Positions 1 to 60,520 of a stretch of DNA of 60,520 bases are shown here, piece by piece. Below the pieces are notes generated by a model that was given only the letters and a program-made list of their open reading frames with translations, was not told where the DNA came from and searched no databases. Each line of letters opens with the position of its first letter. The first letter of the stretch is position 1. Source of the stretch: an uncultured virus (IMG/VR IMGVR_UViG_3300036406_001455) (taxonomy: Duplodnaviria; Heunggongvirae; Uroviricota; Caudoviricetes); IMG/VR virus record IMGVR_UViG_3300036406_001455; one strand, written 5' to 3'. The translations under genes were made by a program, and so were the position numbers.

Positions 1-194
1 CGCAACGCGACCGTGCGTTCCGGGTTCCGCGGCAGCGCGGCTTGCAAGGGGGCCGGGTTGTCGCCTCCCCCCGCGGCTTCACCGTAGACGATGGCGCGGG
101 CCAACTCGTAGAACGGTTTGCTTACCGCCTGGAGATGCGGCGGCAGGTGGGCGTACGCGAAGAACTGGAGGATGGGTTCGTTCATGTGGTTCAT
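1..194 (-). CDS. Partial conserved small phage protein (YAHLP...RTVALR family), possibly Acb2/Tad1-like hairpin
   Basis: My translation (not in ORF track, runs off the window edge): MNHMNEPILQFFAYAHLPPHLQAVSKPFYELARAIV...LPRNPERTVALR. Confidence 0.7.
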   Translation of the reverse strand, partial: MNHMNEPILQFFAYAHLPPHLQAVSKPFYELARAIVYGEAAGGGDNPAPLQAALPRNPERTVAL

Positions 195-209
195 GCCTGG
201 GGCTAACAC

Positions 210-656
210 CTAAGCGGCGCGCCGGCTCGCGTTCAACTTACGGCGCCACGCGCCGTCCCACTGCGAGCGCCGGGGTGTCGCGTTCGCCGCCCGAAGGAAC
301 GCGTCTTCGTCGGCCAGGAGCAGCAGCATGTGGGCCAACGCGACATCCGCCCGGGGCAGCTCGTGCGAAGCGTCGTGGTAGCAGTAGGCTGTCACGCCGT
401 AGACACGCGCCCCGTGGCGCTCGGCACGGTGCGTTATGCCCCTGTACGGGTTGACACGGTACGCCGTACCCGATGCCGTGACGACGCAAACGAATCCTCG
501 GTGGCGCAGCGTGGCGTGCTGCCGCGGGTCCAGGAAGGAGCGAAACAGCGTCATGGCTCGCCGCTGAGCCGCAGAGTTGCGTTTCACCTGACGCTGCGCG
601 TACTCGCGAAAAAACTCGGACCACGCTGCGCTATCATCGCCCACGTGCGAGTCCAC
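210..656 (-). CDS. Conserved hypothetical phage protein
   Basis: 148-aa ORF directly after the GG-ending gene; motif LPRADVALAHMLLLLADEDAFLRAAN. Confidence 0.7.
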   Translation of the reverse strand: MDSHVGDDSAAWSEFFREYAQRQVKRNSAAQRRAMTLFRSFLDPRQHATLRHRGFVCVVTASGTAYRVNPYRGITHRAERHGARVYGVTAYCYHDASHELPRADVALAHMLLLLADEDAFLRAANATPRRSQWDGAWRRKLNASRRAA

Positions 657-658
657 AG

Positions 659-901
659 CTACCCGCCAGCCAAGGGGCGCAGCGCGATGTGCCTACGCGG
701 TCGCGTGGATCTCCGCATCGCGGGCGATTGCACCCGCCGAATGGTCAACGCGCCCGGCTCGCCTTCGGCTTCGAAGAAGCTGTAGCCCTTGGCCTTGAGG
801 TTGTCGATGATGCCTTGCGCCTCGGCAACTTCTTCGGGCTTGTCTGGATCCCAGCGGACGGTCGTGTGCCCCGACGCATCAGGAATCTCAAGGGTTTCCA
901 T
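659..901 (-). CDS. Small hypothetical protein ending in Gly-Gly
   Basis: METLEIPDASGHTTVRWDP...RPLAGG; start chosen at ATG 901. Confidence 0.7.
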   Translation of the reverse strand: METLEIPDASGHTTVRWDPDKPEEVAEAQGIIDNLKAKGYSFFEAEGEPGALTIRRVQSPAMRRSTRPRRHIALRPLAGG

Positions 902-1367
902 TGGAGCCCCATGCGCGGATTCGCACCCTCGGCACGTTGACGATGGCCACAAACGCGGGCCGTAGGCTCACGGTTTCGCCAGCCCCTTCCACCTGCCACC
1001 GTAGACCAGGCAGCGTGTCGATCTCCACGTACTCGGGCGTGGGGCGTTTGGTCTGGCGGTAGTGCCAGTGCGCAGTCACGGTAAATGCAGCGGACTGCGG
1101 CGTGTGGAACGTCAGCACCACGCCGGTCAGTCCGTAAACCTCTTGAGCATCCACGCGCAGGCGTTTGCTGCCAATCTCTGCGCGCCAACTCGCGCCTACT
1201 TGGCGCACAGTCAGGGGGTAGGTGGGGTGCATCGCGATTTGCGGGGCCGAGGCGCCCGGCCGCTGGTACACCCACAACCAGCCCTCTGGAAGCTCCGGCC
1301 CTGGAATCGGAAACGTTTGCTGGTCAATCATAGCCAGCTGACGGTACTTGGCTAGCCGCTTGTTCAT
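888..1367 (-). CDS. Hypothetical protein
   Basis: 159-aa ORF, 4-bp overlap with the upstream gene. Confidence 0.55.
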   Translation of the reverse strand: MNKRLAKYRQLAMIDQQTFPIPGPELPEGWLWVYQRPGASAPQIAMHPTYPLTVRQVGASWRAEIGSKRLRVDAQEVYGLTGVVLTFHTPQSAAFTVTAHWHYRQTKRPTPEYVEIDTLPGLRWQVEGAGETVSLRPAFVAIVNVPRVRIRAWGSNGNP

Positions 1368-1822
1368 CGAAGGCCCAACGCTTGGATTGCTTGATCCACA
1401 TGAATGTCGAGCAACCCGCCGTTGAAGAAGCTGGGCCGAGGGTCGAGGGCAGTGGCCGCCGGCACCGGGCAGTCGTCGAGGGCCACCGCGCGCCCGTCTT
1501 CACCACCGACGAGGAGCCCGCGGATGTAAGCATCGCGGTTCTCGGCGGCGATATCTGGGGGCAACACTAGCATGTCCGAGTACCGCAGTCCTCCTCGGCG
1601 CAACGCGACCACAAGGCCGGCGCGCTGCTCCTCCACTCGGCGCCACGGCGAGGTAACCACCACTGATGCGCCCGTGAACTGGACGATGCGTGCCAGCCGC
1701 AGTACACACGCGGGGTCGATGACGCGCGCGAAGTAGTCGCGACCCAGCGGGATGTTACCCGCCGCCGCCAACGACTCGTCGTGGACCAGCACACCGTCTA
1801 CGTTGAGCAGTAGCAGCTTCAT
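1364..1822 (-). CDS. HAD-fold protein (Swiss-Army-knife RNA-repair HAD type), motif I altered
   Basis: LLLNVDGVL (DxDGVL with first D replaced by N), IDPACVLRL, VVVTSPWR, VALDD. Confidence 0.65.
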   Translation of the reverse strand: MKLLLLNVDGVLVHDESLAAAGNIPLGRDYFARVIDPACVLRLARIVQFTGASVVVTSPWRRVEEQRAGLVVALRRGGLRYSDMLVLPPDIAAENRDAYIRGLLVGGEDGRAVALDDCPVPAATALDPRPSFFNGGLLDIHVDQAIQALGLR

Positions 1823-2037
1823 GGGTGTCCACCTGTGGGCACCCAGGGAATCGTTTCCTCTCGACCGTTGGGGTGGGTGACAACCGCGCCACCGAGGTTT
1901 CGCGCCCATCGGTATGCCTGCTCTTCGGAGTGGGCGACCCGTGGCGAAAGGTCGCCGACAGCCAGCACCTTCCACGTACCGGCCGATTCCGCATGGCGGT
2001 TGAACGTGCTGCGCACATGGCCATGAGCGATGGTCAT
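1819..2037 (-). CDS. Hypothetical protein
   Basis: 72 aa, ATGA overlaps at both ends. Confidence 0.55.
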   Translation of the reverse strand: MTIAHGHVRSTFNRHAESAGTWKVLAVGDLSPRVAHSEEQAYRWARNLGGAVVTHPNGREETIPWVPTGGHP

Positions 2038-2450
2038 GGCGTGCCGCAATGGGCACACTTGAACCGCATGGCCGTAGGCGTCAGGAGCAGCACACTGTCG
2101 TCATCGTCTTCCGCCCGAGTCACATGCAGCAGCACGGTGTGGTCGAGTCCGCCCGTAAGCGTCTCCCCCGGCTTGAACTCACGCTCGTTGATGGTGTAGA
2201 GCGCCCAGTTGTTGATGAAGTCTCCCGCAGCCGCCAGCCACAACGCGGGTATGTCGCGCAGCGTCAGCTCGGGGCGCCCAAACTGGTGCATGCCCCGCGT
2301 CCGAAGGACGAACGCCGTGTCGCCGGGGAGCACGTTGTCGGTGCACTCGGCGCCATCCTTCGGCGCCGGTGGACTGAAGTCGACGGAGACCTTCTCCATG
2401 TACTCGTTTTGCGAGACGTGGCGCTTGATGTGGTGCACATTGTCGAACAT
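2034..2450 (-). CDS. Hypothetical protein (DUF4261/DUF4262-like)
   Basis: RTRGMHQFGRPEL...FKPGETL; preceded by the GCCGGGTTAG motif. Confidence 0.6.
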   Translation of the reverse strand: MFDNVHHIKRHVSQNEYMEKVSVDFSPPAPKDGAECTDNVLPGDTAFVLRTRGMHQFGRPELTLRDIPALWLAAAGDFINNWALYTINEREFKPGETLTGGLDHTVLLHVTRAEDDDDSVLLLTPTAMRFKCAHCGTP

Positions 2451-2459
2451 AGAATGTAT

Positions 2460-2861
2460 CTAACCCGGCAATGCTGCGGGCGCCACCAGCACGGAGCGAA
2501 ACAGCCCCTTGGCGTCTGCCACGGACAACTGCGGGAACCCAGGCATCGGGTTGTCCGCCAGGTAGTTGCACAATACGCGCAATCCCGAGCGCGGGCCCTC
2601 CGCCTTGGTACGACCAAGAAACTGATCCTCGAACCCATCGCACTCAGGTCCGCCGCGGTACCGTGTCACGACTTGCCGCCGTTGCCAGCGTTCGATGGAA
2701 GTCGAGCCGTCCACTCGGGCGTCGAGGTACACCCAGCGACCGTCGAAACGGTGAAGCTCCACTACGGCGCGTCCTGCCACGAGGTCTATGTCGAGGTTGC
2801 GCAACTCCCAGCCGTAGCGTTCCAGCCCTTTGGCGAGCGGCGCTGGCGTCATTTCAGCCAT
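2460..2861 (-). CDS. Hypothetical protein
   Basis: [12 protein letters not shown]... with a GAGG SD; the listed longer ORF extends only through the repeat. Confidence 0.6.
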
Positions 2862-3039
2862 TCCCCACCTCACCAGAACCGGCCGCGCAGGGAACCGCGC
2901 CACGTCGCGCCACACCACGCCACGAGCACGATGTGGAGCGCGACCCCTTCGGTAGAGCGGGGCTCGGCGGCCTCGGCCTCGGTGAGCCGGGTGAACACGA
3001 CCACCGAGCGGACCTCGGCGGGGGTTTCGGGGCGGCCTC

Positions 3040-3378
3040 TCATCCGGGGCCATCGCCCTCGCCCGAGCCCTCGCCCGAGCCCTCGCCCGAGCCCCAGCCC
3101 GAGCCCCAGCCCGAGCCATCGCCCGAGCCCCAGCCCGAGCCCCAGCCCGAGCCCCAGCCCGAGCCATCGCCCGAGCCCCAGCCCGAGCCCGAGCCCGAGC
3201 CATCGCCCGAGCCCGAGCCATCGCCCGAGCCCGAGCCATCGCCCCAGCCCGAGCCCGAGCCCCAGCCCGAGCCCGAGCCCTCGCCCCAGCCCGAGCCCGA
3301 GCCCGAGCCCGAGCCATCGCCCGAGCCCGAGCCATCGCCCGAGCCCGAGCCCCGCCGTCCGCGGATTACCGCGACCAC
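3040..3378 (-). CDS. Gly/Ser-rich repeat protein (GSGDG/GSGWG)
   Basis: GTG start overlapping the end of the upstream DUF6948-like gene; body made of GS/GD/GW/GE dipeptides. Confidence 0.55.
3051..3352. repeat. Hexanucleotide-unit tandem repeat (GCCCGA/GCCCCA/GCCATC/GCCCTC)
   Basis: Directly visible; open in several frames. Confidence 0.95.
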
Positions 3379-3746
3379 GGCAGCACCTTCGCCACCGCCT
3401 CGATGCAGGCTGGCGTTGCGACGTACTCCTCGATCACCCCCTGGATCGTGGTCGTCACGACGGGTCCGATCTGCCCGCCGTCGCGCGGCCCGACCAGCGA
3501 CAGCTCGGAGCAGTCGCCCGCGCCCTTGAACTTCCATACGCGGCGGGCCTCGGTGAGCTTGACCACGGCACCGCTCTCGCGCTCCCAGACCTTCCGCCCG
3601 ATCCAAACGCCAGCGGCGAAGGTCCGAAGCAGCACCACCTCCCCGATGTTCTCGGCGGGCGGGTTGGTGGGAGCGGCGACGGTGCCGCCGAACATGGAGG
3701 CGAGCCGCTTGGCCTCGCCGATGGTGAGGTTGTCGATGTCGATCAT
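3366..3746 (-). CDS. DUF6948-like phage protein
   Basis: [21 protein letters not shown]...[13 protein letters not shown]...[21 protein letters not shown]. Confidence 0.7.
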
Positions 3747-3829
3747 AGCTACTCCTTTGGTGTTTCCCGTCCGTGGGGCAAGGCGCCCATCCTTGCAGGG
3801 CGCCACGTCGCGGGTGCGACGCGGGTTCA

Positions 3830-4042
3830 TCAGTCGTCCGTGTCGTCCGTGTCGATGTCTTCGATGGGTGTGCCGTCCGGGTGCCGGAGCCCCGCGGCGA
3901 TGTCGCGCTCGACGGCTGCGGCGGTGCGCGCAGCCTCCGCGGCGCTCTTGGCGGCGAACGCCGCCGAGGTCCGGTGGTACTCGGCCAGGCGCCGGGTCGC
4001 TTCCTCCTGTTCCCACGCTGCGAATGGATCGGTGTCGCTCAT
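3830..4042 (-). CDS. Hypothetical protein
   Basis: 70 aa, GGAGGAG SD upstream. Confidence 0.55.
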   Translation of the reverse strand: MSDTDPFAAWEQEEATRRLAEYHRTSAAFAAKSAAEAARTAAAVERDIAAGLRHPDGTPIEDIDTDDTDD

Positions 4043-4116
4043 CTTCTACTCCTCCTGCTCACACTATCCCACGATCCTATGGCGTCAACGAGAAACCAGA
4101 AGAAAGTGGATCGTGC

Positions 4117-4320
4117 CTACACGATCCATCGGCGGCCCAGCCAATCCAACGCAGCTTCTCGCGTCTCAAAGGGCGTACACGCTGCGAGGCCCGAGGCTAC
4201 TTCCGTCACCGTGTAGCCCCACGGTACGCCGTGGGCGCGGTGTACGGCGTAAGGCCCGCGTACCTCGGCTTCTACTTCGCGTTGCTGGCCCCCTACGCAT
4301 CGAATCAAGATGCGAGTCAC
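4117..4320 (-). CDS. Hypothetical protein
   Basis: GTGA overlap with the nuclease stop. Confidence 0.5.
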   Translation of the reverse strand: MTRILIRCVGGQQREVEAEVRGPYAVHRAHGVPWGYTVTEVASGLAACTPFETREAALDWLGRRWIV

Positions 4321-5276
4321 GGAGCAGCCCACCCTGGCCCTTGGCCGCAAAAGCCCTGCCCCGGGCAGCCATCCTTCCCGTAACGCCCGCGACACACCTG
4401 CTCGTGCTGCGCCATTGGGTGATAGTGCACGTTCGTCCCGCGCCAGTGCTCGATCTCGTGCGCCTTCTGGTACAACTGCTGGGGGAACAACGCATCACGC
4501 CACGGCGTAGCAGGCATGGGGTGTGCCTTCACGGTCCACGGGGCGTTGGTCTTTACCAGTTGAATCGTGTTGAACTTGAACTGTGCACCCCACACCTGTG
4601 CCGCCACAATCCTTGTTACGGCAAACTGCCCATCCATGGCGTACGCCTCGGCGCGCGCCGCGCTCACGTCCCCCACGGTGCACTTGAAGTCGCGTACGCA
4701 CACGTTCCCGCGCCCCTCCTCGTAGACCAGGTCGAGCTTCCGCGTCACCCGAATGGGCGCGCCGGAAGGCAGGCACGCTGGCTCTACGGGTGCATAGTCG
4801 ATTGCTGCGGGTAGCGGCTGCCCTTGGCGCCAGGATTCATTGAAAGTGGCTGCGTGGTTGGGGCTCAACACCCATAGCCCAAAGGCTCCTGCCTTGTGGC
4901 CAAGCACAGCAGAGAAGGACATCTCCACGCCCAGGATACGCTGCCCCGGGGGCGTGTGAAACTTCGCGGCGTAGCGCCGGATTGTTTCGACCAACTCCGC
5001 CTTGTGCGCGTTACCCTCTGGGTGTAGTGCACACCACGCTTCGATTGCGCTTTCAGGATCGTAGTAGGTGTTCGGATCACCACCATGCTGCTGAATCATC
5101 CAGCGCAGATGCAGATGCCCCAGGCCGACGCGCCCCATCGTCCCGCGAGTCAGCGCGTCTGACCGGTCGTCCAGCAGCCCGGAGGTCAGCAATCCGCCGT
5201 ACTTGAGACAGCGGAAGTAGGGCTGATAATAGCCCCACCCCCGGGGCGACGGGCCGCTGTCGACAAGAACAGGCAT
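4317..5276 (-). CDS. PD-(D/E)xK nuclease, Cas4/RecB-like exonuclease with probable Fe-S cysteines
   Basis: VG.GH, VE, KLDLV...VRDFK, QF motifs; one N-terminal Cys plus three C-terminal Cys (CRGRYGKDGCPGQGFC). Confidence 0.75.
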   Translation of the reverse strand: MPVLVDSGPSPRGWGYYQPYFRCLKYGGLLTSGLLDDRSDALTRGTMGRVGLGHLHLRWMIQQHGGDPNTYYDPESAIEAWCALHPEGNAHKAELVETIRRYAAKFHTPPGQRILGVEMSFSAVLGHKAGAFGLWVLSPNHAATFNESWRQGQPLPAAIDYAPVEPACLPSGAPIRVTRKLDLVYEEGRGNVCVRDFKCTVGDVSAARAEAYAMDGQFAVTRIVAAQVWGAQFKFNTIQLVKTNAPWTVKAHPMPATPWRDALFPQQLYQKAHEIEHWRGTNVHYHPMAQHEQVCRGRYGKDGCPGQGFCGQGPGWAAP

Positions 5277-5277
5277 G

Positions 5278-6003
5278 TCAGCCCGGGAGCCCAGGCAGCG
5301 AGATGCGGGCCGTAGGGAACCCGTTTTCGAGATGTACGCCGCTCTCGGCCAACGCATGCCGGGTGAGCGCCGCGAGCCCCTTGCGCCGCAGGGTTTCGGA
5401 ATCCTGCGTTGCGGATTCGAGCTTCTGGTAGGCTGCGCGGCAATCCGCGGAGCGCCGCGTCAACACAACCCACTCGGAAAGGTCGACGCTGGCGGGGCGG
5501 ACCTGCACTTGGGCGTCGAGGCTGGCTTCCGAACGAGGCAGCGTCGTCCTTGCGTGGATGTGCACCGTGCAGAACTCCGGGAGGTTGTCGCCTCGCGCGA
5601 TGCCCAACGCTGCGTGTGCGTGCCGCGTGAGGTAGCAGTCGAGCGTCATTCGCTCGTTGCTGTAGGGCCACGTCGAGTCGTTGATGCTCGCCCCGTTGAT
5701 GTGGGGTGTCATCGACATTCCGTAGACTTCTGCTTTGGCCTTCACATCGGCCAACTTGAACCCCCGGGTGAACGCCTGGAGGACCGGGGCTACCTCCAAG
5801 AGCGCGTCCTTGCGCAACTCGCGGTAGATGTCCAGCAGCAGGTCGTTGGCCTGCTGCCCAACGTCGTTGGCCTCCGCATTGAGCCGCGCCATTTCGGCCT
5901 GTGCGCGGTCGAGGGCGTCGTCCACGAGCAGGTTGGCCAGTTCCTCGCGCGACACTTGGCTGAGGGCGGCCTGCGCGCCGAGAAGGGTGGTGCTGGTTTC
6001 CAT
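5278..6003 (-). CDS. Hypothetical protein with coiled-coil segments
   Basis: 241 aa, AGGAG SD. Confidence 0.65.
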   Translation of the reverse strand: METSTTLLGAQAALSQVSREELANLLVDDALDRAQAEMARLNAEANDVGQQANDLLLDIYRELRKDALLEVAPVLQAFTRGFKLADVKAKAEVYGMSMTPHINGASINDSTWPYSNERMTLDCYLTRHAHAALGIARGDNLPEFCTVHIHARTTLPRSEASLDAQVQVRPASVDLSEWVVLTRRSADCRAAYQKLESATQDSETLRRKGLAALTRHALAESGVHLENGFPTARISLPGLPG

Positions 6004-6011
6004 GGGGGCTC

Positions 6012-6509
6012 CTACGGGGTGAGGTTGACGACGATGGGTTCGATGCTGAGGCGGATCGGCTTGTCGCTGTAGAGGTAGGTGCCAGACCACTGGACGTACT
6101 GGCCGTTTTCCGTCCAGAAGTAGATGTAGTCCCCCGAACGGCCGTAGGTGCCTTCATCCGAGGGCGCGTCCACGAGCACGTCTGCGTAATACTGCCCCAC
6201 GTCGCGGCGGGCGAAGTCGTAGGGCTTGGTGAGCCGCTTGCTGCCGCTGGTGACCTTGCCCTTGGCCGTGGTGTACATCACCGGCTGCCCGGCGCCGTTG
6301 AGCAGCACGATGTACCCAAGCAACCCTGGCGAAGAGGTCAACTCCAACCGGGCCTTGATGTTGTCGATCTCCGCGTTCTCGTCGAAACGGATCGTGGAGG
6401 CTTCCCGCTCGGCCTTCTCTGCCTGCACGCTCTTGTTGTGGGGTTGCACGGCGGGGTCTTCGAAGCAGCCGTAGGCGAACAGGAGCAGCATGCACGCTTG
6501 CGGCGTCAT
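6012..6509 (-). CDS. Putative phage lipoprotein
   Basis: LLLFAYGC lipobox-like; KGKVTS, DEGTYG, YIYFWT, YLYSD motifs. Confidence 0.7.
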   Translation of the reverse strand: MTPQACMLLLFAYGCFEDPAVQPHNKSVQAEKAEREASTIRFDENAEIDNIKARLELTSSPGLLGYIVLLNGAGQPVMYTTAKGKVTSGSKRLTKPYDFARRDVGQYYADVLVDAPSDEGTYGRSGDYIYFWTENGQYVQWSGTYLYSDKPIRLSIEPIVVNLTP

Positions 6510-6838
6510 TCGCACACCTGCGCATCCAAGGCATCGGGGAGCGACCAGCCCTTCCACACGCCGACCGTAACCTTCTGCGCGTTGCTGTTGTAGTCGGCGA
6601 CCAGCTCGCGGCAGGACTGCTGCTGCCCGGTCAGGTCGATGCGGAGCCGCGCCGTTTCGTCGGGAGAGATGTCGATGTTGTCGAGGAGCGCGTGGGTGCT
6701 TCGGACCTGGGCAGCGCGGGAGTCCACGCGGCCCTTTGCGGAATGGAACCACTCGTAGTCGTGGATGATCTTGTCTGGGTCCGTGACGCGGTCGGCCACT
6801 TGCGATGCCGTGGAACATGCGAGAAGAAGGAAGAACAT
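6506..6838 (-). CDS. Putative lipoprotein/exported protein
   Basis: MFFLLLAC; YEWF and DYN motifs; coupled to the next gene. Confidence 0.65.
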   Translation of the reverse strand: MFFLLLACSTASQVADRVTDPDKIIHDYEWFHSAKGRVDSRAAQVRSTHALLDNIDISPDETARLRIDLTGQQQSCRELVADYNSNAQKVTVGVWKGWSLPDALDAQVCE

Positions 6839-6863
6839 GAAGTCCCTTGGTGATTGCTGTTTG

Positions 6864-7139
6864 CTAACCCGGCTTTGGCGAGTGCGCAAGTATCCGTGAG
6901 TATTCGATGGGCGCGGTCAAAGCCGGGACTTCGAAAGGCTCGCGCGCCAGGTTGTCGGCACAGACGCCTCGGCCCGTGGGGCGGTTGCTGTCTCTGTGGC
7001 GCTCCTCGACGAAGCGCTGCGTTCCTTGGTGATCGGTTCTCGTGACTTCCCGCACCCAGAGGGCGCAGGCCGCGCCGATGCACGTGGGGTTCAGCATGCG
7101 ATGGCAAACAGGGATCACGTAACCTCCGGAGGGGTCCAT
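6864..7139 (-). CDS. Cys-rich hypothetical protein
   Basis: C..CIGAACALW...GVC pattern. Confidence 0.5.
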   Translation of the reverse strand: MDPSGGYVIPVCHRMLNPTCIGAACALWVREVTRTDHQGTQRFVEERHRDSNRPTGRGVCADNLAREPFEVPALTAPIEYSRILAHSPKPG

Positions 7140-7708
7140 TGATCGGCCATGGCTTGAGCGATGCCGTGGTAGGTGGCGCTGCGCAGCCGCGCACGGTCGG
7201 GTGACGGCCCCAGCCGGTTTTGCCCGCTGGGTGTTTGGTTCGCCCAATACCCCCGATATGGCACAGGCAGAATGTTTGTAGGGTGCAGCGGGGGTAGGCC
7301 GCGAAGCCAGAGACACGTGGCCTTGCTTGCGTCATGACCAAACTGCCACGGCTGGATCACTTGGTCCGGCTTGCGATAGATGCTCGACATGACGCCCACG
7401 GGGTTCTCGATGGCGACTCGTGGGATAGGGGCATTGACCAACTGCATGAAGAAGTCGATGCCTTGCTGCTGCCTTCCATCGGCGCGTTTCGCTGCAAAGT
7501 GCCGCGCACCGCTCACTGCCAAATGCGTGCATGGCGGGAATCCAATCATCATGTCCCAACCAAGGTTGAGTACGAGCCGCACATCACCTTGGATATGCGG
7601 CCCGGGGCGCTCGGATGGTTCGATGTCGCACGACACGGCGTCATGCCCGTTGGCGATCAACGCGTCTCGTACGTGTCCGCTCAACTCGCAGGCCACGAGG
7701 ATGCGCAT
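7115..7708 (-). CDS. Short phage-type DNA cytosine-C5 methyltransferase
   Basis: ILVACE.SG.VRDA, SCD, catalytic FPPC, IENPVG, KATCLW. Confidence 0.85.
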   Translation of the reverse strand: MRILVACELSGHVRDALIANGHDAVSCDIEPSERPGPHIQGDVRLVLNLGWDMMIGFPPCTHLAVSGARHFAAKRADGRQQQGIDFFMQLVNAPIPRVAIENPVGVMSSIYRKPDQVIQPWQFGHDASKATCLWLRGLPPLHPTNILPVPYRGYWANQTPSGQNRLGPSPDRARLRSATYHGIAQAMADQWTPPEVT

Positions 7709-9264
7709 CAATCCCAACGGTCGATGGTGTACGTCGTGGTGACGTGCCCGTCGAACACACGCACCGTCGTGGCGCACGCGCCCTTGCCGCCGCGAACCGC
7801 CAGGCCGCAGGCTTGGCTCGGTGCATCGCCACCTGAGAGCTTGGCCGTACGCGCGTGAGCTTCCAGCGTGCTGCGAATGCTGTGGTACTCGCTGCGAAGC
7901 TGCTCAGGGAAGAACAGCGCGCCCCCGCGGTACGTCGTGTCCTTGCACCCTTTGAGGATGAACAGCGCGCCCGGGTCTTGGTGCGGGAACGCGTCGCTGC
8001 TGGCCCACATGAACGGAAACATGGAGACGCCCAGTACGTGGGCCGTGAGGCCGGGCAGGTTGAACTGCGCGGACGACGCGCCGCCCGCGTACGTGTACCA
8101 CGCCACCGGGCTGTGCCACTGGAGCATGTTCGGCGCTTCCCCGTCCTCCGCCGTGGTGAACGCATAGAAGTGCCGCGCATTGGCCAGCACGACTTCCATG
8201 CGGATCGCAGAAGGCAGCACGACGCGCGCGAACTTCGTCCATGTGATGGGCGGGGCCGTGACGTTGGTCGAATGCGGCGGGGTCTTGTCCCGCAGGTGGG
8301 CGAAGATGCCCCCAGCCGGCGGCGTGCGGTCCACGCCCTCCTTCCACAGCAGCTCGCAGTCGTTGATGCGCGCGAAGCGGCGGTTGAGCGCTTTGGCCAC
8401 GCCCATCTTCTCGATGACCTTCTCGGCCTGCGCGATGTTGCCCTCGGTCTGCGTCGTGGGGCGTTGGTACTGGAGCGGGTTCATCTTCTTCGCGAAGCGC
8501 CGCGCGACTTCATCGCCGGCCACGCCGTTGGCGATGTCTTCCAGGAGCGTTCCGATCATGGTCGACCGAACATGGCAGAAGCCCGGGGGCGCCGTTGCTA
8601 CTGCCAGCCACACGAGGTTCGCCCGCTGCTTGCGATGCGCGGCCACGGTCTCCAACAACGTCACGAGCCAGCGAGCCACGCCCTCGACCTTCTCCGAGCG
8701 GTAGAGCGCGTCGGAGGACAGCAGCGAGAGCGCCGTGCGACAGGTGTCAAGCGTGAACTCCGAAAGCGCACGCGAGAGCGTCTTGTGGTCCTCCGCCTTC
8801 TCGGCGGTGGCCTGGTACGCACTTAGCAGGGGGTGCGTGTGAACGTGCGGGTTTTTGCAGCACAGGTGCGCGAGCGTAGCGCCGCCCTTCTGCGAGGGGA
8901 CAGCGCCGAACATCGCGTCACCGGACAGGAACACACCGGTCACCTTGGCGCGGCTCACGACGACAGCCAGCGCGCGGCTGAACGGGGCGTCGTCGGCCAT
9001 GGACCAGAACGCCGGGACGGTGTTCCCCTGCGGGTCGATGCGTACGAGACCCCCGTAGGTTTCGATGAACCGTCGACACGCGCGACAGTTGTAGGTCTGA
9101 CTCTCCTCGATCGAAAACGAGTCGACGTAGCACTCCCACAGGTGCAACGTGTCGGTGGTGAACAGCGGCGCATCAGTGGGCAGGCCACGAACGGCCAGCG
9201 TTTCGAGGAACGCGTCGTACGTGTTGGCGTCAGACACGCCAATAGAAGCAGAGGCAGAAAGCAT
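7708..9264 (-). CDS. Conserved hypothetical phage protein (518 aa)
   Basis: Long ORF with LFTT, NCRACRRFI, YGGLV, NPLQYQRP motifs. Confidence 0.8.
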   Translation of the reverse strand: MLSASASIGVSDANTYDAFLETLAVRGLPTDAPLFTTDTLHLWECYVDSFSIEESQTYNCRACRRFIETYGGLVRIDPQGNTVPAFWSMADDAPFSRALAVVVSRAKVTGVFLSGDAMFGAVPSQKGGATLAHLCCKNPHVHTHPLLSAYQATAEKAEDHKTLSRALSEFTLDTCRTALSLLSSDALYRSEKVEGVARWLVTLLETVAAHRKQRANLVWLAVATAPPGFCHVRSTMIGTLLEDIANGVAGDEVARRFAKKMNPLQYQRPTTQTEGNIAQAEKVIEKMGVAKALNRRFARINDCELLWKEGVDRTPPAGGIFAHLRDKTPPHSTNVTAPPITWTKFARVVLPSAIRMEVVLANARHFYAFTTAEDGEAPNMLQWHSPVAWYTYAGGASSAQFNLPGLTAHVLGVSMFPFMWASSDAFPHQDPGALFILKGCKDTTYRGGALFFPEQLRSEYHSIRSTLEAHARTAKLSGGDAPSQACGLAVRGGKGACATTVRVFDGHVTTTYTIDRWD

Positions 9265-9288
9265 GAAGTCTCCGGGTGCGATCCAAAC

Positions 9289-9888
9289 CTACTCTGTATT
9301 GCTCGAAGGCGCAACTGCTGTTGAGCAGATTTCTTCGAGGATGCTGTGATAGGCCCGCACCACGTTGGCAAGTTCCGGCGGACTGCCGGCGGTCGTGAAC
9401 ACGGCTTGCAGCTGGGCGTTGGCGGCGGCCACACGCGTGGCCAGCATGGCCATCTGCTGTTGCCTGTAGTCCAGATCGCAGCGCAGCGCAGCGATTGTTG
9501 TCGCCGTCTTTGGCGCGCCGGTCGCCTGCTTCAGCGCGGCCGTCAGCCGGGTGTTCTCCACGGTCAGCAGGCGTACCTGGTCGGCCAGATAAAGGGGGCT
9601 GGGCGAGTCGGGCGCGGGCGCAGGTGCTTGTTCTGTGCTTGGCTCCTCTACCTCCTGCTTCACCGTGTAGATCGTTACGAGCATCAGCCCGTACTCCGTC
9701 TCCTTTACGACCAGACGGTTGCCGTCAGCCATCAGGTACTGCAACTGACCGTGTTTCGTTCGTTGTTTCATCGGTTTCGACGACTTCACCGCATCGCGCA
9801 GCAGGGACTCGGCACCGAAGTACGACAGATCCGGGCGTACCCGTTCCCGGTAACGGTCGACTGCGTGTTCGGTGATGCGAACGCTCAT
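9289..9888 (-). CDS. Hypothetical protein, N-terminal 'TEHAVDRYRER' (RelE-like?) domain plus coiled coil
   Basis: 199-aa ORF; fold guess is tentative. Confidence 0.6.
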   Translation of the reverse strand: MSVRITEHAVDRYRERVRPDLSYFGAESLLRDAVKSSKPMKQRTKHGQLQYLMADGNRLVVKETEYGLMLVTIYTVKQEVEEPSTEQAPAPAPDSPSPLYLADQVRLLTVENTRLTAALKQATGAPKTATTIAALRCDLDYRQQQMAMLATRVAAANAQLQAVFTTAGSPPELANVVRAYHSILEEICSTAVAPSSNTE

Positions 9889-9916
9889 CGACGTGCACCT
9901 ATGTCGCGCATCGCAA

Positions 9917-11827
9917 TCATCCTTGCAGCCCTCCGGCCATCAGCTTTTCGAACACGGAGTCGAGCAGTTCTGGATCGTCCAAACCGCCCAGCTTGTCGGC
10001 CATGTCACGTAGCTCGGGCGCATCCATGAAGCGTTCCAACGGTCCGAGCTTTCGGATCAGGCGCGACACTTCTTTGTCATCAGCGCTTCCCTCGGCCACC
10101 GGTACCCACACGATGGGCGACCGCCCGCCCAAGCGGTCGAAACGGCCCAACCACTGCAGCCACCAGCCGGGCTTTTCTGGGAGCTGCGCGATGACCGCGA
10201 GATCCGAGTGCTGCATGCCGTCTTTGCTGGTACCTATGCTGTGGCCTGTGCCGATGATGTAGCAAGGCCCCGGGTGCTCGGCGTAGGTGTCGATGATTCG
10301 ATCCCGCTCCTTCTCACTGACATGCCCGGTGGCCAGCCACCCCTGCACCCCACCGAACGACGCTTGCCACTGTTCGAACCACTTCTCGGCCATTGCGATG
10401 CGGGACAGCAGTACAACGACCTTGCCGCCGGTGCTCAAGAACTCCTTGGCGCGCTCCCTGACCACAACACGCTTGGTGGAGCACGCCATGGCCAGCTCCG
10501 CCTCTTTGAGCAGCATCCGAGCCTCCATGCCTCGGAAGTCGGTGCGCCCGGCGTCTTTGGCAAGGCGCTTCATCTCGGCCACAAAGGCGTCCGGCGCGTT
10601 GATCTGGTGAGGCTTCAGGTACTCCACTTCGAGGCGCATCGGCGGCAAGCTCGCATGGGTTTCGGCCCGCGAAACATCGAGCATGAACATGGAGCAGCGC
10701 GCTTTCAGCTCCTCCATGTTTGACGTGCCGCCGTCGTCCATGTAGCCTGCCGCGTTCTTGCTCAGGTTGCAATAACGCTGGCGGTAGGAGCCGTAACGGC
10801 CAAAGGTGCCGGGGGCCAGAAGATCGAGAGGCGCCCATAGTCGGCGTGGGCGCCCATCGTCCAAGGGTGTACCCGTCATCACGATGCGCCGCCGGATCGA
10901 GAGCAATCGAGACAGGTCCATCGCGGCTACAGAGCGTTTTGCGTTGCCTTTGTCGGTGGTCAGTCGTTCGAAACGCTCGCCCCCGCCTTGCTCCATGACC
11001 ATCGACCATCGTTGGTGATCTCCGAGGTCGTGTACTTCGTCAATCACCAGTGTTGTTGGCTGAAATGTGCCGATTTCATCCATGTAATCGGTGAGGGCTT
11101 CCATGCCCACCACCACGAACGCCCGCTCGCCGCACTCGCGCATGCGCGCCACGTACGCCGCCACGCCCTCGTAGTCGTCGGGGCGCTCACTTCGTGGCAA
11201 CACGACGTGCGATTCCAGCAACGTGAACTTCTCCAAGGATGAGCGCTTGCGCCCAGGCTCGGTGCGCCATTCCTTGCGCGCCTTACTGGGGCACAGCACC
11301 ACCACATCACCCGGGTGCGCCAGTGCAGCCGCGGTTGCGCCGAACGTTTTGCCGCCGCCCGGGGCAATCCGGATGAACATCCATGGGAGGACAGATGCCA
11401 TGCCGGCACATGCCAGCTGGTACCAGGTGATCTTGGCGAGAGCTTCGGGGCGCATCTCCTCGCGCGCTACCGCCTCGGTGACAACAGCGCGCCCCAGCTC
11501 TACAAGGCGTTCACGCGAAGCGTAAGCATTGGCGTGCATGGTGGGGTCTGAGTACGTGGCACCCAGCACCGGGACTTCCTGGGGCACGCGCCAGGCAGAG
11601 TGGTAGGAGATGCGCACTTGGAAGTGCTGAATCTCCGGCCAGCGCCCGATGTCAACCTTCTCTGCACGAAACCATCGGCCCAGCCAGAAGTCCACCTCGG
11701 CACCGGGAACCACGTCCTCAAGCACCGGGTGCGGCTTCTGCGGCACGCGCCCGTGAATGTCCAGCGCCGGGCGTGTAAGTAGCTCGTGAGGGCCTACACG
11801 AAACGTTGCGATGGGACCGAGCAGCAT
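9917..11827 (-). CDS. SNF2-like superfamily 2 helicase
   Basis: PGGGKT (I), DEVH (II), TGTP (III), QWLGRFDRLG (VI). Confidence 0.9.
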   Translation of the reverse strand: MLLGPIATFRVGPHELLTRPALDIHGRVPQKPHPVLEDVVPGAEVDFWLGRWFRAEKVDIGRWPEIQHFQVRISYHSAWRVPQEVPVLGATYSDPTMHANAYASRERLVELGRAVVTEAVAREEMRPEALAKITWYQLACAGMASVLPWMFIRIAPGGGKTFGATAAALAHPGDVVVLCPSKARKEWRTEPGRKRSSLEKFTLLESHVVLPRSERPDDYEGVAAYVARMRECGERAFVVVGMEALTDYMDEIGTFQPTTLVIDEVHDLGDHQRWSMVMEQGGGERFERLTTDKGNAKRSVAAMDLSRLLSIRRRIVMTGTPLDDGRPRRLWAPLDLLAPGTFGRYGSYRQRYCNLSKNAAGYMDDGGTSNMEELKARCSMFMLDVSRAETHASLPPMRLEVEYLKPHQINAPDAFVAEMKRLAKDAGRTDFRGMEARMLLKEAELAMACSTKRVVVRERAKEFLSTGGKVVVLLSRIAMAEKWFEQWQASFGGVQGWLATGHVSEKERDRIIDTYAEHPGPCYIIGTGHSIGTSKDGMQHSDLAVIAQLPEKPGWWLQWLGRFDRLGGRSPIVWVPVAEGSADDKEVSRLIRKLGPLERFMDAPELRDMADKLGGLDDPELLDSVFEKLMAGGLQG

Positions 11828-11911
11828 GCACCCGGCGTAACCTAACCCGGCTTTAGCTGCAAGCGGGGTAACACCGAAACGTTTAGCAACCGCGGAGCGC
11901 CAAAAGGTTGA

Positions 11912-11934
11912 CCTCCGGAGATTATCTCCGGAGG
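11912..11934. repeat. Perfect 11-bp inverted repeat CCTCCGGAGAT-T-ATCTCCGGAGG (hairpin, terminator or operator)
   Basis: Directly visible; imperfect stem extends to about 11900-11943. Confidence 0.85.
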
Positions 11935-11971
11935 CCCCTTTGGGTACGACGACAGCACCCGGCTGATGGAC

Positions 11972-12000
11972 AGGCTATCGGGGCTGCGGCTCGCTGTCAA
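11972..12000 (-). promoter_or_regulatory. Sigma70-like promoter TTGACA-N17-TAGCCT
   Basis: Consensus -35 and 17-nt spacer, upstream of the hairpin and helicase. Confidence 0.6.
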
Positions 12001-12168
12001 GGCGTCAACGCGCGGCTATACCGACAGCCGCGTGCTCAATAAGCACGACTGGCGCCCGTGTCGTATAACGACTGGTAACGGGTCTGATCCGCGTCCAGGC
12101 TCGTGACTGCGCCCGCACCATAGGTCACTCACCTTGGAGCAGGATCAGCCACTATAGCCGCGCACCTG

Positions 12169-12363
12169 CTATCGGCGCGCCTCCCGGATGCCCATGCGCT
12201 CCGCGGCGTCCGCCATGTCCCAGCGGCTGGCCCGAATGTAGAAGGTCGAGCGGTCCGTCCGAACCATGTAGAGATCAGGTTCGATCTCCACGTAGTTGCG
12301 CGCCTTGCTCAGCATGCCGCGGTTGAGGGCCACGTGAAAGTCGATCGTAGAGAGGGAAGCCAT
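12169..12363 (-). CDS. Hypothetical protein
   Basis: 64-aa ORF co-oriented with neighbours. Confidence 0.5.
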   Translation of the reverse strand: MASLSTIDFHVALNRGMLSKARNYVEIEPDLYMVRTDRSTFYIRASRWDMADAAERMGIREARR

Positions 12364-12387
12364 GAAGTATCCGGGTGCATGGCGATG

Positions 12388-13179
12388 TTAGCCCACATCT
12401 TCGGGATCGCCAAGGCCAATAGGCGCAGGTTTTTGCAAAACTACTGCCGGGGGCGGCGGAGGCGCAGCGAACACCGGGGCCGTAGGCACCCCCGGGGGCG
12501 GGGCCGCGCTGTACGGCGGCGGGGAGACGAACGGGCTGCCCATCGCGTCCTCGTGAGGCCAGTAGTCTTGGTCCTCTGGCTCTGGGAACAGCACAGGCAA
12601 AGACCCCCGAGCCGCTAGCCGTACCCACTTGGGAACCGACGCCCGGCACGCGGCGACTACCACCGGGTCCGAAGGCTCCACGGCCTTCTGAACCACTGCA
12701 TACCGCCGAAGCACGAGCCACCCGGCGACATCCCGCGGGGTCGTCACTGGGTGCGTGGCGCCATCCGGGGTCAGATACGAGAGGCGCCGCTGTGAGCGGA
12801 ACCAGCTCACATGGCGCCAGCGAAGTGCCATCAGCAGCTCTGGGGCCAGCCCCAGGAACCCGACGGCTGACTGCATGCGCTCGTGGTCCACGGTGGAGAC
12901 GGGCGTGGCTCGCCGCGTGCGCTGAATGTCGGGCACAGTGCAGCCCCGTGTGGCCTGGTAGGTCGCGTAGTGCCGCCACGCGGACTTGAACTTCAGCACG
13001 CGACCCGAGCTGATGGACTGCATGTGATGCAGCAACGCCGTGGCGTCTACCTCGCCAGGGCGGGGGGCTGCCGCTTGTAGTGCTTGGTCGACCTCGTAGA
13101 CGTACTGGTAGGCCGTGAGTGAACTGAGCCCCATGTCGGTCGTGAGCCAGTCGAGGAAGAGCTTGAGGGTGGATGCCAT
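12388..13179 (-). CDS. Tyrosine-recombinase-like protein, apparently non-catalytic
   Basis: FLDWL..MGLSSLTAYQY (core-binding/SAM-like N-terminus); GLAPELLMALRWRHV resembles box I without Arg; no HxxR or Tyr box; Pro-rich tail. Confidence 0.55.
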   Translation of the reverse strand: MASTLKLFLDWLTTDMGLSSLTAYQYVYEVDQALQAAAPRPGEVDATALLHHMQSISSGRVLKFKSAWRHYATYQATRGCTVPDIQRTRRATPVSTVDHERMQSAVGFLGLAPELLMALRWRHVSWFRSQRRLSYLTPDGATHPVTTPRDVAGWLVLRRYAVVQKAVEPSDPVVVAACRASVPKWVRLAARGSLPVLFPEPEDQDYWPHEDAMGSPFVSPPPYSAAPPPGVPTAPVFAAPPPPPAVVLQKPAPIGLGDPEDVG

Positions 13180-13199
13180 GCCGAGAGTCTAACATGTTC

Positions 13200-13530
13200 C
13201 CGTAGAGGATGGAGCGACAATGCGAAGTATCGCTAACTACACAGGAAGAACGAGCATAGCTAAGATCATACAGGATTGCAATACCAGCAATACATGAGTG
13301 TATGTATATACGATACGAAGGAGAAGGGTGTTACGAGTCTTAGGTAAGTTATGTAGTTACATAGTAACATAGTATATGTATTACTCTATATTACTTACCC
13401 CCTACGCGCGCGAGAAAGTCTACGAATACAGCAAGAAGTATCATACACTTTGAATACAAGCCGTTACAATACAGCCTTTGTACGCTCTACAATACAGTAT
13501 GTATAGCCTTACAATACAGGCGATACCCTA
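13200..13530. other. AT-rich non-coding region, candidate replication origin with iterons
   Basis: Sharp GC drop; TACAATACAG at 13465, 13488, 13510; GGTAAGT/ACTTACC inverted pair 13343-13399; next to the DUF3987-like gene. Confidence 0.6.
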
Positions 13531-13630
13531 CGCGGGGCCGCACAAACACCCATCACGCGACGCCTCGGATCGTCGCCCCCAAGGTGCGCGACGCTCGTGT
13601 TCGCCGTCCGACTACCGCCTTATGCAGCGC

Positions 13631-14890
13631 CTACGCTTCACCCAGCATGGGCGGTGGCGGCAGGTGCACGATGGTGTTGTCGTACACCATGGGCTGTCCG
13701 TGGACCTGCTTGAAGAACACGGTGCTGTTCTGCGAGGAGCGTGCGACTTTGCCTTCTTCTTCCAGCGTTTCAAGGTGCTGTACGACCTTTCGTTTCCCCA
13801 AGTGTGAATCGTGTGTGATCTTGCCAAGCGCAGTCCAATCGTCTCGAATCGCCGACAACACCAAGTTGATCTCGCGCCGCTCATTGGTTCGCGGCACCGC
13901 CCCAAGTAGTGCACGGCAAGACGTGGTGTGCAGCAGCGCAGCGCCGAGACCTGCGTAGATGTCGGAAGCCTCGATGTGCCAAACGGGGGCGCAAGGCGCG
14001 CCTCGCGCCCAGGCTGCAATGACAGCTATACGCATCGCGAGCATGGGGGTTCGGGCCGCTGTGTCGCGCTCAATCGTGCTCAGCGTGGCTTCAACCTTGT
14101 TCCAGTCGCTGCGCCACGTGCGCCACATCGCGTAAGCATCTGGGCTCATGCCGTTGCACGCACCAATAGGGCGTTCTCGCGACCCTGAGAGCCAGTCAAC
14201 AAGCCACGTTTGCAACGTGGTATCTTGTTCCCGCTGCCAGTTTTCGTTGTAGGCGGGGGCCTCTGCGTGAGCCACAAGGAATCGGTTGAGGAAGCCACCA
14301 GAGAAATCGTCCTGCGTGGTGTGCGTGGCGATGTGCGCGGGGGCGCACGCAGCAAACAACGACAGCCGAGGATCGGTAACAGTAAACTTTCCGCTGCGTA
14401 GCCCGCTGGTTTCGTAGCTTTCGCAATCGAACGCATCAATCATTGCGACCCGCAGCCTGGTACCCATGCCGTCGGTCCCCGACGTGGCTGCAAGGAAGGT
14501 GCTGAACTCCGGATAGGAGATGACCGCATGCGGCTGCTCGCTCAGGCCCTTATGCAACGATTCAGCACTGGCAGGGCGAGGGGAACAGTATTCTTGCAAC
14601 GCGGAAGCTCGTAGTAGCCGCATAGCCACGTTCTGTGACTGCGTTTTCCAGCTACCTGTTGATCCAACAACCAGGCCGTAGATTGGCGCATGCGTGTCCG
14701 CCACGAAGCCTGTGCCGCGACCGACTAGCGCGGTGGGCGCCGACGCGCCGCACAGCACCAGTGCGTTGATGGCGTGCACGCTGAAGTGTGCGGGGGTCTG
14801 GGTTCGCGCGTAGTCAAGGTAGACACGTAGAAAGCTATGGCTCGGCTGGGCCTGTACCCAATCCCATACCTCGTTGTCGCCCGACACCAT
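13631..14890 (-). CDS. DUF3987/YfjI-like P-loop (replicative helicase-like) protein with C-terminal winged HTH
   Basis: VGSTGSWKT Walker A, SAESL, YPEF, LSLFAAC.P, GFLNRFL; start uncertain (14890-14971). Confidence 0.75.
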   Translation of the reverse strand: MVSGDNEVWDWVQAQPSHSFLRVYLDYARTQTPAHFSVHAINALVLCGASAPTALVGRGTGFVADTHAPIYGLVVGSTGSWKTQSQNVAMRLLRASALQEYCSPRPASAESLHKGLSEQPHAVISYPEFSTFLAATSGTDGMGTRLRVAMIDAFDCESYETSGLRSGKFTVTDPRLSLFAACAPAHIATHTTQDDFSGGFLNRFLVAHAEAPAYNENWQREQDTTLQTWLVDWLSGSRERPIGACNGMSPDAYAMWRTWRSDWNKVEATLSTIERDTAARTPMLAMRIAVIAAWARGAPCAPVWHIEASDIYAGLGAALLHTTSCRALLGAVPRTNERREINLVLSAIRDDWTALGKITHDSHLGKRKVVQHLETLEEEGKVARSSQNSTVFFKQVHGQPMVYDNTIVHLPPPPMLGEA

Positions 14891-15099
14891 CGGGGTCAAC
14901 AGCCGCTCTCTCCCGTACCAGGATGGCGTCATGCAGCAGCGACGGGGCGTGAGGCACCCGTGCGCCCACAACTGGCGCGCATCAACACCCGCATCACGGT
15001 AGCCTCTCGTCGTTCCTACGCGCCTATCGTGGCTGAGTCATGGGGTCAAGGCCCGGTTACCGATGTAAGCCGTGCCCCGCGGTTTCCCACCCGGGAAAC

Positions 15100-15621
15100 C
15101 TACGTGTTCGCCGGGGGTGCGGGCGGATTCAACCGCCGCATCAGGTCATCGAAGTTGAACCCCGGGCCTGGGTCCATGTGGGTCGCGCCGGGCACCTCGG
15201 AATGCCCAACGATGTGCACCCGGTCGCGCGGGATGTTGTAGGTGGCGCAGAGCGCCCGAATGACGCGGACCAGGGCGAGCATCAGCGCCTCGGGCCAGTC
15301 GTTCGTGGGGAAGCGCGCCTTGCCGGCCCAAGGCCGAACGCGAACTTCGCACTCGATACCCAGGCTACGATCGTTCCAGCCCGATTCCACCGGCGAGCCG
15401 GCGTGCAGCGCCTTTCGGTCGTCGGGCACCATCTGAACTACGTCGCCATTGCGCCCGATGAGGTAGTGGGCGGCGGTTGGCACATCGCGGCCAGACTTCT
15501 TGAACCATGCCTCGGTGCCTGCCAGTGTACCGTCCATGGCATGGATCACGATTCGGTCGATAGCGTACTTCTTGTTGCGCGTCTTGATGGTGTCAGCCGC
15601 AGCTTGGGAAAATCGGTTCAT
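15100..15621 (-). CDS. N-acetylmuramoyl-L-alanine amidase (Amidase_2), endolysin-like
   Basis: IVIH, AHYLI, LHAG, N..SLGIE, GHSEV, DPGP. Confidence 0.9.
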   Translation of the reverse strand: MNRFSQAAADTIKTRNKKYAIDRIVIHAMDGTLAGTEAWFKKSGRDVPTAAHYLIGRNGDVVQMVPDDRKALHAGSPVESGWNDRSLGIECEVRVRPWAGKARFPTNDWPEALMLALVRVIRALCATYNIPRDRVHIVGHSEVPGATHMDPGPGFNFDDLMRRLNPPAPPANT

Positions 15622-15682
15622 GGCGTAGCCTGTAGCACGGGTGCCGGATTACGGGTAGGCTAAGGCTTGAAAGGATGGACCG

Positions 15683-16012
15683 ATGACGAAACTCGATGCA
15701 GCAAACTTCCTACTTCGCGTCACGCTGAAGGGCATCAAGGGGCATGACACCCGGAATGGCTACGCGTGGAGCGCCACTATCTGCTTGGATCGCAAGCCGG
15801 TCGGCACACTGGAGCAGTCGGGCGACGGGGGCTCGAACCGCTACTACAGCACCGGGGACTCCACGAGCTTCCATTCCTTTCTGAAGGAGTTCGCCACCGC
15901 AGCGCAGGCGCTGGGCATGCGCTCCAGGGAGACGGCCGACGAGGTGTTTGCCTACATGACCCCCGGCATGTCGGCATTCGAAGCTGTACGGATGGCTATC
16001 GACGAACAGTAA
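15683..16012 (+). CDS. Hypothetical phage protein
   Basis: First gene of the rightward block; GDGGSNRY motif. Confidence 0.7.
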   Translation: MTKLDAANFLLRVTLKGIKGHDTRNGYAWSATICLDRKPVGTLEQSGDGGSNRYYSTGDSTSFHSFLKEFATAAQALGMRSRETADEVFAYMTPGMSAFEAVRMAIDEQ

Positions 16013-16034
16013 ACATACGGTATCGAGGCGGCTC

Positions 16035-16063
16035 TTGCCAATGGCGCATTGCCGGGTTAGCAA
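16035..16063 (+). promoter_or_regulatory. Representative of a recurrent promoter class TTGCnn-N17(ending GCCGGGT)-TA
   Basis: TTGCCA-N17-TAGCAA, 6 nt before ATG 16070; same motif recurs before at least 5 other genes. Confidence 0.6.
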
Positions 16064-16069
16064 AGCCCC

Positions 16070-16342
16070 ATGAACGTACCCACGCAGAACCCGGCGGTGT
16101 TGACCGACGCCGAGTTCGATGTCGCAGTTGCCGCGTTGCCCATTCGAGAGCGCATGCGGTTGACGCGGCACAACGCGGTGCTACGCGTGGGCACGGGCAC
16201 CGCCCGTCAGACAGTAGGTGAAGCCGCTGCTGAGCGCGCCCGCATCGTTGATGCCATTCGTGCCCATTGCGGGGCTGCCGATACGGTCCGCGCCAACCAC
16301 GCACGGAAGCTCGCACATATGATCGAAACTGGGGCGCTGTAG
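16070..16342 (+). CDS. Hypothetical protein
   Basis: 90 aa, follows the promoter motif. Confidence 0.6.
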   Translation: MNVPTQNPAVLTDAEFDVAVAALPIRERMRLTRHNAVLRVGTGTARQTVGEAAAERARIVDAIRAHCGAADTVRANHARKLAHMIETGAL

Positions 16343-16421
16343 TGGAGCCCCGAGTGTCACCGTGGGCCTACCCGGCGGCGTTTGTTGTCGTCTGCATCGC
16401 GGCCTACTTCTCGGGCAGCAT

Positions 16422-16808
16422 GTGACTCGCAAGCTGCTGACGGTACTGTTTCTGCCGGTTGACGGCGATCCTTATGGGTTGCTGACTTCAGGTGTGGGTT
16501 GCACGCGCCCACCGACATGGAGCGTGCGGCAGCATGGGGATCGAACCTGGTGCCGCGATCAAAATTGCACCATGGCCCACATGATGTTTTACTCGCGAGG
16601 CGCGCTCATCTTGCTGTGGCAGGGTACAGCAGTACCCGAGGGTTGCGACCGCGCTACGCGGGTGTTGTTGGCCGCGGGGTGCTCTGCCTTCGTGCTTCAC
16701 GAGAAGTACAGCGCGGCCGGAGCAGAAGCGCTTACCCGTGCGTGCGCCGAAAGGCTTGGCGGCGAAGTGTTCATCGAAACAAGCGAACCGGAGGCTTCGG
16801 ATGGGTAA
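16422..16808 (+). CDS. Hypothetical protein, paralog of 18015-18428
   Basis: TVLFLPVDGDPYGLL...RPP. Confidence 0.6.
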   Translation: MTRKLLTVLFLPVDGDPYGLLTSGVGCTRPPTWSVRQHGDRTWCRDQNCTMAHMMFYSRGALILLWQGTAVPEGCDRATRVLLAAGCSAFVLHEKYSAAGAEALTRACAERLGGEVFIETSEPEASDG

Positions 16809-16910
16809 CCCAGGCGGCTATTCAGGTATGGCGGATTTCAGCGGTTGCTGGAAGCTCGTAGTGGGGAGCATCGTGCTGGTCGTCCTCGCGTTCGCCTGTG
16901 GGTTGTGGTG

Positions 16911-17402
16911 GTGATCCCAGACTGGCTCGTAGCGTGGTTGCATGGCAACGACCATGGGCTGAGCAGCCGTTTTCTGGCCTCGTGCATGCTCGACAACGCA
17001 ACGCTGCGGCAAGTTACAGAGGAAGCCGCGCCACGCGATACGGCTGATGTGGGTCGGTGCGTGCGCCTCCTCGACCTTGCAATGGCCAACGGTCATGACT
17101 GGCGCGCCGCGATGCCAACGAACGACTTCCTGCTCGCGCAGCGCGGGTGGGTGGCTCTCGTTCCGCGCTGGACTGAAATCGAAGCGGCCTACCACGAGGA
17201 TGTGGCCGCGCAGAACGCATGGAACAAGGCGCACCCTCGACATCGCTATTGGATGCCAGGCACAAGCAAGCGTGCAGCCGCGCACAACGCCGTCCGTACG
17301 TCCTTCCCACCGTCGCGTTGCTGGTGGCTCGTGGCAACGCTTCAAGAGCGCTACGATCCGTACTCGCACGTAACACCGCACCCGTTCATGGCAATATCAT
17401 GA
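16911..17402 (+). CDS. Conserved hypothetical phage protein
   Basis: W..GNDHGLSS...PRDTADVGRCVRLL. Confidence 0.65.
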   Translation: MIPDWLVAWLHGNDHGLSSRFLASCMLDNATLRQVTEEAAPRDTADVGRCVRLLDLAMANGHDWRAAMPTNDFLLAQRGWVALVPRWTEIEAAYHEDVAAQNAWNKAHPRHRYWMPGTSKRAAAHNAVRTSFPPSRCWWLVATLQERYDPYSHVTPHPFMAIS

Positions 17403-17668
17403 CCAAGAAGCCGTACTACAAGCTCGTTGTGGGTTCGAAGCCCTGCACCAGCGTGGACATGCGCTTTGGTTGTGGGCGCATGCGTGTCGAGATTGGCGAC
17501 GCGACTCCAGGGGCCTCGCGCGTGCTTGCCGACCTGTGCGACACGTCTTGGGCTGCGGTGTGCTTGAAGGTGTTCGCGTACTACCAAGCAACACCGGGCG
17601 CCCGCCTTACCGAACCAGCGGATCGCGCGCTTCGCGACGAGATCGCCCGACTCCGTGGTACCCCGTGA
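17399..17668 (+). CDS. Hypothetical protein
   Basis: ATGA-coupled ORF. Confidence 0.55.
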   Translation: MTKKPYYKLVVGSKPCTSVDMRFGCGRMRVEIGDATPGASRVLADLCDTSWAAVCLKVFAYYQATPGARLTEPADRALRDEIARLRGTP

Positions 17669-18018
17669 CAAAACCGCTGACCCCCGCAGATGCACGAAAA
17701 CTGCTTACCGCCCTGCGGGATGCTGAGCACACGGCTCGGCATGATCCCGGGCGGTACAACAGTGGCCATAACGGCAACAGCGCCCACATGCGCGACGCAG
17801 CACGCCAAGCCCTTGCCAGCGCGGCTGAAGGCTTGGCTCTCGGACTCTCGCGAGGCACTGCCCACAAAGACACCGAGGCGTACGACGCCGGCTTTCTTGC
17901 AGGGGTGGAGGCCGCTGCGCAGCTTTGCGAGGCACGCGCAAATACAGGTTACTACCGCGACACTGCGCAACAAGCGCTGGTTGCGGCAGCTGACGCTATT
18001 CGAAGCGTGACGCCATGA
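17665..18018 (+). CDS. Hypothetical protein
   Basis: GTGA-coupled; AYDAGFLAGVEAAAQLCE. Confidence 0.6.
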   Translation: MTKPLTPADARKLLTALRDAEHTARHDPGRYNSGHNGNSAHMRDAARQALASAAEGLALGLSRGTAHKDTEAYDAGFLAGVEAAAQLCEARANTGYYRDTAQQALVAAADAIRSVTP

Positions 18019-18428
18019 ACACAGTTCTTCTCATCCCACCCGTAGGCGATCCGTACGGGCTGCTTGCAGAGGGCAAGTGCGGGGCGCGCCCGCCGCGCGC
18101 ACGCCAGTTCACATGCGCCGTTCACGGGCATTCGCCATGGCTCCCTGTCAAGTGGGAGAGCCCGCACTGCCACGGTGTTGTGCCGGAAACATCGGATCGC
18201 GAGCGGTGTTTCCGAACCGCCACCTACGTCGACGCCCTCGTGATTGCATGGCGCGATGAGCGCCTGCCTGATGGCATTCTGCGTGCGTGGTTCGTGGCTG
18301 ACGACGTAGGCACGGATGGGCTCGCAGCCATGCTGCACGACGCGGATGATGGGCTGGCGGGGCTCGCTTCCGCACTTGCCGCCCTGCGGCGTAACGACGC
18401 GCCACTTGGTACAGTCGTTGCCCTGTGA
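18015..18428 (+). CDS. Hypothetical protein, paralog of 16422-16808
   Basis: TVLLIPPVGDPYGLL...RPP. Confidence 0.6.
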   Translation: MNTVLLIPPVGDPYGLLAEGKCGARPPRARQFTCAVHGHSPWLPVKWESPHCHGVVPETSDRERCFRTATYVDALVIAWRDERLPDGILRAWFVADDVGTDGLAAMLHDADDGLAGLASALAALRRNDAPLGTVVAL

Positions 18429-18474
18429 CCAGGGCCTTTCGATCTCAGTCCCAACACCTAACGAGGAACCCCAC

Positions 18475-18951
18475 ATGCTGATTACCCTTCTACTTACCGC
18501 CAACGCTGGCGACCTTCAGTCCGGTTGGCGCGGCCTGGCCTTTGGCCCCGCCGAAGTGCTTGACGCAAAACCCGGTGACGACTGCGAAGCCAACCCCGAG
18601 GCTGGCGTCCGGTGGCGCTGCAATCGCACGGTCGGGACTGCGACGACGGTTGAATCGTACCTCGTTGACGGCCCGGACTACAAGGCGGTCGCCATCGGCG
18701 CGAAGGGCTACGGCGACTGCGCGGTGCTGCTCGACGCGCTGAACGCCGCGTGGGGGACGTACGAGCCGAAGGAGTACGCGACGGGCCTGCTGGCCGACGG
18801 GTTCTGGGGCATCACGCGACGGGTGTCTGCTTCGTGGTCGTGGAACCGATTTTCGGGGCAGTGCTACGCATTCGTGCTCGACAACGAGCTACAGAAGCGG
18901 TCGCAGGAGCGCGCCCGGGTGAAAGCCGCACAGGCCGCGGAGGCGCTGTGA
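18475..18951 (+). CDS. Putative exported protein
   Basis: GAGG SD; signal-like MLITLLLTANA; GWRGLAFG. Confidence 0.65.
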   Translation: MLITLLLTANAGDLQSGWRGLAFGPAEVLDAKPGDDCEANPEAGVRWRCNRTVGTATTVESYLVDGPDYKAVAIGAKGYGDCAVLLDALNAAWGTYEPKEYATGLLADGFWGITRRVSASWSWNRFSGQCYAFVLDNELQKRSQERARVKAAQAAEAL

Positions 18952-21306
18952 GCCCCCGACTACGGCGAGCGCTGCGCCCTGTCGTTCTGACCGAGCGCAA
19001 GCTGCTCCGCATTCTCCTCCGCCTGGCGCACGCCGGGGTGCACCCCCGCGTCGACCGCAACGGCCGACCGTGGCCCTATACCTTCGCAGGCGTCGTCGGC
19101 AACGCGTTGGAGCGCCACGCAGCCCAGCGAAAGGTTGGCGGGTGGCGGCACCTGCCTTTGCACGTGGGCAAGAAGCGGAACGACATCTCGTACCTGCGCA
19201 GGTTTCGAGGCACCCCGTGAGCCTCCCATCCCTTCGCGTCCCCGTGCCCTACACGGCACCTTTGCAACCCGCGCCCGACGCGCCGATACAAGAGCACATC
19301 GAGTACGACAATGCGTGCTTCACGCTACGTCAAGCCATCGAAGTGGCCATGTACCGGCGGCTGAACCAACAACGCGGCACCCGAGCAACGGCGGCACATG
19401 TGCCGGGGCTTGGCGTGGCGGTCTTCTACGAAGCCGCTGGCTGTTGGCGTGTGGCGTGGCACGATCACGTCGATGTGGTTATGGTACCCGAGCAACCATG
19501 AACCCCGACTGGCGCAACACCCCGTGGTCCGACGTGTTGGCGCTGCACCGCGGCTCCGTAGTGGCGTCTGTGTACAAGCAGGGCGACACCTGGCGGTCCA
19601 CGGTGACGCCCACGAAGCATCGCAATCGTCAAGAAGCCATGCGCGAAACCGAACGCGCCATCGGTGTAGCGTGACCGAAGTTGATGCTGAAGCGCTGGGG
19701 CGTCGCTGGCTCACGGCTAGCGGCGGCTGGCACGCGGGCATGGAAGTTGTGCACGCCTCCGGCTACCGCCACCGTTTGCTGTCGTCTACGCACACGTACA
19801 AGGGCTGGTGGCCTGATCTACGCGACGCCGCCACCCGGGGCGCAGCCCTCGAAGTTGTGAGGCAGCGCTGGGGCAACCCGCTTGTATGGGTTGAGTGGGA
19901 GGCAAGCACCGCCATGTGGGGCGAAGGCACCTACCAGCTCTCCTGGGCGTGCGTGAATGGCGAACCTATCCCCCCCGACATCACGGGGGACTCCGAAGCC
20001 GCGGTGCTGGTAGCAGCGCTTGAAGCGGCGCCACAAACTCCTGTTCAGCCCGAGGCACCATGAAGCGCACCTTTCGTATCGCACTCGCTGTAGCTCGTGA
20101 CAGTGACGACTGGAGCGCTCAGGGGTGGCGTGCAGGCCCCAAGGATGCAACCGACAGCGATCTGCTGGCGTCGTGCCTCGAATGCGTTGATTCCAGCAGC
20201 GTTCTGGAGTACATCGTGGAGGTCACGGTGGACGTGCCGGAGGTTCCCACGGTCCAGGGCGTCGTGGTTCAGCCGTGAGCGCCAGCCGTCCTGTTGCCCC
20301 GAACATAGTGCCAGGCCAGCGCGTGCTGTTCTACGACAGCGATGCGAAGCGCGTTCGTATCTTGACTGTCCGGGCGATCGGCGGGGCTGACTCGACCTAT
20401 CCCGGTGAAGTACGTGTCGATGACGGCGCCACTGATAATCCAGATTTGCATGTCAACGGCTACACCTTTGCCGCCATCGTGAGCGCTACCAAGCTGACGG
20501 TTGTTCCATGAAAGACGCATACGAAGGCCAGCGGCGTCAAGATGCGGCCGGAACGGTCTGGACGGCTGTTCGCGTGGATCGGTTCAGCACCGGCTACGTG
20601 GCCCATGTGCGTGCACGCAAAGGCATCGACAACCATCCGTTCCTGCACTTTGACGAGACTGAGTTTTGGCCTCACGAGTGGTTCGCCATGCCTCTTGTGG
20701 CCGATACCGAAGTTTCGCAATGATCCTAACGCCCGCGGAACGCGCCGCGTCGCTCGCGCAGTCCATCGAGGCGCACTACAAGACTGGCGACCTACCTGGG
20801 CTGGCGCGCATGATCGAGTTGACGATACAGGCCGCGGTCGACGACCATAGGTGGCACCTACCGATAGGCTCCGTGAGCCTGGCGCTCTGCCCCGCAACGC
20901 AGCGTACCTGCCCTTTCCCTCAACTTTGCGATGGCGTGTGCAAGCTGCGTTGCGGTCACACGCGAACGATGCTCGCGGTCGTGGGGAACACCCCGAACGC
21001 CCGCGCCCGCGCCCAAACGCAATGCGTAGACTGTGGAGCGGTGATCCCATGACTCTGGAAGATGCGCAAGAGTTCCTGAACATTCAGGCGCTGGAGGTCG
21101 AATCCCCTATCGACGCCTACGAGCTGGAGGCCGAGCGCTTCTACAAGGCCACCGGACTGATGGCACCAGGAAAGTCGGCGCCACCGGGGTTCTACACCTT
21201 GGCCGACGACGCGCGCCGCTCGGCTACGTGGCTGGCGTGGCTTCAGTCGCGCGTGGCCCTTCGGACCGTGGCCATCCGCGTCGTGCTTGCGGCGCTGCGT
21301 ACATAA
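18948..21306 (+). other. Run of nine small translationally coupled hypothetical genes (18948-19220, 19217-19501, 19498-19674, 19671-20063, 20060-20278, 20275-20511, 20508-20723, 20720-21052, 21049-21306)
   Basis: Each start overlaps the previous stop by 4 bp (ATGA/GTGA); typical phage accessory cluster. Confidence 0.65.
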
Positions 21307-21346
21307 ACTCCGTGCCGTGGCGCCAATGCCGGGTTATGTGAAAGGT

Positions 21347-21613
21347 ATGCACCGACCGTTCACATTGACCTTGATGCCCGACGGCACCCATCTGAGCGAT
21401 CACACAACGGCGTCGCAGGCGCACCGTGCGGGGCGCGACTACTGCGACACCGAGCTGTTCTCGGACCGCGTCAAGCAGTTCGTTCGCATCCAAGGACCAA
21501 GCACCACGGAGCATTGGCGAAAGCGCGCCGTGCCCTACACCGACGGCGGCGGGTTCTTCCTGCGCTACGTCAAGTGCGACGCCAGCGGTGGCGCAGACAA
21601 CGGCGCCCCATGA
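21347..21613 (+). CDS. Hypothetical protein
   Basis: Start placed after the GCCGGGTTA motif (21328-21336). Confidence 0.5.
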   Translation: MHRPFTLTLMPDGTHLSDHTTASQAHRAGRDYCDTELFSDRVKQFVRIQGPSTTEHWRKRAVPYTDGGGFFLRYVKCDASGGADNGAP

Positions 21614-21786
21614 GTCGCTTGTGGCAGTGGCTGGTGGTGCGCTGGGATGCGCTCTTGCACCGGCGGTACGCTCGGTGCATCGGGTGCGGCGCCATGGCCG
21701 AGGAGCTGCGAGGCGAGTGCGTGCTGTACGGCGTCATGCACTCCGAAACGTCCGTTGACCGTTACGGTCGATTGAAGGAGCAATGA
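21610..21786 (+). CDS. Small hypothetical protein
   Basis: ATGA-coupled, CxxC. Confidence 0.45.
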   Translation: MSRLWQWLVVRWDALLHRRYARCIGCGAMAEELRGECVLYGVMHSETSVDRYGRLKEQ

Positions 21787-22169
21787 TGGCAAACGAATCG
21801 CAGAGCAATGAGCCGCCGGAGAACGCGCAGCTCGCCGAAGCCCTCGACGCGCCTGCCGCCCCTGTGCCTCGACCAGAGCGCACGGTGCGGTTGGAGAACT
21901 GGAGCCTGCACCTTCGGGCGCCGCGAGGCCCCTACTCCGACCCCGCACTCTGCAAGCCCTACTTGGTTGGTGATGTGTTCGGGTACCCGAACCGCGCCGA
22001 CGGGCACCACATCTCCACGGGTTCAATCTACGGGGTGGATGGCAACGTAGCGTGGGGGCGACGCACCACGTATGTCCTCGGGACTCCCAGCCCGGGATAC
22101 GTGGCGTGGTGCGCGGAACATGGGCACGTTTTCGACCCCGCCAACCCGATACGGTTCCGTCACTCGTAG
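21783..22169 (+). CDS. Conserved hypothetical phage protein
   Basis: LENWS...LVGDVFGYP..ADGHHISTG...TTYVLG. Confidence 0.7.
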   Translation: MMANESQSNEPPENAQLAEALDAPAAPVPRPERTVRLENWSLHLRAPRGPYSDPALCKPYLVGDVFGYPNRADGHHISTGSIYGVDGNVAWGRRTTYVLGTPSPGYVAWCAEHGHVFDPANPIRFRHS

Positions 22170-22537
22170 AGCGGCGCTTCGGCCACAGCGCGAACGCTGA
22201 GGGCTCCCAGAAGTACGGTGGCCACACCCACACCCGCTCCAATGGTGACGCCCTGCCACGTCACCGTAGGCGGCTTATGCGCGGTCAGGCGGGCCTGGTA
22301 CCACGTCTCGCGCTCGGCCCAGGTGCTGCGGTCGATGGCGTACAGCTTCGCGGTGCCGTCGCCCCACTCCACCATCTCGCCGTACCAGCGGTAGCGCGCC
22401 GCTGAGAGGTAGACACCATCACAGGGAGGCGCGAACGACACCGCCAAGCGCAACGCACGCACGGCGCACGGACTGTCGGCCACGGTGTCAAGGGTCGGCC
22501 GGTCCAGCGCGTAGGTCAGTGCAACAAGGGCAAGCAT
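22160..22537 (-). CDS. Putative membrane protein (N-terminal signal, C-terminal TM)
   Basis: MLALVALTYA...; WQGVTIGAGVGVATVLLGAL. Confidence 0.55.
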   Translation of the reverse strand: MLALVALTYALDRPTLDTVADSPCAVRALRLAVSFAPPCDGVYLSAARYRWYGEMVEWGDGTAKLYAIDRSTWAERETWYQARLTAHKPPTVTWQGVTIGAGVGVATVLLGALSVRAVAEAPLYE

Positions 22538-22598
22538 GCACGGAGCGTAAGCGCCGCGCAGAAACCCGCAAGATTTTCGTGTTCTGCCGCGGGGCTTC

Positions 22599-22823
22599 AT
22601 GATAGATGATCGTGCACCCGGCCTCTCGATGCTGCTCCTTCTCTCCCTCGCCTGCACCCTCTGCCCCTGCGCCGCCAACGCCGCACTCCGCGCCGAACGT
22701 GAGGCATTACAGACGCAAGTGCGACAGCTACAGGAGTCCGTGACGGCGCTTGAACTTGAAGCCGAACGCGTGCTGCATACCCCGCCATGCGGTGGGCACC
22801 GTGGTCATCGCGCGCAGCACTAA
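22599..22823 (+). CDS. Possible small lipoprotein with coiled coil
   Basis: MLLLLSLAC then heptad pattern; strand opposite to neighbours. Confidence 0.35.
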   Translation: MIDDRAPGLSMLLLLSLACTLCPCAANAALRAEREALQTQVRQLQESVTALELEAERVLHTPPCGGHRGHRAQH

Positions 22824-23116
22824 GACTGGTCCTTCAGTCGGTCGACAAGGACATCCACGTCTTCGATCGCTTCGATCTCTTCGATGCGGCGTTCCGCATC
22901 CGCCACCACGATGTCGCGCGCGGTGGTGTTCGTCGGCGCTGGCATAGGGGGCTCCACAGACATGGCAGCCGTGTCTCGGCGCAGCCACGCCAAGTAGGCG
23001 CTGCCCAGCGCCGCAACGCCGCTCAGCACGCCAGCAACACCTTTCCACCCCAGCTTCCAGTAGGCCAGGCCGCTGACAGCTACGACTACAATCACGATAC
23101 CGAAAGTCATGCCCAT
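22820..23116 (-). CDS. Membrane protein (two TM segments; holin/spanin-like unproven)
   Basis: Two hydrophobic N-terminal helices, GGAGG SD. Confidence 0.6.
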   Translation of the reverse strand: MGMTFGIVIVVVAVSGLAYWKLGWKGVAGVLSGVAALGSAYLAWLRRDTAAMSVEPPMPAPTNTTARDIVVADAERRIEEIEAIEDVDVLVDRLKDQS

Positions 23117-23196
23117 GTCCTGATGTATCCTCCACGCCGACGCGCAACAACCGTGTACTCCTTGCGCTTTGCGATCAAACGCTATAGCCGAGTTAC

Positions 23197-23766
23197 ATGA
23201 ACGAGCGCACCGGAGACTGGATATGCACGCAGAGCGGGGTCGCGTTCTACCCGCTGGACCCGCGGATTGAAGACGTGCGCCTCGACGACATCGCCCATGC
23301 GCTGGCGAACAAGTGCCGATTCACGGGGCACACCCGGGTGTTCTACTCCGTCGCCGAGCACTGCGTTCGTGGCGTGCGAATAGGTCAGCGCCTCGGCTAC
23401 TCTGACAACGTGCTGCGCGCGTTCCTGCTGCATGACGGCAGCGAAGCGTACCTGCCCGACGTAGCACGGCCGATCAAAGCATCGCTTACGGGCTTCATGG
23501 AGATTGAGGCTCGCGTGCAGGCCGCGGTGTATGCCGCGTTTGGTATTGAGGTATCCGAGGCAGAAGTGGAGCTGGTGCGCAAGCTCGACGACATCATGTT
23601 GGCAACCGAGCGCCGAGACCTGATGCCGCCAATCACGTCCTCCTGGGTACTGGCAGAAGCGCCAAGCGCCCACGAAGATGTGCGGGATCCGTGGGATGCG
23701 GATGTCACCAAACGCGTGTTCCTCGGCGTGTCCGGGCTCCTCGGCATAACGGCCAAAACGCCGTAG
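23197..23766 (+). CDS. HD-domain phosphohydrolase (YfbR-like 5'-deoxynucleotidase)
   Basis: DIAHALA..CRFTGH, YSVAEH, LLHDGSEAY, PIK, D..MLATERRDL. Confidence 0.9.
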   Translation: MNERTGDWICTQSGVAFYPLDPRIEDVRLDDIAHALANKCRFTGHTRVFYSVAEHCVRGVRIGQRLGYSDNVLRAFLLHDGSEAYLPDVARPIKASLTGFMEIEARVQAAVYAAFGIEVSEAEVELVRKLDDIMLATERRDLMPPITSSWVLAEAPSAHEDVRDPWDADVTKRVFLGVSGLLGITAKTP

Positions 23767-23797
23767 CCAATCCGCGGTTGCCGGGTTACACGCCCGC

Positions 23798-24280
23798 ATG
23801 ATTCCAATGCCGTTGGCGCTTTTGCGGTACTACCCAGAGCACGCCCCCGTGGTCAGCGGGCGCCCGTGGTGGACGGAGACTCGCGGGCCGGTGCAGCGCA
23901 GCGACGGCCTGCAGTTGCTGCGCTCGAACGACGGTAGGGGCTGGCTCTTGCCTTTGCCCACGGCGGACTCGACGCCCACGCACACCACCAGCATCGACTA
24001 CGCGACCGCGTCATGGGATCGGCACAAGCCCATACCCTTTCCCGGGCGGCGCACGGGCCAGGTGTGGGCACGGGTGCGACCTGATGGCGTGGTGTTCACC
24101 TACCAGCTGCTCAGCGGGGACCAACGCGCAGCGATACCAGCGTGCTTCCACATCGCCACCGACGGGGACCTGGTAGTGTGGGGCGAAGACCACCTGCGTA
24201 CGGTCCTCCATGGGGCGTTCCTGTTGGCTGACCCGTGTGCCCCGCGTCTGGCCCCCTGGGCGCCTGCGGAGGGTGCATGA
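23798..24280 (+). CDS. Hypothetical protein
   Basis: 160 aa, preceded by GCCGGGTTA. Confidence 0.55.
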   Translation: MIPMPLALLRYYPEHAPVVSGRPWWTETRGPVQRSDGLQLLRSNDGRGWLLPLPTADSTPTHTTSIDYATASWDRHKPIPFPGRRTGQVWARVRPDGVVFTYQLLSGDQRAAIPACFHIATDGDLVVWGEDHLRTVLHGAFLLADPCAPRLAPWAPAEGA

Positions 24281-24666
24281 GTCACGTCCGCGTGGTTGCC
24301 GGCGTGCTCTCGGTGGGCGACCTTTACTTGGTGGGCCAGCGCAAAGGTGCCCGCCGCCACGAGGGCTGCTGGGAGTTCCCTGGCGGCAAGCTGGAGCCCG
24401 GGGAAAGCGAGACGAACGCGTTGGTACGAGAGTGGGCCGAGGAGCTGTGCTGCGTTGTCGAGCCGGTCGCGCGCTTGGCGCCCTACACGAACGACGACGA
24501 AGCCTTCACGTTGGTGCCCTACACCGTCAAGTGTGCTCGCGTTTCGCACATTGAGGCGGGTGATTCCCACACCCAGGTGGCGTGGCTGACGCTGGCAGAA
24601 ATCCGCAGGCTACCTGCGGTTACGCCCAGCATGCCTTTCATCGTCGCCCAGTTGACCGGCGTGTAA
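24277..24666 (+). CDS. Nudix hydrolase (MutT/NudG-like)
   Basis: WEFPGGKLEPGESETNALVREWAEEL Nudix box. Confidence 0.9.
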   Translation: MSHVRVVAGVLSVGDLYLVGQRKGARRHEGCWEFPGGKLEPGESETNALVREWAEELCCVVEPVARLAPYTNDDEAFTLVPYTVKCARVSHIEAGDSHTQVAWLTLAEIRRLPAVTPSMPFIVAQLTGV

Positions 24667-24739
24667 CCGATCTATTTCTTGCGTGGCCCTTGCGCATCTG
24701 GATCATCGTGCTAACAGCTAAGGATCACATGGAGTGGTC

Positions 24740-25930
24740 ATGGATGCAGAGCGTATTGAAAGTGTTTTGGCAAAGCCGGAGTCGATCATCGGGAAGCTGG
24801 CGCGTGCCGCCGCCACCTGCATGGGCGACGTGGACGACATGATCTTCGCGGAGAAGACGGGGCGCAACCGCCCTACCGTGCTCGTTCGGCTCGGCGCCGT
24901 CAAGGACGACCTGACGCCCAAGGGTGCGCCGCCCCCAGACGCGCCGGCGCTGGACGCGCCCCCGGCCGTGAAGCCGAAGGTCGAGAAGGCCGTGAAGCCG
25001 AAGGTCGAGAAGGCCGTGAAGCCGAAGGTCGAGAAGGCCGTGAAGCCGAAGGTCGAGAAGCCGAAGGTCGAGAAGCCGAAGGTCGAGAAGCCGAAGGTCG
25101 AGAAGCCGAAGGTCGAGAAGCCGAAGGTCGAGAAGCCGAAGGTCGAGAAGCCGAAGGTCGAGAAGCCGAAGAACACCGGCAGCGCCGAAGCGCCCGAACC
25201 CGCGCCCGAACCCGCGCCCGAACCCGCGCCCGAACCCGCGCCCGAACCCGCGCCCGCGCCCGAACCCGCGCCCAGCGCCGAAGCGCCCGAACCCGCGCCC
25301 AGCGCCGAAGCGCCCGAACCCGCGCCCAGCGCCGAAGCGCCCGAACCCGCGCCCAGCGCCGAAGCGCCCAGCGCCGAAGCGCCCAGCGCCGAAGCGCCCA
25401 GCGCCGAAGCGCCCAGCGCCGAAGCGCCCAGCGCCGAAGCGCCCAGCGCCGAAGCGCCCAGCGCCGAAGCGCCCAGCGCCGAAGCGCCCGTCGGGCGCGG
25501 TATGCCGGCCAAGCCTCCAGGCGCGCGACCGATGGTCGCGAAGCCCCCGGCCAAGGCCAAGACCAAGGCTCCGAAGGAAGCCAAGATCAAGGCTCCGAAG
25601 GAAGCCAAGATCAAGGCTCCGAAGGAAGCCAAGATCAAGGCTCCGAAGGCACCAAAGGAAGGCAAGCCCGAGGGCTTGCGCCGTGTGCACGCCGAAAGCT
25701 ACGTGGACTCCCTGCCTCGGCGGATCCCGGAGGTCGTCACCTGCTCGGTGCTGGCGTGCGACATCGAGGCCCGCCCCTACGAAGAGGTCAAGCAGCGGTT
25801 CGGTGTGCGCGTGTTGACCCGTCGGGGTGGCGAGGCGTTCGTGGCCCACCAGGTGCGCTGCAAGAAGCACCGCGGGCCGGCGGGCGTGGGCCTGCCCACG
25901 CGCAAAAGCCAGAAGCCGCCGGCTGAGTAA
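24740..25930 (+). CDS. Low-complexity Lys/Pro/Glu/Ala repeat protein
   Basis: GGAG SD; KPKVEKAV x3, KPKVE x8, EPAP, SAEAP x9, KAPKEAKI x3 between globular ends. Confidence 0.75.
   Translation: MDAERIESVLAKPESIIGKLARAAATCMGDVDDMIFAEKTGRNRPTVLVRLGAVKDDLTPKGAPPPDAPALDAPPAVKPKVEKAVKPKVEKAVKPKVEKAVKPKVEKPKVEKPKVEKPKVEKPKVEKPKVEKPKVEKPKVEKPKNTGSAEAPEPAPEPAPEPAPEPAPEPAPAPEPAPSAEAPEPAPSAEAPEPAPSAEAPEPAPSAEAPSAEAPSAEAPSAEAPSAEAPSAEAPSAEAPSAEAPSAEAPVGRGMPAKPPGARPMVAKPPAKAKTKAPKEAKIKAPKEAKIKAPKEAKIKAPKAPKEGKPEGLRRVHAESYVDSLPRRIPEVVTCSVLACDIEARPYEEVKQRFGVRVLTRRGGEAFVAHQVRCKKHRGPAGVGLPTRKSQKPPAE
24964..25650. repeat. Perfect in-frame tandem repeats of 24, 15 and 12 bp units
   Basis: e.g. AAGCCGAAGGTCGAG x8 (about 25043-25162), AGCGCCGAAGCGCCC x9 (about 25355-25489). 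Confidence 0.95.
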
Positions 25931-26002
25931 GGCAAGCGCAGCAGTTTAGGGGCATGGTGCATCGGCGCCATGCCCTTTTGCTTTTAGTCCCCGCTTAGTA
26001 GC

Positions 26003-26320
26003 CTAAACTTCTGGCTTCTTTCGATGCCGCCGAGGCGGGTTTTCGGCGCGCTTCTTTGCTTCTTCGGCGTCCACTTCTTCGATCTCCCTCAACAGGTGTA
26101 GCAGCCACAGGTGGATGGCTTGGCGCGCGCCGTCGGACGCCGTGATGTTCAACGCTTTCACGGCCTTGTCAAAGGCGACTGCTTCAGCAGGGGCCATTGA
26201 GAAGTACAGCCGCGCCCATCGAACTTTGAGATTTTTCTTGTGCATCATGACCGCGCGAGAGAACGCGATTTGGCCATTGTCACAATACTGCCGCTTAGCG
26301 CGTGGTCTTGCAGGAGGCAT
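26003..26320 (-). CDS. Small basic protein, possible ribbon-helix-helix regulator
   Basis: Strand-helix-helix pattern (RLYFSM..AEAVAFDKAVKALNITASDGARQAI); divergent from the 850-aa gene. Confidence 0.5.
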   Translation of the reverse strand: MPPARPRAKRQYCDNGQIAFSRAVMMHKKNLKVRWARLYFSMAPAEAVAFDKAVKALNITASDGARQAIHLWLLHLLREIEEVDAEEAKKRAENPPRRHRKKPEV

Positions 26321-26342
26321 GCTGGGTACTTAGCTCAGGACC

Positions 26343-28895
26343 ATGGCAAAAGCAACGAATCACGGGAAGCACGCGGTCCCCGAAGACCTGCCCGAGAATG
26401 ACGACGACGTGCTCGGTGTGCGCGCAGGCGCGATGGCCGATGGCATGGACGACGAGGAAGACGAGGAGCAGGAGGACGACGACCAGGAGAGCGACGCGCC
26501 CGAAGATGAGGAGGAGTCCTACCCCGCCCCGGATGAATCTGGTCCTGCCGGCGGCGACGACTTCTTCGCGCAGCGCCTGGGGCGAAACCCCTTCGGCGAC
26601 CCCCACCCGGAAGATCCGCGCATCGCCAAAGACCTGTCCACGACGCCCATGGCGGTGTGCGAGATCAAAGGCGCGGCTGTCTGGTTCGTCGAGAAGAAGA
26701 ACGAATACTCCGGGCTGCGGGAGCCGCTGGGCAAGGCCCCGCTTTCGATCACGCTCCCGACGTTCATCCGCCGGTTCCTACCTTCCATGCCCAAGCGCGG
26801 CGAGGAGACGGTGGAGTTCTGCCTGACGGCGCAGGATGCCGCAGGGCGGTTTGTTGGCAAGCGCCCCTACGCGATGTACCCAATCCCCTGGGACAACAAC
26901 ACGCTGCGCACGATCCGCGGCGACGACATCGCGGAGCAGAGCGCCGGTGGTTCACTCAGCATGGACAACCCACTGGTCCGTATCCTTACGAGCAACATCG
27001 AGAACGAGCGCATGGAGCGCCGAGCCGAACGCCAACGGGCCGAAGCCAGCCAGCTGGCGGCGGAGCGCGCACGCGCCGAGGCTATCGACCTGAAGATCAG
27101 CCACGCCACCGCCATGCAGGGGGATCTCGTGACAGCCTACGGCGGCGTCCAGAAGTCGCAGCAGGACTCCTTCGCCGGGCTCCTCAGCATGCAGCAGCAG
27201 ATGAGCAAGGAGGAACGAGAACGCCAATCAGATCGCGAACGCCGCGAACAGGAGGAGGCACGGATGCGCATGGAGCTGGACAGGGACGCCAAGAAGCTGG
27301 AGCTGGAAGCGCGCATCAAGGAGGCTGAGCTGAAGGCGCAGGTCGAGGCCGAGCGCATCAAGGCTGAGGTGGAGCGCTCCCGCGAGGACAAGGCCCGCGA
27401 GGAGAAGCGCCGCGAGGAGGAGCGCGAACAGCGTCGTCTGGACGAACGCGCCGCCGATGAACGCCGTCGGGAGGAGCGGGACAAGGAGGAGCGCCGACGG
27501 GCCGACGAGGTGCGCGTGATGGAGGAGCGGAAGAAGGAGGAGCGCGAGGAGCAGCGCCGCTACGAGGATCGGGTACGCGAGGACCAGCGCAAGCACGAGG
27601 CGCAGCTGCGCGAGGACCAGTCAAAGGCCGAGGAGCGTGCGCGCGAAGAGCAACGCCGCTCCGAGGAACGCGCACGCGAGGAGCGCGAGAAGGAGCGCGA
27701 GGAACGTCGCCGCGCGGACGAAGTCGCGCGCGAGCTGCGGGAACGCGAGTGGAAGGAGCGCCTTGCTGCGGAGGAGAAGGCCCGAGAGGATCGGCGCCGG
27801 GAGGACGAGCGCATCCGGGAGGAGCGGCGCACCGCGGAGGAGCGAGCGCGCGAGGAGCGTAAGCGCGAGGACGACATGCGCATGCGTGAGCGGGACCGCG
27901 AGAAGGAAGAGCGCCGCATGGAAATCGAACGCCAGGAGAAGGCGGCTGCGGCGGAGCGGGAGAGGGACCGCGACTTCCGGGCGTCCATGGAGAAGATTCG
28001 CGAGGAGGCGCTGAACCGGCAGCAGGCATTGTTGAAGGAAGACGCCGAGCGCCAGCGTGAGCACACCAAGATGATGCTGAGCTTGGTCGAAAGCCGCAAC
28101 GGCGGCGGGGGGTCAGGCAACAAGCTCGGGGTCATCGGCGAAGTGCTGGACACCCTGGGCATGACGCCCGGCGACCTGATGGAGAAGGCCAAAGAGTTCC
28201 TGAGCGGCGACGCCAAGAGCATCGGCGTAACCGTGGTGGAACAGATCGGAACCATCGCCGCCAAGGTGCTGGAAATGAGCAGCAAGGCCGGCGAGGAGGT
28301 TGAAGAAGAAGAGGAGGAGGGCGAGGAGGAAGACGACGCCGCCGACAACGACGCAGCGGACGCTGAGGCGGATGCCGAAGACGCCGAGGACCGGGAGCGT
28401 GTACGTCAGGCGCGTATCAAGCGTCGCCAGGCCGCTGCTGAAGCCGCCAAAGCCGCCAAGGCCGCTGAGGTTGCCAAAGCTGCCGACGTGGCCAAAAAGA
28501 AGGAACAGAAGCGACTCGCCGAAAAGCTGGACCCGAACATCCTGGGCGCCGGCAACGTCACGGAGGCGGAAGCCGAGCTGGTCCCTGTCTCGGGAGACAG
28601 CGAGTCGGTGGAAGCGGCAATCGTTCTCACAACCGCTCCGGCCCAGGTGATCGACCTTCAAGAGCTGCGCGTCGCGCGCAGCACGGTCGAAATGCTCGTG
28701 GAGAAGGTGGCCGGCGCCGCACCTGAGCGGTGGCCCGGCCTCGTGATGGAGGTGCCGGACCCCGGCCCATTCATCAACTACGTGCGCCGCGTGGGTGCTG
28801 ATGAAGCGTTCGCGGACCACGATGTGAACCTCGACGCGTTGTGCCTCGCACTGGCGCCGCTGTTCGGCGGCGAGACGCCGAGGAAGGGGCTGTGA
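26343..28895 (+). CDS. 850-aa protein with long Glu/Arg-rich coiled coil and acidic tracts
   Basis: AGGA SD; about 300 aa of E/R/K-rich helix flanked by globular domains. Confidence 0.85.
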   Translation: MAKATNHGKHAVPEDLPENDDDVLGVRAGAMADGMDDEEDEEQEDDDQESDAPEDEEESYPAPDESGPAGGDDFFAQRLGRNPFGDPHPEDPRIAKDLSTTPMAVCEIKGAAVWFVEKKNEYSGLREPLGKAPLSITLPTFIRRFLPSMPKRGEETVEFCLTAQDAAGRFVGKRPYAMYPIPWDNNTLRTIRGDDIAEQSAGGSLSMDNPLVRILTSNIENERMERRAERQRAEASQLAAERARAEAIDLKISHATAMQGDLVTAYGGVQKSQQDSFAGLLSMQQQMSKEERERQSDRERREQEEARMRMELDRDAKKLELEARIKEAELKAQVEAERIKAEVERSREDKAREEKRREEEREQRRLDERAADERRREERDKEERRRADEVRVMEERKKEEREEQRRYEDRVREDQRKHEAQLREDQSKAEERAREEQRRSEERAREEREKEREERRRADEVARELREREWKERLAAEEKAREDRRREDERIREERRTAEERAREERKREDDMRMRERDREKEERRMEIERQEKAAAAERERDRDFRASMEKIREEALNRQQALLKEDAERQREHTKMMLSLVESRNGGGGSGNKLGVIGEVLDTLGMTPGDLMEKAKEFLSGDAKSIGVTVVEQIGTIAAKVLEMSSKAGEEVEEEEEEGEEEDDAADNDAADAEADAEDAEDRERVRQARIKRRQAAAEAAKAAKAAEVAKAADVAKKKEQKRLAEKLDPNILGAGNVTEAEAELVPVSGDSESVEAAIVLTTAPAQVIDLQELRVARSTVEMLVEKVAGAAPERWPGLVMEVPDPGPFINYVRRVGADEAFADHDVNLDALCLALAPLFGGETPRKGL

Positions 28896-29581
28896 TGCGC
28901 CTCCTCGCACGGCTTCTCGCGGGGCTGCTCGACTTCGCGCCGCTCTGGCTACTGCGCCGCATCCCACCTGGCATGCGACGGCTGCCCGAGGCTCCGAAGC
29001 CCCCCATCAAGTTCGTAGACTCCGAAGGCGTCGGGTGGCGCGAGCGCCCCGACTACATGGAACCATGGCAGCCGGACACGGGGCAGCACGAAACGTGGAA
29101 GCGCGAGATGCGCGTGGCCGTGCTGCGGTGGCGTCGCGGGGAACGTGGCCAAGGCAACGTGAACCTCGCGGCTTACGACCTCGGCGAGCGCAACGTCCCC
29201 GTGCCGATGCTGTTCCCGCTGCACATGCAGCTGGCTGACGCGTGCCGACGGCTGGGCTTCTCCCAGCTGGCCGAGTGTTCTGTGCCGGACGCGCCTATGA
29301 CCCGCGAGGAGATCGAGCGTTTCTGGACCGAACAGGAAACAGCCGCAGCTACCGAGGCCGAGCTACGCGAGGCTCGGGGGCGCGCAACCGCGTCAACCTG
29401 GGATACCACGTCGCGAGGCGAGTTCGTCTACGCACTGGCCGCAGAGGCGCTGCCGCTACTGACCGTTGGCCCCATTGACGGGGCGCCCACGCGCCACCCA
29501 CGCGCGTCCCTTCAACCCGTCAATCTCACCCTCGAATCGAGGGATCGCAACACCTACATGCAACCCAAGGCAAGGAAATGA
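28895..29581 (+). CDS. Hypothetical protein
   Basis: TGATG-coupled. Confidence 0.6.
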   Translation: MRLLARLLAGLLDFAPLWLLRRIPPGMRRLPEAPKPPIKFVDSEGVGWRERPDYMEPWQPDTGQHETWKREMRVAVLRWRRGERGQGNVNLAAYDLGERNVPVPMLFPLHMQLADACRRLGFSQLAECSVPDAPMTREEIERFWTEQETAAATEAELREARGRATASTWDTTSRGEFVYALAAEALPLLTVGPIDGAPTRHPRASLQPVNLTLESRDRNTYMQPKARK

Positions 29582-30024
29582 AGATCGTACAGGCTGTTTG
29601 CCCCATCACCATGAAGAAGGCGCGAGTCACCGCGGAAGACGACTGTGCGGTCACGCATGAGGAGCCGCCTGAAGGTGTGCAGCTGCCCTTGGGGTGGGCG
29701 CGCATCACCATCGACGTGGCGGTTCCCAACCCGGCGACCGACTACGTGAAGCGCCTCCGGGTGCGTGAGCGTGCCAAGGCAATCGCCGACCTCAAGGCGG
29801 TGGTCGCGGAGCCCACGATCCCGGAAACCATGCGGGCGTCGGCAGCGGCCCAGCTGCAAGACCCGACGGACGTGGAGCGCGCCATCAGCGAGAACTTCCC
29901 TATGCCTACGCACGAAGTGGTTCTGCGGCGCATCACCTTCCCGGTGGTGTCCGATGAAGGCATCGCGTCTACGCTGGCTGCGCTGCAACAGCTCGGGTTC
30001 CCGGTGCCGGGGGGTGCGCAGTGA
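29578..30024 (+). CDS. Hypothetical protein
   Basis: ATGA-coupled, AAGGA SD. Confidence 0.65.
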   Translation: MKIVQAVCPITMKKARVTAEDDCAVTHEEPPEGVQLPLGWARITIDVAVPNPATDYVKRLRVRERAKAIADLKAVVAEPTIPETMRASAAAQLQDPTDVERAISENFPMPTHEVVLRRITFPVVSDEGIASTLAALQQLGFPVPGGAQ

Positions 30025-30500
30025 CCACGAAAAATGGCATCCTCGGGCTGCTGCTCAACGGCGCGGAAAGCTCGGCGGAACGCGGGGGCGTTGAGGCCCC
30101 GCCGCCCGGGGCATCGGTACCCCCGCCACCGCCGGACATGACGCTCAACCCCCGCGAAATGGCCATCGCCGAGCAGGTGATTCAGGCACTGCACCTGGAC
30201 ATCACGCCTGCCGACTACCTCGCGTTGCCCATCCACGCGACCATCGACAACAGTCGCCCTGGGCAGCTCGCCCAGATGCAGACGCCACAGGGCATCGTTG
30301 AGATGGTCGTGGTACCCCTGGTGGTCGCCATCCCGTACGCGAACCTCAAGACCAGCAAGGTGCTCTTGGCCAACGGCCAGATGCCCGACCCGTTGTTGGG
30401 CATGCTCCCGGTGTTCGAGGCCCGCATGGTGGTACCCAAGACCTGCCTCAAGCCCGAAGTGTTGGCGGCGATGGAATCCGCAGATCGCGGCCACAACTGA
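30021..30500 (+). CDS. Hypothetical protein
   Basis: GTGA-coupled. Confidence 0.65.
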   Translation: MTTKNGILGLLLNGAESSAERGGVEAPPPGASVPPPPPDMTLNPREMAIAEQVIQALHLDITPADYLALPIHATIDNSRPGQLAQMQTPQGIVEMVVVPLVVAIPYANLKTSKVLLANGQMPDPLLGMLPVFEARMVVPKTCLKPEVLAAMESADRGHN

Positions 30501-30525
30501 AAGCCGGCGACACAAGGGAGGCTCC

Positions 30526-31002
30526 GTGACGGTCAAAGACATCGACATGTACCTGAAGCTGAAGGCGCGGGCCGACCATCCAACCACACCTGCGCCCGAA
30601 GCGGCGAACGCGCAGAAGCAGTTGATGGCGATGGAACTGGAGCACCCGGACATCGCCGCGAAGGCCCTGCACGTGCAAACCGTGCTGAACGGCACGGATG
30701 AGTTTTTCCCCCGTGTGGGAGCCAGCGCACCTGGAGCCCCCGCGGCGCCGAAGAACGCGGTGCTGGCCTTCATGGACGGCATGGTCCGCAGCGCTGCCAG
30801 CGAGTTTGCCGACCGGGTAGCCGGCGAGGTTTCTGGTGCGGGTCGCCACGAGGCGTTGCGGTCAGGCCAGGTGGTGACGCGCCGTATGTCTTGCGGCAAG
30901 GGCCAAGTCTGCATCGAGATACGCGCCAACCAGCGCGACATGCAGCGGCGCCAGTTGAGGGATCAAGTAATGGATCGCGTGGAAGAACTACTTCGCGAGT
31001 AG
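30526..31002 (+). CDS. Hypothetical protein with DUF2786-like N-terminus
   Basis: GGAGG SD; LKLKARADHPTTPAPEAANA. Confidence 0.6.
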   Translation: MTVKDIDMYLKLKARADHPTTPAPEAANAQKQLMAMELEHPDIAAKALHVQTVLNGTDEFFPRVGASAPGAPAAPKNAVLAFMDGMVRSAASEFADRVAGEVSGAGRHEALRSGQVVTRRMSCGKGQVCIEIRANQRDMQRRQLRDQVMDRVEELLRE

Positions 31003-31110
31003 GATGCCCGGCGAGCGACGCGCATTTTGGCGGGAGCAATGCTCCCTCCTGTTTGTGGCCAAGCGCGGATGCGACGGTAGAGTTGGGAGAACACCTCGGA
31101 CACCCCCCCC

Positions 31111-31479
31111 ATGCCGGCATTCATTCGCGACTCGCTCGTACTTGACTTCTCGCCCGTAGCGGCGCTGGCGTCAGGTGTCACCGAGAACGTGGATCTCACC
31201 ACCGTTCGTGGCTTCGACATCCGCGAGTTCACCGCATTGCCAACCGCTACAGCCGCGAACACCGGCTCGGCGCAGTTGTTCACTGGCGGGTTGGCTGCGA
31301 CGGACGCGGTCGCCATGACCACCAACGGCCAGATCGGCAGGTTCCAAAGTGGCCTAACGAACATCCGGCGTACCACGGTGGCCGGCGCGGTCATCCGTGT
31401 GGCCTTCGTGGATGGTGGCGGCGGCGGCGGCGCCAACGGCCACGCGTACGCCACGGTCCTTCCCAACGCCATCTCGTAG
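31111..31479 (+). CDS. Small beta-rich putative virion protein (tandem paralog 1)
   Basis: A/T/G-rich; highly similar to the next gene. Confidence 0.75.
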   Translation: MPAFIRDSLVLDFSPVAALASGVTENVDLTTVRGFDIREFTALPTATAANTGSAQLFTGGLAATDAVAMTTNGQIGRFQSGLTNIRRTTVAGAVIRVAFVDGGGGGGANGHAYATVLPNAIS

Positions 31480-31515
31480 TCCGCACCCTACCCTGCATCT
31501 TTCTCTGGAGTCCCC

Positions 31516-31881
31516 ATGCCTGTCTCGATCCGCGCTTCTCTCGTCCTCGACTTCTCTCCCGCCGCCGCGCTCGCCGCGGGTGCCACCAGCACCGTCACGC
31601 TCACCACGGTGCGCGGTTTCGACATCTACGACTTCAGCGCACTCGCGACGGCGACCAACGCCGGCAGCACCGCGCAGCTCCTGACCGGCGGTGTCGCGGC
31701 CAGCAACGCGGCCGTCATGGCTACGGACGGCACCATCGGACGCTTCGCCACCGGCCTGACGAATGCCCGCCGGACCGTCGCTGCTGCGGGCACCATCGGC
31801 GTGCTCTTCACCGACGGCGGTGGCGGCGGCGGCGCCAACGGCCATGCGTACGCGGCCGTGCTCCCCAACGTCATCTCGTAG
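31516..31881 (+). CDS. Small beta-rich putative virion protein (tandem paralog 2)
   Basis: Shares SLVLDFSP, LTTVRGFDI, DGGGGGGANGHAYA, LPN.IS. Confidence 0.8.
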   Translation: MPVSIRASLVLDFSPAAALAAGATSTVTLTTVRGFDIYDFSALATATNAGSTAQLLTGGVAASNAAVMATDGTIGRFATGLTNARRTVAAAGTIGVLFTDGGGGGGANGHAYAAVLPNVIS

Positions 31882-31902
31882 TCCACGGCTACGTGCAGAA
31901 CG

Positions 31903-32346
31903 GTGAACATCCGGTTACCCAACCGGATGTTCACCCTTCTTCGCTCCGTGTACCTGCGCTGGCCCCAAGTGTTCTGGCGTCTGCGTGTCCCGCCCCTTGC
32001 GCTACCCGGCTGGCGGGCGCTTCTCGAAGCGTTCAACCAGTCCGGTGGCATCTGGCAACAGGACGGCATCTGCGGCGTTCCGCTGCAGTGGACGTTGTTC
32101 CATTGGAGCGATGACGAACCCCGCAGGTTGATCGCAGAGACCGCCCGCTGCGCCGTCACCGGCAACGCCATCGAAACCAGCCCGCCGCTCAAAGGCCCGA
32201 AGCAGGCTGACGGGGCGCGCCTCGGGGTGCGTTGCGCCCGCTGCGGTATCGCGCTGTGCGCCAGGGCCGCCGGCATGCAGCACGAGCTTTCGGTGCCGTC
32301 GTGCCCTGGCTGCCGCACTCGGGTGAAGCGCAACACCGACTTCTAG
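31903..32346 (+). CDS. Hypothetical Zn-finger-like protein
   Basis: CxxC pairs; start uncertain. Confidence 0.5.
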   Translation: MNIRLPNRMFTLLRSVYLRWPQVFWRLRVPPLALPGWRALLEAFNQSGGIWQQDGICGVPLQWTLFHWSDDEPRRLIAETARCAVTGNAIETSPPLKGPKQADGARLGVRCARCGIALCARAAGMQHELSVPSCPGCRTRVKRNTDF

Positions 32347-32416
32347 CCGGGCGGCGCTACGCCTTGCGCAAAGGCGAAGGTCGGGTTAGTGCAGCAACAC
32401 ATCAAGGGCTACATCC

Positions 32417-32896
32417 ATGGCAGGCAAGTCGGGCATCAATGCGTACGTGACGGAGCTTTTCGACCGCGCAGGACTCACGGTGGAAGCGTCCGGCGGCAAG
32501 GTCACCATCTACCGTGGCAAAGCGATCCTCGGAGCGGGCCGCAACGTGCCTTACGCCATCCAGAGCGTGCAGGCCCCTGTCTTCATGAAGTACGGTCAGG
32601 TCTTCGGGCTGGCGATGGCCTACGCTTTCGGCCCCGACGGCGTGGCTGAGGCCGTGTGCGTGCTCCAGGAGGACGCGGTGCGCAACATCCTCGACGGCGA
32701 TGCGGACACGGACGACGACTTCGACGACGTGGACGAAGACGACGACGACGACGACGATGACGACGGGCTGCACGAAGAGGACGACGAGGACGATTCGGAC
32801 GACGAGGACGATTCGGACGACGACGAAGATGCGGCCTACGACGACTCCGAAGACATCGAGGAAGGGCGCATCACCTTCACCGAAGACGACGAGTAG
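32417..32896 (+). CDS. Protein with extremely acidic C-terminal tail
   Basis: Last about 65 aa mostly D/E. Confidence 0.75.
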   Translation: MAGKSGINAYVTELFDRAGLTVEASGGKVTIYRGKAILGAGRNVPYAIQSVQAPVFMKYGQVFGLAMAYAFGPDGVAEAVCVLQEDAVRNILDGDADTDDDFDDVDEDDDDDDDDDGLHEEDDEDDSDDEDDSDDDEDAAYDDSEDIEEGRITFTEDDE

Positions 32897-32900
32897 GCCC

Positions 32901-33209
32901 ATGCTTGTCGGGGCGCTCAGCTTCGCGAATGCGTTGCTGTTGATGTGGTGCAGCGCGCTCTACACGGAGCGCAAGATGCTGCGCGCGCGTCTGCATGAGA
33001 CGGAGCAACACGCTGCCTACTGGCTGGACCGCACGGAGTTTCTGCTGGGTGAGAACGCGACGCTGCTGTCCCGGAGCGCAAGCCCACCCCCGGCGTCCAG
33101 CACCGAGCATCCCGCCATGGCGGCTGCGTTGGCGCACGCCCCCACGATGTTCGAAGAAGCCCGTAGGCAAGAGAGCATCATGCAAGCTGCCCGCGCCCGG
33201 CAAGAGTAA
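32901..33209 (+). CDS. Hypothetical membrane-anchored protein
   Basis: N-terminal hydrophobic helix. Confidence 0.5.
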   Translation: MLVGALSFANALLLMWCSALYTERKMLRARLHETEQHAAYWLDRTEFLLGENATLLSRSASPPPASSTEHPAMAAALAHAPTMFEEARRQESIMQAARARQE

Positions 33210-33701
33210 GTGCTGTACATAGGTGGCGTTCTCGCTGGGCTTTACATCATCGGAGCACTCACGCTGCTGGGCGAGCTACGCCACCTGGTTGGCGACGACT
33301 TCGTAGGGGAAGTCGGCATTGGCTCATGGGTCGTGACGCCTCTGATCCGAGGCACCAGTGTAGGTATCGTCGTGGTGTCGTACTGCGTAGCAGCTATATG
33401 GTGCGCGCCTCGACGCATCGCCACGTTGCGCCGTCTGCGTCGGGTGGCAGCGCATGTACGTAACGGCGGCGCCCCGCCGGCCACACACCCCACCGAGAGC
33501 TACATCGACGGGTGCGTGGCGTCGGCGTGTACGGAGGAGTCTACCGATTTCGGGCGCTTTCTGATCCGACCTTACGGTAAGGGCGTGTGCGCCTGCGGGG
33601 GCGAATCGGCGGTGCAGTGTGGCGTAGACCTCTTGTGCCGTGTGTGCCTGCGCCGAATGGTCGCTGAGCACTACGAAGGCACCCAGCTACAGCGCCCGTG
33701 A
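33210..33701 (+). CDS. Hypothetical membrane protein with Cys-rich C-terminus
   Basis: Hydrophobic segments; CAC...CRVC. Confidence 0.5.
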   Translation: MLYIGGVLAGLYIIGALTLLGELRHLVGDDFVGEVGIGSWVVTPLIRGTSVGIVVVSYCVAAIWCAPRRIATLRRLRRVAAHVRNGGAPPATHPTESYIDGCVASACTEESTDFGRFLIRPYGKGVCACGGESAVQCGVDLLCRVCLRRMVAEHYEGTQLQRP

Positions 33702-33742
33702 GCCACCGAGGAGCATTGCTCCCGTAGTTTGCCCCAGCACCC

Positions 33743-33770
33743 TTGACACGTTCTTCCCCCATGCTATCCT
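33743..33770 (+). promoter_or_regulatory. Sigma70-like promoter TTGACA-N16-(TG)TATCCT
   Basis: Upstream of AAGGAG and ATG 33803; heads the NP-protein operon. Confidence 0.65.
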
Positions 33771-33802
33771 GCGTACGGGCGCCGAAGGAGACTACATCCT
33801 TC

Positions 33803-34843
33803 ATGGCTACCTATTTTGGACGACGCCCCGACCCGCGAGTGCAGCTGCACGTACGGCAGCCGGCGCGGCTTCCCGAGCCGAAGCCATCCGTGGCGGAGCC
33901 ATTGAGCTACCCGAAGGAGAGCTTTGCGCCCATCGAGCTGGCGCCCGAAGTGCAGCGCCACCTGAAGCGCGTCAACTACGAGGGCGAGTCGCCGCTCCAG
34001 GGCCGCGTCAACACCATCGAGGGCTGGGAACAGTGGGACATGGCCCAACGGCTCGCGTTCCTTCGCGCCTTCGTCAAGGATACGGCCCGCGATCCCGCCA
34101 TCGCGGCCAAGGCCGCCAACATTGTGCGCATGGCTGGGGACGGATCCAGGGACCACCAGGCGCAGTGGGCCGCGCTCCTGAAATGGGTGCAGCGGAACAT
34201 CCTGTACGTCAACGAGCCCAACGAGCGCATCCAGTCTCCGCAGTACACGCTCACGGAGAAGATGGGCGACTGTGACGACCTCGGGATCGCGCTCGCCGCC
34301 CTCGGCGAGTCCATCCGCCTACCGTGGCGCTTCGTCATTACCGGACGCAGCAACCGCGGACAGCGCGTACGCTACGTGGATGGCACCGGCCCGGTTCCGC
34401 AGAACGTGGTGTGGACCCACATCTACCTTGTGGTCGGCTGGCCCCCGTTCCAGCCCACGAAGTGGGTGTTTGCCGAACCTACCCTCGACGTGCCGCTCGG
34501 CTGGGACACCATCGCAGGGCGCAAGGTCCAGGGTCGCGCCGACATGGCTGGTCGTGAACTGGGCGGTAGCGCCATCGCCATGGGCGCTCCCGAGTCCAAG
34601 GCCGCCGCCGCGCTGGAGGAAGCCGAGAAGGACTCCGGCCTGTGGAACGCGGTCCAGACCAAGATCAACTGGTGGCAGGTGGCGGGCGTCGTGTCAGCCT
34701 CTGTGCTCTCGGCGGTGGTGGTCAAGGGACTCGTCGAGCCGAAGTTCGCCAAGGCAACGAAGGCTTCGAAGCCGGCGGCCCGGGTGCGGAATCCGAGCAA
34801 GAAGCGAAAGGCCAAGCGTGGCTGTTCATCGTGTGGGAGGTAG
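33803..34843 (+). CDS. Transglutaminase-like (papain-fold) cysteine enzyme with C-terminal TM helix
   Basis: GDCDD (Cys), WTHIY (His), WVFAEPT (acid; Glu where Asp is usual); TM WWQVAGVVSASVLSAVVV; basic tail with RVRNP. Confidence 0.85.
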   Translation: MATYFGRRPDPRVQLHVRQPARLPEPKPSVAEPLSYPKESFAPIELAPEVQRHLKRVNYEGESPLQGRVNTIEGWEQWDMAQRLAFLRAFVKDTARDPAIAAKAANIVRMAGDGSRDHQAQWAALLKWVQRNILYVNEPNERIQSPQYTLTEKMGDCDDLGIALAALGESIRLPWRFVITGRSNRGQRVRYVDGTGPVPQNVVWTHIYLVVGWPPFQPTKWVFAEPTLDVPLGWDTIAGRKVQGRADMAGRELGGSAIAMGAPESKAAAALEEAEKDSGLWNAVQTKINWWQVAGVVSASVLSAVVVKGLVEPKFAKATKASKPAARVRNPSKKRKAKRGCSSCGR

Positions 34844-34845
34844 GT

Positions 34846-37122
34846 ATGCCGAAGAACCCCAAGGTTCGCCGCTTCAAGAGCGTGGCCGAGATGCGCCAAG
34901 CGGGCGTACCTGACATCTTCCACAGCGGCGCAGACTCCTGGGGCGTGGGTGGGCAGACGACCATGCTTTACCCATCCGGTGAGCAGCGCCCCTTCCTGAA
35001 GCACTCCGGACACTTTCTGTCCTCCAGCGCCGATAGCACCACGCTCATGTACCGCAAGCGCATCGGCGAGGACGAGGGCGAGTACACCGCCCGCGGTCTC
35101 TACGACATCTGGGGGCGGCGCCGGAACCCCGGGTGGATGCCTGGCTCCTACCAGGCCCAGCGCGACTGGCTGGACAAGGTTGCCGGCGAGGAGTACAAGC
35201 GGCAGCTCGCGGCACACATGAAGAAGGGTCGTTCCCGCTCCACGATGCGCTACAGCGTGCCGGACTGGCAGCAGGATATGGTCGACGCGCTGGGCCTGCC
35301 CGACGAGGACACGTTCAAGGCGCTCAAGCTCAAGTACATATTTGGCGAAGGGCGGAAGAACCCTTCGGCTCGCGTCAAGCCCACGACGGGCACGCACCTT
35401 TCCGCGGGCGACCGTGTTCGCTACTCCGACGAGAAGCTGCGGCACACCGGGCGCCACTTGAAGGCGGGCGCGAAGCTCCGTCGCGGCGTCGTGGAGTCGG
35501 TGGGCGCCTCGACATGGGGCGGACCGGAGTGGGCCGAAGCTGTCGTGCGTTGGGACGATGGGAAGGTGGAGCCCTGGGGCGCCCACCACCTGAGCCGTGC
35601 GAAGAAGAATCCGAGTCGAGGAGCATCCGTGAAGAACCCTTCCGCAAAAGCACACCTGGCCCGCATGCAGCTGGGCGCCTCCATGCTTCGCGAACAGGTC
35701 ACCGCAGCGCAGTCGGCGCTCGCTCGGGGCGACTCCGCTTCCTACCTCTCGTGGCTTGAAAGCCTGCGTGAAGTGTTGGCGCGGGTATCCCAGGATGCGG
35801 CCGATGCGGGACAGCGTGAGACGCCGTACGCCACGGTTGCGCAGGAGACCATGCGGCAACTTCGGAAGGCCCTGATGAAGAAGAACCCTGGCCGCGCCGA
35901 GCGTGCCGAAGCCGCCCACACCCTCTTCGGCGGTCCCCGGCGCAAAGTCACCAAGCGGCTGCTGAAGGGCGAGAACGTGGGTTACAACGGCCTCGCGGTG
36001 AAGGTCGTGAAGTACGGTAAAGATCAAACAGTCGTGGTGGGCACCCGATTCCCGCAGCAGGCGGTCCCGACTTCAGCCATCGAAGACATCAGCGCGCCCG
36101 AGTGGAGCCGTCGATGGGACAAGCAGTTCTGGGGTCCGGAAGGAAAGCCCGACGACCTGAACAACGGCAACCGGCGAACCTACAAGAAGAACCCGGGCTT
36201 CAGCGACTACCTGGCCGCCGGCAAGCGCGCAGCCGCAGGCGCCATAGCCTCCGCCGCCGACTCCGCCCGCACCGCCATCGAGTCGGCCAAGCAGGCAGCC
36301 GCCGAAGAGGCTACCAAGGTGCGCGTGCAGCCTATCACCGAGGATCAGGCCATTCGGTTCCTCGCGAAGTCCCACGGGCTTACGATCACAAACCCCAAGC
36401 GTGGAGAGGTCGACGAGCTTCACGTGCGGTTCAACGGTACCGCTGGCTACCACGCGATGCCTGCAACGCCGGGCAACATGGCCAAGGTCGGCACGGCGGA
36501 GGGCATCGCGTACCTGCGGGAGTGGGGCAAGAAGCTGCTCGGACGCCCCGTCAATGCGATTGACGTGGAGCTGGTCAAGCGCGGCAGTCGCAAGGGCAAG
36601 CGCGTGCTGCTCGTGGACGAGTGGAGCGGTTGGCATACGCGCGCGCTGAACCCGAAGAAGCTGATCCGCCCGGTGCATACGCGCGTTCACGGCACAGATC
36701 AGTACGGGCGGCCCGTGGATACCTACTTCCGTGGTTCCATCGGAGCGCGCATCGCGAAGGACCACGTCGACTACGAGAACTACGACAGCGGCGGGCGGTT
36801 CGACCGCGGGGCGTTGACGCTCGTGCCCCACAAGCCGGCCTCCGCGCTGCGACCCAAGAAGGTGAGCAAGGCCGCGTTCAAGCGCGTAGCGAACCCGTCT
36901 TCGCACATCGGCGACATCATCCGGGTGTACACCGGCCCATCGGCCCTCCACCACACCCCGGGCTTCGAAGCGAACTACCGGGTGCTCGAAGTCAGCAACG
37001 ATCCGGGTCGCGCGCGTAGGCCCATCAAGGTTGCAGCAACGACCAACGATCACGGCAAGAAGGGCGCGGTCCACTGGATCGCCGTGGACCAAATCGTGAA
37101 GGTTGTTCGGAGGGCGAAGTGA
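34846..37122 (+). CDS. NP-motif modular protein 1 (758 aa, 10 NP)
   Basis: Starts MPKNP; RRNP, RKNP, KKNP x3, VKNP, ITNP, ALNP, VANP. Confidence 0.85.
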   Translation: MPKNPKVRRFKSVAEMRQAGVPDIFHSGADSWGVGGQTTMLYPSGEQRPFLKHSGHFLSSSADSTTLMYRKRIGEDEGEYTARGLYDIWGRRRNPGWMPGSYQAQRDWLDKVAGEEYKRQLAAHMKKGRSRSTMRYSVPDWQQDMVDALGLPDEDTFKALKLKYIFGEGRKNPSARVKPTTGTHLSAGDRVRYSDEKLRHTGRHLKAGAKLRRGVVESVGASTWGGPEWAEAVVRWDDGKVEPWGAHHLSRAKKNPSRGASVKNPSAKAHLARMQLGASMLREQVTAAQSALARGDSASYLSWLESLREVLARVSQDAADAGQRETPYATVAQETMRQLRKALMKKNPGRAERAEAAHTLFGGPRRKVTKRLLKGENVGYNGLAVKVVKYGKDQTVVVGTRFPQQAVPTSAIEDISAPEWSRRWDKQFWGPEGKPDDLNNGNRRTYKKNPGFSDYLAAGKRAAAGAIASAADSARTAIESAKQAAAEEATKVRVQPITEDQAIRFLAKSHGLTITNPKRGEVDELHVRFNGTAGYHAMPATPGNMAKVGTAEGIAYLREWGKKLLGRPVNAIDVELVKRGSRKGKRVLLVDEWSGWHTRALNPKKLIRPVHTRVHGTDQYGRPVDTYFRGSIGARIAKDHVDYENYDSGGRFDRGALTLVPHKPASALRPKKVSKAAFKRVANPSSHIGDIIRVYTGPSALHHTPGFEANYRVLEVSNDPGRARRPIKVAATTNDHGKKGAVHWIAVDQIVKVVRRAK

Positions 37123-37907
37123 GCGTCGTACAGTGGGCCGCGCACACCCATCGCGGGTTGAAGCGTTACACGGCGGTCGTGGACGGCACGAAGTACGTGT
37201 TGTTCCAGAACGACGACGGCACGTACAACGTCAACCGGTTTGACAACGACGGCGGGCCTGGGAAGCTCGTTGGCAAGTCGTACATGTACGGCCTCGCGGA
37301 AGCGAAGCGGGTCGCGTTGGGTCAAGTGCCGAAGCGCAACCCGGAGCAGTATGCGTGGGTTACGCAGTACATGGATCAACTGCCGCGCCACAACGACGTG
37401 CGCGACGCCATGAAGCCCATCTACCACCACGTCGTAAACAGCCATATGACCAGCATCACGCCCGCCATGCTGCGTAACGTGGTTCGCGCGGCTGAGCGCA
37501 TCCGAGCGGAGACGCGCGCCCACGGGTTCATGGACAACCAGACCACGGCCGCGTGGCCTGTGATCGAACAGGTCGAACTGGCTGCCGGGCGGGAGTTGAA
37601 GCGCCAGGACAACTGGCGGCACGGCGCCAAGAGCAACCCCAAGCGCTCGGTCAAGCGCCCGCAGGCCAAGCGCAACCCGATGGACAAGCCCACCTACGAC
37701 GCCGGTCTGAAGCGCGCCAAGCAGATTGGCATCGACAACGCCGAAACTGCCTTGGATCAGCGGAAGGCATACCCATCGGTGCGCGCAGCTTACGCAGCGT
37801 TCATCGTCAACGCAATTGACACGGTGAACGAACAGCGGCTGCCCGGTCGGGAGGTCGCCGTGCAGGCATTCTTGGATCACGTCGCCAAGCCAAAGAGGAA
37901 GAAGTGA
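37119..37907 (+). CDS. NP-motif modular protein 2 (3 NP)
   Basis: KRNP, KSNP, KRNP. Confidence 0.8.
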   Translation: MSVVQWAAHTHRGLKRYTAVVDGTKYVLFQNDDGTYNVNRFDNDGGPGKLVGKSYMYGLAEAKRVALGQVPKRNPEQYAWVTQYMDQLPRHNDVRDAMKPIYHHVVNSHMTSITPAMLRNVVRAAERIRAETRAHGFMDNQTTAAWPVIEQVELAAGRELKRQDNWRHGAKSNPKRSVKRPQAKRNPMDKPTYDAGLKRAKQIGIDNAETALDQRKAYPSVRAAYAAFIVNAIDTVNEQRLPGREVAVQAFLDHVAKPKRKK

Positions 37908-40048
37908 TGAATCGCCACGATGAACACGGCCGCAGGTTCGCTCACGGCTACAAGGAAACATGGCCAACGTCGTCGTACGTGTCGACAGAAGCCGTGCGCT
38001 CCGACTACCTGCTCGCGCACAAGCAAAGTGATGCGGAAGGCGCAGCGTTGCAGGCCAAGGAACTCCGCGCGCGCGGCGCGGCGGTCCCCCGACTGCGCAA
38101 GAACCCGTCTCGCCCCGCACCCGCCAACGCGGTGTTCTTCGCAACCACGAAGGGCGATGGGCACCAGATCATCGTCACGCCTCACGACGCAGAATCCTAC
38201 GATTTCGGCGTCTACTCCGGTGGCGACAAGTGGTGGGATGGCCTGCTGGACGCGGACGCGGTGCGAAAGAGCATCGCGCTGGAGCTTCCAAACCAGAAGT
38301 ACGTGGTCAAGGTCGACAAGCTGGCCCAGAGCAACCCTCGGCGGAAGAGTTACCCCGAGAACCGATGGGTGAAGATCAACGGTCTGGACGCGATCAGGCA
38401 CGGCGCCACGCTATACCATGTGGAGCCGCATTTGGGTCGCTGGATGGTGTTCAGCGTTCCGCTGGGGCCTGACGGGTTCGCGACGACCACCACGTACGCG
38501 CATCTCGGCACGTACGCGGATCGGAAGGCCGCCAAGCGATCAGTCGGCCCCGCCACGCGGCTGAGCGGCGCCAAGAGCAACCCCCAGCTCGTCACGTCGC
38601 TTCCCGGCTGGCGCCAGTTGGAAGTCGGTTACGGGCGCACGGCTTGGCTGCCCGTCGGCAACTACGCGATTATCATGAAGCACGTAGATCGTGATGGCAC
38701 GCCGGCTTACCACGTCATGGTCGACGGGCGCTTCAAGCGCGCTTGGGGCACGCTGAAGGGCGCTCAGAAGTGGGCGGCTGAGCAGTTTGGCGCGGCCAAG
38801 AGCAACCCCAGCGCGCTCGTCCTCACGCTCACGGACCAGCACGGCCGCCCCGTGCAACTGCCCTGGCGCACCGTGAAGGACGGGCGTCCGGGTAACGAAA
38901 GCATCGCACTGCGCGCATCGTTCTACACGGACCCCAACGACGCCACCCGTGAGTGGGTTTCCGGGTCGATTACCCGTGACGGCAAGGTGGTCGCAACGTG
39001 GCCTCGGCCCATGCGCGCAGGGAAGACGGTCGCGAACCCCCGTTACGCATCTGGCCCCTACGTCGAGAAGATCAAGCTCCCGGGCTGGAACGGCAAGACA
39101 AGCCTTGAGCACGCCTCCGCGCCCCGCGTCCGGGCAGCGTTCCCCGGCGCCGACCACGCAGCAGCCATCGAGAAGGCCATCGTCCACGCCAACGCCGCCG
39201 CTCGGGCCTACAACCGCACGATGAAGGCCGCCATCGCCAAGCACGGTGATCCACATCCATGGATCAGCGGCATCGGCAGCGAGAGCTTCCCCGACGCCAC
39301 GAAGAAGCTCCTGCGGAAGCAGCTCGATGCGTTCAACCGCGCCCAGGACGCTGTCGCGCTGCACTACAAGGCGACGGGCAAGCGCACGCCGCTCCACAAG
39401 TCCGAGTACGCGCATCGGCTCGTGAAGGCCGGGGGCTACGGGCTCGGGTCGACGAAAAGCAATCCAAAGCGCAATCCAGCAGGCTATGTTGCCAGCCAAC
39501 TCGTAGCACGCGCCGGGCGGATTCACTCCGACTTTGGAACCGGCCCAACGCGCTGGGTCGTAAGTTTGTCGGCGCCATTCAAGCACGACAAGCGCTTGAA
39601 CTGGGGCGTGGAAGGCCAGGGTGACACGGACGACCAAGCCATCCAGCGGCTGCGCGCCGACGCCATGAATCATGGCTACGACCTCCCGCCGGCAGCGCTG
39701 TTGCTCGTACGCCGCGCAGTCATGCACGCGGTTACGTCGGGCAAGGGTCACGGTGAAGTTCGAGCGGGGCCCGCGGCGAAGCGAAACCCCACCCCCTTCT
39801 ACGGCGCACCCATGGGCTACGGTAGTCGCTCTGAAGCTCCCGACACCACGACCACCCTCCTCGTTCGGCGTGTGAAGCTCGACAGTGGCGGATACGCGTC
39901 GGACGGTGCCTACTTCGGCATCGGCCGCCCAGTCTACGTGGTCACGAACGCAGACACTGGCTCGGTGGTAGAGTCTCTGCGCGCAGCCGACTTCGTGGAC
40001 GCGAAAGAGAAGATGCGCAGCAAGTACCCCAACGCGAAGGTGAAGTGA
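37904..40048 (+). CDS. NP-motif modular protein 3 (714 aa, 8 NP)
   Basis: RKNP, QSNP, KSNP x3, VANP, KRNP x2. Confidence 0.85.
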   Translation: MMNRHDEHGRRFAHGYKETWPTSSYVSTEAVRSDYLLAHKQSDAEGAALQAKELRARGAAVPRLRKNPSRPAPANAVFFATTKGDGHQIIVTPHDAESYDFGVYSGGDKWWDGLLDADAVRKSIALELPNQKYVVKVDKLAQSNPRRKSYPENRWVKINGLDAIRHGATLYHVEPHLGRWMVFSVPLGPDGFATTTTYAHLGTYADRKAAKRSVGPATRLSGAKSNPQLVTSLPGWRQLEVGYGRTAWLPVGNYAIIMKHVDRDGTPAYHVMVDGRFKRAWGTLKGAQKWAAEQFGAAKSNPSALVLTLTDQHGRPVQLPWRTVKDGRPGNESIALRASFYTDPNDATREWVSGSITRDGKVVATWPRPMRAGKTVANPRYASGPYVEKIKLPGWNGKTSLEHASAPRVRAAFPGADHAAAIEKAIVHANAAARAYNRTMKAAIAKHGDPHPWISGIGSESFPDATKKLLRKQLDAFNRAQDAVALHYKATGKRTPLHKSEYAHRLVKAGGYGLGSTKSNPKRNPAGYVASQLVARAGRIHSDFGTGPTRWVVSLSAPFKHDKRLNWGVEGQGDTDDQAIQRLRADAMNHGYDLPPAALLLVRRAVMHAVTSGKGHGEVRAGPAAKRNPTPFYGAPMGYGSRSEAPDTTTTLLVRRVKLDSGGYASDGAYFGIGRPVYVVTNADTGSVVESLRAADFVDAKEKMRSKYPNAKVK

Positions 40049-41016
40049 TGGCAGCCTGGACCGCAACTACGCTTGGTGGCATGAAGCAGTGGCGTTGCCG
40101 CGATAGTCGTGGGGCGTTCCGCATCGTCCACTGGTCGCCGAAGGCACCGAGCGTTTATCGCGCACAGACTATTGGTGTGGATGGCAAGCTGCGGACACTC
40201 GGCCAGGCGGCTACGCTCGCGGCGGCGAAGGCGCTGACTGGCGGGGCAAAGACCAACCCAAGGATCAACTGGGCCAAGTCATGGCGCCCGCAGGAGCGCC
40301 CAGATACCGACATCGAGCGGTTCATCTCTACCGCGCGCGCCGAGCGGGCGCTGCTGGGGCGCAAGCAGCATACGCCAGAACAGGAGGCAGCGCTGCGCCT
40401 CACGGCAAAGACCAATCCCAAGGCGCCGAAGCCCCTCTCGAAGAAGGCGCTCGACAAGGTGATCGAACAGCTGTACTACAAGCACGCATCTGGCCTCCAG
40501 ATCAACATCATGGACATTGGGAAGGTGTTCAAGATGGGCGAGCAGGCGTACGCTGCTGGTGGTGACGTGGAGCAGGCGGTGAAAGACGCCATCAAGCTCT
40601 ACTGCGTCAAGGGAAACCCGAAGAAGAACCCCGGAGACCGGCGTAACCCCGCGATCAACGCGTCTGCCGTGCTCGCAGGCTACCTCGAAGCCGCGCTCTG
40701 GTCCTCGACCAATGAAGACACGGGCGAACCGCTGGACCGCGACTTCTCCGTGTCCGACATCAAGGGCAAGACCCTCGCCAAGCTCAAGGGCCACGTGACC
40801 AAGTTCCTCGCCGCAGCAAAGGGTCTGGACTTGTCCGGATACCGCGCATCTCAAGTGGGCCACGACCTGTGGCTGACGCAGAACGGCCACGGCGCCGGCT
40901 TCTGGGATGGCGACTACGAAGATCCGCCGGGGCTCGGGTACAAGCTGGATCGCATCGCGAAGTTCTTGGGCGAGGTCAATCTGTACGTCGGTGACGACGG
41001 CAAACTCTACGTGTAG
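40045..41016 (+). CDS. NP-motif modular protein 4 (5 NP)
   Basis: KTNP x2, KGNPKKNPGDRRNP; last module has GHDLWLTQNGHGAGFWDG. Confidence 0.85.
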   Translation: MMAAWTATTLGGMKQWRCRDSRGAFRIVHWSPKAPSVYRAQTIGVDGKLRTLGQAATLAAAKALTGGAKTNPRINWAKSWRPQERPDTDIERFISTARAERALLGRKQHTPEQEAALRLTAKTNPKAPKPLSKKALDKVIEQLYYKHASGLQINIMDIGKVFKMGEQAYAAGGDVEQAVKDAIKLYCVKGNPKKNPGDRRNPAINASAVLAGYLEAALWSSTNEDTGEPLDRDFSVSDIKGKTLAKLKGHVTKFLAAAKGLDLSGYRASQVGHDLWLTQNGHGAGFWDGDYEDPPGLGYKLDRIAKFLGEVNLYVGDDGKLYV

Positions 41017-41022
41017 GTGCTC

Positions 41023-42783
41023 ATGCCAAAGACCATCGACATCATGTACCTCGTGCCTGCGGCCTATCGCGGGCGCATGGTCTACGGCAACGGGTTCGCG
41101 GCGAGCGACAATCTGGAGCCGTGGGAAGAGAAGGACATCAAGGAGCAGTTGGAAGACTGCCAGGAGCTTCGTGGCGCGTTTGTTGACGTGCTGCGCAACA
41201 TCGCACCGCGCCCGGGTAACCGGGTCTACAAGACAGTCATTCGCGTGACTCCATCGAGGACGAAGACCATGAAGAATCCGATACGTGGCGCTGGCATGAA
41301 CGCTCGTGGCGGTTGGCGACACGCCACCGGCTCTGGCGTCTGGCTGGTCAAGTACGCCAGCGGCCCCAGCTTCCAGATCGTCCGTGACGGGGCGCTGTAC
41401 GATTTGTCGCAGGGTCGATGGAGCACCAAGGCGGACTCCTTCAAGTCGGCGATCAACCTCGGGCGGTACAAGACGCTGAGCGAAGCGCAGATGGCGGCAC
41501 ACTCGGCGCGCTCTCGATGGCGTCTCGGCCGCCGGGCCAACCCCGGGCCGGTGAGCATCACGGCAACCTACAAGGCATCCGACATGGGCATGCACCCCGT
41601 GCTTGACCAGGCGCTCGAACTGGCCAATCAACTCAAGGGTCTGCCCGTACCCTACGTCGCGACGCGTGTGCTTCAGCTCGGAGGACCGGCGCGCGCTTCC
41701 GTCGGCCTCTCGCTGAGTTTCGATCCAAAGGAGAGTTGGCCCAACGGCATCTTCGAGAACAGCCGTCACGCGAAGTTCTCGGTGAACCCGGAAGACGGAA
41801 CCATCGAGCAGCTGACCGGCTGGAAGGTGAACAAGTTCCGCAAGGCTCGCTTCAAGTCCTCTCGCGAGGCGTTGCAGAAGCTGGCAGCCTGGATTCAGAC
41901 GGCCACCAGCACCGTGAAGCAGAACCCGAAGTACGCGGACGCCAGCGGCCACAAGTTCAAGGTCGGCGAAGAGCACTTCAGCCCTTCATGGTCGGATGCG
42001 CGGCTCAGGAAGGAGGTAGCGTTCGCCCGAGACACCGGGGACAGCGCAATGCAAGCCCTCATCCGTGCCGAGCAGTCGAACCGCAGGGGCAAGAATCCGA
42101 TTTCGCTCTCCGGCGCCGAAGCCCAGTGGCGCAGGTTCGCAGACAAGGCCAGCAGCCTGCTTGACGGGATCAGCAAGGACTTGCGCATCGGCCACATGGT
42201 GGACGGCTCCGTGTTCACCCCGGTGCGCAGCTACCTGACCAGCCTGGAGGAGTGCGTTGTCGCGCTCAAGGCGGGGCGCAACAAGGAAGCCTCAGCGGCA
42301 TCCGCGAAGCTCCGCAACCTCGAAGGGCGGCTCATGAAGCTGGGCGTCAAGCGCAACCCCGCCAAGGCGGGCGACCTGTACGATTACGAGACGGCGAACT
42401 ACCTGCGCCGGGCTACCGCAGCAGAGACTCGGGAATCAGTCGAGGCGTCCAAGCACGACGGGGGTGCAGGGGCAATCCGAGTCGATGGGCGGACCTGCTA
42501 CGTGATCCCAGAAACTCGTACCAAGAAGCGAAACCCCGCAGCCGACAAGCCATGGGCGCTCGCCAAGAAGAGCGGCTGGGACGACATCGTGGTGGGCATG
42601 TACGAAACTCGCGAGGACGCTGAAGCTGCGCTCCGGAAGAAGGCCCGGTACCGCCCGGAGCACGGAGACACGCCCCAGAGCGTGGGCTACATCATCGCAA
42701 AGACGGGTCGGGGCACACCGGGCAAGGCGTACTACAGCGTGATATCGTTCGATGGCAAGAAGCAGCTTCGGATCAACACCTGA
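41023..42783 (+). CDS. NP-motif modular protein 5 (7 NP)
   Basis: MKNP, RANP, KQNP, GKNP, KRNP x2, one internal SVNP. Confidence 0.85.
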   Translation: MPKTIDIMYLVPAAYRGRMVYGNGFAASDNLEPWEEKDIKEQLEDCQELRGAFVDVLRNIAPRPGNRVYKTVIRVTPSRTKTMKNPIRGAGMNARGGWRHATGSGVWLVKYASGPSFQIVRDGALYDLSQGRWSTKADSFKSAINLGRYKTLSEAQMAAHSARSRWRLGRRANPGPVSITATYKASDMGMHPVLDQALELANQLKGLPVPYVATRVLQLGGPARASVGLSLSFDPKESWPNGIFENSRHAKFSVNPEDGTIEQLTGWKVNKFRKARFKSSREALQKLAAWIQTATSTVKQNPKYADASGHKFKVGEEHFSPSWSDARLRKEVAFARDTGDSAMQALIRAEQSNRRGKNPISLSGAEAQWRRFADKASSLLDGISKDLRIGHMVDGSVFTPVRSYLTSLEECVVALKAGRNKEASAASAKLRNLEGRLMKLGVKRNPAKAGDLYDYETANYLRRATAAETRESVEASKHDGGAGAIRVDGRTCYVIPETRTKKRNPAADKPWALAKKSGWDDIVVGMYETREDAEAALRKKARYRPEHGDTPQSVGYIIAKTGRGTPGKAYYSVISFDGKKQLRINT

Positions 42784-43730
42784 TGAATCGCCCATCGAAG
42801 CGAAACCCCGCATCCTTCGCAAAGGGCACACGCGTCCAGCTCCGTAAGGATCACTGGACCGGCTTCGGCACCCGTGGGGGCGTAGCCGAAGGCTCCACAG
42901 GGGCTTTCGCCAACTACAACCACCGAACCTATGTCCGTTTCGACGACGGAACCTACGTGGACGTGGACACGCGCGCCCTCGAACCCGAACGCAAGAGCAA
43001 CCCCATGAAAAATCCTCGCGGCTTCCTCTCCTACGCCGTTACCTTCTCCCCCATCAGCATCGCTGACACCGCCACGGTGAAGCGCGCCGTGGAGCGCTGG
43101 GGCGGCAAGCTCAAGGGCAACACCGCGACCTTCCCGAACGCCGCCGATGCAGCCCAGGCCGCGCAGATGGCCAAGGCGTACGGTATCGAGGCGCGCAAGG
43201 CGAACCCGGGTACCCTCGCCGAACGTGTGCAATCCGAGCGCAGCGCCAACGCCGCGGTGAAGATTGCGATGGACATCCGACGTGACTGGTACGACTACGA
43301 AGACAACCCCCAGGCGCTTCGCGGCCCGCTCGCGGTGCTGGACCAGGCCGTCAAGGAGGCTCGCGCCACCTTCCCGGGTGCGGCGTGGACGGGCACCAAG
43401 GGGCCGGCGCTCAAGCAGAAGATCGCGAATGCCGCAGCGGTGCTCAAAGATGCACGGGCGCTGGTGAAGCACGGTCGCAAGGCCAACCCCGCCAAGCGCA
43501 ACCCTGTCTCTTTGACCGACATGGCCAAGCAGATCGGTGAGGCGACTGCGTGGGACTACTCGTTCGAGCCGACCACGGACTACGCCATGATCGACGACAA
43601 CTGCAACACGAGCATTTCGTTCGAAGATGGCACGGCCGAGGTGGTGAATCTCGACACGGGCGACTACAAGGAAGTCAAGCCCAACGTTGCGGCCATCGTG
43701 CGTGCGCTTCGCAAACTTTCCCCGGTGTAG
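42783..43730 (+). CDS. NP-motif modular protein 6 (7 NP)
   Basis: KRNP, KSNPMKNP, KANP, KANPAKRNP, one EDNP. Confidence 0.85.
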   Translation: MNRPSKRNPASFAKGTRVQLRKDHWTGFGTRGGVAEGSTGAFANYNHRTYVRFDDGTYVDVDTRALEPERKSNPMKNPRGFLSYAVTFSPISIADTATVKRAVERWGGKLKGNTATFPNAADAAQAAQMAKAYGIEARKANPGTLAERVQSERSANAAVKIAMDIRRDWYDYEDNPQALRGPLAVLDQAVKEARATFPGAAWTGTKGPALKQKIANAAAVLKDARALVKHGRKANPAKRNPVSLTDMAKQIGEATAWDYSFEPTTDYAMIDDNCNTSISFEDGTAEVVNLDTGDYKEVKPNVAAIVRALRKLSPV

Positions 43731-43731
43731 C

Positions 43732-45663
43732 ATGGCAAAGGCAAAGCTCGTACAGCGCAACCCTGTCTCCCTGCTCGGCGCAGGCGGAAAGCGCGCGCCT
43801 GTCGCAGCGGCGCAGAAGCGTGTGCAGGCGTTGTTCAACCGCGGCTATGCCTTGGATCGAAACGGTCGGTGGCAGAAGGTGGACATCATCGGCCAGGGGT
43901 CTCGGCTGTACGGGCACGACCTTTCGCCAAGCGACGTAGAGCCCGTGCCCGCCGCTGTGGCCTCGGCGCTCAACGCGTATGTCGCAGGCAAGGGAGGCAT
44001 CGACGCGGTGCCGAACAACCGTCTGCTGAACCCGAAGAAGCTCACCCGTGAAGACTTCGAGCGTCGGTACTGGGGCAAGGACGCCCACACCGTGCCCGCC
44101 ATGCCCCGTCGGGAGTTCTACTCGGACTACCGGGAAAGCGGCATGGCGTTCGACAAGTACAAGAAGTCCACCAGTCAGCCGTACCCGAATCCGCGGGTGC
44201 ACCGTGAAGACCCGGAGACCGAAGCCATTCACGAGCGCGCTGCGCGGGTGCTGGGATGGTCGCTCAAGGACGTGCGTTCACACTCCATGCCGTCGCTGCG
44301 CGAAGTCGTACGGGGCACAGGGAGCGATCCTCAACTCGTTCGCGCCATGGACCTGTGGATCCGTTCGGGCCAGGGCATCATCCCCAAGCGGAAGGTGGGC
44401 AGCCAGCGTATCCCCGGGCGTGTGCCGCAGTGGATGCTCGATGACCAGGCCAAGTACGCTGCCGAAGATGCGGCAGCCAAGGCCCAAGGGCTCACCCTTC
44501 AGAAGCTGCCGGATGGGACAGTCGGCTACCGGAAGAACCCGCGGCCCCACACCTACCACCTGCCGGCATCTAACTTCCGAGCCGGGGACATCGGCACGCT
44601 GGAGTCCGATGTCGGCGTAGGGTTCGACGCCCAAGATGGGCAGTTCCGCACGCGCCGCAGGGCAATGGTGAAGGGCAAGGTGCGGAGCGCCCCCGCCGCA
44701 CACCTGCCGGCGGGGCGCTACGTGGTCGAGGCCCCAGCGTACATGCGTGGTCATGCCACGGTCAAGCGCGTCAAGAACCCGCCGACGCAGGCCGACATCC
44801 GAGCGCTCCGGGACGCGCTCGTGGCCAACGGGGTTGAAGCGCGGCTCACGAAGACCGGGATTACTGTCAGCCTCTCGCATGGCGGCAAACGCACCGCGCG
44901 GATCGTACCTGCCGGGTATGTGGGGGCGTCGTTCGCTATCCTGTTCTCCAACGGAGAGCGCGGAGAGCTTCGTACGGATGGGCGGTGGTCGCCCCGGGAC
45001 GCAGCGCGTTCCGTCCTGGATGCGTTGATGTCGCGCTCCATGCAGGAATCGCAACGCTTGCACGGTGAACACGTGCGTACGCAGAACCCGAAGCCCCGCT
45101 CCACCCGCGACAAGGCCATCCTCCTCCATCGTTGGATGGATCGACAAGAGGCGCGAGAAGGCGCCTACGACGCGAGGCACGCGTACAAGCACAAGGCTGG
45201 AACACCCGAGCACGCCGCGTACATCGCCGAATCCGGCCGCAAGCGTCGGGTGGCCCACGCCGCGCGGCTGAAGGTGGCAGCGCTCAACCAGGAGCTGGGG
45301 CAGGGCATGTCCGAAACCACGCGCATGGTGCGCGGAATGGGGCATTCGGTGGCCGAGCACCTGTACCACAACCCCCGACGCATATCGAACAAGCGACCCG
45401 CGACGATGAGCGCCAAGGCCATCAACGCAGAGCTGGACGCGTTGGAAGCAGAAGGCACACGCCTCATGCACGAGGCCATCGCGACGGGTCGAGGGCATGA
45501 ACGCCCCAGCGACCGGGTGCACATGACCGACCCCTTGTCGATGGCAGTCAAGGCCGTGGACAACCGGATGTGGGAGCTTCGGCGCGAGGTGGAACAGCGC
45601 TACGGCCGATGGACCCCTCGACTGCCCGAGACGCGCATGTTTGGCGCTCGCGAGAAGGCGTAG
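43732..45663 (+). CDS. NP-motif modular protein 7 (7 NP)
   Basis: QRNP, LLNP, YPNP, RKNP, VKNP, TQNP, YHNP. Confidence 0.85.
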   Translation: MAKAKLVQRNPVSLLGAGGKRAPVAAAQKRVQALFNRGYALDRNGRWQKVDIIGQGSRLYGHDLSPSDVEPVPAAVASALNAYVAGKGGIDAVPNNRLLNPKKLTREDFERRYWGKDAHTVPAMPRREFYSDYRESGMAFDKYKKSTSQPYPNPRVHREDPETEAIHERAARVLGWSLKDVRSHSMPSLREVVRGTGSDPQLVRAMDLWIRSGQGIIPKRKVGSQRIPGRVPQWMLDDQAKYAAEDAAAKAQGLTLQKLPDGTVGYRKNPRPHTYHLPASNFRAGDIGTLESDVGVGFDAQDGQFRTRRRAMVKGKVRSAPAAHLPAGRYVVEAPAYMRGHATVKRVKNPPTQADIRALRDALVANGVEARLTKTGITVSLSHGGKRTARIVPAGYVGASFAILFSNGERGELRTDGRWSPRDAARSVLDALMSRSMQESQRLHGEHVRTQNPKPRSTRDKAILLHRWMDRQEAREGAYDARHAYKHKAGTPEHAAYIAESGRKRRVAHAARLKVAALNQELGQGMSETTRMVRGMGHSVAEHLYHNPRRISNKRPATMSAKAINAELDALEAEGTRLMHEAIATGRGHERPSDRVHMTDPLSMAVKAVDNRMWELRREVEQRYGRWTPRLPETRMFGAREKA

Positions 45664-45665
45664 TC

Positions 45666-46478
45666 ATGGGAGCGCGTGTCAAGCCCGCGGACTCTGCGGT
45701 CGCCGAGATCGTGTCGTGGGCAACCGGCGACGGCAAGCCAACAGCACGGCTGCGGGATGCGCTGAATCTGCCTGGCGTTCGGCCAGCGGATCGAAACCGC
45801 CAAGGGTGGGCGCTGCGTTTGCTGGATGCGCTGCGTGACGCGTGTGGCAGCGATGCCGAGCTGGATGCTGCAGAACGCAAAATCATGCAGTACCTGGCGC
45901 GCAAAGATGCCGCGCGCCCTCGCACCAACCCGCAGGAGCACCTGCGCTACCACCAGATGACGCGCACCGAACTGGCGAACCTCGAATACACGCTACGTCG
46001 TGCTGTCGACAAGCGTCGGCAGGAAGTCGAGTACATCGAGCGGCTGCCCCGCGACATGGCGGCACACGCCCATCTGCCTGACAAGCGCCGCGATTTGGCC
46101 TATTACGAAGAGGCCCTGGCGTTGTGGAATGCCGAGATGGCGCGTCGGGGCACGCCGGTGTCAAACCCTGCCGGCAAGATCAAGGTGCGTCGCGACCTGA
46201 CAGCCGCTTCAATGCTGACGAACATCAACAAGGTGCTCGCGGTTGAACTTGTACGTGATCTCGCGGCATGGTCCGCCGGCATGGGGGCAACTGCGAAGTT
46301 GTTCCCGTTCGTGAAGGCCGCGAGGCAGCCGCGCAAGCTCTCGTTGGAACGCGCCCAGGCCGAGGGTGATTACCTTGCTGTGGAGCTGGTCTACCCGTTC
46401 ATTCAACAGCAACTCAAGCCCAGCGCCGAGGCGCACGCGCGGGCGGAGTTGGAGTTCTTGATATGGACGGCCCAATGA
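45666..46478 (+). CDS. NP-motif modular protein 8 (2 NP)
   Basis: RTNP, VSNP. Confidence 0.75.
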   Translation: MGARVKPADSAVAEIVSWATGDGKPTARLRDALNLPGVRPADRNRQGWALRLLDALRDACGSDAELDAAERKIMQYLARKDAARPRTNPQEHLRYHQMTRTELANLEYTLRRAVDKRRQEVEYIERLPRDMAAHAHLPDKRRDLAYYEEALALWNAEMARRGTPVSNPAGKIKVRRDLTAASMLTNINKVLAVELVRDLAAWSAGMGATAKLFPFVKAARQPRKLSLERAQAEGDYLAVELVYPFIQQQLKPSAEAHARAELEFLIWTAQ

Positions 46479-46759
46479 CCGCAGCACGGGGAGGCCCCAC
46501 CATCGGAGACCGCGTAAAGCTGCGCGGCTCCAAAGAGATTGGATGTGTCACGCACGTGGAGGCCCCCCATGCCCATGGCCAACGCCTCCACGTGCGCTGG
46601 CGCCAGAGTGAAACGACCCACGAAATCCAAGAACTGATCCCCGTGGAGACTGCCGCGGATGTGTACCTGAAAGCGGTGTACCGCTACCTGCGGGGCACGC
46701 CGGTTCCAGAAGATCGGGCGCCGCTTCGTAAACTACGTCAACTGCTGGAGAGCGTCTGA
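46475..46759 (+). CDS. Small SH3/KOW-like protein (no NP)
   Basis: IGDRVKL...GCVTHVE...HVRW; coupled at both ends. Confidence 0.6.
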   Translation: MTAARGGPTIGDRVKLRGSKEIGCVTHVEAPHAHGQRLHVRWRQSETTHEIQELIPVETAADVYLKAVYRYLRGTPVPEDRAPLRKLRQLLESV

Positions 46760-47715
46760 TGCGCAAGAACCCAAGCTCACGCTACCTGGCAGAGCAGGCC
46801 ATCGCTCGCGCCGAGCGGTACCTTGCAGAAGGCGCCACCGAAAGCGCGCACGCGGCGTACGAAACGGCACGGGCGCTGGCAGCACAAGCCTACCCGGCGG
46901 CGTGGGCACAGAAGTTCCTGGCAGGCCCCGCAGCAAGCATGAAAGCCGCACTCACGGCACGTAAGCGGAACCCCATGTCGCGGTATGACAAGGTCAAGGC
47001 CCTCGCCGAGCGCGGTGCGACGGAACACGAACGCGCCACCGCAGCCCGTATTTTGGCCCACATGCCATCGCCCGCACAGGAAGCGAAGCGCGCAGTCGAC
47101 ACGCGGCGGGAACAGGCGGCTGTTCGATACCGCAGCAACGCCGACACCCTGCGCTCCTTGCACGATGGCGATCGTGTGGAGGTTGTGTTTGCCGCACGGT
47201 CTTCCACGTCACCCGACGAGAAGCGCATCCTGACGGTCACCGGGGCGCACTCCGGGGTGTTCTACAACGTGTTCGTCAACTCAGGGCGGGTGCAACACGG
47301 CAACGTCTACGGCGGCAACATCAGCGACCATGGCGACGCGATCTACTACCAGCCCACGATGCAGCAGCCGATTCGTGAAGTTCGCACGTTGAGGAAGCTG
47401 GAACGCGCCGTGCTGCCGAACCCGGTGTGGACCCGCGAGGGGCGCAAGCCCTCTCGGCGCGGGAACCCCACCGACGAGAAGGGGCGCTTCGTCCTACCCC
47501 TTGACCTCTACGACCTCAATGGGCACGCGCTGCTGCAGATTCTGGATCGGCTCCCGCCCACCGCGGCCAGGAAGTACCAGGCTCTGCGCGAGACCGGGCT
47601 GAACGTGAGGGGCGCGGCCCTCAGCGTGATCGTCGGCTACGAGGGCAAGCGGCTACATCCCCTCAACGCGGCGCACATCAAGAACCCGTTCAGTTACCCC
47701 GCAGGGAATCGGTAG
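46759..47715 (+). CDS. NP-motif modular protein 9 (5 NP), includes a DUF2786-like module
   Basis: MRKNP, KRNPMSRYDKVKALAERGATEHE, LPNP, RGNP, IKNP. Confidence 0.8.
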   Translation: MRKNPSSRYLAEQAIARAERYLAEGATESAHAAYETARALAAQAYPAAWAQKFLAGPAASMKAALTARKRNPMSRYDKVKALAERGATEHERATAARILAHMPSPAQEAKRAVDTRREQAAVRYRSNADTLRSLHDGDRVEVVFAARSSTSPDEKRILTVTGAHSGVFYNVFVNSGRVQHGNVYGGNISDHGDAIYYQPTMQQPIREVRTLRKLERAVLPNPVWTREGRKPSRRGNPTDEKGRFVLPLDLYDLNGHALLQILDRLPPTAARKYQALRETGLNVRGAALSVIVGYEGKRLHPLNAAHIKNPFSYPAGNR

Positions 47716-47717
47716 CA

Positions 47718-48332
47718 ATGGCGGCGCTATCCCCTGTTGGGCTGACACCCGGTCAGGCGGCGATGGTCGCCATGATCGAAGCCGCGTTCCTCTCGGCTGG
47801 CTATCCCCTCCCCGTAGCGGCTGCGGCCGTGGTCAACGCCTACGCAGAATCCACGCTGAACCCGAAGGCGATCGGCGACAGCGGCCGATCTGTTGGGTTG
47901 TTTCAGCTCTCCATTCGAGGGGCGGGCGCGGGTATGTCGGTGGCCGAGCGCCAAGATCCGGCCACGAACATTCGCACCCTCCTGGCCCGCGAGAAGCGCA
48001 CACTCGGCAAGGTGAAAGCGCTTGCCGATGGTGGAGCACCGCTCGCCGATGTCGTGGCGGCGTTCAGCACCCTGGTGGAGCGCCCGGGAAACAAGCCCTA
48101 CGAGGAGCTGCGGCGGAAGGCGCTGCTCCTGCGGCTGTTCCCCCTTGGCGTGCGTAACGCCGAGAGCGTAGCGCCGCGCAGCGTGCCCATCATCGCCCAT
48201 ACACCAGCGCCCAGCAAAGCACCGGTCGTTCTGAAGGCCATGGTATGGATTTCGGGATTGGCCACCGCCGCACTGCTGGCTCGCGCTCTCTGGTTGGAGC
48301 GCCGGGGCAAAGCCGTTGCAAAGACCGGGTAA
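47718..48332 (+). CDS. Phage tail-lysozyme-like (Phage_lysozyme2) muralytic enzyme with C-terminal TM
   Basis: AAAVVNAYAESTLNP, GLFQ, F..LVERP; TM MVWISGLATAALLA. Confidence 0.8.
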   Translation: MAALSPVGLTPGQAAMVAMIEAAFLSAGYPLPVAAAAVVNAYAESTLNPKAIGDSGRSVGLFQLSIRGAGAGMSVAERQDPATNIRTLLAREKRTLGKVKALADGGAPLADVVAAFSTLVERPGNKPYEELRRKALLLRLFPLGVRNAESVAPRSVPIIAHTPAPSKAPVVLKAMVWISGLATAALLARALWLERRGKAVAKTG

Positions 48333-48350
48333 CCCCGTTAGGCCGCCTGT

Positions 48351-48752
48351 ATGCTCTGTTCGTCCTGCGGTCATGATCGCGTAGCCCACTGTGCCTGCGG
48401 AACCTCGTGTACAAAGTGCACGTGTCGAGGCTTCACGGATGGCAGCGCCAGCGGCGTGCTCTGCCTCTGCTGCCGGCGTGACGATGGCATGACGCCCGAG
48501 GAGCTGGCGGACGGTACCATGGCGTTGCGCTGCAACCACTGCTACCTGCTGGCCGCGCGCCACGCGCCGCAACCTGGGCACTTCATTCGCACGCGCGCGG
48601 GCCACGGGTACCGCGTGGATGGCGCCGACGAAACAGCCGTGTGGGGTACGCACGAGTGGCCTGACGGCGAGAAGCGCCCCTTCCGGCACGCCCACGACTA
48701 CTGGCAGCGCATCATCCACTGGGGCTCGCCCGGCGAGGTAGAGGCCGAGTAG
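48351..48752 (+). CDS. Cys-rich Zn-binding hypothetical protein
   Basis: Multiple CxxC/CxC; promoter-like TTGCAA-N17-TAGGCC upstream. Confidence 0.6.
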   Translation: MLCSSCGHDRVAHCACGTSCTKCTCRGFTDGSASGVLCLCCRRDDGMTPEELADGTMALRCNHCYLLAARHAPQPGHFIRTRAGHGYRVDGADETAVWGTHEWPDGEKRPFRHAHDYWQRIIHWGSPGEVEAE

Positions 48753-48767
48753 AGCATCGCCGGAGTG

Positions 48768-49070
48768 CTACCCCCCGACGGCGTTGGCGATGGCCAGCAG
48801 CTGCCGACGGTACTTCATGGCGAGCGCCCGAGCCGCAGCTACGCGGTCCGGTTTGATGCGACCTCCGGCGAGGACGTGACGCGCGAAGCGGGATCCCGCG
48901 GCGGCATCGCTGGCGGAGAACCCAATGTTGTTGCGGTGGATGGTCTTCAGCCCTGACTGCTCGACCGCGCTTTGCCGTTGGTAGATGGCCACCAAGCCCC
49001 GCGCCACGGCTTGTTCGCTACGTTCAAGCAAGGCCACGATTTCTTTTTCGTTCCAGACTTTCTGCGGCAT
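48768..49070 (-). CDS. Conserved hypothetical phage protein
   Basis: LVAIYQRQ...NNIGFSASDA...KYRRQL. Confidence 0.7.
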   Translation of the reverse strand: MPQKVWNEKEIVALLERSEQAVARGLVAIYQRQSAVEQSGLKTIHRNNIGFSASDAAAGSRFARHVLAGGRIKPDRVAAARALAMKYRRQLLAIANAVGG

Positions 49071-49150
49071 TCCTGCTCTATATCATAGTTCTATACAACA
49101 GGCAAACACGATCTATTGCGCCCCACCGCATCGTGGTTAGCCTCGCTTCC

Positions 49151-50170
49151 ATGCGGCTTGTAGTGGTTGAGGAACAAGCACTGGTCGAGCTGATACAGCG
49201 CGCGGTGCAAGACGCCATAGCTGCGCGTGGCTTTGTGGTTGCCCCCGCACCAGAGCCGGGAGCCGCAACCGCCGACGCGAAGGCTCCACCTTTTGCTGCG
49301 CCGGACCCTGAGCCCGTGTCGAGCACCGACGCGCCGCTCTTCCCGCAACACTTGGATGTTGCGGAATGGCACATTTACCTCGTGGACAACGGGCAGCGTG
49401 TAGCCGAAGTCGCCGCGACTGCTACACACGCGCACGTCCAGACGGCTGTTGCCGCTGCGGTTGGCAGCGCCCTCGGGCTGCTGGATTGCGTCGCGCTACC
49501 TCGCTATGCCGGGGAGGAGTACGCCCGAGACGTGCATCCACAGCGATTCTCGGTTGATACGTCGGAGGCAGTTGCACGCAGCGCTGCTCACAGCCGCACC
49601 GCTCGGCAAAAGCTGGCAGCATCCGCACGGCAAGCCTGGGCGCGTCGCGCGCGGTCCGCGGCGGAGGCCCCGGCACCAACAGCCTTCTTCTCGCCGGTGC
49701 CCGAAGGTGTAGAGACGTGGGCGCTGGACGTGGATGGCGTCGAGGTCGCACGAGTCCCGGCGGGGGCCACACTGGTCGAGGTTGCCACTGCCATGCAGCC
49801 CTGGCTAACTTCGACACCCCTACCGGTGGCAGCTGTCCCCGTCGCCCCCGACATCCTGGACTTTGATACCGGCGTGCACCGGCGGGTCTTCTCGTTGACA
49901 CTGGAAGACACCGCGCCGCCGCGCTTCGCCCCTACGACGCCTCACCCGTGGCTGAGCATCGAAGCCGCGCCGTGGTTGCCCCCTACCCGGGTTCCGGCAT
50001 ACAGCACCCGCCGCGAAGTGGTGCTCCACGTGTGCGCTGTTGCAGCCTCGGAATGGCTCGACGAAGTGCGCACGCACGGCCTGACCCTCAACGTTCAACC
50101 CCTGAATGCCGCATTGCTCCCCGTGGATGCCGCGTTCACCGTCTCCCTGTTCCCGCCGGAGTTTCGATGA
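49151..50170 (+). CDS. Hypothetical protein
   Basis: 339 aa; internal repeat (DNGQRVAEVAATAT / DGVEVARVPAGAT). Confidence 0.6.
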   Translation: MRLVVVEEQALVELIQRAVQDAIAARGFVVAPAPEPGAATADAKAPPFAAPDPEPVSSTDAPLFPQHLDVAEWHIYLVDNGQRVAEVAATATHAHVQTAVAAAVGSALGLLDCVALPRYAGEEYARDVHPQRFSVDTSEAVARSAAHSRTARQKLAASARQAWARRARSAAEAPAPTAFFSPVPEGVETWALDVDGVEVARVPAGATLVEVATAMQPWLTSTPLPVAAVPVAPDILDFDTGVHRRVFSLTLEDTAPPRFAPTTPHPWLSIEAAPWLPPTRVPAYSTRREVVLHVCAVAASEWLDEVRTHGLTLNVQPLNAALLPVDAAFTVSLFPPEFR

Positions 50171-50541
50171 TCGAGTTGCCCGAGTTCATGAATGGCCGCC
50201 TGGTCGAGCGCACCTACGCCCGCGCCATGGCTCTGCAAAACATGGGGGACCGGGATGCCTATGCCCGGAGGATCATGGAGCAGGGCCTGCGCCGCGCTCG
50301 TGCTCGTGACGCGCGGACACTGCTCTTCTTGGAGAAGGGCACGGACTACCTGCAACATCGCAACGACGAGCAGAAGTCGCGCTTTGCGCAGGAAGGGCAC
50401 GAGGGCCAAAACTACGAGTTCACCGAGTTCGGCACGTGGCGTGAAGCATACCTGCTCATGATGGAGCCCAACGCGCACGCCGATGTGAAGATGGAGGTGT
50501 TTCGCTGGGTGTACGCCGCGGTGGCCGAAGCGCTGCTGTAG
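50167..50541 (+). CDS. Hypothetical protein
   Basis: ATGA-coupled, GGAG SD. Confidence 0.6.
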   Translation: MIELPEFMNGRLVERTYARAMALQNMGDRDAYARRIMEQGLRRARARDARTLLFLEKGTDYLQHRNDEQKSRFAQEGHEGQNYEFTEFGTWREAYLLMMEPNAHADVKMEVFRWVYAAVAEALL

Positions 50542-50583
50542 GTCCATGTACTGTCAGGCGCGCCCAAACTTGATGGGCTCCTC

Positions 50584-50613
50584 TTGACAGCGACCCGCAT
50601 TCCAGAGTAGCTT
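50584..50613 (+). promoter_or_regulatory. Sigma70-like promoter TTGACA-N18-TAGCTT
   Basis: Upstream of AGGAG and ATG 50658; heads the second NP block. Confidence 0.55.
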
Positions 50614-50657
50614 CATCGTGGGCGCCGAGTCGTTGCAACACAGGAGCAACGACGGGC

Positions 50658-52094
50658 ATGACTTTCTTCAACTTCATCGGGTTCGGCGACAACGGCGACC
50701 TTGGCCGCCGCCAGAAGAATGCCTCCGGGATGCGTGCGCTGAAGCAGCGACACGACAAGCTGCTCGCGGACTGGAATCGGCTCAAGCTGGCGGCGGCTCA
50801 CGCCCCGCTGTGGGAGAAGCCCCAGCGTTACGCCGAGGCCCGAAAGGTCAGCGGCCAGCTCATCGCGGTACGCAAGAAGATGGAAGCCGTGAAACGCGCC
50901 GCCCGCTCCGGGCGGCGTGGCGGTGCGGGGAACAACGCGCCGCAGCCGCTCAAGACGCGGCTGCAGGCCCTGTTGTCGCCCACCCAGGAGGTGCCGGGCG
51001 ACGTGGTGGAGAACGAGGACTCGACGGCCGGGCTGGGCGCTGCCCCGAGCCCCTTCGCCATCCAGCAGAAGATCGACACGCTTCTGAAGATGCGCGACGC
51101 GTCGCTACGCGCCGAAGCGAACTACCGGCGGCTTGCGAGCGCTGAGGTGGCGCGCAAGGGGCTGCTCTGGGAGGTCCGGTACAAGGACTTGATGCAGAAG
51201 GCCGCACGGTCCGCCGCGAATGCACGTAAGCGGGCCAACGAAATCGCTCAGCTGCGCATGCGCCAGCGTGCGTCCACGGTCAAGCCGCTCTCGACGCCGG
51301 TTCGCGACACGGTGGTGGCCGCGTACAACAAGCACAAGACGATTACATCGCCCTACCGCCCGCCAGGCGCGACGGTACACCCGGTGACGCGTGAGTGGCT
51401 CAAGGTACCCGACGTGATGGAGAAGGCCATCGTCACGCAGAGCACCGCGCCCACGCTGTTCCGGCACTACGACGGGCTCCTGCGCAAGCACGACGGCCGC
51501 ATGAGTCCGGAGGTCCGCGCGCGCTTCATCAGGCGTCGCGCACTGGCAGCGCAGCTCGCCCGGCTGCAGGCCCGCGCGCAGGGCGAGGCGTTCGTCCCCT
51601 CGGCTGCGCGCACCGTTCCCACGGCCAACGCCACGCTGCTGGCACAGATCGCTGAGCAGCGTGCTCGGTTCGAACGCGCCCGTCGCGCCAAGAACTACGC
51701 GGAGTCCACGCGCACCGCCGAAATCATCTCGAAGCTGGAAGCCCAGCTGCGTGCACTCCAGAGCCAGCAACAGGTCGCGCCCACGGTCGCCGATGTCCCT
51801 GTGTCACCGCCCCAGGTGCCTTACAGCCCGCTGGCACCAGTGGAATACACCGCGGCCAAGCTGGCGCCCCCGGGGGCCTCGGCCGAGGCAGACGCCGACG
51901 CCGTGACGGACGCGGACGCGGCTACCGACACCTACGACACCGAAGACACCGACATCGCCCCGACGCCCTGGTACAAGAGCCCCTTCGCCATTGTGGGAGG
52001 AATCGCAGCCATCGCGGTTGCAGCAATCTACGCAAGGGGGCAGAAGGGAAAGAAGGGTCAGGGTGGCGGTACGCACTCCGCGGCGCACACCTGA
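50658..52094 (+). CDS. Basic helical protein with C-terminal membrane anchor, putative virion protein
   Basis: PWYKSPFAIVGGIAAIAVAAIYARGQKGKK. Confidence 0.8.
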   Translation: MTFFNFIGFGDNGDLGRRQKNASGMRALKQRHDKLLADWNRLKLAAAHAPLWEKPQRYAEARKVSGQLIAVRKKMEAVKRAARSGRRGGAGNNAPQPLKTRLQALLSPTQEVPGDVVENEDSTAGLGAAPSPFAIQQKIDTLLKMRDASLRAEANYRRLASAEVARKGLLWEVRYKDLMQKAARSAANARKRANEIAQLRMRQRASTVKPLSTPVRDTVVAAYNKHKTITSPYRPPGATVHPVTREWLKVPDVMEKAIVTQSTAPTLFRHYDGLLRKHDGRMSPEVRARFIRRRALAAQLARLQARAQGEAFVPSAARTVPTANATLLAQIAEQRARFERARRAKNYAESTRTAEIISKLEAQLRALQSQQQVAPTVADVPVSPPQVPYSPLAPVEYTAAKLAPPGASAEADADAVTDADAATDTYDTEDTDIAPTPWYKSPFAIVGGIAAIAVAAIYARGQKGKKGQGGGTHSAAHT

Positions 52095-52110
52095 CAGGTA
52101 GGAGTCGATC

Positions 52111-52353
52111 ATGTGGAGCTTGCTTACCGATCTCGCGGGAACGGCCAACAAGGGAATCAAGGCAGCCATCGCCAGCTACCGCCCGGGGTGCACCCCCGGC
52201 GACATGTCGGTGGTCATCCTCGGACACATCAAGGGTTGGGAGCCCAAGTACAAGGACCAGCCCGTGCTGACGCAGGGACTCCGGGTCAAGCTGGCTGGTG
52301 CGCTTGGCGAACTGGCATTCAACCTCGCGGTCATCGACGCGAAAAAGGGGTAG
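52111..52353 (+). CDS. Small hypothetical protein
   Basis: AGGAG SD, 80 aa. Confidence 0.65.
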   Translation: MWSLLTDLAGTANKGIKAAIASYRPGCTPGDMSVVILGHIKGWEPKYKDQPVLTQGLRVKLAGALGELAFNLAVIDAKKG

Positions 52354-52354
52354 C

Positions 52355-53701
52355 ATGAAGCGCCGCATCCAGAACCACGCACAGGCTGACATCCAGAGGC
52401 AGCTTTCGCTTGCTGGCCAGGCGGTCAAGGAAGCGAACGCCATCTATCGCCGCGGGGGCGAGCCCCAGGCATTGGACATGCTTCAGCGTTTGCTGTTCCG
52501 GATGGGGGCGCTCAACGCCATCGCCACGGACTCGACGGTGTCCAGCGGCAGCCACCTGTGGATGCGCGTGCAGGGCGCGCAGTCCGCTGTGGGCGATGCC
52601 ATCGACAAGATGCGTCGCACCGCCGGGGTGGTCGCGCCTCGGGAGCGCTACTACAAGGCACCGGGCGTCAAGCTCAGGGGCGAGTTGAAGCGCGAAGTGC
52701 GACTCCAATCCCGCGTCGCCAACCCGGCGGCGTTGGACTTCCCTGTAGCCATGATCGAAGACACCAAGGCCACGGGGTTGTGGGTAGACCGCCACGGGCA
52801 GCCGCGCCACCCGCTCAACGCCAACTTCACGGTCCACGGCCCGTTCAAGGACGGCCAACCCCACCCGAAGGCCGTAGCCGCCCAGGCGCGCGTGGCGGCC
52901 ATCGTAACCGAGCACCAGGCCCGCGACGGTGGTTCGAAGCCGACGGATGATGCGATCGACGCGTTGACCCGGGCGCTGTTGAAAGCACGAGTGATGGGCA
53001 CCGACAGCCAGATCGAGCGCTTCGCCAAGCAGGCGCTCAAAGCCAAGAAGAACCCGCGGACCGGCGCGAGCAAGCGCAAAGCCGCGCGCGTGTCCAATCC
53101 GGACATCTTCGCGTACACCGACGTGAACAAGTACCTCAAGGCCGTGAAGGCGGAGCGGCGCAAGGCACTCAAGGGCACCCGCATCGTGTGGGACGTGGGT
53201 AGCGTCGGTGGTGTGAAGACGTGGACTGGCCACGCGCACGGCGCAATGGTCATAATCTACGCGCCGTACGGCGGCAGCGATCTGTACCAAGTCTACGCGG
53301 CGAAACAGGGCAAGGGTCATGGAGAGCACTTCTCCAACGCCAAGAGCATCGCTGAAGCGAAGCGGGTGGGCGTGGAAGCCGCCGGGTACTACGGCGGTGT
53401 GGCGTCCAACGCCATGGGCAAGATGAAGACCAACCCGAAACTGCCGGTGAAGGCCGGCAGCTTCGATGCACCGGTAAAGCACCGCAGCGGGTGGGGGTAC
53501 TACCGCCTGACGCAGCGCCGTGACGACGGTGCGCTGGACAAGGGGGCGACGTTCTACGCCCCGGACGACGACGCCGCTCGGGCGTACGTCCCCAAGTGCG
53601 TGTACGACGGCTCGCAAGCTGTGCGCCTCGAACGCGCCCGACCCTACGACACCGAGCGCTCTCAGGCAGCATGGACCGCAAAGTATCGAGGTGCACGATG
53701 A
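52355..53701 (+). CDS. NP-motif modular protein 10 (4 NP)
   Basis: VANP, KKNP, VSNP, KTNP. Confidence 0.8.
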   Translation: MKRRIQNHAQADIQRQLSLAGQAVKEANAIYRRGGEPQALDMLQRLLFRMGALNAIATDSTVSSGSHLWMRVQGAQSAVGDAIDKMRRTAGVVAPRERYYKAPGVKLRGELKREVRLQSRVANPAALDFPVAMIEDTKATGLWVDRHGQPRHPLNANFTVHGPFKDGQPHPKAVAAQARVAAIVTEHQARDGGSKPTDDAIDALTRALLKARVMGTDSQIERFAKQALKAKKNPRTGASKRKAARVSNPDIFAYTDVNKYLKAVKAERRKALKGTRIVWDVGSVGGVKTWTGHAHGAMVIIYAPYGGSDLYQVYAAKQGKGHGEHFSNAKSIAEAKRVGVEAAGYYGGVASNAMGKMKTNPKLPVKAGSFDAPVKHRSGWGYYRLTQRRDDGALDKGATFYAPDDDAARAYVPKCVYDGSQAVRLERARPYDTERSQAAWTAKYRGAR

Positions 53702-55023
53702 GGCCGCGCCGTAATCCCGAAGGCCACATCCCGCCGAAGACGTGGCTGAAGCTCGTGGGCGCGTTGCAAGACGCCCGTGCAGCAGGCAATCAGTGGGTTG
53801 CCGCGGGCAAGCCGCGCCCCAGCCCGCTCTACGACACGTTCAATCGGGCCGACCGCGAACTTCTCCGTATGGAGGAGGAGGCGCGGTGGCCCTACAACGG
53901 AAGCCCCGAGCAGCGGAAGGAGTGGTCCTACTGGCAGCGCCACTACGACACCAAGGAGAACCCTGCGAGGGGCGCGCGCGTGTCGAACCCGGGCGCATGG
54001 GTGGATGGCGACACCACCTCAGTGATGTCGCAGGGGCACCATGGCCGCATCCTGGTCACGAACGTCAAGCGCTACGTGGACCGCTGGGTTGTGGAGCCGA
54101 AGAAGGGCTGGTATGCCATCTACGTCCATGACGAACCCGCGGCTGGCGGGGGCAAGCAGCCCACCACGCTCGGCAACGCGGGGCCGTACACCACACGCGG
54201 CGCTGCCAAGGCGGCAGGTACGCGGCGCTGGAAGACGTGGGGCAGCGCCAGCCCGCTCCGGAACCCCAGGGCCGCGGGCAAGCGCCCCGGCGACCCGTTC
54301 GCAGCCGTTCGTCGCGCCGCCGCCAAGGAAGCCCAGCGCTTCGTGGTCGAGGGGCCGGCGCCCACCTCGAAGCGCTATGGCAGCTCCTGGGGCAAGGTCA
54401 TCGACTCGGCCTACAAAGTCTACGAGAAGCATCGGATCGAGAGCGGCGTGTTGCTCCCGGTCGACGATGTTGTAGCCGAAATCCGTGCAATCCGCGAACG
54501 TGCGGAGAGCGACCGCCGCGCGAAGAACGAGAAGGAAAGCCTGGAGGCCGAACGCGAGTACCGGTACCAGCAGTTCCAGAAGGACAGGGCCTCCCCGTAT
54601 CGGAACCCGAAGACCGCGCGCTGGCAGGACATGCAGGTCTCGCCCGACTACTACGTGGGCGGTGACGGCAGTTCGTGGAACGTGTTCAACGGCGGGGTGC
54701 CCATCAGCGTGCATCGCACGCGTGCGGACGCTGAAGCGCACTTCCGTCGCGTGTTCCCTGCGCAGACGCTCCATGTGTACTCGAACGGTAGGTGGCTCAC
54801 CGGTCAGCCAGCGGGCGTGAACACCTGGCAGCAGGTGGACGCCGCGAAGAAGCGCCAGGCCAAGAACCCCGGGAAGGTGTTCAGGGTTCGCGCCATGGTT
54901 CCTGGAGCCGCGTCCTGCATCGTGTCGACTCACGCCACGCGGCAGCGCGCGAACGCGGCCGCGCGAAAGCACAAGAAGGGGCACCCGCACCTGCGGGTCT
55001 ACGTTGCGGAGTCCGCCGCATGA
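53698..55023 (+). CDS. NP-motif modular protein 11 (6 NP)
   Basis: MRPRRNP, KENP, VSNP, LRNP, YRNP, AKNP. Confidence 0.85.
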   Translation: MRPRRNPEGHIPPKTWLKLVGALQDARAAGNQWVAAGKPRPSPLYDTFNRADRELLRMEEEARWPYNGSPEQRKEWSYWQRHYDTKENPARGARVSNPGAWVDGDTTSVMSQGHHGRILVTNVKRYVDRWVVEPKKGWYAIYVHDEPAAGGGKQPTTLGNAGPYTTRGAAKAAGTRRWKTWGSASPLRNPRAAGKRPGDPFAAVRRAAAKEAQRFVVEGPAPTSKRYGSSWGKVIDSAYKVYEKHRIESGVLLPVDDVVAEIRAIRERAESDRRAKNEKESLEAEREYRYQQFQKDRASPYRNPKTARWQDMQVSPDYYVGGDGSSWNVFNGGVPISVHRTRADAEAHFRRVFPAQTLHVYSNGRWLTGQPAGVNTWQQVDAAKKRQAKNPGKVFRVRAMVPGAASCIVSTHATRQRANAAARKHKKGHPHLRVYVAESAA

Positions 55024-55580
55024 AGCCCTACAAGCACGCCACCGAAGTCCAAACGCTGATATTCGACGCCGACCTGTACACGGTCAAGCGTGCGAAGGCG
55101 TGGGCGCGTGCGCACAAGTTTCGCTACGGCTCCGTAGACGAAAAGCCGAACACCATCCGGCTGCGTCAGCACGATCCAAGCGAGTATCGCCCGAGCACCT
55201 TCCGGACCATCGCGCTGGGCGACGGGGGCGTGAAGGCTGTGGTTGGCGTGCCACTCCGTGCCGCAGCGGCCACTCGGCCAGCAGGCTACGACTCCCGGGG
55301 GCCGCGGGCGAACCCTCACGTCTCTACCAGCCGTGCTCGGGGTATCGTAAAGCTGGCCGCCAAGGGCGCACGGCTGAAATCCATCAAGAGCTGGCTTACG
55401 CTCGACGAACGCGGCACCTGGGAACAGACAGCACGCAAGATGGTCGAATCCACCGCCGAGCGTGCCGCCGAACTGAACCTGACCGACGCGCAGGTAGATG
55501 AGCAGATTGCCATCATGCTCCGCCTGCAAGCCACCGAAGCCATGCTGCGCGACGCCAAGAAGCGCGAGGGGAAGCGATGA
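55020..55580 (+). CDS. NP-motif protein 12 (1 NP)
   Basis: Module VQTLIFD...AKAWARAH...RLRQHDP...FRTI..GVKAVVG, then RANP. Confidence 0.75.
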   Translation: MKPYKHATEVQTLIFDADLYTVKRAKAWARAHKFRYGSVDEKPNTIRLRQHDPSEYRPSTFRTIALGDGGVKAVVGVPLRAAAATRPAGYDSRGPRANPHVSTSRARGIVKLAAKGARLKSIKSWLTLDERGTWEQTARKMVESTAERAAELNLTDAQVDEQIAIMLRLQATEAMLRDAKKREGKR

Positions 55581-56581
55581 CCCAAGATACGGACCACTGG
55601 CTCCTCGTGCTCGTGTCAACCATGCCCGACGGCTATCGCCGCGCGGACGCGGATAGGCGCGTAAACGGATCACGCGAGCAGGCAAAGACCGTGGCGCAGC
55701 GTTGGGCTGACGACCAAATTCATGCGCAGCACGACGGCTGGCGCTACCACGTGGACGCCTACGACTATGTGCAATGGCGGGAGTCCAACAACCCGCGGCC
55801 GCTGTTCACCGTGAAGCCGTCCAAGGCGCGCGCGGCGGCTGCCGACAAGGCGTACCGCGCGGAGGAAGCCCGGCGTTCCCACGATTGGGATACCTATTTC
55901 AAGCTCACGAAGGCGCACAAGAAGAACCCGCGCCGTGTCGCACCTGATGCGGTTTACGCGGACCAAGACCCGATTTCGAAGAACTGGCTCGTACGCGTGG
56001 TGGAAGGGCAGCGCCACGTCGCGGTCACCGACGATTGGTACGCTTCGAAGGCTGCGGCGGAGCGTGAAGCTCAGCGTGTGCGAGGCTTGGTACGCGGCGG
56101 CATGACCGCGAGTCAGGTAGGCAGCGAGCTGCATCGCGGCGCTCACAAGAAGAACCCGCGCCGTGTCGCCGTGGGCGCCCGGGTCCAGGACGAGTACGGC
56201 AACCTCGGCGTGGTCGAGGAGGCGCCCAAGCACCGGGGCGCCCATTACTGGGTGCAGTTCCCCGAGGGCCGCGCCTTCCTGCGCCCGTCCGAGTTGAAGC
56301 CCGTGCGCAAAAAGAACCCGTTCACCGGTAACGGCTGGACCGAGGAGAAAGCGTGGATACTCGCGGCGAAGGCAACCCCGCCCACGCCGTTCGGCGCCGC
56401 TCGCGCCGACGCCATCATTGCAGCGGCACGCAAGGGCGCCAGCGGGCCGTGGAGCGACCGGCTTACGCGGGTGATGTCCAAGGGCGAGTACGCCTACGTG
56501 GATCGCTTGTGGGCCACGATGCCGGGTAGCTACTCGTTCGTGAACACGTTGAACCACATCGCCCAAGGCGCCAAGCCATGA
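55577..56581 (+). CDS. NP-motif modular protein 13 (4 NP)
   Basis: HKKNPRRVA x2, RKKNP, SNNP. Confidence 0.8.
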   Translation: MTQDTDHWLLVLVSTMPDGYRRADADRRVNGSREQAKTVAQRWADDQIHAQHDGWRYHVDAYDYVQWRESNNPRPLFTVKPSKARAAAADKAYRAEEARRSHDWDTYFKLTKAHKKNPRRVAPDAVYADQDPISKNWLVRVVEGQRHVAVTDDWYASKAAAEREAQRVRGLVRGGMTASQVGSELHRGAHKKNPRRVAVGARVQDEYGNLGVVEEAPKHRGAHYWVQFPEGRAFLRPSELKPVRKKNPFTGNGWTEEKAWILAAKATPPTPFGAARADAIIAAARKGASGPWSDRLTRVMSKGEYAYVDRLWATMPGSYSFVNTLNHIAQGAKP

Positions 56582-57630
56582 AGCGCAACCCTTCCGCTCG
56601 CGATACGTTCAACCGGGCGCATCGGGCGCAGCGGGCGTGGACCACACGCCGCATCACCATGTCGGAGTACGACGCCGCAACTCGCCCGTTGAGCGCAGCG
56701 GTCAGCGCGGCTGAGTCGGCTCATCGGCAGTGGCGCACAGACGTGCCGATGCGCCTCGCGTGGAAGCGATACGAGGATGGCACGCACACCGCCTACCTCG
56801 GGGGCGGAACCTCCGTGGACGTGATGCCCGCCCCGCCCTTCATGACCCAGCGCGGATATGTGGTGGTGATCGACTCGCTCGGCATCGGTGGTGCTCCGCG
56901 GTACATCGAGCGCTCGGGCAGCAGCAACTACGGCACCGTAGGTCGTGACGACAACCGCGTGTTCGCGACCGTCGCCGAAGCCAAGCTGGCGGCAGCCCGC
57001 TACTTGCTCAAACGTCACCGGAGCATCGCTGGGCGCTCCACGGGCGAGCACCTGGGCGCCATCGAGCGAAAGCGGAACCCGAAGCGGAACCCGATGGAGG
57101 TCGACTTCATCCGCCGGCTCCCTGCGCTTGTGATCGTAGGAGCCAAGGGCAATCTTCTGCATGACGCGGTAGTCAAGGCTTACGCGGACTACTACGACTA
57201 CGAGCTGCCGCGACTTCGCATTGTGGTGACCGGTGCAGAGGGCCACACGCCGATGCAGATCGCCAGCGCCATTCACCGGAAGGTGTTGGCCGACGGCCGT
57301 GCAGGTGCACGGGCGAACCCTGGGAACGGGGCGCTCGTGCCCACCGTAGGCACCTTCTTGACTGTGCTCAAGTCCAAGCTCGTGCAGCACGACGAGAAGG
57401 AGAACCGGAAGCACTTCAACCTGTACCGTCTCGGGCACTATCTTCGCGCTGCCGAAGGGGTCCAAGCCAAGGTGAAGGCCCGCATCGACAAGTCGGACGC
57501 AGCCAGCTTCGAGCGGCTGAAGGCGGCCATCGCTGAACACTTCACGCTTCCGTTCTCGCCGGCCAGCGCAACGATTCGACAGATCGACGCGTACATGGCT
57601 ACCGGCAAAGCCCCATCCCTCACCAAGTAG
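56578..57630 (+). CDS. NP-motif modular protein 14 (4 NP)
   Basis: MKRNP, KRNPKRNPM, RANP. Confidence 0.8.
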   Translation: MKRNPSARDTFNRAHRAQRAWTTRRITMSEYDAATRPLSAAVSAAESAHRQWRTDVPMRLAWKRYEDGTHTAYLGGGTSVDVMPAPPFMTQRGYVVVIDSLGIGGAPRYIERSGSSNYGTVGRDDNRVFATVAEAKLAAARYLLKRHRSIAGRSTGEHLGAIERKRNPKRNPMEVDFIRRLPALVIVGAKGNLLHDAVVKAYADYYDYELPRLRIVVTGAEGHTPMQIASAIHRKVLADGRAGARANPGNGALVPTVGTFLTVLKSKLVQHDEKENRKHFNLYRLGHYLRAAEGVQAKVKARIDKSDAASFERLKAAIAEHFTLPFSPASATIRQIDAYMATGKAPSLTK

Positions 57631-57647
57631 CTTCAAGGCGGTACGTC

Positions 57648-58214
57648 ATGCCCATCTCTGCCGATGACAAGGTGATTCACGCTTTCCTCGACGCGCGCCC
57701 CGCGTCGTCTCGCAAGCTCACGTCCACCGGAAGCCGTCTCGACGGCAACTGGATGGGTGGCACGGGCATCGCCGAGTGGAGCAGCCGCGGACGCATCCAC
57801 CTGTTCGACCAGGGCAGCAAGGCCGCGCAGACCGTGCAGAGGAAGATCGCGCGTATCGCGCCCCGGAACTGGTTCGAGCCCACCAGCGAGTGGATTCTGC
57901 CGAAGCAGAAGCGCGTGACGAATCCCGTTGCCCGTCCGTACCGCGCCTCGGTGGAGAGCTTCGCCGCACGGGAAATCAAGGCGATGACCGAGCGCAACGC
58001 CCACGGCGATGCGCTGCTCTACGTGGTGCGCAACGTCTTGCGTTCGCCGGTGCTCACCGAGAAGGTGCAAGCCATCAACCGGGAGCACATGCGCATTGGG
58101 TACATGCCCCATGATCTCTCTACGGAGCGCTACCGCATCTACAAGGTGGCGATGCGCCAACTTCAACGCCGCGCCAGCAAGGCGGAGTACGAAGCGGTCT
58201 ACGGCGCCACGTAA
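57648..58214 (+). CDS. NP-motif protein 15 (1 NP)
   Basis: KRVTNP separates two roughly 95-aa halves. Confidence 0.75.
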   Translation: MPISADDKVIHAFLDARPASSRKLTSTGSRLDGNWMGGTGIAEWSSRGRIHLFDQGSKAAQTVQRKIARIAPRNWFEPTSEWILPKQKRVTNPVARPYRASVESFAAREIKAMTERNAHGDALLYVVRNVLRSPVLTEKVQAINREHMRIGYMPHDLSTERYRIYKVAMRQLQRRASKAEYEAVYGAT

Positions 58215-58240
58215 GCGCGTCGCCAGATTTTGAGCGTGGC

Positions 58241-58269
58241 TTGACGAGCATCCGAGCCCGCGCTATTCT
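58241..58269 (+). promoter_or_regulatory. Sigma70-like promoter TTGACG-N17-TATTCT
   Basis: Upstream of GAGG and ATG 58307. Confidence 0.6.
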
Positions 58270-58306
58270 ACTGCAGGCGCCGAATCGTTCCTCCCACGAG
58301 GTTACG

Positions 58307-58810
58307 ATGGCGTATACGTTTGGCCGACGACCCCACGCACTCGGGTACAACTCGAATCAGTGGACGCCGCGCATCTACGGCTACATGGAGCGCCAGCGCA
58401 CCTACCAGCAGGGGGCGTGGGGCTCGGCTGAAGCCGCGAGCGGGGTCGAGGAAGTCGTCGCGGCCTTCCGCCAAGGTGGAGCGCGGGCAGGGCTGCGCGC
58501 AGCTCGCGCACGGCGACTGGTTTCCGGGGCGGAAATGTACATGGCGGTGCGCGCCGAGACCGAGGAGCAGCTTTCGGCGCGCCTGGCCACGTTGCGCGCG
58601 GGCCTGGCCCAGCGATTCAACCCCATCGACGCCCAGCGTGCGGCGTTTGTGGCCGCCCGGCTACAGGAAGTGCAAACGGCTGTCAAGGCGGGCGTAACAC
58701 CTCCCCAGGCGGTCGTGGACAAGCCCGAGCTGCCCAGGAAGGAAGTGCCACGGTGGCTTTCTTTCGCGGCCATCGGCCTCAGCGTGGTTGCTCTGTTGAG
58801 GTCGCGATGA
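58307..58810 (+). CDS. C-terminally membrane-anchored putative virion protein
   Basis: Starts MAYTFGRRP; ends WLSFAAIGLSVVALLRSR. Confidence 0.75.
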   Translation: MAYTFGRRPHALGYNSNQWTPRIYGYMERQRTYQQGAWGSAEAASGVEEVVAAFRQGGARAGLRAARARRLVSGAEMYMAVRAETEEQLSARLATLRAGLAQRFNPIDAQRAAFVAARLQEVQTAVKAGVTPPQAVVDKPELPRKEVPRWLSFAAIGLSVVALLRSR

Positions 58811-59088
58811 ACGCGTACCTCGGCCGACACCGCGGGGGCCGGAGGCGCCACGGCGGCCGCCGGTGGCGCGGCGGCTATGGGCCGACGCCGCTCTGGTACG
58901 AGGCCATGCCCTACGTGGCTCCGACGTGCTACCGCGACGGCCAAGGCCGTGTGTGGTGCCTTCAGCAGTCACCGGTGCTGGGCGCCGCCAAGCCGACGCC
59001 CCCGGAGCCGAAGCGGTGGTACCGTCGACCGTTGGCGTGGGTCGGGGCGGGGTTGGCGGTTCTTCTGGTGACTGGAGGACAGCGCTAA
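58807..59088 (+). CDS. Small Arg/Gly-rich protein with C-terminal membrane anchor
   Basis: MNAYLGRHRGGRRR...RWYRRPLAWVGAGLAVLLV. Confidence 0.7.
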   Translation: MNAYLGRHRGGRRRHGGRRWRGGYGPTPLWYEAMPYVAPTCYRDGQGRVWCLQQSPVLGAAKPTPPEPKRWYRRPLAWVGAGLAVLLVTGGQR

Positions 59089-59463
59089 ATGGCGATCGCA
59101 AACCGCACACTTACCTTCGCTCGGGCCGTTGTAGCGGCTTCGGGCACGAGCGTGGTGGCCACCAACGGCGGCTCCGCGCCGGTCCCCGACAACTGCCATA
59201 CCATCCTCGTGACGAACCCGAGCACCACCATCGTGTTGCTTGTCGGCATGGGTGTAGCACCTGCGGCGCTCACCGCGGGCGTCAACGCGCAGCGCGTGCC
59301 ACCCGGGGCAACGTTGACTCTCGGGGTGGGCATTCGAGGCAGCATGCGTGGCGCCATGGACGAAAGCACGGATTCTGGCTCGGGGCTCATCTTCGATTCC
59401 ATCGGCGGCGCGGTCACCGGTGAGATCACCTACGAGAACATCGTCGGAGGCGGGGGGCTGTGA
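59089..59463 (+). CDS. Small beta-rich putative structural protein
   Basis: GGAGG SD; A/G/T/V-rich. Confidence 0.7.
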   Translation: MAIANRTLTFARAVVAASGTSVVATNGGSAPVPDNCHTILVTNPSTTIVLLVGMGVAPAALTAGVNAQRVPPGATLTLGVGIRGSMRGAMDESTDSGSGLIFDSIGGAVTGEITYENIVGGGGL

Positions 59464-59822
59464 GTAAGCTGCCGCCATATTCAGGCGTTACGCCAGGCCC
59501 CAGCGCAGGCGCGGGCATACCCGTCGTTGTAACCACGGTGTTTTTGGTAACCCCCGCGGGGACGCCGTACACCGTGTTGGTCACCGACGTGTTTGTCGGC
59601 ATGGACGCAACCGCCGGCAACGGCGTAGTGCTGCTGCCGGTGGCTGCGAGCGGTCGGGAGATCACCGTCAAAGCCACGGCGCTGGCGGCGGTTGTAAACA
59701 CCGTGGCGGCCACGCCAAACGGCGCGGAGACCATCGACGGTGTGGCGGCGGCGTTTCTGCTGACGGGTACACAGAGCGTGACGCTTGTTGGCCGAACCGG
59801 TGTAGGCTGGTTCACGGTCTGA
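59460..59822 (+). CDS. Putative spike/fibre-type structural protein
   Basis: VLLPVAASGREITVK...ETIDG...SVTLV...W pattern seen in phage fibre domains. Confidence 0.65.
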   Translation: MSKLPPYSGVTPGPSAGAGIPVVVTTVFLVTPAGTPYTVLVTDVFVGMDATAGNGVVLLPVAASGREITVKATALAAVVNTVAATPNGAETIDGVAAAFLLTGTQSVTLVGRTGVGWFTV

Positions 59823-59861
59823 TGGCGCGCTTCCGGATGATAGCTTCTACGTAGGAATCCA

Positions 59862-60140
59862 ATGTCCAGCCTCACCCCTCCCCGACTCCAGACCCGTGCC
59901 CCGGGGCTAACCGACGACTCCTCCACAGGGTGTTGGCGCGGCCTTGTCTGGATCGACACAACGGCCAACCGCGCCTACCTGGCGGTCTCCGTCGCCGTGG
60001 GCTCCGCGGTGTGGGCCGCCCTGGGCGCCAGCCTCACCACCATCTTCGTCTCCGGGCAGTACGACTCAGCGTTCGCGCTTTCGCTGCTCTCCAACCCTGT
60101 GTGTGCTGTGTCGTCGAACGGCACGATTGGTGGTCCGTAA
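59862..60140 (+). CDS. Putative structural protein
   Basis: DDSSTG...VWIDT...AYLAV....GSAVW. Confidence 0.6.
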   Translation: MSSLTPPRLQTRAPGLTDDSSTGCWRGLVWIDTTANRAYLAVSVAVGSAVWAALGASLTTIFVSGQYDSAFALSLLSNPVCAVSSNGTIGGP

Positions 60141-60520
60141 TGGCGTTCCCGCTCCCAGCGCTTTCCTTTGCTCGCAAGGCTGACGTTTCGCCCTCCGGCG
60201 CGACAACCACGAACTTCCTTGATGCGCTCTACACGTCCTGGAACGCAACGACGGACTACCGCGGCAACTCGGTCCCGACCGCGAACCGGTGGGTCAACGC
60301 GAAGGCCGGCGCCACGAACGCGGTGTACGCGCTCCCGCCCGCGGGTACGTCAATGGGCCTGAATCCTGCGATTCTCGTCCAGGCGGCCAACCCATTCGCA
60401 GGCACCTACGCATCACCCGACAGCGGCGTGAACGGTATGCTGGCCTTGGGCATCAACAAGAACAGTGGCGCGTACATCGACTACACTGCCGCATTGCCCA
60501 TGACCTCTGGGCAATGGTCA
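60140..60520 (+). CDS. Partial putative structural protein (runs off the window)
   Basis: My translation: MAFPLPALSFARKADVSPSGATTTNFLDALYTSW..., open to the end. Confidence 0.65.
   Translation, partial: MAFPLPALSFARKADVSPSGATTTNFLDALYTSWNATTDYRGNSVPTANRWVNAKAGATNAVYALPPAGTSMGLNPAILVQAANPFAGTYASPDSGVNGMLALGINKNSGAYIDYTAALPMTSGQWS

Follow-up and report, generated by a model that had tools for sequence, protein, structure and literature searches.

Introduction

In eukaryotic viral polyproteins and multi-copy prohormones, heterologous units are joined by short, independently conserved junctions, and their products are formed in equal amounts; to our knowledge, such polyprotein strategies are rare in bacteria. 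Asparagine peptide lyases cut themselves at Asn-Pro, as in the NPTH motif of FlhB/YscU and between N42 and P43 of reovirus mu1, and require a specific folded environment. The internal proteins of phage T4 are accessory proteins that are synthesised late, packed into the heads and then injected. Polyvalent proteins, which phages and conjugative elements encode, were described by Iyer et al. (2017) as polypeptides of disparate domains whose order is shuffled between relatives; that article proposes that they are delivered with the DNA and that their parts are freed by proteolysis, with an analogy drawn to the polyproteins that eukaryotic RNA viruses make, and also cites the Dar proteins of phage P1 as internal proteins targeted to the capsid (PMC5512222).

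We analysed here a window of 60,520 nucleotides, the whole stretch of DNA recorded for an uncultured virus (IMG/VR IMGVR_UViG_3300036406_001455), in which two blocks of genes encode proteins rich in Asn-Pro (NP). The two blocks are, with high confidence, arrays of 'beads-on-a-string' proteins. The beads are very probably small (approximately 50-150 aa), whole and mostly unrelated accessory proteins, joined by very short exposed linkers in which the consensus [KR]-[KRSAT]-N-P is the sole conserved element. We are equally confident that each bead carries the joint at its front, the joint standing also ahead of many first beads and almost never at a C-terminus, that beads have been swapped between related proteins at the joints, and that the arrays are lineage-specific insertions in a conserved plus-strand operon.

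The arrays resemble the polyvalent proteins in that disparate domains occur on one polypeptide of a mobile element, in an order shuffled between relatives; the presence of several unrelated domains per phage polypeptide was indicated by a structural model, by free-standing homologues and by the unrelatedness of the segments. The likeness to polyvalent proteins drawn in a preliminary description of this DNA is fair as an analogy, but does not extend to the hallmark domains: the embedded metallopeptidase, ArdC-N, helicase, SNF2/methylase and Pfam-held LPD families were absent from the 16 array proteins in searches of Pfam and PHROGs. Unlike those of polyvalent proteins, the array modules are tiny and nearly all without a known family, 15 of the modular proteins are encoded next to one another, and a conserved four-residue delimiter separates the modules, whereas none is described for polyvalent proteins in the available text of the article, where the word 'linker' occurs 0 times (PMC5512222). 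Among the papers listed in a search of the literature on phage polyproteins, Asn-Pro and fused anti-defense proteins, no description of such an Asn-Pro delimiter was found either. As in viral polyproteins and prohormones, the units of the arrays are heterologous and the junction motif is short and conserved independently of them; unlike in viral polyproteins, both the cleavage and the cognate protease are putative, and the host is a bacterium. Asn-Pro, the scissile bond of asparagine peptide lyases, is the invariant pair of the array joints, but these joints are predicted to be disordered, and NPTH was absent (0 occurrences in the window and relatives). The likeness to T4 internal and P1 Dar proteins lies in the concept only (late accessory proteins, head loading, injection): no resemblance in sequence was detected, neither a capsid nor a scaffold gene could be recognised here, and packaging of the array proteins is conjectural.

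Organisation of the array genes

The arrays comprise 16 adjacent ORFs, all on the plus strand, with ten in block A (34846-47715) and six in block B (52355-58214), and NP was present in 15 of the 16 products. The gene starts are our own calls. The first gene, g1 (34846..37122), encodes 758 aa with 10 NP and matched no Pfam or PHROG family. It is followed by g2 (37119..37907; 262 aa, three NP) and g3 (37904..40048; 714 aa, eight NP), and then by g4 (40045..41016; 323 aa, five NP), in which the triple motif KGNPKKNPGDRRNP stands immediately ahead of a phrog_1915 domain (residues 207-322). By database gene calls, the true starts of g3 and g4 probably lie 3 nt downstream, at an ATG, which would be 37907 for g3; the database version of g3 (P0001) has 713 aa and that of g4 (P0006) opens with MAAW. 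The rest of block A consists of g5 (41017..42783; 588 aa, seven NP), g6 (42783..43730; 315 aa, seven NP), starting with MNRPSKRNP, g7 (43732..45663; 643 aa, seven NP), starting with MAKAKLVQRNP, g8 (45666..46478; 270 aa, two NP), g9 (46463..46759; 98 aa), a lone small ORF with 0 NP, and g10 (46759..47715; 318 aa, five NP). Block B contains g11 (52355..53701; 448 aa, four NP), g12 (53698..55023; 441 aa, six NP), g13 (55020..55580; 186 aa, one NP), g14 (55577..56581; 334 aa, four NP, three of them as KKNP), g15 (56578..57630; 350 aa, four NP) and g16 (57648..58214; 188 aa, one NP).

The N-terminal forms given in the preliminary description were all found, namely MPKNP (g1), MRKNP (g10), MKRNP (g15) and MRPRRNP (g12), as were the tandem forms KSNPKRNP and KGNPKKNPGDRRNP and the forms in which Met follows the motif (KRNPMDK, KRNPMSR and KRNPMEV). 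Pfam assigned 0 families to the 16 array proteins, and the PHROGs matches were limited to three families without a known function and a weak hit to HNH.

Enrichment of the motif and selection on the peptide

The preliminary count of approximately 74 NP in approximately 6,100 aa agreed with ours, which was 74 NP in 6,236 aa, the total length of the 16 ORFs. The composition of the proteins predicted only 11.7; in 2,000 within-protein shuffles the mean was 11.7 (sd 3.3) and the maximum 23, demonstrating enrichment. The longer form [KR]xNP occurred 45 times against 1.9 expected (shuffle maximum, 9). Pro followed 35% of all Asn in the array proteins, and NP was the sole strongly enriched dipeptide (z 18, with z 4 for the runner-up). 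Elsewhere in the window, 48 further candidate ORFs totalling 10,448 aa showed no such excess, with 24 NP against 16.7 expected and four [KR]xNP; as previously stated, the helicase (9917-11827) had 0 NP and the 850-aa coiled-coil protein two.

At the NP sites Asn was encoded by AAC (63) or AAT (11) and Pro by CCG (33), CCC (25), CCT (12) or CCA (4), which is near the background usage of the same genes, and the -1 and -2 codons were variable. The sequence AAYCC occurred 74 times in frame in the two blocks, compared with nine and five times in the other frames and 17 times on the opposite strand. The background-like codons and the frame bias of AAYCC together show that selection on the motif is at the peptide level, not at that of DNA, bearing out what the preliminary description had read from the codon variation.

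A basic residue at -3 to -1 was missing in about 10 of the 74 NP, approximately the chance number expected for incidental NP. One example is SVNPED in g5 (41017-42783), located inside the phrog_3308 match (residues 226-294). Hydrophobic residues were depleted around NP solely at about -5 to +3, indicating that the linkers are minimal, like those separating the products of polyproteins.

Modules and their borders

The 90 segments between NP fell into two classes: 18 were of 15 aa or less, representing tandem joints, and the others ranged from 46 to 163 aa (mode, 76-90), apart from one segment of 16-44 aa, a range in which random placement of NP gave 23.7 +/- 3.8. The spacing of the motif is thus bimodal, either tandem or of module length. 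The 72 segments of at least 25 aa were mutually unrelated by blastp (best E 0.003).

The array proteins were compared with 26 relatives, giving a set of 42 NP-rich proteins. The related pairs shared only part of their length in 144 of 147 cases, and 102 of the 154 HSPs contained one module. Of the 616 HSP ends, 62% lay 6 aa or less from a joint or a protein end, compared with 17% for randomly placed HSPs, and the median distance was 4 aa instead of 22 aa. These alignments support the view that related proteins have swapped modules at the motif. The N-terminal module of g13 recurs in the relative L009 with NP on both sides, and in L007 as the final module of an ORF with NP ahead of it, and module 99-190 of g12 was seen again in two other proteins. 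An orthologue of g12 with 87% identity retained 6/6 NP despite neighbouring indels, and in alignments of 56% mean identity the N and P of the motif were 70% and 80% identical, respectively, whereas the adjacent linker positions were only 28-44% identical.

Two modules of g3 also exist as free-standing proteins. Module 630-714 had 86 free-standing matches, with projected ends at a median of -8/+1 aa from the module borders, and module 380-521 had 15, with ends at -4/-9 aa; a balanced alignment contained 38 of the 150 hits listed. The suggestion that whole small genes were fused behind the motif is literally true of these two modules. The motif [KR]xNP was present in 5/86 and 0/15 of the respective homologues. 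An AlphaFold2 model of g3 residues 380-714 contained three folded domains separated by segments of pLDDT below 50 (model residues 134-149 and 236-257). NP sites within predicted folds had been named as grounds for refutation; all three modelled motifs (141-142, 145-146 and 249-250) were inside the low-confidence linkers. The incidental SVNPED of g5 falls within a family match. Foldseek of the three-module model against the PDB gave no match at E <= 0.001, and the structural neighbours of module 630-714 in a protein atlas were low-confidence ones only, under threshold. The spacing, the HSP ends and the model support the earlier view of the motif as standing between, and also ahead of, small independent units.

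In the NP-poor multi-module proteins P0021, P0022 and P0060, a 'basic-x-Asn-x' delimiter was looked for as well; the pattern was weak, being suggestive in two of them.

Neighbouring genes

Directly upstream of block A lies a gene (33743..34843, plus strand) for a Cys-His enzyme of the transglutaminase fold, in which a C-terminal membrane helix is followed by a basic tail containing RVRNP. The residues DCDD, His and Glu were invariant, and the fold matches included a putative cysteine protease, LapG and the cell-wall isopeptidases PeiP/PeiW. The enzyme is a weak candidate for a processing protease: it is as similar to phage cell-wall isopeptidases as to proteases, its gene belongs to the core set of the wider virus group and is conserved also in relatives with few motifs, and an amidase adjoins it in one relative. 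It may instead be an enzyme of lysis or entry. The NP motif in its tail was limited to this window and its two closest homologues, and among the relatives only L004 (9.6 kb) showed an NP-rich ORF near the transglutaminase-like gene.

Block A is followed immediately, outside the array, by a lysozyme/SLT-like protein with a hydrophobic C-terminal stretch (47718..48332, plus strand). A conserved small protein is encoded at 49948..50541 (plus strand); in relatives its gene lies within about 1-2 kb of the transglutaminase-like gene, which indicates that block A was inserted between a pair of conserved genes.

Possible functions of the joint

A junction conserved independently of heterologous flanking domains, we infer, has a function of its own, which in viral polyproteins and prohormones is cleavage. 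We tentatively favour, at clearly less than an even chance, a processing site: the strings would be made as polyproteins and cut at or beside Asn-Pro, freeing dozens of mini-proteins in fixed amounts and all with the same kind of N-terminus. The cutter would be a protease acting in trans, from phage or host, or, less likely, the Asn-Pro bond itself would break by cyclisation of Asn. The search of Pfam and PHROGs found no peptidase domain in any of the 16 array proteins, and most endopeptidases cleave X-Pro bonds poorly. Moreover, a cut 3-5 residues past the initiator Met would free nothing, and tandem sites would yield tetrapeptides only. More doubtful is the complete scheme of a bacteriophage polyprotein system, in which approximately 60 mini-proteins made as 15 strings would be released at a universal K-x-N-P, cut between Asn and Pro, by a protease of novel specificity or by self-cleavage, with the joints doubling as seams for cassette swapping. 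If true, it would be a prokaryotic counterpart to eukaryotic viral polyproteins and provide a natural, portable 'cut here' tag.

The motif also occurs in the transglutaminase-like protein, within the basic tail that follows the membrane helix, and R-x-N-[PG] recurs in hydrophobic proteins of related viruses, in N-terminal regions rich in Arg; a binding motif accounts for these occurrences more readily than a cut site does. The motif ahead of each module might accordingly be a docking or targeting tag for a common partner, with the strings handled or packaged uncut, although we hold this to be somewhat less probable than processing. Such a partner could belong to the virion or to packaging, or be a chaperone or nucleic acid, the last through a basic turn that we take to be similar to SPKK and AT-hook motifs. 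A tag agrees with the strong N-terminal bias (motif within 15 aa after Met in 14/42 NP-rich proteins, within 15 aa of the C-terminus in 3/42), the frequency of adjacent tandem pairs (11 in the window and 27 in relatives), the basic flanks and net basic proteins (K+R 16.5% against D+E 10.2%), and the location of the arrays in an operon that in a relative carries unidentified, presumably late genes. On the other hand, a tag alone does not explain the fusion of whole proteins, and neither the window nor the relatives had a recognisable structural gene, which makes a 'virion' role conjecture. As either a processing or a docking signal, the joint would be a four-residue, domain-independent handle that manages dozens of unrelated small proteins at once, a new organisation of accessory or counter-defence genes in a phage and possibly a useful tool as a cleavable or dockable linker.

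It is unlikely that the arrays are uncut multi-domain proteins in which K-x-N-P, passed on with the cassettes, is no more than a preferred linker that is flexible or breaks or caps helices. The joints are indeed very short and predicted to be disordered, one NP begins a helix in the g3 model (at the Pro of model residue 146), and polyvalent phage proteins can function unprocessed (PMC5512222). A plain linker, however, need not be conserved amid changing neighbours, nor kept ahead of first modules or in tandem, nor consist of the same two residues between dozens of unrelated domain pairs across proteins of approximately 50% identity. A signal in the DNA is very unlikely: modules are exchanged at the joints, as expected if the joint-coding sequence were a recombination site or microhomology for cassette shuffling and the peptide a by-product, but the codons vary as in the background, with Pro encoded in all four ways, Asn in both, and no fixed codon at -1 or -2, AAYCC is strongly frame- and strand-specific, and only about five bases are fixed. 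In addition, metagenome contigs of four runs, covering 34846-54800 as short pieces, gave no clear joint at the motifs; one weak joint (side 20) lay away from them, and among the contig loose ends listed, 35125 and 42365 fell on an NP codon or 5 nt away from one and the others did not. Recoding or peptide-bond skipping of the 2A type and a sortase-type sorting signal, which share only the NP with the joints, hardly deserve credence. NPGP was found at one of 74 sites in the window and at none of 151 in the relatives, and D[VI]ExNPGP (2A/StopGo) had 0 matches among the 225 NP sites. The Sortase B consensus NP(Q/K)(T/S)(N/G/S) is located near the C-terminus, and NP[QK][TS][NGS] had 0 matches in the window and relatives.

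Whatever their function, the joints provide a parsing rule by which about 6 kb of 'dark' protein sequence is divided into approximately 70 natural domains that can be expressed individually, and they show a cassette exchange of protein modules rather than of genes.

The virus group and its occurrence

The virus belongs to a very divergent, uncultivated group of lake-water phages with a phage-like gene context, which is almost wholly beyond recognition by current family libraries. No relatives of the NP-rich proteins were found in DNA collections, as searched in viral contigs with g14 and g3, in metagenome contigs with the module alignment and in genome contigs with g3. In tblastn against named phages, neither g3 nor the transglutaminase-like protein had a match, and g4 matched through its C-terminal domain only. 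The cluster of P0001 includes a contig of about 122.5 kb. The stretch was present in 24 sequencing runs labelled as lake water metagenome, and no RNA run was among those listed. For one gene of the replication side, the best named relative was Rhizobium phage B1VFA, the first 50 kb of which showed small genes of an ordinary kind plus a single ORF, on the reverse strand, with three NP.

Asn-Pro motifs in the two gene blocks

Sixteen tightly coupled ORFs on the + strand were called in the regions 34846-47715 (block A, g1-g10) and 52355-58214 (block B, g11-g16), and their GC content by codon position was consistent with coding sequence. The products contained 74 Asn-Pro dipeptides (NP) in 6,236 aa when 11.7 were expected from the composition, and shuffling each protein 2,000 times produced 11.7 ± 3.3, with a maximum of 23. 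The motif [KR]-x-N-P occurred 45 times compared with 1.9 ± 1.4 in the shuffles (maximum 9). Pro was the next residue after 35% of all Asn in these proteins, and NP was by far the most enriched dipeptide (z of 18, when compared to 4 for the next-best one). For comparison, 48 further candidate ORFs in the window, totalling 10,448 aa, contained 24 NP, with 16.7 expected, and four [KR]xNP. The enrichment over background claimed in the preliminary description was thus confirmed, as was its contrast with the helicase (no NP) and the coiled-coil protein (two NP). The consensus from the window and 24 relatives was [GA][GA][RAP]-[KR]-[KRSAT]-N-P-[KRSAG]. A basic residue was located at positions -3 to -1 in 64 of the 74 NP, and the ten lacking it corresponded to about the number expected by chance.

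The Asn codons at the motif were AAC (63) and AAT (11), compared with 122 and 17 elsewhere in the same genes, and the Pro codons were CCG (33), CCC (25), CCT (12) and CCA (4). The codons at -1 and -2 were also variable. The string AAYCC appeared 74 times in the reading frame, nine and five times in the other frames, and, within the blocks, 17 times on the complementary strand. Because of the varied codons and this frame bias, selection on the joint is at the peptide level, as had been proposed from the codon variation.

Joint position and exchange of modules

The lengths of the segments between motifs (n = 90) were bimodal. Eighteen were of 15 aa or less, representing tandem motifs, only one fell in the range of 16-44 aa (23.7 ± 3.8 under random placement, minimum 12), and the rest were 46-163 aa long with a mode of 76-90. 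Bulky hydrophobic residues were under-represented only between about -5 and +3 around the motif, and the linkers are therefore minimal. No kinship was detectable by blastp among the 72 segments of at least 25 aa (best E 0.003).

Seven relatives were obtained when g3 (37904-40048) was used in a word-based search. Each had 14-64% of g3 in common at 50-87% identity, and the alignments started and stopped at the motifs. The database protein P0006 was composed of the first module of g4 (40045-41016), a new module, the g3 module 526-629 and the remainder of g4. The search with g12 (53698-55023) in block B gave the same picture: the module 99-190 was the sole part of g12 found in two proteins, being the last module and directly after NP in both, and an orthologue of 87% identity retained all six NP despite indels in the adjoining linkers.

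The NP-rich set of 42 proteins (16 from the window and 26 relatives obtained via g3 or g12), having 225 NP in total, was then compared. Of 616 HSP ends, 62% were no more than 6 aa away from a motif or a terminus, compared with 17% for randomly placed HSPs, and the median distance was 4 aa when compared to 22 aa. An internal joint was absent from 102 of the 154 HSPs, and in 144 of 147 related pairs the alignment covered under 70% of the shorter protein's length. In alignments of 56% mean identity, the N and P of the motif were 70% and 80% identical, respectively, compared with 28-44% at positions -4 to -1 and +2 to +3; 57 of 81 internal NP in alignments among NP-rich proteins were kept as NP. 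The joint is also the seam of cassette exchange.

A motif was present within the first 15 residues of 6/16 window proteins and 8/26 relatives, but within the last 15 residues of only 1/16 and 2/26, respectively. One module shared by g3, P0002 and P0016 was internal after K-x-N-P in one protein and stood first after M-R-K-N-P in another. The joint is part of the module's front because of this asymmetry and the occurrence of the same module in either position after the motif.

Modules as whole small proteins

An exhaustive profile-free search with g3 gave 269 matches, 150 of which were listed. The module 630-714 ('YGAPMGR...GGYDxGGAYWG...YPxA' type) matched at least 86 free-standing proteins no longer than 160 aa, and the module 380-521 at least 15. 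When the N-/C-termini of these homologues were projected on g3, the median offsets from the module borders were -8/+1 aa and -4/-9 aa, respectively, agreeing with the previous suggestion that small genes had been fused behind the motif. Among the matches listed, [KR]xNP was found in 5/86 and 0/15 of the free-standing homologues, and nearly all long matches (at least 250 aa) were NP-rich. The C-terminal domain of g4 (phrog_1915, residues 207-322) begins directly after a triple joint; Klebsiella phages and mycobacteriophages encode it as a small ORF of its own.

The AlphaFold2 model of g3 380-714, built from a checked 39-row alignment, had three folded domains with a mean pLDDT of 76. The pLDDT fell below 50 in model residues 134-149 and 236-257, which included all three motifs (141-142, 145-146 and 249-250). 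NP sites inside folded domains would have counted against the interpretation in the preliminary description; the motif-type sites tested in this model were all outside, and at least one incidental NP, located at 257 of g5 (41017-42783) and lacking basic flanks, was inside a domain match. The lineage-specific proteins of the blocks are whole small accessory proteins concatenated via a conserved, exposed and peptide-selected joint.

Three other matches of the g3 search (P0021, P0022 and P0060) were multi-module proteins having the module 380-521 in common, without NP joints. Asn-centred strings recurred in them (MRANV, MRSNAG and ENPRKNV in P0021; EPNARKN[VI] in P0022 and P0060), and [KRM][KRSAE]N[PGAVT] was above shuffles in P0021 and P0022. 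Judging from these strings, they might possibly use a different delimiter.

Possible function of the joint

We infer an independent function for the joint. Our tentative first choice is a processing site, by which the strings would be polyproteins cut at the junctions. This reading is placed first because the layout is polyprotein-like, with minimal linkers between heterologous units and a universal junction kept amid change. Close behind, and likewise tentative, is a docking or targeting tag. It is favored by the bias of the motif to the N-terminus, its tandem copies and basic flanks, and the fact that other proteins of the clade have the motif in basic tails and in regions rich in Arg. A passive hinge is unlikely, and a recombination signal acting at the DNA level is highly improbable. 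2A-like, sortase-like and NPTH-type signals were excluded by motif counts.

The only nearby candidate for a protease that would cut the joint is a transglutaminase-core protein (33743-34843, + strand; PF01841, E 1.4e-9) encoded directly upstream of block A. Its database relatives numbered 120, with contigs as long as 233 kb; DCDD, His226 and Glu245 were invariant, and a C-terminal membrane helix was present. The core of its structure model was confident, and fold matches of the protein included a putative cysteine protease (3isr), TglA, LapG, PNGase and TgpA, as well as the pseudomurein isopeptidases PeiP/PeiW. The window copy has RVRNP in a basic tail after the membrane helix; NP in this tail was shared by its two closest homologues only (IKNP and KKNP) and absent from 37 more distant ones aligned. 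The distribution and neighbours of this enzyme fit a role in lysis or entry at least as well. Hydrophobic, membrane-anchor-like C-terminal helices were seen by eye in this protein, a lysozyme-like protein (47718-48332) and a 478-aa coiled protein (50658-52094), and with such helices beside the arrays, lysis, entry or assembly may include a step at the membrane.

Proteins having Arg-rich N-terminal regions full of R-x-N-[PGA] repeats were observed in related viruses (L008:17862-19289, L010:9583-11100, L009:14211-15524, L012:18652-19578 and L019:13512-14171). After this region came a hydrophobic stretch with glycine repeats of the GAIGQGFG type in L008-L010, and hydrophobic stretches with other tails in L012 and L019. 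Within this virus group, the role of the basic-x-Asn motif may be broader.

Of the concepts described so far, that of polyvalent proteins comes nearest; domain release by embedded peptidases was proposed for these, and an analogy to RNA-virus polyproteins was drawn (Iyer et al. 2017, PMC5512222). The logic is common to both, but the hallmark domain content of polyvalent proteins was not detected in the NP strings with Pfam or PHROGs. Relative to the passages considered, the strings add a delimiter of four residues that is universal, modules of tiny size and an array of 15 genes. No description of such a delimiter was found in open-access papers and preprints. If the joint is cut, there is a real chance of something beyond polyvalent-type proteins.

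Genome context and related viruses

The transglutaminase-like gene was present in 22 IMG/VR loci. In five of these loci (L006-L010), the homologue of the ORF 49948-50541 lies within about 1-2 kb of the transglutaminase-like gene, compared with 15 kb in the window; block A is therefore an insertion, which also comprises the lysozyme-like gene and several small ORFs. NP-bordered modules were present in L004, L007 and L009; one of them, a homologue of the N-terminal part of g13 (55020-55580), had NP on each side in L009 and was the last module, after NP, in L007. The pattern AARMRSAAYCCN occurred on the forward strand 0-5 times per 41-137 kb record of more distant relatives, compared with 23 times in the window, and NP was in two-fold excess overall in one 73-kb relative record (53 versus 24.6).

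The window is phage-like, encoding an SNF2 helicase, a DUF3987 primase-like protein, an Amidase_2 endolysin, a NUDIX protein and a phrog_1735 protein, and no structural gene was recognisable in it. None of the 31 proteins around the transglutaminase-like gene in two relatives (L008 and L012) matched PHROG. The 73-kb record behind L008 (L026-L029), which has terminal repeats, showed Pfam families, mostly replication-type, in 9 of 21 proteins scanned. Capsid, portal and terminase were not recognisable in L008, L012 or this record. The virus group is deeply divergent. The window stretch was present in 24 sequencing runs labelled lake water metagenome.

The 518-aa phrog_1735 protein (7708-9264, - strand; E 5e-90) had 526 matching phage records, including Rhizobium phages B1VFA and RHph_X66 (about 41% identity), Bacillus SP-15, Pseudomonas M6-like phages and Salmonella/Klebsiella phages. 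Several of these phages carry hypermodified thymidine, and the window phage may therefore modify its DNA.

Two repeat regions were also observed. The ORF 24734-25930 (+ strand) consists mostly of tandem peptide repeats (KPKVE, APEPAP/SAEAP and KAPKEAKI), encoded by DNA repeats of 12-54 nt at 24964-25649. A 12/18-nt tandem array of about 24 copies at 3061-3352 would give (PS)n-HR if read on the + strand, with - strand ORFs being more gene-like there. The 850-aa protein (26343-28895, + strand) has an N-terminus that is acidic and a very long helix-like stretch rich in E/R/K; in L005 and L008, weak conservation of it was seen upstream of the transglutaminase-like gene.
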